Positions 1 through 31,112 of a stretch of DNA of 31,112 bases are shown here, piece after piece. Position 1 is the first letter of the stretch. Every line of letters starts with the position of its first letter. The notes beneath the pieces were generated by a model, which did not search any database, was not told the DNA's origin, and was given only the letters and a program-made list of their open reading frames with translations. Source of the DNA: Chiloscyllium plagiosum (lineage: Eukaryota). The translations under genes and the position numbers were made by a program. Where the stretch lies: assembly GCF_004010195.1 (NCBI RefSeq), contig NC_057718.1:83090215-83121326 (forward strand). The letters are read 5' to 3'.

Positions 1-1174
1 CTGTGCTATGATTAAATGTGTTAGTCGTCACTACTTTTCTGAAGGACCTAGCATCTCAGTTGTATGCCTTAACAAAAAATGTATCCCTACTATCACTGGA
101 ATTCAAACTCTATGTGGAGAGGGTAACAACACACACCTTCACTATGATACCCCTAATGGCACCAATATTTTCCCAGTTATTGGAGGGGAAGAATCATTTT
201 GGGATGTTGACCATGTTTCTTATCAAGAAACTCACCTCATTAGTACTGGATGATTTTCACCCTCGGCACCCAGGGCCAAATTATGTAATCATGGATTATC
301 CACATACCCCAGGAAGTCACAAAGGTAGGACTGCATCTTTTTGTGAAGGTCCCTCTATTGCCTATGCTAAACCTGGATATTATTCTTTTCAGTTATAATA
401 AGGCAGCTAACTACCTTGTCCTGAATAGAGCAAGTAGTCCTCATGCCGTAGCTGTAGGAACACTATTTCCAACTCCTGTTCCCTGCCCAAGTACCTGGCA
501 ACGAGATCATAATTCCCTTTTTAAACATAGAGTTTCTGCTGACTTCTGTGCAGAATGGAAGAATCCAAAGATCATATCAAGAAGTAAAACACATTCATTG
601 GCAGATGCAGCGCTTAGTGTTCTTTCATTAGGAGAGTCCTTAAGAATTATTCGTCATCAAAACCCTAATTATCTCATTGGTGGACTCACCATTTTGGGAA
701 ATGAGACAACTGCTGCCTTGATAGAAGTTAGAAATGCTCTCAGAATTGCGCCTATTTACCCAACAAAACCGATTACATACTTGCGAAGGAAGGTGGATTT
801 TGCATGGTAATTAAAGGAAAATGCATTATGAGGGTCACTGATCTTTTCGAAAACATTACTAGACATATTGATAATATTCACACTTTTGTCAACTAAATGA
901 ACAAAGGTGCGGGATGTGAAGATTGGGGTTTGGCTCATAGTACAACAGATTAATTAATATGTCTTTGTATCGTGCTATTGTTTTAATTGGTGTTTTTGTT
1001 GGTATTGCTATAGTTAAGGGTATTATTGCTAAAATATTAACTTCTATTGACAATATTGGTTCCAATCTGAAAATGCTTCTTCTTTACTCAAATAATGATG
1101 AGGAAACATCATTGGCTGCCCTTGATTCCTCTTCAGAGGAAGAAGAAGTATGGCAGTCTTTTGGATTGGATTAA
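1..1174 (+). pseudogene. env: Endogenous retrovirus env gene, 3' part (SU end plus TM), frameshifted with in-frame stops
   Basis: Joining frames gives a heptad region GLTILGNETTAAL, an immunosuppressive-domain-like SELRLFTQQNR (740-772) and DYILAKEGGFCMVIKGKCI (771-827, CX6C), then NIT glycosylation site, a hydrophobic membrane anchor (about 960-1030) and an acidic tail. It lies directly upstream of a PPT and LTR. Confidence 0.85.
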
Positions 1175-1212
1175 TTTGATCCATGCCTTTATGGTGTAGT
1201 CATACAATGACC

Positions 1213-1223
1213 AAAGGGGGGAA
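1213..1223 (+). other. Polypurine tract of the ERV
   Basis: AAAGGGGGGAA immediately before the TG that starts the LTR. Confidence 0.85.
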
Positions 1224-1864
1224 TGAGGATCTAAAATTTGAATTTAGACAACAAAAATATGTAGATTTTCATTATAACAAAATGGTTTCTCGATTTAAAA
1301 GAATACTATAAAATGGCCTGTGAACCATACTGCTGATTTGTAGAATTAAGCTGCAGTTCATAGATAAGAGGACAATAGTTTTCAAAAGGTGAATACTGAC
1401 ACATTAATTGACCATTTGAACGAACCTTGAACCAGTACATGGCATGACAATTTACGTAAATAAGATATCTCTTAGCATAAAATATCATTGGATTAGCCTG
1501 TCTTCAATCATGTCACCTTATTACGGTTGATTGGACCTTTCTTGATATTAAGAACCCTTTCCCAGGAAATATCATTGGATTAACTTACTGTAAACCATGT
1601 TATTATATGTGATTGGTCTTTCTTGTAATTTAGGAAGTACTATTTCTTTAAAAAAAATATAAATAATGTGTAACTTTCAAATGTAATTGCGCAACTTCAC
1701 CCCGGAACACGGAAGCTTCAATCTTTGTGTTGCTGGATAGAATTGTGTCAAGGTATCTTAATTCAATAAACTAATGAACCTTGCTTTTTGAATAGACCGC
1801 ATTTGTCAATTCCTTTGACCAATCTCGAACCAGGAGGCTCCTCTTGAGGGGACGCAGATCTTCA
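1224..1864 (+). mobile_element. 3' LTR of the endogenous retrovirus (641 bp)
   Basis: Starts TGAGGATCT and ends AGATCTTCA (9-bp terminal inverted repeat, 1 mismatch, TG...CA). TATAAA at 1658-1663, AATAAA at 1765-1770, duplicated U3 block. Confidence 0.85.
1480..1663 (+). promoter_or_regulatory. LTR U3 promoter: duplicated enhancer block with four inverted CCAAT boxes and a TATA box
   Basis: AAATATCATTGGATTA at 1480-1495 and 1567-1582. ATTGG at 1487, 1530, 1574 and 1612. TATAAA at 1658. Confidence 0.65.
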
Positions 1865-2477
1865 GTTGAACATCAATCTGTGAAACCTTGCTTTATATGG
1901 CCATAATACATGGTAACAATGAGCTCCTGGTCAACCAGAACTGTGTGGTAGCAACAGCGAAACAGCTTGCCCATGTTAATAGACTTCATTGACAAGTTCT
2001 CGTTTCAAGTGACATCCAGACAGAGAGAGAAAACATGCCATCAAAATGAAGGGGAAATCCAGAATCCATAAGAATTTGAACATTTGCTTAAGATTCAGAC
2101 AAGCTCAACAGAGAGCCCACTGTGATTGAGAATTCCTATTTGTCTAACTTGTCACAGGCTGTCCAGTGGTTTTCCAAGTGCATACGAAATATGTAAAATC
2201 TGAAAAATGGATGAGAGTTGCATTCTGAAGAAGTTCAACTTGTGCTAATATTATTGAAGTTCTTGCACAAGCTCGAACCATCAGGAACATTAACTTAACA
2301 GAGCTTATGATGTAATTAGAGATTCTGTATTCCAATACAGTATTGATAGTCCCCCAAATACCAGAAAAGATTTACAAGGATGTTACCAGGGTTGGAGGAT
2401 TTGAGTTATACAGAGAGGCTGAACAGGCTGGGGCTGTTTTCCCTGCAATGTCAGAGGGTGAGGAAGGACCTTATAGA

Positions 2478-2759
2478 AGGAGACAGTGAGGTCTGCAGAT
2501 GCTGGAGATCAGAGATGGAAATGTGTTGCTGGAAAAGCGCAGCAGGTCAGGCAGCATCTAGGGAACAGGAGAATCGACGTTTCGGGCATTAGCCCTTCTT
2601 CAGGAAAGAAGTTCCTGAAGTTCTTGCACAAACTTCTTCAGAATGCAACTCTCATCCATTCTTTCCTGAAGAAGGGCTAATGCCCGAAACGTCGATTCTC
2701 CTGTTCCCTAGATGCTGCCTGACCTGCTGCGCTTTTCCAGCAACACATTTCCATCATCG
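2478..2759. mobile_element. Penelope-terminus-derived fold-back mini-element with perfect 97-bp inverted arms
   Basis: Arms 2514-2610 and 2659-2755 are exact reverse complements. 13-bp TSD AGGACCTTATAGA (2465-2477, 2760-2772). Arm resembles the terminus of the Penelope copy at 30420-30505. Confidence 0.85.
2664..2695 (+). ncRNA. Putative minimal type I hammerhead ribozyme (mirror copy on the minus strand at 2574-2605)
   Basis: CTGAAGA (2666-2672), stem II GGGC-TAAT-GCCC, GAAA (2686-2689), palindromic ACGT helix III, GTC cleavage triplet. Helix I is only about 2 bp. Confidence 0.6.
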
Positions 2760-3596
2760 AGGACCTTATAGAGGTTTACAAAATCATGAGGGGCATGGAT
2801 AGGATAACAGACAGAGTCTTTTCCCTGGGGTGGGGAAGTCCAGAATTAGAGGGCATAGGTTTAGGGCGAGAGGGGAAAGATATAAAAGAGACCTAAGGGG
2901 CAACGTTTTCACACAGAGGGTGGTACGTGTATGGAGGAAGTTGCGGAGGCTGGTACAATTGAAACATTTAAAAGGCATTTGGATGGGTATATGAATAGGA
3001 AGGGTTTGGAGGGACATGGGCCGGGTGCTGGTAGGTGAGACTAGATTGGGTTGGGATATCTGGACGAGTTGGACCGAAGGATCTGTTTCCATGCTGTACA
3101 TCTCTATGATTCTATGCCTTAAGTTCCCACGCAGTGCAGTCGGAGGAGGAGCACACGGAGCTGTAAGTATAAACTAATTTTCCTCATGGATGCACAGCCT
3201 TGCTTCTAGGGAGCAGCACACGGAATAACTGAAACCAAACTGAAAAAGTGATGTCAGGAAAACTGTGACCTGATTGGCTGGTAGGAAATCTGTTCCTGAT
3301 TTAAATAAAGTCACTCCAAAACAATCTAAATTAAGTAATTGAGGATTAACTAGCTAATAAATTAACTAACTTAGTACAGATGACTAGGCAAATGTGCTGC
3401 AGCTGTATGATGTGGGAGTTGGCTGATCCCATTGTGAACTGCAGTGACCATATCTGCAGCAAGTGTTGGTTGCTGGAGGCACTCCGGCTCAGAATTGATG
3501 AGCTGAAATCTGAGCTTCAAACACTGCAGCACATCTGGGAAGGAGAGAGTTACCTGGACGCTTTATTTCAGGAGGCTGTCCCACATGAAAGATTAA

Positions 3597-3754
3597 GTAC
3601 AATTGCAACATTTAAGAGGCATTTGAATAGGAAAGGTTTGGAGGGATATGGACTGGGTGCTGGCATATGGGACTAAATTGGGTTGGGATACCTGGTCAGC
3701 ATGGACGGGTTGGACCGAAGGGTCTGTTTCCATGCTGTACATCTCTATGACTAT
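3597..3754 (+). mobile_element. Short CR1 3' end nested in ORF1 of the larger CR1
   Basis: Same 3' UTR and tail as 2950-3116 (GGACCGAAGGGTCTGTTTCCATGCTGTACATCTCTATGA), interrupting ORF1. Confidence 0.85.
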
Positions 3755-3851
3755 CACAAATTTGGTCAGTGGCCAGGGACTGCAGGGTGTGACTGTAACT
3801 TGCGTGGGTAGAGGGATTTAGTCGAGGAACCTAAGCTCTTGACCTTGCCCA

Positions 3852-4531
3852 ACAGGTACTTGCTCCTTGTGTGGATGAGGATCAGAGCTGTAGGGAGGAT
3901 GAACAAACTGACCATGGTACTGTGGTACAGGAGGCCATTCAAGAGGAGGCAGCAAAAAGACAAGTGGTAGTTGTAGGGGATTCTATAATTAGGGAATAGA
4001 TAGTATCCTTTGTAAGCAGGATTGGGAGTCCACATGGTATGTTGTCTACCAGGGTGTGGGACATTGCTGACCGGCTTGAAAGGATATTGGAAAGGGAAGG
4101 GGAGGATCCAGTTATGATCCACGTTGGGACAAACAATACAGGCAAGACTAGGAAAGAGGACTTGTTTAGGGATTATCAGGAACTAGGAATTACAGGTACT
4201 TGCTCCTTGTGTGGATCAGGATCAGAGCTGTAGGGAGGATGAACAAACTGACCATGGTACTGTGGTACAGGAGGCCATTCAAGAGGAGGCAGCAAAAAGA
4301 CAAGTGGTAGTTGTAGGGGATTCTATTATTAGGGAATAGATAGTATCCTTTGTAAGCAGGATTGGGAGTCCACATGGTATGTTGTCTACCAGGGTGTGGG
4401 ACATTGCTGACCGGCTTGAAAGGATATTGGAAAGGGAAGGGGAGGATCCAGTTATGATCCACGTTGGGACAAACAATACAGGCAAGACTAGGAAAGAGGA
4501 CTTGTTTAGGGATTATCAGGAACTAGGAATT
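3852..4531. repeat. 340-bp tandem duplication inside CR1 ORF1
   Basis: 3852-4191 and 4192-4531 differ at two positions that I could find (GGATG/GGATC, TATAA/TATTA). Confidence 0.95.
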
Positions 4532-7329
4532 AAATTAAAAAGAGCAGGTCCTCAAGTGTTATACTGCCCGAGCCACGTCCAAATTGGCATAGAATCATGA
4601 GAATAAGGGAAGTAAACACGTGGCTAAAAGAGTGGTGTGGGAAAGAGAGGCTCCCTCTCATGGGGCACTGGCATCAGTATTGGAACAGGAGAGATCTGTA
4701 CTGGGATGTTTCTACCTAAACTGAACTGGGACCGGTGTTCTAGCGAAAAGAATAAATAGAGTGGCCAACAGGACTTTAAACTAGGAAGTGAGGTGGGGCG
4801 CAGGGGGAAAGGGAAATCTCCATGAAGTATAATGACCAATGGGAAGTAAAGTTGCACGTTAGCATCCATGGGGGTGTTTTCAACTGCATTGAAAAATATG
4901 GAAAAAAAAATGAAAGAAGAACTGATGGGAGGTGATTAAAGTCTCCAGCACACAAATAGGACAGAGTGAGAAGGGTTAGGAATTAAACTTCAAACACACT
5001 GGATAAATGAATAACAATGAAAAGAGGGATAGTCAATGCAGGACTGAAGGTGTTGTAACTGAATATGCGCATTATACGAAATAAGATAGATGAGCTTGTG
5101 ATGCAGATTGAAATTGGCAGGTATGATGTGGTGGACATCACAAAGATACGTCTGCAAGGGGATCAGGTCCGGGAGCTAAACATCTGAGGATATACATCCT
5201 ATCAGAAAGACAGACAGAGGGGGTGGGGTTCTCTTGCTGGTGAAAAATGAAACTAAATCAATAGCAATAAAAGAAACAGGATCAGATGATGTAGAACCTG
5301 TGTGGGTAGAGTTGAGGAATCCTAAAGATAAAAAAAAAGTATGGAAGTTATCTACAGGCGTCCAAACAGTAGTCAGGATTTGAAGCACAACATACACCAG
5401 GAGATAGAAAAGGCGTGTAAGAAAGGCAAAGTTAAAGTGATCATGGGGGATTTAAATATGCAGGTGGACTGGGAAAATCAGCTTGATAGCGAATTGCAAG
5501 AAAAGGAATTTGTGGCATGTCTGAGAGATGGCTTTGGAGCAGCTTGTGGTGGAGTCCACTAGGGAACAGATAATTCTGGATTTAGTGTTGTGCAATGAGA
5601 CAGACTTGATAAGGGAGCTTAAAATGAAGGAACCCTTAGGAGGCAGTGATCATAATACAATAGAATTTACTCTGCAATTTGAGAAGGAGAAGGTGGAATC
5701 AGATGGAATGGTATTACAGCTGAATAAAGGCAACTTCAGAGGCATGAGGGAGGAACTGACCAGAATTGATTGGGAGAGGAGCACAGCAGCAAAGACAGTG
5801 GAACAGCAACGGCAGGAGTTTCTGGGAGTAAGTTGGAAGACACAGTAAAAATTCATCACAAGGAAAAGGAAGCATACTAAAGAGAGGATGAGGCAACCAT
5901 GGGTGACTAGGGAAGTCAGGGATAGCATAAAAGCAAAAGAGAAAGCATATAATGTGGCGAAAGGCAGTGGTAAGTCAGAGGATTGGGGAGCCTGCAAAGA
6001 CCAAAAGACGACAATGAAGAAAGAAATAAAGGAGGGAGAAGATTAAATATGAGGATAAGCTAGCTGGTAGTATTAGGAAAGATTGCAGCAATTTCTTTAG
6101 ATATCTAAAGGACAAAAGAGGGAAAAGAGGACATTGGGGCACTGGAAAATGATGCTGAAGAACTCATAATGGGGAACAAAGAAATAGCTGAGGAACTGAA
6201 TAAGTACCTTGTGGCAGTCTTCATGGTGGAAGACACAAGTAACATCGCAAAACTTCGAGAGAGTCCGGGGAGAGAAATCAGTAGGGTGGTCATCACCGAG
6301 GAGAAGGTGCTAGAAAAGCTGAACGGGTCTGAAAGTGGATAAATCACCTGGACCAGATGGGCTACACCCTAGAGTTCTGAAGGAGATAGCTGAAGAGATA
6401 GTGAAGGCTCTCGTAGTGATCATTCAGGAATCACTGGAGTTAGGGAAGGTCCGAGAGGATTGGAAAATTGCTAATGTAATCTCTCTGTTTCAGAAGGAAG
6501 CCAGGCAAAAGATGGGATGGCCAATTAGCCTGTCCTCAGTCATTGGTAAGATTTTGGAGTCCATTGAGAACAATCAAGGGGAGGTCATGCCTTACAAATC
6601 TGTTAGAATTCTTTGGAGGACATAACAATAGGGTTAGATCAAGGACAGCCAATGGATATATCTATCTGGACTTCAAGAAGGCCTTTGATAAAGTGCCTTA
6701 GGAGACTGCTGAATAAGGGCCCATTGTCAGAGAGGCAAGCTACTAGCATGGATAGAAGCTTGGCTGTCTGGCAGAAAGCAGAGAGTGGGGATAAATGGGT
6801 CCTTCTCAGGATGACAGCTGGTGTTCCACAACGGTCAGTGTTGGGACCACAACCTTTCACTTTATAAATTAATGATCTGGATGAAGCAACTGAGGGCATT
6901 CTGGCTACATTTACAGATGATACAAAGATAGGTGGAGGGGCAAGTAGTATTCAGGTGGTGGGCAGGCCACAGTAATTTTTGGATAGGTTAGTAGTGTGGG
7001 CAAAGAAGTGGCAGATGAAATACAACGTGGGAAAGTGTGAGAAAATGCACTTTGGTAGGAAGAATAGAGTTGTGGACTCATTTTCTAAATGGGGAGAAAA
7101 TTCAGAAGTCTTAAGTGCAAAAGGGAGTTGGGAGTTAGAGTCCAGAATTCTCTTAAGGTAAACTTGCAGGTTGAGTCAGTAGTTAGGAAGGCAAATACAA
7201 TGTTGGCATTCATCTCAAGAGGATTAGAATACGAAAGCAGGGATGTACATCTGAGGTTTAAAAGGCTCTAGTCAGACCACATATTAGCATTGTAAGCAAT
7301 TTTGGACCCCATACCTTAGGAAAGATGTA

Positions 7330-7965
7330 CAGAGGAACCTCGATTATCTGAATATTAATTATCCGAAATTCGGATCATCCAAAGGAGATCTTGAGGTCCG
7401 ACAGAAACATTACATTAAAGACGTGTTTCCAACAGTGATCACGTCTTTTGTTTAGAGTGATTAAACAGAGAAGAAGGGCTTATGCCAGAAACGTCGACTC
7501 TCCTGCTCCCTGAATGCTGCCTGACCTGCTGCGCTTCTCCAGCAACACATTTTCAGCACCATCTCCAAATGACTAACCTCCCACCCTCTTTCTCTCTCTC
7601 TCTCTCCACCCCCACACTTTCCCTGGAGTTCTACAGAGGCATGTACCCTAAAACCCCCTTCTCCAGATAATCTCTCTAACATTGTCCTGTATAGGGCATA
7701 GGTGAAACCTGTCAAAAAGTTGCAGTAAAAAGTTGTGTGTGTGTGGGCACACGAGTGCTATTTGGAGACTTACCCCACAAAGGCAGTTGCAGCAGCAGTC
7801 TTGTTGTTGGTGTACAGTCCGGCTGCCCCGGAGAGGGGGCAGGGAATGGAGACGGAACTGGGGGGTTGAGGGTGGTGTTGGGGGGACTGGGGCAGTGTTC
7901 AACAGGGGCAGTGTTGGACAGGGGCAGTGCTGGACAGGGCTGGGGGCGGTGTTGGATGGGGCAGG
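7330..7965. mobile_element. Tc1/mariner-pogo (Tigger-like) non-autonomous DNA transposon, left end; right boundary uncertain
   Basis: TA followed by CAGAGGAACCTCGATTATC, matching the TIR of the MITE at 21704-21858. It truncates the CR1. No right TIR found. Confidence 0.5.
7469..7567 (+). mobile_element. Single arm of the Penelope-derived hammerhead repeat (degenerate)
   Basis: GAAGAAGGGCTTATGCCAGAAACGTCGACTCTCCTGCT...CAGCAACACATTT is homologous to 2668-2750. The CT of the core is missing. Confidence 0.8.
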
Positions 7966-7968
7966 GGA
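7889..7968. repeat. G-rich minisatellite (about 16-bp unit GGGGCAGTGTTGGACA)
   Basis: Three to four imperfect tandem copies visible. Confidence 0.7.
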
Positions 7969-8029
7969 CAGTGGTTAGCAATTGTTGTCCAAGGCTGGAA
8001 TCAAACCCAGGTCCCTGGCGCTGTGATGA

Positions 8030-9045
8030 TGTTGGCTACTTTCCTGAGGCAGGGGAAGCACAGACAGAGTCAATGTAATGAAGGCTGGTTTTCATGATGG
8101 ACTGGGCTGCGATCAAACTCTGTAATTTCTTGCAGTCTTGGGTACAACAGTTGCCATACCAAGATGTGATGCATCTGGATAGGATACTTTCTATGGAGTA
8201 TCTATAATAAATTGGTAAGTGTCATTGCAGACATGCTGAGTTTCAAAGAGTCATAGTGATATATAGCACAGAAACAGACCCTTCAGTCCAACTCATCCAC
8301 ACTAACCAGATATCCAAAATTAAGCAAGTCTCATTGCTAGCATTCAGCCCATATCCGTCTAAACCCTTCCTATTCATATACCCATCCAGATGATTTTAAA
8401 TGTTGTGATTGTACCAGCCTCCATCACTTCCTCTGGAAGTCCATTACTTACACACACCATCCTCTGTATGAAAAGTTACCCCTTAGGTGCCTTTTAAATC
8501 TTTCCTCCATTGCCTTACAATTATGCCCTCTAGTTTTGGACTCCTCTACCTCTTGATTATTCACCCTATCATACCCCTCATGATTTTATAAACTTTTATA
8601 AGGTCACCCCTCATTGACTACAATGAACAAGGCCTTGGGGTATTCCAACCACCCAAGACTTTTTGTAGCAGTGTATGATTGATCAAGTGCACTCTTCACT
8701 TCCTCATGGGTTAGAATGTAAACTGCTGTCAGGATAACAGAAGGGAACTCCAGCAGCAGGTAGTAGGAGCAGCACTTCGTTGTTAGATATTCTAGGTCCA
8801 GGGAGCAGTAACTCACCAGGGTCACCACATCTGAGCACCAAGAGGTATTGATCAGGAGGCAGACTCCTCCACCCTTTGCCTTGCTTGAGAACACCATGCA
8901 GTCCATGTGATGATTTGAGAAGCCCTCAGGTTGTTAGGCACAGTCAGGAGAAGCAAGAGTGAGCCATGTCTGTAAAACAGAAGTCTCTGAATTCTCTTTG
9001 GTGGGGGAGCCTAGCTTGATATTCATCCAGTTTGTTTTCAATGGC
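8030..9045 (-). mobile_element. Rex1/Babar-like LINE remnants (endonuclease part 8606-9045, 3' part 8030-8245), split by a CR1
   Basis: Minus ORF KGGGVCLLINTSWCSD...LEYL...VILTAVYI...ALFIV resembles the Rex1 APE domain. Confidence 0.7.
8247..8605 (-). mobile_element. CR1 LINE 3' fragment
   Basis: Reverse complement of the 3' region seen at 2760-3116. Confidence 0.88.
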
Positions 9046-9109
9046 TGGGACATTTGCCAGGAGTATGATAGGGAGGGGGAAACTTGAAACCACGTTGTTT
9101 CAGTCTCAC

Positions 9110-9331
9110 CTGTACGTCACCATTTTGACTTGGAGATATAGCACCATTCCTTCACTGTCGCTGGGTCAAAATCCTGGAATTTCCTTCCTATGGACATTGT
9201 GGGTCAACCTATAGCATTTAAATTGCAGCAGTTCAAGAAAGCAGCTCAACACCACCGTCTCTTGGGCAACTATAGACTAGCAATAACTACTGGCCAGCAG
9301 CAATGCCCATATCCCACAAGTGAATAAAAAA
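9110..9331 (+). mobile_element. LINE 3' end (CR1/L2 group), degenerate
   Basis: CCTGGAATTTCCTTCC...TTCAAGAAAGCAGCTCA (WNSLP...FK-like) followed by a 3' UTR ending in AATAAAAA. Confidence 0.5.
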
Positions 9332-9838
9332 TTGTATGTGACATTGGTTTGTTATTGAAAGGTGTACCACAAGTTTTCATTAAATCACTGACAAACTGTG
9401 GCAGCATTTCAGTCTCATTTTCTGTCTTTGATGGGTTGTATGGAAATGTGCTTTCATAGTGACCGAGGCTGTGATAGGTCAAAGTTTCATTTGTGAAGGT
9501 TGAACACATTTGAGGGAATAACAGTTAATTCACTGAAATTATGAAAAATTAAAAGTGCTGGCAGATATTGTCTGTGCCCACTGTTTAATTCAGATTGTTC
9601 AGTGTTATAGTTTTGTTTAAAAAAAGCCACAAGAGGACATTTATTTGCTTAATATTGTTTTCTTAATTTCTGATTTCTTCTAAAGTACATTCATGATGTT
9701 GAACTGCACAAAAGGAGAGGTTTTCTTGTGATTTCCATGCAGCTCAACACGTAAGACTTTTAAATTTGTTCTCACAATAATGGAACTTGTGGATTTTGGC
9801 ACTTGATTAGTCATCTCTGGCCAACATTTTGGAGGAAT

Positions 9839-9892
9839 TCATTTGTCTGCTTTGTTAATCTGGTCAGCTTCAAACAAACAATCCATCCTTTT
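9839..9892 (-). pseudogene. Possible degenerate cystatin exon 3 copy or alternative terminal exon
   Basis: Acceptor TTTCTCTTGTAG, phase-0 reading KRMDCLFE (compare KTFCKFE). A shifted frame gives LTRLTKQT (compare ETSLQNKM). Minus-strand AATAAA at 9640-9645. Confidence 0.35.
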
Positions 9893-10865
9893 CTACAAGA
9901 GAAACATTGGAATTCATACAATGCAAAACAGGTCAAACATTAGATTTAGTCCTTTCAGATTCTTTAAACTTGACTGACTTGGAACAGCACCTTGCAGGTT
10001 TCAACTGGAGCACACCAAGTGAAATAGGGAGGTTTTTCCTTAATCCTACTTAGATTTTTGTAAAAAGTGAAGGGCATCAGGAAGCTTTATAGTTTTGCAT
10101 CATAAACTTGTGCTCCTCAAATGTATTATCTGAGAGAAGTCTAGCCATCCTACCTTTTCCATGTACTGTATAAGGTGTACATCTGGCAAGCAGATACACC
10201 ATTCCTTAAAGCATGTAGGTAAGGGAATAGAAAATGGAAAATTGTACCCTTACCAGAATGAGAGCAGAGACCAGCATGGAGACAGCAAGTACCAGAGTGG
10301 AGCTGAGGCCTTCAGGTTTGGAGCCCAGCATAGTCTACAGACTTGGCCCAGACTGTCTGGAGGCTCGGTGCTGGCATGGACTTGGTGAAAAGACCAAACG
10401 TAGAGTACTTTTTAACAAGAAAACTTATTATTCTTATGCTGAACTTTTCATGAGTCAAGTCTGTAACACATACTTAAGCATTCTATACTTAAGTACCCAG
10501 TATCTAAAGTGACACCAAAGCAGCAACATTAGACTTCAACTCATTCGAGTTCACATAACAATAAAGGCTAATTCAATTCAGGTCCTGCAGACTTGTCTAC
10601 CCTAATGCTTCAAACATCTTTAGATTCAATGGGCACACAGACAAAAACATCTGCCAGAGTAGACAAAATCAGAAGCTTAGTGTGGGAGATTGCTCAGAAC
10701 ACTACCATCTGGAATTTCTCTCCCTCCTACAGCCAGAATCTGAGGGGCAGATTCAGGTTCAAAATCACTTCATCAGCCAGTACCCTCACATTGGGGGAAG
10801 ATCCAGCCACCCTGCATTAGTTGCGGTGTCATTCAGTCAGATGGCCTAACACAGGAAGGTCTCAC

Positions 10866-10990
10866 ATCAGTTCTGAAGAGTGACTCAAAACATTAACTCT
10901 TCTTTCTCCTCATAGATGCTGCTTAGTTTTGCCAGAATTTTCTGCTTTTGGTTTCAGATTGCCAGCATCTGCAATTCTTTGTTTTATATT
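10866..10990 (+). mobile_element. Old Penelope-terminus-like repeat with degenerate hammerhead motif
   Basis: AGTT-CTGAAGA-GTGACTC-AAAAC-ATT-AACT (helix I AGTT/AACT kept, GAAA mutated), followed by GATGCTGC...CCAGCATCTGCA. Confidence 0.55.
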
Positions 10991-11080
10991 AATATAGGAA
11001 GGCTCTGGTTGCAAATTGGAAGTGTGTCTTTGGGAGTTGTAGAGGCTGTATCCCAAATCAGAAAACAGGTAGACTGAAAT

Positions 11081-11205
11081 CAGTGCTTAAAAATGTGTTG
11101 CTGGAAAAGCGCAGCAGGTCAGGCAGTATCAAAGGAACAGGAGAATCAACATTTCAGGCATAAGCCCTTCTTCTCTAGCATCTGCAGTCCTCACTTTCTC
11201 CTTCC
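11081..11205. mobile_element. Fold-back mini-element copy lacking most of the second arm
   Basis: One arm homologous to 2520-2600 joined to the inverted tail AGCATCTGCAGTCCTCACT. TSD AGACTGAAAT (11071-11080, 11206-11215). Confidence 0.8.
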
Positions 11206-11699
11206 AGACTGAAATGAGTGGCAAATTAAAAGGGAGAGGGGCCTAGAGATGGTTCAGCCAGGCAGAAGCTAAAAAGAAATTAAAGGCAGCATTCATCAGA
11301 AATGCTGCACTACCTGTCCCTCATGTGAAAGTTTAGGTCAAGCAATACATTTGACTACAAATTCAGACAGTTGTCCACACACAACTTTACAGGAAAAGTG
11401 AAATTTTAAGCAAATTTCATCTTAGTACAAATAGCAACAGAACCACTACAATGACAATGGGATTTGCATGCAAGGTGAGGCATTAAGTTTTCTTACAAAT
11501 CTTTGAGAAAATGAGGAAGGATAAAATAGAACACAATCAGTAGGATTCACTGTGGGTCAAGTTCTTCCAAGCCTTTTGGAAGCCGATTCTGAGATGGGGC
11601 TTGTAAAGGTGAATTCTAAAAAAGGTATGGGACCACAGTACCAAAAAAAGGTCATTTTTGAACTGACTAGGCTGTCAAAAACCTACTGACCTATGACGT

Positions 11700-12605
11700 A
11701 TCCTAGTTGTACAGCACAAACAGACCCTTCTGTCCAACTCACCTATACCAACCAGATCTTCCAAACTAATCTAGTCCCACTTGCCAATATCTAGCCATAT
11801 CCCTCCGAACCCTTCATGCTCAGATCCCCATCCAGATGCCTTTTAAATATTTAATTGTACTAGCCTCCACTACTTCTGGCAGTTCCTTCCATACATGCAC
11901 CAACCTCAAAAAAATTTGCCCCTCATGCCCCTTTTAAATCTTTCCCCTCTAACCTGTGGGTGGCACGGTGGCACAGTGGTTAGCACTGCTGCCTCACAGC
12001 GCCTGAGACCCGGGTTCAATTCCCGCCTCAGGCGACTGACTGTGTGGAGTTTGCACGTTCTCCCCGTGTCTGCGTGGGTTTCCTCCGGGTGCTCCGGTTT
12101 CCTCCCACAGTCCAAAAGATGTGCAGGGTCAGGTGAATTGGCCATGCTAAATTGCCCGTAGTGTTAGGTAAGGGGTAAATGTAGGGGTATGGGTGGGTTT
12201 CGCTTCGGCGGGTCGGTGTGGACTTGTTGGGCCGAAGGGCCTGTTTCCACACTGTAATCTAATCTAATCTAAAAATCTAATCTAAAAACCTTAAATATAT
12301 GCCTTCTACTTTTGCCTCTCCTACCCTGGGGAAAAATACCTTGGCAATTCAACCAATCCATACCCCTCAATTTTAATAAACCTCCAAAAAAGTCATCCCT
12401 CAGCTTCTGACACTCCGAGGGGAAAAAGCAGCCCTGGGTTTTACAGGCTCTCTCCGTAGCTCAAACCCACCAACATCCTTGCAAGTCTTCTCTATGCCCT
12501 TTCAAATTTAACATCTTTCCTACAACAGGAGGCCAGAATTGAATGCAGTATTCCAAAATGACCTAACCAATGCCTCATACAGCTGCAACATGACATCCCA
12601 ACTCC
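11700..12605 (-). mobile_element. CR1 LINE 3' fragment interrupted by a SINE
   Basis: Reverse-complement CR1 3' UTR and RT end on both sides of the SINE. Confidence 0.85.
11956..12286 (+). mobile_element. Young tRNA-derived V-SINE (HE1-like elasmobranch SINE)
   Basis: A box TGGCACAGTGG, B box GGTTCAATTCC, V domain TGTGTGGAGTTTGCACGTTCTCCCCGTGTCTGCGTGGGTTTCCTCCGGG, CR1-like tail, (TCTAA)n, TSD AACCT (11951-11955, 12287-12291), CpGs intact. Confidence 0.93.
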
Positions 12606-13835
12606 AAACTCTAAGCAGTGGCAATTCTCCTGGCATTGGCAGGGCTCCTCCATAAATACCCTCAACACTTAGGAGGGACCAGCTTCACAGGATGAGTTCA
12701 ACACTGCATGAGAAGTGAAGGTGTTTTGGTGGTAGCAAAGCTACCATCTTCCTGTATCTCAATCTTAATGATAAGTGAGGAATTTGGGGCAAGGAGGTCT
12801 CGAAACATGGGATTGATGATCATCTGTTCCCCCAACTCATGGCAGTTCTAGTGCTTCTTCCCCTCTTGTTTGTTGGGCCACAGCATTCACTGGTCACTTA
12901 GTAAAGAATCTAAGTCCCCAGCAGGCATCACCAGAACTCACTATCCATAATCAGACAGCAACCACACAAACAGGCCAGCACCTATAAAATTCAAATGCAA
13001 TGTGGAGTGCCCTCTCAGGGCCCAGCTGCTACATTCCTGGCACTTATGACAAAAGTATAGCCAAGTGTGTTGGTAGAATTGAAAAACGCAGTGCAACATA
13101 CAGCTCAGATGTCACAGTATAGCTTTTGCCCTTCACATTTCCCAGCTGATTCTGCCAAAAGCCACACTATATACAAATTTCCAGAATGTAGAGTGGAAAA
13201 CTGAAGTGAAAATGTCACAGGCCCTCATTGTTATTTATTTTGGACCCAAGGGTTGATTTATATGAAGGGACACAAAGTAAGGAATTAGCCAAGAGGCCAA
13301 AAATGTTTCAACTATGGAAGGAGAATGCAGCAGACAATACTTGCTCCATTAAAATGATCATCCAATGATGTATCAGCTTTCCTTCCATGTAAATAGGTGA
13401 TTCCAAAATGGCTGTATTCATGCTGGTTATGGTTCCCATAATAATTTGCAGACAGCAAGTGAATTTACAATCAACTCATCTTGATTCAATTACAAGTTAA
13501 CTGAATCAGAAATAAGAAACAATACAAATTTATCCATGTGTTAGCAGCTTCAACAATTCATTCTAGAGTTGGTGTTTCTAGGATAGTGTGGTTTATCAAT
13601 TCCATACATTTCGAAAAAACTGAAGCATATGATCAAAGTATACTTTCTGCACACTATGTTAAAGGTCAATTTTTCTCCATCCAATAGAAGCCCATTGAAA
13701 AAGGAGGACCTTAAAATTCCTTGAGGATGAAAAGCCTAATATTGCCAGTTTTCTAAACAGTAGGAGTTAGTGAACTTTCATGTTGGTCAAGAAATACCAC
13801 TGCCTCATTTACCAGGTAATTCAGAGTTTTATAGT

Positions 13836-13841
13836 TTTATT
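13836..13841 (-). terminator. Candidate polyadenylation signal of the cystatin gene
   Basis: AATAAA on the minus strand about 170 nt after the stop codon, with ATTAAA next to it at 13845-13850. Confidence 0.5.
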
Positions 13842-14012
13842 AGCTTTAATGGAAGCTACAGTAATTTTGGTATAGTGAGGCATTTAACATTCATGTTCAT
13901 GATTTAATTAAAGGCTAGAGCTGCTACTAGGATGCAGAAAAGTGGGAGTTTCCAGTGAATAAATTAAGCATTTAGTAACCAAATAAAATTAATTTGCTGC
14001 AACGCAGAAAAT

Positions 14013-14102
14013 TCAGTTGTTTGATGGTTTGCACATCTTGTTTTGCAGAGACGTTTCTTCAGCCCAAGCGATTGAAAGAACCTCAAATTTGCAAAAGGTT
14101 TT
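14013..14102 (-). CDS. cst3: Type 2 cystatin (cystatin C-like), exon 3
   Basis: Acceptor CTTTTCAG, phase 0, KTFCKFEVLSIAWAEETSLQNKMCKPSNN-stop. Second disulfide pair and the Trp of the L2 loop. Confidence 0.9.
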   Translation of the reverse strand, partial: KTFCKFEVLSIAWAEETSLQNKMCKPSNN

Positions 14103-15589
14103 CTGAAAAGTTAGATTAATAGTTGGAAGTTAGATTCATTCCACTGTTACACTAGATCATGCTACATACTATCCAGCAGGGTTGGTTTAAACAGAGAGGC
14201 TTTCTACTGATGTCATAGGAATTAGTTACAAGAGCTTAAAACAATCAATAAAACATGAGTCAACAAATATTTTGCCTTTAGTAGTGTTAAGATTACGTAG
14301 TATATTTCCAAGACAAAAGACCACTGCACAAGCAATTACCCAAATCAAGTTAAATTCAAGCTAGTTTCAGATCACAAAGTGACACCCTGTTGTGAATAAA
14401 TAGCCTGAATCTTTCTGGATAACAAAGCAAAGGTGGGGTAGTGGGTGGAGAGGATAGAAGTGAGGCTGACAAGACCAGGAGCGATGGAGGTGCCTGGCGG
14501 TTGTGAGGAATAAGCTCAGAGACAAAAAAGGAAAGTGGAGTGGGGAAGGAGGTTGCAAAGGGGAGTGAGCAGTTTAAATGTTTCAGATAATTACTCAGCC
14601 AACTGAAAAACCAGGAAACCTGACAACACTGAAGTCATGGATTCCTTGCAAATGAAGGTGCAGTCTCTAAGAGTGCAGAGCTTAGAGTTACTATATGGGG
14701 AAGGGAACAAATATGAAGAATGCACTATAATGAACAAGGTCAATTAGATAAACTTCATACTGCAAAGTTTTATAATAAACTGCATGTTCCTACATCTCAA
14801 AAGCAGATCAGACTGCATTACTTGAAATGTAATTACTGTTTTAGAGATGAACACAGCCATTCAGCTGATTTCAGTCGTCTGCAAAGATAATTTAGAGGCA
14901 TACATTTTTATCATACCAAATGCCAGTCTTTTGAAAAGACCATTTGTTGCTAATTTATGCCTATTATCTTGGACCAATTTAAATACCATGATATCTAAAA
15001 AAGTAGTGCTGTGGTTTTAAGGTTGACTATTCTGCTTCTGTGAGCAGAAATATGCTACAAGTCAACAAATATATAAAATACTAGTATGTAAATTCAGAAC
15101 AAAAGGAGCCCCTGAAAACCAAGTGTACTCCTCCAGAAAATTAAAGTCCTTGGAAGTATTAATTGCAACTTATATTGCTTACTTATGATTTGACACTGGA
15201 GCCTTTACATCTTACAATCCTGGCTCCATTTTGAATCCAATGATGACCAGAACCAGGTCTATGACAAGCACAATTCCAGGGAAGCTATGCCCCATTTATA
15301 ATGAACTGAAGACTCACTAAAGTCCACATTCAGTTCAATGTACCATTTGTAAGTGAACCAGTCAAACTCCATCAATGCATAGCCTCACTATGTCAATAAT
15401 ATTCACTTGCCTCCCTCACACCCACAACATTGCACACCCCTCTCCACCCTCACATCTCCCTGTTCCAGTGTTCGTTCCCCACAACCCTATCAAAAATCAG
15501 CTCGACAGAATCCAGGTGTTATGAAGGCTAGTTGGGTGAAGGGGTTTGAGTGCTGCTTGTGTGCAGAGAAGTATAAACAAACAATTAGG

Positions 15590-15785
15590 ACTGCAGTATG
15601 GAGAGCATTGCCAGGAAGAAGAGTAGCATTCTGGGTAACAGTTAGAGGTGGGAAGGGGAGGAAGCAGGCAGTGCAGGGATCCCCTGTGGTTGTTCCCCTC
15701 AACAAGAGCTATACCGCTTTGGATACTGGGGGGGGGGGGGGGCAGGGGTAGGGGGAGGGCCTAGCAGGGGGAAGCAGGGTAGTGT
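15590..15785 (+). mobile_element. CR1 ORF1 fragment
   Basis: WVTVRGGKGRKQAVQGSPVVVPLNKSYTALDT matches the CR1 ORF1 linker motif (WVTV...L.N.Y..L). Confidence 0.7.
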
Positions 15786-16767
15786 TTCACACAATTAGGC
15801 ACTCAAATGTAAATCGCATTCAAGAATGTCAGTGGTAAATGTTGAACAGGACAGGTGGGCATGCACAGCTTTTGCTTTTGCAAAATTACAATTCCTACCG
15901 ATTCCTTAATAAGTGTAATGTTTGAAAAGAAGCATGACAATAGAAACATATTAAATTACATTTTCCATTTATTGGATCTTTTTTTTCTATTTTCAGCCTC
16001 TTATTAAGAAACAATTCTGTTCTGATGTAAGGGCAATAAATTTGCTTCACCATGTGAATATTGCAGAATAGCAATTATTTTGGCGGTTTATGAAAGGCAT
16101 CTGGAAAATGTTTATGTCTATGAATATGAGCATAGGATCTTGAATCAAAGTATTCATTTATTTTCGTGTTCAACAATATTCCCAAGGTAAATTATTGAGT
16201 TGTGACATAAAAATGATATTTGAGAATGCTGTGTTTTTAGGAGAGGGGCCTTTCAGATGTTTATGAAACCTTTTGAAGTTTGGTTTGGAATAAATATTTC
16301 ATGTCATCACTGACATGTGCATTTTGCTGGTTTGGCTGATTTTAACATTTTTGAATAATGGTTATACACAGTGTACACGTTTCATGTGGAGCCATTTTGG
16401 TATGCTACAGTGCTGTTAGTTTTATTTGATGCTCCTCATAGCCATTAAAATTGCAGCATAGTTTATTGTTGTATTATACTTGACTTTCTGGAATATGTTT
16501 TAGGATGTTCTCTGCTGTTTTTATTTTTCTTGCTGTACATGAATTTTTGCATTCTTTTTACTTTTCTATTCATACCTGAAATAAGGCCTTTGAGAGTTTG
16601 GTTCCAGTGGCCATGTTGCAATGACTTAATCTGTCTGATTTCATTTCCAGAATGATTAAATTGATGTCTAGCAGTAATAGCAAAGAAAGAAGTATCAATT
16701 GAGGTTAAGTACATACAGGTGGAGTCATTCAGTGGTTTCTTGAGTGCATATAAAGTGATACCTGGGC

Positions 16768-16880
16768 TATGGTGTCACAATGGTAGTGTCCCTAACACTG
16801 GGCTAGGAGATCCAGTTCAAGTCCCATTTGCTCCATAAGGGGTGTCCTAAAATCTTGAACAGATTGATTAGAAAATATTT
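16768..16880 (+). mobile_element. Degenerate short tRNA-derived SINE
   Basis: A-box-like TGGTGTCACAATGG and B-box-like GTTCAAGTCC at tRNA-like spacing. Confidence 0.45.
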
Positions 16881-17756
16881 ATGAAGTGATACTGTAACAG
16901 GTGTGGAATCAGGAAATATAATACCTTTAATGTTTTACGCTGTGACTGAATTTGTTCTAAACAAAAGATTGGTTAAGGTTTCTTCAGCATCTGGCTAACA
17001 GAAGTATAACAACGTAACTTCTGGATATTCCGAGGAAATTTATAACCTATAAACATTTTCAAAATGTAGGTGCTGTTGTGTTCTCAAAGGATTGATCATT
17101 GGCGCCCTCCTATTTGTCATCTATATGTTTGACCTTGGTAATGTCATCCAAAATCATTTCCACATGTATGCTGGCAACACCTAGCTTTATTTCACTACCA
17201 CTTATTTTACCAACACTTTGGTTGTTCCTATATTGTCAAACTGCTTATCTGACAGGCAACATTAGTTTAGTTTAGATTAGATTAGATTGAGAAGAAATTT
17301 CCTCCAACTAAATCATGGAAACACTGATGCCATTGTCAAAAGATGTTCCCTAGTCATTGGCTCTCTTTCTTGCAACTATCAGAGTCTGTCTGACCCAGGC
17401 AATTCTCAACCTGGTTTAATATTTGATTCGAAGATGAGCTTCTGACCACACATCTGTATCATCTCTCAAAGTCCATATCCACCCCCATACCGTTGCCCAA
17501 TATCTTCTCAGAATTGGCCCAGCAGTGGAAAATGGTGCGTAAAGAGTGACATCTTCAACATTGGTAGGATCTGGTGTGCACAGCGGCAAGGTGGTGGAGG
17601 AAGCATGGCGGCACAGGCATTGTTGATGGTGAGCTGGCTCAGGATTGATGGACTCTCTCAGCTATATATTAGTTCTTATTCTTAAAATTATTTAAAATAG
17701 TGCCAGATTGTGACGACAGTGGAAATACTGTAAAATACACATGACAATAAAATCAA

Positions 17757-17808
17757 CCATCTCTCCCTCCTTCCCTCCCTCCCTCCCTCCATCAATCCAT
17801 CCATCCAA
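17757..17808. repeat. (CCCT)n/(CCAT)n microsatellite
   Basis: Directly visible. Confidence 0.85.
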
Positions 17809-17996
17809 CTCCTCATTTAAGTTTCTGTTGCCTTACATTTGACTACTGCACCACATTCCTGGCTGGCTCCCAAGTTAAGCATTAAAATATTCCAAGCCTT
17901 GTGGTCCATCTTCTAACTCTCACCAATTTCCATTTAATTAGACCACCCACGTGCTCCTACATGGTTAGCTCCTTGTTAACTAACACTTGATTTTCA

Positions 17997-18198
17997 TGAT
18001 TTGGAGGTGCCGCTGTTGGACTGGGGTGTACAAAGTTAAAAATCTCGCAACACCAGGTGATAGTCCAACAGGTTTATTAGCAGCACTGGCTTTCAGAGAG
18101 CTGCTCCTTCACAACCATCTGATGAAGGAGCAGCGCTCAGAAAGCTAGTGCTTCTAAATAAACCTGTTGGACAATAACCTGGTGTCGTGTGATTTTTA
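17997..18198. mobile_element. Second family of fold-back mini-element with hammerhead motif
   Basis: Imperfect inverted arms (about 18033-18111 and 18123-18202). 12-bp TSD ACTTGATTTTCA (17985-17996, 18199-18210). Confidence 0.85.
18116..18150 (+). ncRNA. Putative minimal type I hammerhead ribozyme
   Basis: CAT-CTGATGA-AG-GAGC-AGC-GCTC-A-GAAA-GCTA-GTG: helix I CAT/GTG, stem II GAGC/GCTC, palindromic AGCT helix III, CTA triplet. Confidence 0.65.
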
Positions 18199-18614
18199 AC
18201 TTGATTTTCAAATTCTCATCCTTTATTTTCATGCTATTATCCTTCCCTATTTTGGTAATCTTGTCCAACCCTTAGAGATATCTCCAATTTTGGCCTCTTG
18301 AGCATCCTCATATGTAAGCAAAATACTATTTTAAACACATCTCTTTGATCAATTGCCCCTAATATTTCCTTAGGTAACCCAAATTAAATTTTATTTGATA
18401 TTGCTCCATCAAGTTCTTTGGAACAGTTTATTACTTTGAATGCAAGTTGTTCCAGTTGTTGTTGTAGCAAGTGCAATTACTTTTGCATAGCACGTTCCTA
18501 CAAATAAGAAATGACCAAGTTACCTGGTTTGAGGTATTAGCTGAGACACAAATGTTAGCGAAGACATTGTGAAAATTTCCCCCATCAAACAGTGGAGTGG
18601 CACCTTTTAAACAT

Positions 18615-18795
18615 CAGCTCTGGCTTAGTTGGTGGCACTTTTGCCTGAGTCAGAAGTTTGTGGGTTCTAGTCCCATTACTGGATTTGAGCACTAAATCAA
18701 AACTGATATTCCAGTGCAGTTCTGCCGTGCTTGCTATACTGTTGGAGGTGCTGTCTTTTGGATGAGGTGCTAAACTGAGGCATTTCCTGCTATCT
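18615..18795 (+). mobile_element. DeuSINE-like SINE 5' half, cut by a CR1 insertion
   Basis: tRNA-like head (TGGCTTAGTTGG...GGTTCTAGTCC) and Deu-domain-like TGTTGGAGGTGCTGTCTTTTGGATGAGGTGCTAAACTGAGG. Confidence 0.65.
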
Positions 18796-19497
18796 TGAAT
18801 GCGGAATACAGGGTTAATGGTAGGGTTCTTAGTCAGGTGGAGGAACAGAGGGATCTTGGGGTCTATGTTCATAGATCTTTGAAAGTTGCTACTCAGGTGG
18901 ATAGAGCTTGTAAGAAGGCCTATGGTGTTTTAGCGTTCATTAGCAGCGGGATTGAATTCAAGAGTCGTGAAGTGATGTTGCAACTGTACAGGACTTTGTT
19001 TAGGCCACATTTGGAGTACTGTGTGCAGTTCTGGTCGCCTCACTTTAGGAAAGGTGTGGAAGCTTTGGAGAGGGTGCAGAGAAGATTTACCAGGATTTTG
19101 CCTGGAATGGAGAATAGGTCGTACGAGGATAGGTTGAGAGTGCTAGGACTTTTCTCGTTGGAACGGCGAAGGATGAGGGGTGACTTGATAGAGGTTTATA
19201 AGATGATCAGAGGAATAGATAGAGTAGACAGTCAGAAACTTTTTCCCCGGGTACAACAGAGTTTTACAAGGGGACATAAATTTAAGGTGAAGGGTGGAAG
19301 GTATAGTGGAGGATGTCAGGCGTAGGTTCTTTACCCAGAGAGTGGTGGGGTCATGGAATGCGCTGCCTGTGGGAGTGGCAGAGTCAGAATCATTGGTGAC
19401 CTTTAAGCAGCAATTGGATAGGTGCTTAAGCTAGGACAAATGTTCGGCACAACATCGTGGGCCAAAGGGCCTGTTAGGTGCTGTATTGTTCTATTCT
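18796..19497 (+). mobile_element. Young 5'-truncated CR1 LINE with open RT C-terminal frame
   Basis: 176-aa open frame with RDLGV, RPHLEYCVQFWSP, LERVQRRFT, LGLFSLERRRMRGDLIEVYK. TGTTCTA-like tail. Confidence 0.95.
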
Positions 19498-20557
19498 GAG
19501 GATGCTGAGCTGTTTCAGCAGTGGAACAAACTATGTTCCTGAAGCATTTTGATACTACTTCATGAACAGGCTTTATACTTGCCAAGAAAAATTACTAAAT
19601 TTGTGTAAAGACCAGATAAGCATAGGACACTAAACCTGCATGGCTGTGGCTGCTTAATCCCACTGTTTTATGTGAAAATGCAGCAATTCAAAGTGTTAAT
19701 ATCCCACACAAGTACTGCACTTACATGTCAACTTTCCCAGGGTTCCAAGACGGACTAGCAACTTTAGTCACTTGCCACTTTCTACATCAAGAGATTCAGG
19801 ACAGTGATATTTATCATACACATCAGTAGTGTTTTACTAAAAGGTGGTCAGAGTTTAAAATAATTGTACCATATAGTAGGGATTACAGGTAGTGAGATCA
19901 AGCCAGAAGCAATTACATCTCCAGAATAATTAGAAGTTCCCATGAAAATTTTGCAATTTTACCTTCTTTCCTCCTTGTTAGCTCCCATCATTTCAGACAA
20001 TTAAATTTAGACTCTTCTGCCCTGCACTCAATAATCATGCTCTCATAAGTCATAAATGTACCAGATAAGTTCAAGTCAGAGCTAGCTTCAAAAATTTGAA
20101 GATTGCAATTTGACCTCAAGTAATGCTGGAGACTATTTTCATTGAGGGCACACAAATTCCCTTCTCGCCCCTTCCACATCCCTCCCCAGGATAATTCCTG
20201 CTCTTATAAAAAGAGTGTACACCTTACACTGTATATAAAGGAAATAAGTGGTAAGGCTCCTTCCATCTAAACACTTGGAGAAGTTTGCAGGATTTGTGCA
20301 AAATACAGATATTTTGTTTTGCTTCCGTTAGTGATCCAAAATCAACCAAGATTCTGCTCAGAGACCATTCATTCAGTTTAAAAGAATCCAAATAAAACAA
20401 GCATTTGACTTAAATGGAATTCAGATTGCATTGGAAATGGTATAAAGTTTGGACTGTTTGAAATGGATACAATTAATTCTAGTTATTAATAGAGACTACT
20501 AATTAGATCCCAAAATCCACAAGTGTTCTATTATCATAAATGAACATAAAGCCTTAC

Positions 20558-20665
20558 ATGTGATGTTTCACTGAAATTGCAAGTTTCCAAATCATGAACC
20601 TGTCCTTGTTTGCATTGGGTTCTCCCCAATTCAACTTCAAATGTGTACTTCACCCCAGCAACAAT
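20558..20665 (-). CDS. cst3: Type 2 cystatin (cystatin C-like), exon 2
   Basis: AG...GT bounded, 108 nt, phase 0/0, IVAGVKYTFEVELGRTQCKQGQVHDLETCNFSETSH. Completes QxVxG (QIVAG) across the junction and holds the first disulfide pair. Confidence 0.95.
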
Positions 20666-20814
20666 CTGAAAAGGAAGAAAGCAAAATGTTTAAGAAAATA
20701 ATCAAGCCCAGTTTAGAAACAAAAATCCATGGAAGCATCAACTAAAATATAAGATTCATTTTATGCAACAACAAAAAAAATCCACATGACAATTTCTGCT
20801 CAAAATTACCAGCA

Positions 20815-21004
20815 AGAGGAAATGGTGGAGGCTGCTACAATTACAATATTTAAAAGACATCTAGATAGGTATATGAATAGAAATGGTTTATAGGAATATG
20901 GGCCAGTGATGGCAAATGGGACTAGATTTATTTAGAATCTGGACAGCCTTGACAAGTTGGGCCAAAGGGCCTGTTTCCATGTTGTATATCTGATTCTATG
21001 ACTA
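20815..21004 (+). mobile_element. CR1 3' end
   Basis: Homologous to 2935-3116. Confidence 0.85.
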
Positions 21005-21703
21005 ATCTGAATTAAGCAGTGGGCAAAGAAGAATTAGGAAAACTTTTAAAGTTTGAATTAGACAACTAACCTTTCAGCTACATTTAACCTTCACAAATTT
21101 GGGTTCCCATGGCCTCCGTTACCACAATTAATGCTGCTTTCAGGTCATTAAGATAAGTGAAACTAAAGGCTTCCCTATACACACAATTTGCAAACTGTGA
21201 TTGAGTGAAAGTTAATGGTGCAACTTGTAGCACAAAATCAAAGATTCAATTGTGATTGCTAGGTTACCATTAATTATTAAGTTCACGTTACCGTAGTCTC
21301 TTGCGTTCCCAATGCCTCACCTGTTCCCTCTAATCAGATTGTGGGCTCCACTCTAGAAAACGTGAATGTAAAGGAAGCTAATTTTCAGGGCAGCACTGAA
21401 GTCCTGCATTGTGGATAAGATAATAAATCTAAATGCTGTCTCAATTGGCCATAAAAACATCTATAAATAGTTATCCAATTAGTCCATGCCCTGGCCATTA
21501 TGTAACTGCATAGCCAACATCTGTAAAATAGATAGTTTACTCAGCTTATTATTTGCCATATTTTAATAATTACAACCACTTGAGCACCTTTGAAGTGGAA
21601 AGCACTTTGGGTCAAACAAGTTAGTTATTTCCTACCAATACTTACGGCGGGATAAATAGGAACACTAGGGTCATGGACTAAAGTATGACAATAAAATCAT
21701 CTC

Positions 21704-21858
21704 CAGAGGAACCTTGATTATCCAAATGACATGGACAGGGAGTATTTCATTCGGTTAGTCGAATGCTAGATAAGTTAGCCACACAGCAGGACTTGGTGAT
21801 CTTGTTTGGATAATCTGGAATTTGGTTAATCGAATGCCAGATAATCAAGATTCCTCTG
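21704..21858. mobile_element. 155-bp MITE with Tigger/pogo-like TIRs
   Basis: CAGAGGAACCTTGATTATC ... GATAATCAAGATTCCTCTG followed by TA. The left TA is mutated. Confidence 0.8.
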
Positions 21859-22939
21859 TACATAGAACTAGTTACTATCTGGTCATAATTTTGCCACTTG
21901 CAATAGGGTTTCATGACAAATAAATATTAGCCTCTGTACCAGGGAGAGTGAATTAGTGAATCGGTTCTATTATGCAACTAAGCCTGGGTAAAATACCTCA
22001 ACAGTAATTTGACATCTCCAAGCATGCAGCACTTCCAGAACTGCACTGGGGTCAGTATGGAGTTGCATCCACAGCCTCTGAAGTGACACTTGAGCCCACA
22101 AACCCCTGAGGACACAGATTTAAGGTAACTGGCAAGAAAGAGGAGTGTGATTCAAAACTTCTTTTTTTCTTAAAATGATTTTTGAATGCACAGTTTGAGA
22201 ATTTGGTGAGCAGATATCTAAACTTTGAAAGAATTTTGGACATGTACTTGGAGGGGGAGCTAAATGGCAGGGCTATGGGACAAAACAGAATAGAACAATT
22301 AGAACTGAGACAAATGGGCTGCATGACCTCTTCCAATGCAAACCACTTTCATGTCTTCAGAACTGACAACAGAAGGAACAAATATTAATACAAACAGAAG
22401 GGAAGGAGGACAAGATAACAATATGGGCAAATTGTTGCAACAGATCTATCAAGTTATGAACAAAAGGCATTGAGGACTTAGATTAGAGGCAAAAGACTTG
22501 CCAATCACTAGTTTCTATTGACAGGACATGGGGAATCCAGTTTGAAGGTGAAACTAAGTAGCAGGATCACCAGCTCTAGAAAAATAAAGACCATCGGGGT
22601 GTACAATACCATCTTGCTATATTGAAATTTCCACCTCACCAACATTGACCCTTTTAATTTGTCATTCCATCCGCCTCCTCAGGTGGGTGGAAGACTTCAT
22701 TCTAGTATTCAAAAAAAAAAGTCAATTACAAGGAAACAGATACTTGATATTACTCAGTGCTATAGTTACTTATTCAAACAAACTTGAACACAATTTGGTT
22801 CCATCTAAAACCATCGAACCTGGAAGGGAATTCCACGTTCAACTCTATGGTTTTTCAGTTCTGATGTCTACTGTTGCTCTGTTAGGAGTCTATATTGTAT
22901 CTATTTCCCATCATTGCTCATCATCCAACTACTGGTCAG

Positions 22940-23594
22940 ACCAAGCACAGGAGTTGGGAGGTCACATTGGGCTGTACAGGACATTGGTTAGGCCATTTTT
23001 GGCATATTGTGTGCCATTTTGTCTCCCTCCTATCAGGAGGACGTTGTGAAATTTGAGGAGGTTTGGGAGAGAGTTAAGGGCTTGAGAATTTGAGCTATAG
23101 GAGAGGTTGAATAGGCAGGGTTTGTTTTCCCTAGAGTGCCAGAGCCTGAAGGGTGACCTTAGAGGTTTTAAAATCATGAGGGGCGTGGATAGGGTAAACA
23201 TACGTGGTCTTTTCCCTGGGGAGGTAAGAGTCCAGAACTAAAAGGCATAGGTTTAAGGTGAGGGGAAAGGTTTAAAAAGAGGCATTTTCTTCTTGCAGGG
23301 GGTGGAGGGTGTATGGAATGAGCTGCCAGAGAGTGGGGAGACTGGTAAAATTACATTTAAAATGGCATCTGGATGGGTATAGGAATGGGAAGAGTTTAAA
23401 ATAATACTGAGTGCTGCACACTGCTCCCAGTCCGCTTCACAACAAGACTGAGTGCTAAACAATTGTCCCAGTTTAGAGGGATGTAGGCCAAGTGCTGACA
23501 AATGGGACTAGATTAGTTTATGATATCTAGTTGACATGGACAAGTTTAACAGAAGGGTCTGTTTCTGAGCTGTACGTCACTATGACTTTATGAC
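22940..23594 (+). mobile_element. CR1 3' fragment with a 71-bp insertion
   Basis: LYRTLVRPFLAYCVPF motif, CR1 3' UTR and tail. Confidence 0.88.
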
Positions 23595-23962
23595 CCTTCC
23601 TCAGAACTTGGAAAAAGGCCAGTTTTTTCAGCTTTTGCTTAAACTAGGTAACAGGGGAATTTAAGGTGAAAGGGACTAAATGTGCAAATTTGACAGCACT
23701 TTTCCAGCTTGACTTTGCACACAATCTCTACACTCTCTCTGGACACAAGCATTCCGTTATGAACTTAACATCTCAATCACACAGGTCCCATCCTAAACTG
23801 TCACTCATGATCTTTACCCCACCCTGCACCTGGTATAAGATAGTAGGAACCCTTCTCCAGTTTACTGCTGCAAAAAAAAAATCTTCCAGTGTTTAATTAT
23901 ATCAGATGTTCCAGGTCTGTTCAATAATTATTTTTTCAAATATGGCTGCCCATCCTCCTGGA

Positions 23963-24132
23963 GGGGAAGCAAGGACCACAGATGCTGGAAAAGTACAGCA
24001 GGTCAGGCAGCATCCATGGAGCAGGAAAAAAAAATCAACATTTCAGGCATAAGGCCTTCATCAAGGCTTATGCCTGAAATGTCAGTTTTCCTGCTCCGTG
24101 GATGCTGTCTGACCTGATGTGCTTTTCCTGCT
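23963..24132. mobile_element. Older fold-back mini-element (same family as 2478-2759) in cystatin intron 1
   Basis: Imperfect inverted arms around a centre near 24055-24064. TSD CATCCT(C/T)CTGGA (23951-23962, 24133-24144). Confidence 0.85.
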
Positions 24133-24559
24133 CATCCTTCTGGATGATCCCAGAAAGAAAGTTCAACCACAGCGACAAGCAACCAAATAATCATCCCTCC
24201 CCCTCATTTTGTAAATTCAGTGGGGAGAAAAATCCTGTTTCGTTAACAGGACAATTGGCGGTAGGAGTCATATGGTGAAACTTCCAGAAGGAAGTTTAGC
24301 TGGAGCTAGCAATTCCTCTACCAAGAGATTTCTTTTTAATTGGATGTTGCTATTGATCAATTTCTTTTGCCGCAGTGCACAAACTACTTCAAAGATACTT
24401 TGTTGATAGTGAAGCTAATGATTTGGTCCCTACCACAAACCCTGTTCACTGACTAGCATTTCAAAAATGAGGAATGACAGATCATTCACAACCTCTGCTA
24501 CATGAGCCAGCAAGCTTCACACAAACCTTTCTTCAGTTTATTCATACTGTTTTTTTTCT

Positions 24560-25020
24560 CCCCTAGATTCCACTATTCTCATGGTTTAGTGTACAGACTT
24601 CTATCCTTCTGCACATTCAAAATCCCCATTAAATGCATTTAACTTGCATGCATCACTCCCACATTTCTGGTTATCCATTCACTCCTCATGCAACAACACC
24701 TCAATGTCAAAATTCTACAGCCCTTGTTTACAAGTTCCCTTCATGTCTCTTTTCTGTAACCCTCCAAAGCCAGTCTATCAACACCTCAAATTGTGATCTC
24801 CAAATTTTAACTGATTCGTTATTGAAACCTATGCCTTCAGCTATTTGGGTTATAAGCTCTTGAATTCCCTCCCAAACCGTTTCTACGTTTTTCCTCATCC
24901 TACAGGATCCTCCTCAAAACCTCATCTTCAGTCAAGGCTTTGGCCATCTGTCTTAACATCCTCTGTGGCGCCCTACCTGTTAATAACGATATTTATATTA
25001 AAGTGAACTACTATCTAATT
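24560..25020 (+). mobile_element. Old L2-like LINE 3' remnant
   Basis: GCCTTCAGCTAT...CTCTTGAATTCCCTCCC...CTCCTCAAAACC (AFS...LWNSLP...LKT pattern). Confidence 0.5.
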
Positions 25021-25202
25021 GGCATTCACCACACGACACAACACTTTTTCTTTCGGTATTTGCAAGGGGTTGTCAAACTTTCCTCATGGTCTCGGCCAAG
25101 TATCATCACCCCCCAAATCCTCGAGATCTCCATTCCGTGGAGTCGTCGAACACCTCTCTTTCCCCCAGGGTTAGGTGAGTAGTGTTAGCCCCCCCCAATT
25201 AC

Positions 25203-25412
25203 CTGCTGCTTGGCCGACAGGATCCTCACCACCTTGCTGGCGAACATGTCGTTGGACGCCTTGTTGTACTCGCTCACGGCGAAGTGCACGGCTTTCTGCA
25301 GCTCGGGGTCGTCCGGGGACACATCCTCGGGCGCGCCCACAAGCTTCTGCCGCGAGCCACACGCCTGCGCGGGTGCGGCCAGCAACACGCAGAGCACGAG
25401 CCAGGTAAACAT
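25203..25412 (-). CDS. cst3: Type 2 cystatin (cystatin C-like), exon 1 with signal peptide
   Basis: MFTWLVLCVLLAAPAQA signal, LVGAP (conserved Gly), AVSEYNKASNDMF close to the cystatin C motif, ends AKQQ at a GTAATT donor, 210 nt. Confidence 0.95.
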
Positions 25413-25561
25413 CCCGCACCCTTTCAAACCCCAACGGTCAGCACAGCACACAGCCTCGCGCTGGGCTCTACAGGGAATAGAGACTCACAGGCAACCAATC
25501 CGGATGCTGCGGTAGAGACCGTCAGCGACAGTTTCCGGTAGGACTTCCGTTGTTCGGAAAT
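25413..25561 (-). promoter_or_regulatory. Cystatin 5' UTR and proximal promoter in a CpG island
   Basis: CpG-rich about 25140-25560 in a CpG-poor window. CCAAT at 25495-25499, ETS-like TTCCGG (25533-25538) and ACTTCCG (25543-25549). No clear TATA box. Confidence 0.55.
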
Positions 25562-27660
25562 AGCTGGAAAAGTACAGCGGGTAAGGCAGCGTTCGAGTCG
25601 ACTGTTTGGGCATAAGGCCTTCAGTTTAGATTTCCTACAATTTGGAGACAGTCCCAACCAGTCTACACTGACCCTCCGAAGAGTAACCCACCCAGACCCC
25701 ATTACCCTCTGACTAATGCACCTAACACTATGGGACAATTGAGCATGGCCAATTCACCTGACCTGCACAGCTTTGGACTGTGAAAGGAAACAACGAAGAA
25801 ACCCACGCAGACACGGGGAGAATGTGCAAACTCCACACAGACAGTCAGCCAAAGCAGGAATCAAATCTGGGTCCCTGGTACTGCGAGGCAACTGTGCTAA
25901 TCACTGAGCCACCATGCTGCCCCTAATCCCCTTCATCAGGAATGTGGAGCAGGAAAGGGGCTGAGAGATAAATAGAGGGGGGAGGGGGGGGTAGGATAGT
26001 TGGGGGGATAATTAGGATAGGACCATGGCGAGGGTGGACCCCATAGGTGGGGAGGAAGATGGACAAGTGAAAAGGACGGTGCTGAGTTGAAGGGCTGGAT
26101 TTGGGATGAGCTGGAGGCCAGGGGAGGTTTGGGAAACTAGTGAAGTCAGTGTTGATGCCATGTGGTTGAAGGGTCTCATTTGCCGAGTGGCTTTGATTTG
26201 ACAGTGGAGAAGGCCCAGGATTTGCATGTCCTTGAGGGAGTGGGAATGGGAGAGGGAGTTGAAGTGGTTGGCCACAGGGCAGTGAGGTTATTTAGTGCAT
26301 GTGTCCCAGCGATGCTCTCTGAAACATTCCATGAGTTGGCATCCTGTCTCCCCAACTTGGAGGAGACCACATTGAGAGCAACAGACTCAGTAGATAAGGT
26401 GGATGGATGTGCAGGAAAATCTCTGCTGTGAAAAGATCTTTTGGGTCCGTGGATGGAGGTGAGGGGGCAGTTGTGGATGCAGGTTTTACAGCTCATGTGG
26501 CGGCAAAGGAAGATGCTGAGTGTGGAGGATGGGTTGATGGGGGAGGAACAAAGGAGTCACAGAGGGAATGGTCTCTGTGGAACGCAAATAGGGATGGGGA
26601 GGGAAATAAAACTTTGGTGGTGGGGTCTGAGTGTAGGTGGCGGAAATGGTGACGTATCTAGAGATTAGTGGGGTGAGAGGTAAGGACTGGAAGGTTCAAT
26701 CCTTGTTGTGGTTGAAGAGGTAGGGTTCAGGGGCAGAGGTTAGGAAGTGGAGGAGATGTGCTGGAGGGCATTATTGGTCATGTGGGAGAGGAAATTGCAG
26801 TCTTTGAAATAGAAGGTCATCTGGAATGCCTTGGAGTGGAATTGCAGAGGTGGAGTAATTGGGAGTAAGGGATCGTGTTTTTACAGGGGTCCGGGTGGAG
26901 TGGTTGGGAAGGGGTTGCAGTCTAGGTAGCTGTGGGAGTCGGTAGGTTTGAAATAGATGTCTGTGTTGAGTCAGTGGCCGGAGACGGAGAGGTACAGGAA
27001 GGAGAGGGAGGTGTCGAATATTGGCAATGTAAACTTGAGGTCAGAGTGGAAGGTATTGGTGAAGTTGATTCAACTTCCTCTTGGGAGCACAAGGCAGCAC
27101 TAATGCAGTCATCGATGTTGCAGAGGTAAAGGTGAGGGATGGTGCCGGTGTAACTATGAAAGATGGTCTGTTCCACATACCCTACAAAGAGACAGGCGTA
27201 GATGGCTTTTCCACATACCCCACAAAGAGACAGGCCATGCGGGTGCCCATGGCTACCCTTCTGTCTGTAGGAAGTGGGAGGATTCAGAGAAGAAGTTATT
27301 GAGGATGGGGACCAGTTCTGTCAATTGCATTAGTGTGCCAGTGGAAGGAGACTGGTTAGGTCGACAGAAGTGGAAGAAACAGAGGACTTGTAGGCCTTCA
27401 CCGTGGGGGATGGACATATATAGGGACTGGATGTCCATGATGAAGATGAGGTGTTGGGGGCCAGGGATTCCAAAATCATGGAGGTGGCTGGAGGGCATGG
27501 TTAGTATCCCAAACATATATGGGGAGTTCCTGAACCAACGGGAACAGGACAGAGTCGAGATATGAGGAGATGAGTTTGGTGGGGCAGGAGCAGATGGAGA
27601 CAATAGGTTGACTAGAGCAATCAGGTTTGGGAATGGGTTGAGTTTGATAGGGGAGAATGT
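25562..27660 (-). mobile_element. Degenerate Penelope-like retroelement (RT, GIY-YIG, terminal hammerhead repeat)
   Basis: RT motifs FIMDIQSLYMSIPH, LNNF.....HFLQ..GVAMGT, NIDD. GIY-YIG C-terminal ANHFNS..HS. Terminal repeat at 25562-25623 and 25930-25943. Confidence 0.88.
25624..25929 (-). mobile_element. V-SINE (HE1-like) inserted in the Penelope hammerhead
   Basis: Reverse-complement homolog of 11956-12286. TSD CCTTCA (25618-25623, 25930-25935). Confidence 0.9.
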
Positions 27661-27767
27661 CATGATGACTTCATCACAGGAACATTTGTGCCAAGAGAAG
27701 GGGCTGTTTGTAAAGTCAACCCCGAAAACAATGCTGCCACATTCCAGAAAATAAGCAGCTAAAGCAC

Positions 27768-28600
27768 ATAGTCATAGAGATTTACAGCACGGAAACAGAC
27801 CCTTCGGTCAAACTGTTCCATGTCAACCAGGTACCCTAACCTAATCGAGTCCCATTTGGTGCATATCCCTCTAAATCCTTCCCATTCATTTACCCATCCA
27901 AATGCATTTTAAATGTTGTAATTCTACCAGTCTCCAACACTTCCTCTGTTAGCCCATTCCACATACACACCACTATCTGCTTGAAAAAGTTGCCCCTTAG
28001 GACCGTTTAAATTTTTTCCCCTCTCACTCTAAACCTATGCCTACTTCTGGATTCCCCCACACTAGAAAAAAGACCTTGTCTATTTACCATATCCATGCCC
28101 CTCATGATTTTATAATCCTCCATAAGGTCATCCCTCAGCCTCTGGCATTACAGGGAAAACAGCCCCAGCCTAATCAAGCCTCTCCCCCTAGCTCAAATCC
28201 TCCAACCCTGGCAACATCTTTGTAAATCTTTTCTGAACCCTTTCAAGTTTCACAATATCCTTCCAATAGGAGGGAGACCAGCATTACACACGATATTCCA
28301 AAAGTGGCCTAACCAATGTCTTGTACAGCCGCAATATGACCTCCCAACTCCTTACTCAGTGCTCTGACTAATAAAGGAAAGCATACCAAATTTATTCTTC
28401 ACTATCCCATCTACCTGCAACTCCACTTTCAAGGAACTATGAACTTGCACTCCAAGGTCTCTTTGTTCAGCAACACTCCCCAGGACTTTACCATTAAGCT
28501 TATAAGTCCTGGTCTGATTTGCCTTTGCAAAATGCAGCACCTCATATTTATCTAAATTAAACTCCATCTGTCACTCCTCAGCCCATTGGCCCATCTGATC
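27768..28600 (-). mobile_element. CR1 3' fragment
   Basis: Minus ORF MEFNLDKYEVLHF...QRDLGVQVHSSLKV and CR1 3' UTR. Confidence 0.9.
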
Positions 28601-28709
28601 ATCTCCTCATTACAAAAGGAGTGCAGGAGCAGAGGGACTTGGCTGTGCATTTATCTGCAAAAATGATTGAAGGTAGCTGAGCTGGTTGAAAAAGCTATTA
28701 ATGAAATCC

Positions 28710-29720
28710 TGTAATCTTGTATAAGTAAGATATGCCTTTGGTTTGATTGTTGAGTAGTGTCAGACTCCCATATATATCGAATAAAGTATATTTTGAAATT
28801 GAAAAAACATTAACAAAATCTGACCAGGCAGCAGAGGCTGACAAGTCATAGCCTCCCTGGACATGGATGACATTGCCGTTTCCTGCTCGGAACTACGGAC
28901 AATGTGCAGACTCATGAGCATTTGCAACCAGTTCAAACTGACCTTGGGTGGAGAGGGTGGATCCTGTCAGGTTGTTCCCTGAGCAGACTGTCAAAGTTAT
29001 TTGGCAGAATGCCTCATCACCAGAACTTTCCAACAAACACCAAGACATCGATTGGCTGGAGGTCAGAAGGGCACTAGCTATGAGATCCTTCTAAGTCCGA
29101 ACTCTGTTCCACCATATGCTGCCTTCGAGGTGGCTGCAGGGGGATACAGACTGTTACACATTTCCTTCTGGAATGTGCCTTTGCAAAATAAGGCTGGAGA
29201 GAAATGCAGGGTTTTTGTTGAGGTTCATCCCGATCAGCACCATGACTCAGGATGCTGCGGTCTATGGCTGTTCCCCGGGATGCACACCAAAACGAAGACA
29301 ATCAAAAATCAAAGAGTAATATCAACTTAGAGAAAGGCACACTTTGGTCTGCCCAACATTTGTTGGTCATCCAGAGCAAGGAATTGACCCCAATTGAGTG
29401 TTGCAGACTGGCACATTCCAAGGTCCAGGGCTAGTTGGTGCGAGTGTACTTAAGCTTGGGGCAGCTGCCGCCAAAGTGCAGTGAGGAAAGGTCTTTCAGC
29501 CAATGTTACATAGGGGTCCATTCAGTTATTGGACCCCCACCCCAGGTGCCTCAAATATATATGAATATAATCTTGTACAAGTAAGGGATTTCTTTGGTTT
29601 ATTTGTTGGATGCAGTCAAACTCCACTGCTTAATTTTTCATATGCTACTGTACAGAACTGAACTGCTTCAGTGACTATATAAAGATATTTTTACGAATAA
29701 GGTATATTTTTAAAATTATA
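28710..29720 (+). mobile_element. Tx1/L1-clade LINE 3' fragment preceded by a second copy of its 3' UTR
   Basis: CCHC knuckle CLRGGCRGIQTVTHFLLEC (29120-29176). 3' UTR motifs TAATCTTGTA.AAGTAAG...CGAATAA.GTATATTTT occur at about 28713-28800 and 29568-29718. Confidence 0.7.
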
Positions 29721-29744
29721 AGAATTAATGAAGCATGCAGGATC

Positions 29745-30345
29745 TCAGGTTTTATAAGTAGAGGAATTATGAAAAGGAAGTTAATTTATGTAAACCCCTA
29801 GTTTACCATTAATGAGTGTATCAAATCTAATTCTGGGCACCATGTTGTGAGGACTCAAAGAGCCTGCAGAAAAGACTCATGAGGATCTTTGCAGGGATGA
29901 CAAACTTCAGCCATGTTTGTTGATTGAAGAACCTGGGGCTATTCTCCTCAGTGTAGAAAGTCCCTGTATTCAGACAAGATTTGTTCAAAGGTATTCAAAA
30001 TCATAAGAGGTCTGAACAAAGCTAGGGAGAAATTGTTTCCATGGTGAAAGAGTCAAGAACCAGGTGACACTAATTTAAGCAGCATTGACATGAGGAAACA
30101 CTTGTTTATGCAAGATGTGGTTAGGGTCTGGAAAGCTCTGACCAAAAGATGGAGATAAACTCAAATGAGGTCTGTAACCATTCCACTGTTCCACAATTCC
30201 ACAAATATCGATTAGTCCTGAGACACGTAAAGATAAATTTGGATACATAATATACCTTTTTAAACACAATGATTGCCATTTTGATCTCAAAATGGCATCT
30301 ACAGCACATGCGTAGAAGTGTGTAGAGTAGGCAAATCATGAGATC
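29745..30345 (+). mobile_element. Old CR1 remnant, continuing from 28600-28710
   Basis: Degenerate TTCTGGGCACCA (FWAP), CTGGGGCTATTCTCC (LGLFS), GTCTGGAAAGCTCTG. Confidence 0.6.
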
Positions 30346-30415
30346 ACTCTGTGTAATATTGATTTTAATACCACAGAAGAGCTCAACTCTCCAGTTAATA
30401 CCCATTTTATCTTCT

Positions 30416-31112
30416 GGATCAGAGGTGCTGGAAGAGCACAGCAATTCAGACAGCATCCGAGGACAGGCAAAATCGACGTTTCGGGCAAAAGCCCTTCATC
30501 AGGAATAAAGGCAGAGAGCCTGAAGCGTGGAGAGATAAGCTAGAGGAGGGTGGGGGTGGGGATAGAGTAGCATAGAGTACAATAGGTGAGTGGGGGAGGA
30601 GATGAAGGTGATAGGTCAGGGAGGAGAGGGTGGAGTGGATAGGTGGAAAAGAAGCTGGGCAGGTCGGACAAGTCCGGACAGGTCAAGGGGACAGTGCGGA
30701 GCTGCAAGTTTGAAACTAGGATGAGGTGGGGGAAGGGGAAATGAGGAAACTGTTAAAATCCACATTGATGCCCTGGGGTTGAAGTGTTCCAAGGCGGAAG
30801 ATGAGGCGTTCTTCCTCCAGGCATCTGGTGGTGAGGGAGTGGCGGTGAAGGAGGCCCAGGACTTCCATGTCCTCGGCAGAGTGGGAGGGAAAGTTGAAAT
30901 GTTGGGCCACAGGGCGGTGTGGTTGATTGGTGCGGGTGTCCCGGAGATGTTCCCTAAAGCGCTCTGCTAGGAGGCACCCAGTCTCCCCAATGTAGAGGAG
31001 ACCGCATCGGGAGCAACGGATACAATAAATGACATTAGTGGATGTGCAGGTAAAACTTTGATGGATGTGGAAAGCTCCTTTGGGGCCTTGGATAGAAGTG
31101 AGGGAGGAGGTG
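30416..31112 (-). mobile_element. Young Penelope-like element 3' end, runs off the window
   Basis: Uninterrupted frame 31111-30716: FTCTSTNVIYCIRCSRCGLLYIGETG...ERFREH...AQHFN...EERLIFRLGTLQPQGIN (GIY-YIG endonuclease), then 3' UTR and hammerhead-bearing terminus. Confidence 0.93.
30473..30504 (-). ncRNA. Putative minimal hammerhead ribozyme in the Penelope terminus
   Basis: Minus strand reads CTGATGA-A-GGGC-TTTT-GCCC-GAAA-CGTC. Helix I is weak. Confidence 0.62.

What the first reader, a model, noticed from the sequence alone, without database searches (positions are those of the whole stretch)
2206..2772. Fold-back element whose loop is a chimera copied from neighbouring host DNA
Seen: the 48-bp spacer (2611-2658) between perfect 97-bp arms is not element sequence. 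2616-2631 (TGAAGTTCTTGCACAA) is an exact direct copy of 2255-2270, and 2631-2660 is the exact reverse complement of 2206-2235. Both donors lie 200-270 bp upstream of the 13-bp TSD. The donor contains CTGAAGAAG (2225-2233), identical to the hammerhead core of the arm, and the spacer begins with a false start of the return arm (TTCCTGAAG). Inference: during integration, synthesis switched template by microhomology onto both strands of local DNA before folding back, so the insertion carries a locus-specific loop in constant ribozyme-bearing arms. This could be a by-product of Penelope integration or polymerase-theta-type repair. More speculatively, it is a scaffold-plus-local-spacer RNA.
Basis: partly seen in the sequence, partly recalled or inferred. 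Interest (0 to 1): 0.85.

Follow-up and report, generated by a model that had tools for sequence, protein, structure and literature searches.

The report
Penelope hairpin with flank-copied seam
A short mirror-image stub of a Penelope-like jumping gene has its 48-base centre built from exact copies of DNA 200-260 bases upstream plus a few of its own bases, most likely a one-off repair scar left when two separately made halves were joined rather than a functional guide-like loop.

Summary
The insert is the pLTR end of a Penelope-like element (PLE): minimal hammerhead motif, 36-bp one-sided tail, 13-bp TSD, inside a CR1-like LINE. All 48 spacer bases tile as short templated pieces (4+6+11+27). 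Corrections: only 93 of the 97 arm bases match the family, family arms vary in length, and the spacer is not propagated (no raw reads across it against thousands on the arms). Read as two cDNA ends meeting, every flank piece comes from one strand, and the donor holds the only 8-nt-or-longer complement to the cDNA end within 1 kb, a likely tether. Best reading: twin-primed PLE stub sealed by polymerase-theta-like patchwork synthesis (0.5); single-end fold-back 0.25. None of four runs showed the spacer, so the locus is unconfirmed. No genome was held, so family enrichment is untested. The scan earlier noted twin-primed hairpins and six flank-copied fillers on other DNA of this genome (unchecked AI notes). 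Known layout plus known scar type.

The parts
2206..2235 (+). Donor A (30 bp), copied into 2631-2660; holds CTGAAGAAG (2225-2233), complementary to the cDNA end and a likely tether
2228..2236 (+). Donor B (9 bp), identical to 2606-2614
2255..2270 (+). Donor C (16 bp), identical to 2616-2631
2362..3116 (+). Target: 3' piece of a CR1-like LINE, split by the insertion (CR1 label recalled; high-copy depth on both sides)
   Evidence: depth; joint 2466->2762 in 427 X23 reads from uninterrupted family copies
2465..2477 (+). Left TSD copy (13 bp); carries two letters that differ from the LINE majority and recur in the right copy
   Evidence: (2465 G in 115 of 150 reads, 2466 T in 139 of 144)
2478..2513 (-). 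36-bp one-sided PLE tail; 2478 is the family's main end
   Evidence: (loose ends before 2478/2479 in 3637 and 1139 X24 reads); PMC8557442 and PMC11167929
2514..2606 (-). Left arm, element-derived part (93 bp), with the hammerhead motif at 2576-2603 on the minus strand
2607..2610 (+). AGAA: arm bases that are not family sequence (the family continues TGAG), mirrored at 2659-2662
   Evidence: 12,665 X23 loose ends; 3679 X24 loose ends
2611..2658 (+). 48-bp patchwork filler: 4 nt from donor B, 6 nt copied from the arm itself, 11 nt from donor C, 27 nt from donor A
2663..2755 (+). Right arm, element-derived part (93 bp), tail-less. Minimal hammerhead motif CUGAAGA 2666-2672, stem II 2674-2685, GAAA 2686-2689, predicted cut after 2693
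   Evidence: its outer end matches the family's tail-less end
2756..2759 (+). 4 extra bases (ATCG) between arm and TSD; slippage at priming or end-joining filler
   Evidence: context; origin inferred
2760..2772 (+). Right TSD copy (13 bp)

Best explanation
This is a 282-bp hairpin-shaped stub of a Penelope-like retroelement between 13-bp target duplications, whose 48-bp centre consists of exact short copies of DNA 195-259 bp upstream plus six bases of the arm itself, likely written once by a microhomology-primed polymerase while two separately primed cDNA halves were being joined. Inferred steps: (1) The element's endonuclease cut both strands 13 bp apart. (2) Each 3' end primed reverse transcription of the pLTR RNA, one at the tail start (2478) and one at the second internal start (about 2514), and both stopped at CAGGAA. 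(3) The two identical, non-complementary ends could not anneal. Their CTTCTTCAG likely paired with the top strand at 2225-2233 and freed the bottom strand. (4) The left end made three short primed extensions (flank, own arm, flank), the right end made one, and they were joined over 1 nt at 2631. Polymerase theta is the likeliest writer; the element's own reverse transcriptase is not excluded. The loop has no function of its own.
For: Shown: exact tiling of 48 of 48 bases with overlaps of 1-5 nt. One-sided 36-bp tail and TSD match the described PLE layout (PMC8557442 and PMC3846280 passages). A related pLTR at 30418 (83% over 81 bp) lies at the 3' end of a GIY-YIG frame (PF01541, E 1.5e-4, 22.4 bits against a cut-off of 22.6). 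The right arm ends where many family copies end: loose ends at 2750 (3022 X24 reads) and 2519 (1748) turn random after about 6 family letters, and the window copies at 7470 and 11091 end at the same base. At 11091-11202 a tail-only piece of about 30 bp is inverted against a tail-less arm it does not contain, inside a 10-bp TSD; fold-back alone cannot make that. 2606->2663 with no letters between has the highest contig depth among the fold-back joints shown for X1 (22 contigs) and X4 (17), and 55 reads in X23. A purified PLE protein cuts and extends both strands and starts at two internal sites that bound the tail (PMC11167929). In the two-ended reading all flank pieces come from one strand. 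The 9-nt complement to the cDNA end is the only match of 8 nt or more within 1 kb of the TSD, and 2 of 458 window tiles reach 9, one being the donor. Repeated 3-30-bp templated pieces are the described polymerase-theta scar (PMC7165422 passages).
Against: Both arms share the non-family AGAA at their inner ends. Fold-back explains this directly. Two ends need one inserted G against donor A (GAAAAA versus GAAAGAA), later arm correction, or a variant source RNA. Donors lie 195-259 bp from the cut, farther than typical polymerase-theta donors (within about 30 bp, PMC7165422) or L1 templated insertions (within 15 bp, 10.1101/2024.08.27.596794). The tether was picked after the fact and rests on one locus. 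The 11091 copy could be a fold-back with a later deletion. The spacer was seen in 0 of 4 runs, so the locus is not independently confirmed. No enzyme is identified by any search.
Confidence: 0.5

Rival explanations
1. Single-end fold-back: one cDNA left the RNA at 2606, hopped on the bottom strand, its own arm, the bottom strand again and then the top strand of the flank, snapped back over TT/AA at 2609-2610 and copied itself out to 2514.
For: Explains the shared non-family AGAA with no extra step. Both arms share three minority letters (2515/2754, 2559/2710, 2590/2679), though one RNA template also gives that. 2612-2620 shows that a snap-back did occur. Snap-back onto cDNA or nearby target DNA is documented for R2 insertions (PMC11371274 passages), and self-priming was proposed for PLE palindromes (PMC3846280).
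Against: It needs both flank strands as templates and three jumps over 1-2 nt. It must stop at the family's fixed tail-less site unless the endonuclease trims there (suggested in PMC8557442). It does not explain the copy at 11091-11202 without a later deletion.
Confidence: 0.25
2. Later repair: the stub first inserted as a spacer-less palindrome, which later broke at its centre as a cruciform and was resealed with templated filler.
For: Spacer-less 2606->2663 joints are common in the family. The ends would be the same CAGGAA ends as in the best reading. Centre breakage of long palindromes is recalled knowledge; PMC3855049 was seen as a search listing only.
Against: It needs two events in a short time: arms, TSD and donor copies show 0 differences over 165 compared sites (P 0.011 at the 2.7% distance of run X5). 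No spacer-less allele of this locus was seen.
Confidence: 0.12
3. Assembly or library artefact: the centre of a hard-to-read hairpin was filled with chimeric local sequence.
For: No contig of X4, X17 or X5 and no X24 read crosses 2623-2630; X4's depth from 2631 on equals the donor's own echo. No 100-bp piece over the spacer is among the longest pieces listed. Donors lie within a library insert size.
Against: The pieces join over 1-5 nt, shorter than assembler overlaps (general knowledge). The TSD repeats two locus-specific letters. The runs differ from the window by 0.8% (X1) and 2.7% (X5) in the flank, so a young insertion may be absent from them. Contigs drop variants, and the raw reads cover unique DNA only about 0.3-fold.
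Confidence: 0.08
4. Programmed capture: the family uses constant ribozyme-bearing arms to carry locus-specific loops as a scaffold-plus-spacer RNA.
For: The whole insert folds as a 97-bp stem with a structured loop. Unchecked scan notes list six other flank-copied fillers in PLE copies of this genome.
Against: Arm ends vary across the family, and most of the letters-between rows shown are 1-11 nt (only the best-supported rows are shown). The spacer has at most about 6-10 copies against tens of thousands for the arms. The 2 other two-armed copies in the window have no foreign loop. The hammerhead fold is not better than shuffles (z -0.33) and Rfam finds no hammerhead.
Confidence: 0.03

Closest known systems
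Complex insertions of endonuclease-positive Penelope-like elements (inverted 5'-truncated pLTR, 30-40-bp tail at one end, TSD; PMC8557442, PMC3846280, PMC11167929)
   Same: Head-to-head pLTR arms, 36-bp one-sided tail, 13-bp TSD, minimal hammerhead motif; the arm ends match two internal start sites.
   Different: No ORF in this copy, and the inversion seam holds a patchwork copied from the flank. The passages read describe palindromes at the seam and long captured host spacers between pLTRs (Pen1, Pen3a), not short local patchwork.
Polymerase-theta templated insertions (TINS; PMC7165422) and complex MMB-TI events (PMC8421209)
   Same: Several short exact copies of flanking DNA, direct and inverted, chained by 1-5-nt microhomologies.
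   Different: Donors lie 195-259 bp from the cut rather than within about 30 bp; the broken ends are cDNA ends; polymerase-theta dependence was not tested.
L1 twin priming and L1 templated insertions (10.1101/2024.08.27.596794, PMC11702581); R2 snap-back junctions (PMC11371274)
   Same: Two primed ends joined with microhomology, preserved TSD, local DNA copied into a retroelement insertion, snap-back on cDNA.
   Different: In L1 the inverted parts are mostly non-overlapping and templates lie within 15 bp of the site (22 cases among about 3,600 insertions); here both arms copy the same 93 nt.
Non-LTR retrozymes (10.64898/2026.07.22.740005)
   Same: Hammerhead-bearing, ORF-less, related to PLE pLTRs.
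   Different: Retrozymes are tandem direct repeats; this is a single inverted pair.

Membership tests
EN+ Penelope-like element insertion | Inverted, 5'-truncated pLTR copy | tested here: met
   93-bp element-derived arms head to head
EN+ Penelope-like element insertion | 30-40-bp tail at one end only | tested here: met
   36 bp, 2478-2513, left arm only
EN+ Penelope-like element insertion | Target site duplication | tested here: met
   13/13 bp, with two locus-specific letters repeated
EN+ Penelope-like element insertion | Hammerhead motif in the pLTR | tested here: inconclusive
   Core letters and stem II present; Rfam no match; stem I not evident in the fold; PLE motifs are described as minimal (PMC6155905 passage); cleavage untested
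EN+ Penelope-like element insertion | Family linked to an RT plus GIY-YIG ORF | tested here: inconclusive
   A related pLTR (83% over 81 bp) at 30418 adjoins a GIY-YIG frame, E 1.5e-4, just under Pfam's cut-off; no RT hit for it; this subfamily's own ORF was not seen
Polymerase-theta templated insertion (TINS) | Inserted pieces of 3-30 bp identical to flanking DNA, in several rounds | tested here: met
   4, 6, 11 and 27 new bases tile the spacer
Polymerase-theta templated insertion (TINS) | Donors typically within about 30 bp of the break | tested here: not met
   Flank donors lie 195-259 bp from the TSD; only the 6-nt arm-derived piece is end-proximal
Polymerase-theta templated insertion (TINS) | Dependence on POLQ | not testable with these tools
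   Needs a knockout insertion assay
Non-LTR retrozyme | Tandem direct repeats of a hammerhead unit | tested here: not met
   Single inverted pair
Scaffold-plus-spacer (guide-like) RNA element | Constant scaffold with spacers that are propagated or expressed | tested here: not met
   Variable arm ends and no spacer reads in X24; expression was not tested

The most novel reading that the evidence does not exclude
PLE inverted ends arise by two cDNAs meeting head to head, and when they cannot anneal their free ends search the neighbouring duplex by homology: the element's own hammerhead-core sequence pairs with a chance match hundreds of bases away, opens the duplex, and both ends copy the displaced strand. 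Fillers across tens of thousands of copies would then map a homology-guided end-joining step of PLE integration, with donors centred on complements of the cDNA end and copied from one strand.
Probability: 0.25. Interest if true: 0.6.

Novelty: new member of a known kind. Interest (0 to 1): 0.3.

Why it matters
How PLEs make their inverted ends is an open question (PMC8557442, PMC11167929). A seam whose every base can be traced records the order and strand of the last steps, and it offers two countable tests across a family of tens of thousands of copies: strand of the donors, and homology between donor and cDNA end. As a single locus it is an ordinary repair scar in a known insertion layout, with no sign of function.

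Tried and rejected
Whole-genome survey: no genome is held for this window, so the family-wide enrichment test was not run. Collection scans for family copies with flanks found none in metagenome, viral or prokaryote genome contigs. A shorter pattern gave 48 metagenome loci; none aligned over more than 30 nt, so all 48 were dropped as chance. Rfam gave no hammerhead; its best hit, mir-1791 at 23994-24122, is the stem of another fold-back copy and is below the gathering score. Read laying did not resolve an empty allele of this locus, because family reads fill the joint tables (15 of 1658 and 15 of 585 joints shown). The donor region shows no Pfam family in the three plus-strand frames, so no host gene or transcript template was identified. 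The stretch before the 7470 copy has no exact local donor of 10 nt or more within 2 kb. A sequence look-up of the spacer in earlier findings found nothing. Literature: 'Penelope' + 'retrotransposon' + 'templated insertion' + 'inverted' gave 1 paper, where the term means RNA-templated; 'Penelope' + 'twin priming' gave 3 listings not about PLE integration by title; the library lacks most subscription papers. No RNA run was searched.

Full report
Observation. The 13-bp TSD lies at 2465-2477 and 2760-2772. None of 20,000 shuffles of the spacer reached its 28-nt match to the 450 bp upstream of the TSD (best 18). Of 629 window tiles, 21 belong to this insertion, its donors or a tandem duplication; of the other 608, 2 reach a 16-nt local match and none exceeds it. 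A third match was missed: 2606-2614 equals 2228-2236.

What the arms are. The left arm carries 36 more bases (2478-2513) than the right. An inverted truncated pLTR, a 30-40-bp tail at one end and a TSD are the described layout of endonuclease-positive Penelope-like elements (PMC8557442 passages; PMC3846280 passages). The arm holds a minimal hammerhead motif (CUGAAGA, stem II, GAAA, GUC). Rfam does not detect it, its fold is no better than shuffles (z -0.33), and PLE hammerheads are described as minimal (PMC6155905 passage). A related pLTR at 30418 (83% over 81 bp) sits at the 3' end of a GIY-YIG frame (E 1.5e-4, 22.4 bits, cut-off 22.6; 1 of 3 frames). The target is the 3' piece of a high-copy LINE. 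The CR1 label and the shark-like origin are recalled or come from unchecked scan notes; no call tested them. Both TSD copies carry two letters that differ from the LINE majority (115 of 150 and 139 of 144 X23 reads), which fits a true duplication of this site.

What public reads show. The family is very large. Summed arm depth in raw run X24 is about 18,000 at 95% likeness, against about 0.3 on unique flank in the sister run X23 (9 bins), roughly 36,000-63,000 arm copies (a rough estimate). After 2606 the family continues TGAGG (12,665 X23 loose ends, agreement 0.66; 3679 in X24, 0.71), so only 93 bp of each arm is element and the inner AGAA/TTCT is not. Fold-back joints occur at many positions. 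2606->2663 with nothing between has the highest contig depth among those shown for X1 and X4. Only 15 of 1658 and 15 of 585 joints, and 12 of 800 and 12 of 584 letters-between rows, are shown, ranked by support, so locus-specific fillers would be hidden and their frequency cannot be read from these tables. The spacer itself has depth 0 at 2623-2646 in X17, X5 and X24. In X4 the depth starts at 2631 and equals the echo of the donor. The spacer is therefore not propagated (at most about 6-10 copies), but it is also not confirmed in any of the 4 runs. The runs with flank contigs differ from the window by 0.8% (X1) and 2.7% (X5), and 165 compared sites within the locus show no difference (P 0.28 and 0.011; arm homogenisation would weaken this, P 0.59 and 0.16 without the arms). 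A young, perhaps polymorphic insertion fits; an artefact is not excluded.

How the seam was likely made. Written as two ends growing towards each other, the left end gains GTTC (5-nt overlap with 2228-2232), then CTGAAG (3-nt snap-back on the arm), then 11 nt of 2260-2270 (5-nt overlap). The right end gains 27 nt of donor A (2-nt overlap, or 6 of 7 with one bulge), and the two meet over 1 nt at 2631. The sum is 48 of 48. All flank pieces then read in the top-strand sense, so only the bottom strand served as template. The cDNA end holds CTTCTTCAG, complementary to 2225-2233. This is the only match of 8 nt or more to the last 15 element bases within 1 kb of the TSD, and 2 of 458 tiles of the window reach 9 nt, one being the donor. 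Pairing there would free the bottom strand and explain why the donors cluster 195-259 bp away; this is inference from one locus, chosen after the fact.

Twin priming or fold-back. For twin priming: the right arm stops at the family's tail-less end (3022 and 1748 X24 loose ends; the copies at 7470 and 11091 stop at the same base). The copy at 11091-11202 has a tail-only piece inverted against an arm it does not contain, inside a 10-bp TSD. A purified PLE protein cuts and extends both strands and starts at two sites that bound the tail (PMC11167929, parts 1-2 of 4 of the text read). For fold-back: both arms share the non-family AGAA, which twin priming explains only by one inserted G, later arm correction (PMC3820800 and PMC8604942, search listings only) or a variant RNA. 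Snap-back junctions are known for R2 (PMC11371274 passages). My reading moved from fold-back to twin priming after the scan notes, and I tested it as above. I give 0.5 to twin priming with patchwork joining, 0.25 to fold-back, 0.12 to later repair of a spacer-less palindrome, 0.08 to an artefact and 0.03 to a functional scaffold-spacer RNA.

Comparison with what is known. Chains of short exact flank copies joined by microhomology are the described scar of polymerase theta (PMC7165422 passages) and of complex MMB-TI events (PMC8421209 passages). The distance criterion of typical TINS (about 30 bp) is not met, so this works like a TINS but is not filed as one. Local DNA inside retroelement insertions is known for L1 (22 cases, 10.1101/2024.08.27.596794 passages; PMC11702581 passages). 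It is not a retrozyme (10.64898/2026.07.22.740005 passages), having no tandem units. My searches found no paper on templated seams or twin priming in PLEs, within a library that lacks most subscription papers. Supplements of PMC11167929 (junction figures S1, S2) and of the L1 preprint (Fig. S4d) were not seen and may bear on this.

Recurrence. In the window, 0 of the 2 other two-armed copies (11091, 23960) has a foreign loop. Earlier scan notes list six other PLE copies of this genome with flank-copied fillers and several twin-priming readings. They are unchecked leads, and I could not test the fillers because no genome is held.

Verdict. A real-looking, young, ORF-less PLE stub with a fully traceable repair seam. 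The layout and the scar type are known; the single-strand reading and the homology tether are the new and testable points. Interest 0.3.

Noticed in passing
window 3852-4532: Tandem duplication of a 340-bp unit at 99.4% identity inside a LINE 5' region; a recent duplication or an assembly overlap.
   Followed up: no
window 11071-11215: PLE copy with a tail-only piece of about 30 bp inverted against a tail-less arm, inside a 10-bp TSD; bears on twin priming.
   Followed up: partly
window 23945-24146: Older two-armed PLE copy with no foreign spacer, a shortened tail side and a likely decayed 14-bp TSD; its stem gives the weak Rfam mir-1791 match.
   Followed up: partly
window 7384-7567: Single PLE arm preceded by about 65 bp of unexplained sequence with a 9-bp inverted repeat and a possible decayed tail; no exact donor of 10 nt or more within 2 kb.
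   Followed up: partly
window 30418-31112 and 25900-27800 (minus strand): PLE bodies: a nearly open GIY-YIG frame next to a pLTR at the window end, and a decayed RT plus GIY-YIG-like copy that gave no Pfam hit.
   Followed up: partly
window 2601-2606 equivalents at 7470, 11173, 24063: This copy and three others in the window end within about 5 bases of the 5' edge of the hammerhead core, not at its predicted cut site.
   Followed up: partly
window 12-810 and 1690-2360: Decayed coding-looking frames on the plus strand, the second holding the donors; no Pfam family.
   Followed up: partly
window 10840-10990: An older, different PLE-like end with a hammerhead-like core on the plus strand (seen in the context printed).
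   Followed up: no

What the first reader, a model, noticed from the sequence alone, without database searches (positions are those of the whole stretch)
2478..24144. Non-autonomous palindromic mini-elements carrying hammerhead ribozyme motifs, two unrelated families
Seen: four TSD-flanked inserts of 125-282 bp (2478-2759, 11081-11205, 17997-18198, 23963-24132). Three share one asymmetric design of a unique leader, an arm and an inverted arm, turning around at the hammerhead CTGANGA core; 11081-11205 retains only one arm and the leader. The 18-kb element has different sequence but the same architecture and hammerhead topology (AGCT instead of ACGT in helix III). The arms of the first family resemble the termini of Penelope elements in this window (25562, 30416). 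Established: Penelope-like elements carry minimal type I hammerheads with palindromic helix III thought to act as dimers, and often form inverted terminal structures. Inference: these are either retrozyme-like parasites of Penelope or ultra-truncated insertions in which the ribozyme site fixes the turning point. The perfect copy encodes a hammerhead motif on each strand.
Basis: partly seen in the sequence, partly recalled or inferred. Interest (0 to 1): 0.75.

Follow-up and report, generated by a model that had tools for sequence, protein, structure and literature searches.

The report
Two-ended Penelope stubs in shark DNA
These short mirror-image inserts are real, but they are cut-short ends of a known kind of jumping gene (Penelope-like) in shark-like DNA, likely built afresh at each landing site by copying the front of the element's RNA onto both cut DNA ends, so they are probably not a separate ribozyme parasite, though their ends may record where that RNA starts.

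Summary
The four inserts, their target-site duplications and the hammerhead motifs are real. They are not retrozymes. The 'leader' matches the known Penelope 'tail', the stretch between two reverse-transcription start sites. Three of the four share their termini with two ORF-bearing Penelope copies in the window. Every centre is different. The centre of the perfect copy is a patchwork of single-copy DNA 210-270 bp upstream, and it is not seen as a repeat in two related species, so it was likely made in place. The 11-kb insert has two non-overlapping, oppositely oriented arms, which simple fold-back cannot give. Eight of 9 short arms end within -9..+6 of the ribozyme's first core base, and none at the cleavage bond (+27). 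Five of 8 lose part of the core. Contigs of related sharks show hundreds of ends at -3/-4. Best model: priming from both target ends, run-off at the RNA's 5' end (inferred), then microhomology joining. The layout is published (inverted pLTR, one tail, TSD); my searches did not find the end clustering in print. The scan reported the same reading many times on other shark DNA. Interest is modest.

The parts
2478..2759 (.). E1: two-armed Penelope pLTR stub, family 1, inserted in a LINE-like repeat
2465..2477 (+). E1 left TSD, 13 bp (right copy 2760-2772)
2479..2518 (-).
   Evidence: contig ends pile before 2478 (691 and 673) and before 2519 (413 and 425); PMC11167929
2514..2606 (-). E1 left arm with a complete minimal type I hammerhead (C3 at 2603; predicted cut 2576|2575); homology to family ends at -3
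2607..2662 (.). E1 centre: templated patchwork. 2616-2631 = 2255-2270 (+, 16 nt exact); 2631-2660 = reverse complement of 2206-2235 (30 nt exact); 2606-2614 = 2228-2236 (9 nt, within chance range)
   Evidence: depth 0 over 2636-2660 in both relatives
2203..2270 (.). Single-copy local DNA that served as template for the E1 centre
   Evidence: single-copy depth and present in both relatives
2663..2755 (+). E1 right arm, tail-less, complete minimal hammerhead (C3 at 2666; predicted cut after 2693)
11081..11205 (.). E2: long tail-less arm (11091-11173, minus, starts at core G5) joined head to head to a tail-only arm (about 11172-11202, plus); TSD 10 bp
17997..18198 (.). E3: two-armed stub of family 2 (tail about 18003-18035; left arm ends at +4; right arm has full core from 18119 but a G-A mismatch at the base of helix II); TSD 12 bp
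23963..24132 (.). E4: older two-armed stub of family 1 (arms about 80% alike; ends at +1 and +6; tail with internal deletion); TSD 12 bp, 1 mismatch
7470..7560 (+).
25563..27634 (-). P1: decayed 5'-truncated Penelope-like element (RT, Cys-linker, GIY-YIG pieces) ending in a family 1 terminus; a SINE-like repeat (about 25626-25922) splits its hammerhead
30418..31112 (-). P2: Penelope-like element 3' end with GIY-YIG ORF (30716-31111), 3' UTR and complete minimal hammerhead (C3 at 30502)

Best explanation
The inserts are short end-stubs of Penelope-like retrotransposons (shown for three of four, inferred for the 18-kb one), likely built at each landing site when both cut target strands primed separate DNA copies of the front of the element's RNA, which likely ran off near the RNA's start and were then likely joined head to head. 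Steps: (1) The GIY-YIG endonuclease makes a staggered cut of 10-13 bp (TSDs shown; enzyme inferred). (2) Each target end starts reverse transcription at one of two fixed internal sites about 35-40 nt apart, which gives one arm with the tail and one without (the two termini are shown in relatives; use of both strands and two sites is shown in vitro for the anole element and inferred here). (3) The copies pass through the uncut hammerhead (shown by sequence) and usually stop at or just inside its 5' edge (shown), most likely because the template RNA begins there (inferred). If both copies start on one RNA, the tail copy can stall before the second start site, giving the 11-kb form (inferred). 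(4) The two cDNA ends are joined by end-joining, with 1-2 shared bases or with filler copied from nearby DNA (filler shown in E1; repair route inferred). The products lack an ORF and upstream sequence and are likely dead ends. The ribozyme motif is a passenger inherited from the parent element.
For: Family 1 arms match the termini of P1 and P2, which carry RT and GIY-YIG sequence (top protein hit 80% identical, Chiloscyllium punctatum). Two fixed outer termini appear in two related species, followed by unrelated AT-rich DNA (agreement 0.34-0.38): before 2478, 691 and 673 contigs; before 2519, 413 and 425. The anole Poseidon protein cuts and extends both strands, starts at two internal sites whose interval is the tail, and uses uncut RNA (PMC11167929). 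E2's two arms share no sequence and each begins at one of the two termini. Similar opposite-strand joints (2513/2598, 2516/2598, 2522/2601, 2548/2603; one contig each) occur in relatives. E1's centre holds 30-nt and 16-nt exact copies of single-copy DNA 210-270 bp upstream (expected by chance 1e-13 and 2e-5), and has depth 0 over 2636-2660 against about 1e7 on the arm. Inner ends: 8 of 9 short arms lie at -9..+6 and 0 of 9 at the cut (+27). Contig ends pile at 30505/30506 (261/812 and 269/792; median loose length 255; agreement 0.32-0.33), and no other listed 'behind' row exceeds 37 in X11. They pile at 2606 (476 and 455). In P2, position -4 is the A of an initiator-like match (the consensus YYANWYY is recalled; 1.3% of window positions match).
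Against: No genome of this organism was held and no listed run held half of the stretch's words (best 0.38), so all genome-wide counts come from relatives. The pile at -3/-4 coincides with the point where subfamily 3' UTRs diverge (P1 against P2). The loose-letter consensus starts with 5-13 UTR-like letters, and in raw RNA reads it is G/A-rich with agreement 0.48. So an unknown share of the pile is a homology edge, not a true end. No call shows the RNA's 5' end. P1 has its initiator-like match at -6 and E3 has none. Five of 8 arms end inside the core, so trimming after run-off has to be assumed. E1's arms are 100% identical, and E3 and E4 have 1-2-base overlaps at the centre; both fit fold-back equally well. 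No ORF-bearing parent of family 2 was found. The empty site of E1 was not shown in relatives, because their contigs stop at 2338 and 2390.
Confidence: 0.7

Rival explanations
1. Fold-back: one cDNA is made, its 3' end folds back near the ribozyme core and copies itself, and the endonuclease trims one arm to remove the tail.
For: E1's arms are 100% identical over 97 nt. E3 and E4 turn with 1-2 shared bases and no filler. Self-priming was proposed from palindromes at inverted junctions (PMC3846280, passage), and endonuclease resolution was proposed for the tail (PMC8557442, passage).
Against: E2's arms do not overlap, so neither can be a copy of the other. E1's centre is foreign DNA in both orientations. 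The tail interval equals two measured RT start sites, used on both strands, in vitro (PMC11167929).
Confidence: 0.13
2. They are Penelope stubs, but the clustering at the core is caused by something other than the RNA start: the enzyme stalls on the folded or protein-bound ribozyme, or the apparent pile is mostly a subfamily homology edge.
For: Subfamily UTRs diverge at exactly -4. The raw-read loose consensus is UTR-like. Five of 8 window arms end inside the core, not at one base.
Against: A stall would be expected on the 3' side of a structure (established reasoning), yet the arms cross helices III and II. The contig piles have the low agreement of the true terminus at 2478 (0.34), not that of homology edges (0.52-0.84), and long AT-rich loose ends. 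The window's arms visibly end in filler, flank or the other arm.
Confidence: 0.1
3. Retrozyme-like or SINE-like mini-elements that replicate as palindromic units with Penelope's enzyme.
For: Short, non-coding, TSD-flanked, abundant, and carrying type I hammerheads. Animal retrozymes are argued to derive from pLTRs (10.64898/2026.07.22.740005).
Against: No head-to-tail repeat at any insert. Four inserts have four different centres, and E1's is locus-specific. Only 2 of 8 core-reaching arms are complete. In E1 the antisense arm is transcribed first on either strand, and opening the ribozyme costs about 43 kcal/mol (-217.7 against -175.0).
Confidence: 0.04
4. Ribozyme self-cleavage makes the RNA end at which the arms turn.
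For: The turn is near the ribozyme. One contig has an opposite-strand joint at 2575, the predicted cut. Earlier scan notes (unchecked) report U6 fusions at the cut.
Against: 0 of 9 window arms end at the cut; 8 contain it intact and stop 21-36 nt beyond. No pile is listed at 2575 (bound only: under 241 in X1 and under 371 in X11). In the anole element, ribozyme mutants insert normally (PMC11167929).
Confidence: 0.03

Closest known systems
EN+ Penelope-like element insertions with inverted pLTR, one-sided 30-40-bp tail and TSD (Pen2a_Av, PMC3846280; general scheme PMC8557442 Fig. 2 legend; passages)
   Same: Head-to-head inverted 5'-truncated copy, tail on one end only, TSD of about 10 bp, host DNA captured between pLTRs, microhomology joins.
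   Different: Here both halves are only about 30-130 nt with no ORF between them, and the inner ends cluster at the 5' edge of the hammerhead. I did not see that stated in the passages read.
Poseidon element of Anolis carolinensis, PAc (PMC11167929, parts 1-3 of 4 read)
   Same: Hammerhead about 85-125 nt upstream of two RT start sites, tail between them, both strands extended, uncut RNA used as template.
   Different: In vitro system of the Penelope/Poseidon clade. The shark elements have a Cys-rich RT-EN linker (Neptune-like). The paper does not treat inverted stubs or where cDNAs stop.
Minimal type I hammerheads of metazoan pLTRs (PMC4209133, parts 1-2 of 4 read)
   Same: Core with an extra base between positions 9 and 10.1, G10.1-C11.1, palindromic 15.2-16.2, weak helix I; most motifs are solo, some in opposite-strand pairs 100-700 bp apart.
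   Different: Helix II is 4 bp in family 1. Sharks are not named in the parts read. No activity was tested here.
Non-LTR retrozymes (PMC7229834, passages; 10.64898/2026.07.22.740005, parts 1-2 of 5 and passages)
   Same: Short, non-coding, type I hammerhead, linked to Penelope.
   Different: Retrozymes are head-to-tail arrays with two or more complete ribozymes in one orientation. These inserts are inverted, with at most one ribozyme per strand, mostly truncated.
LINE-1 twin priming and templated insertions (10.1101/2024.08.27.596794, passages)
   Same: Both target nicks prime cDNA, the ends are joined by microcomplementarity, and local DNA is sometimes copied into the joint.
   Different: In L1 the second primer lands at random internal sites, and templates lie typically within 15 bp of the site. 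Here both starts are fixed, the arms can overlap, and the template lies 210-270 bp away.

Membership tests
EN+ Penelope-like element (family 1) | Terminus linked to an RT plus C-terminal GIY-YIG ORF | tested here: met
   P1 and P2 share the terminus; GIY-YIG Pfam E 8.5e-5; RT-EN proteins align over 26099-27634 and 30728-31111
EN+ Penelope-like element (family 1) | Minimal type I hammerhead in the pLTR | tested here: met
   3 descriptor hits against a mean of 0.03
EN+ Penelope-like element (family 1) | Optional 30-40-bp tail on one end | tested here: met
   Termini at 2478 and 2514-2519
EN+ Penelope-like element (family 1) | Inverted 5'-truncated copy and TSD | tested here: met
EN+ Penelope-like element (family 2, 18-kb insert) | Terminus linked to an RT-EN ORF | tested here: inconclusive
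EN+ Penelope-like element (family 2, 18-kb insert) | Hammerhead core, one-sided tail, inverted arm, TSD | tested here: met
Neptune clade | [quoted passage not shown] | tested here: met
   C-x4-C-x2-C-x-H in P1 and in P0001
Neptune clade | Placement on an RT tree | not tested
   No tree built
Non-LTR retrozyme | Head-to-tail tandem units | tested here: not met
   No array at any of the inserts; arms are inverted
Non-LTR retrozyme | Two or more complete ribozymes in the same orientation | tested here: not met
   At most one per strand; 5 of 8 arms truncated in the core
Non-LTR retrozyme | Unit-length linear or circular RNA | not testable with these tools
   Only poly(A) single-cell reads and contigs of relatives were available
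Active hammerhead ribozyme | Self-cleavage as monomer, dimer or with protein | not testable with these tools
   Folding only: helix II P 0.95-0.99, helix I closing pair P 0.002-0.04; the dimer fold was inconclusive

The most novel reading that the evidence does not exclude
Penelope-like elements normally insert by two-ended priming on one uncut, unit-length RNA. One target strand uses the tail start site and the other the tail-less site, both run off at a transcription start a few bases before the hammerhead, and repair joins them. Full-length transposition would then be the exception that needs a read-through tandem RNA. The many shark stubs would be a genomic map of that start site and of the order of steps.
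Probability: 0.45. Interest if true: 0.55.

Novelty: new member of a known kind. Interest (0 to 1): 0.3.

Why it matters
How Penelope-like elements form their inverted ends and one-sided tail is still described as undefined (PMC8557442, passage), and the in vitro work stops before second-strand synthesis (PMC11167929). These stubs do not define a new element. They do give in vivo products that make the question testable: two fixed starts, a clustered stop, non-overlapping arms in one copy, and a locally templated joint in another. They also caution against counting opposite-strand hammerhead pairs as retrozymes.

Tried and rejected
Rfam gave 8 weak rows, none a hammerhead; the miRNA rows are just the hairpins and lie below their gathering scores, and the U6 row (E 0.61) was set aside as chance. 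Exact-pattern scans found nothing: family 1 in metagenome and viral contigs, family 2 in metagenome and prokaryote genome contigs. No RNA holder was listed. Laying poly(A) single-cell reads of a relative showed no pile of read starts or ends (table 6); such a library cannot show 5' ends, so I did not use it as evidence. The empty site of E1 was not reached in relatives. Depth figures were not used as copy numbers. No TSD was found for E5. Co-folding two E1 sense arms did not give a clear ribozyme dimer. A splice acceptor at -4, by analogy with the D. virilis intron that ends at helix I (PMC4209133), was rejected because the bases before -4 are not AG in P1 or P2. An earlier scan note's 'extra G from the cap' was looked at only in passing: 4 of the 7 listed joints at 2604-2606 have a letter that could be such a G (table 5c, 43 more rows not shown), which is too few to use. 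The binomial for clustering (5 of 7 insertions, p 3e-4 or 1e-5) uses a window chosen after the fact and a crude null, so it is only indicative. Look-ups of earlier findings by sequence, by place 'near' and by one word set gave nothing.
Full report
Setting. The window looks like shark DNA. The ORF at 30716-31111 (minus) carries a GIY-YIG domain, and its best database relative is an 80% identical Chiloscyllium punctatum protein; many of the other listed hits carry RT or Penelope-type Pfam domains (223 hits, 120 listed). Four such proteins align to 26099-27634 and 30728-31111, which defines two Penelope-like remnants, P1 and P2. A Cys-rich linker in P1 points to the Neptune clade; no tree was built. 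The labels LINE-like and SINE-like for other repeats are my recall and come from no call.

Observation. All four inserts are real and TSD-flanked (13, 10 and 12 bp exact; 12 bp with one mismatch; null: 0.17% of 3000 pairs reach 10, none reach 12). A minimal-hammerhead descriptor finds exactly three complete motifs: both arms of E1 and P2 (mean 0.03 in 100 resampled windows). A fifth, single-armed copy lies at 7470-7560. The 18-kb insert resembles family 1 only around the core, with AGCT for ACGT in helix III.

The leader is the Penelope tail. Read on the element's sense strand, each arm is core, helix II, GAAA, cleavage triplet and about 60 nt more; the 'leader' continues that for another 35-40 nt. 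In contigs of both relatives, ends pile before 2478 (691, 673) and before 2519 (413, 425), followed by unrelated AT-rich DNA (agreement 0.34-0.38). The pile before 2522 (587, 641) is partly an alignment break (6 rows a run shown, 721 not shown). The anole Poseidon protein starts reverse transcription at two internal sites whose interval is the tail, cuts and extends both target strands, and does not need ribozyme cleavage (PMC11167929, parts 1-3 of 4). Inverted 5'-truncated copies with a tail on one side and a TSD are the described layout of these elements (PMC8557442 and PMC3846280, passages).

The inserts were made in place. The four centres all differ. E1's centre contains a 30-nt exact reverse copy of 2206-2235 and a 16-nt exact forward copy of 2255-2270, plus a 9-nt match to 2228-2236 that is within chance range (chance expectation 1e-13 and 2e-5 for the first two). 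The template region itself contains CTGAAGAAG, the same letters as the start of E1's core, which offers a microhomology for the jump (inference). That region is single-copy and present in both relatives, while 2636-2660 has depth 0 against about 1e7 on the arm (a hole in contigs is not proof). E2 consists of a tail-only arm of about 30 nt and a tail-less arm of 83 nt in opposite orientation, with no shared sequence. Fold-back cannot give that, and two priming events can. Of 15 joints shown (19 not shown), 9 are opposite-strand. Two of these join the arm to the LINE-like part, and six pair an end at 2598-2610 with one at 2513, 2516, 2522, 2548 or 2575, or join 2508 to 2548 (one contig each). 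Against this, E1's identical arms and the filler-free centres of E3 and E4 fit fold-back as well.

Where the arms stop. With C3 as 0, the inner ends are: E1 -3 and -3 (four more shared letters are best explained by the filler), E2 +2, E5 +2, E4 +1 and +6, E3 +4 and -9 or nearer. E2's short arm stops within the tail; P1 and P2 run on for about 1.7 kb and over 0.6 kb. So 8 of 9 short arms end within -9..+6, none ends at the scissile bond (+27), and 5 of 8 cut into the core. On P2, contig ends pile at 30505/30506 (-3/-4): 261/812 in X1, 269/792 in X11 and 48/121 in X16, with median loose length 255 in the two DNA runs and agreement 0.32-0.33. The only other 'behind' row listed in X11 has 37, and the smallest X1 row has 68 (24 rows shown, 2062 not, and X1's counts were partly cut). 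On E1 they pile at 2606 (476, 455). The caveat is real: subfamily UTRs diverge at the same point, the loose consensus begins with UTR-like letters, and raw RNA reads of organism A give a G/A-rich consensus with agreement 0.48. I cannot give the share of true ends. The low agreement and AT-richness match the true terminus at 2478, not homology edges (0.52-0.84), which suggests that most long contigs do end there. No pile is listed at the cut, but the bound is loose (under 241 and under 371).

Why there. An enzyme moving 3' to 5' on RNA should stall before a structure, not after it, and a cleaved RNA would end at +28. Run-off at the RNA's own 5' end explains a stop at -3/-4, with later trimming giving +1 to +6. 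In P2, -4 is the A of an initiator-like match (consensus recalled; 1.3% background; P1's match is at -6 and E3 has none). In D. virilis the start site lies 46 bp before an intron (PMC2377424, passages) whose end meets helix I (PMC4209133), so a start close upstream of the ribozyme has a precedent. This step is inferred: no RNA 5' end was observed. I noted the idea, before reading earlier scan notes that say the same; those notes are not independent support.

The ribozyme. The motif matches the published minimal type of metazoan pLTRs (PMC4209133, parts 1-2 of 4). Helix II folds (P 0.95-0.99) and helix I barely does (P 0.002-0.04). E1 does encode one motif per strand, but on either strand the antisense arm comes first. 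The full RNA folds as one hairpin (-217.7 kcal/mol), and forcing the ribozyme open costs about 43. Retrozymes are defined by head-to-tail units with two or more complete ribozymes (PMC7229834, passages; 10.64898/2026.07.22.740005); neither feature is met. Activity was not tested.

Novelty. The layout, the motif, the tail and host-DNA capture between pLTRs are published. Templated joints are known from LINE-1 twin priming (10.1101/2024.08.27.596794, passages). Eight searches of the held library did not show a paper on ORF-less two-armed stubs with ends clustered at the hammerhead's 5' edge, or on shark Penelope hammerheads (PMC6155905 names sharks only for the shape). The library lacks most subscription papers and Repbase reports. 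I read no supplements; those of PMC4209133 and PMC11167929 (Fig. S2, genomic ends) may bear on this. Within the scan the reading is common: 131 findings in at least 14 genomes hold the search words, including locally templated centres. Verdict: real, a new member of a known kind, with a useful but unproven mechanistic hint. Interest 0.3.

Noticed in passing
window 7470-7560: Fifth family 1 stub, single arm, starting at core G5, no TSD found
   Followed up: partly
window 25626-25922: SINE-like repeat inserted into helix II of P1's hammerhead; 80% complementary to 11958-12085
   Followed up: partly
window 3852-4532: 340-bp tandem duplication, 99% identical: a recent duplication or an assembly artefact
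   Followed up: no
window 17997-18002 and 18199-18202: E3 begins with six letters repeated from its own TSD, and its tail-less arm shares four letters with the right TSD: possible slippage and microhomology at the two priming events
   Followed up: no
window 23963-23990: E4's tail joins the arm directly at a short direct repeat, losing about 24 nt; P2's end also looks internally deleted
   Followed up: no
window 27161-27235: 38-bp tandem duplication inside P1
   Followed up: no
run X1, joint 2606 to 2478: A contig joins an arm's inner end to the tail tip with 8 letters between, possibly a head-to-tail stub dimer in a relative; orientation not shown
   Followed up: no
window 23994-24122: E4 scores E 2e-5 against Rfam mir-1791, far below its gathering score; older stubs form long imperfect hairpins that could be mistaken for, or feed, small-RNA precursors
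   Followed up: no
window 12477-12531: Weak U6 match (E 0.61), set aside as chance; not next to a Penelope arm
   Followed up: partly
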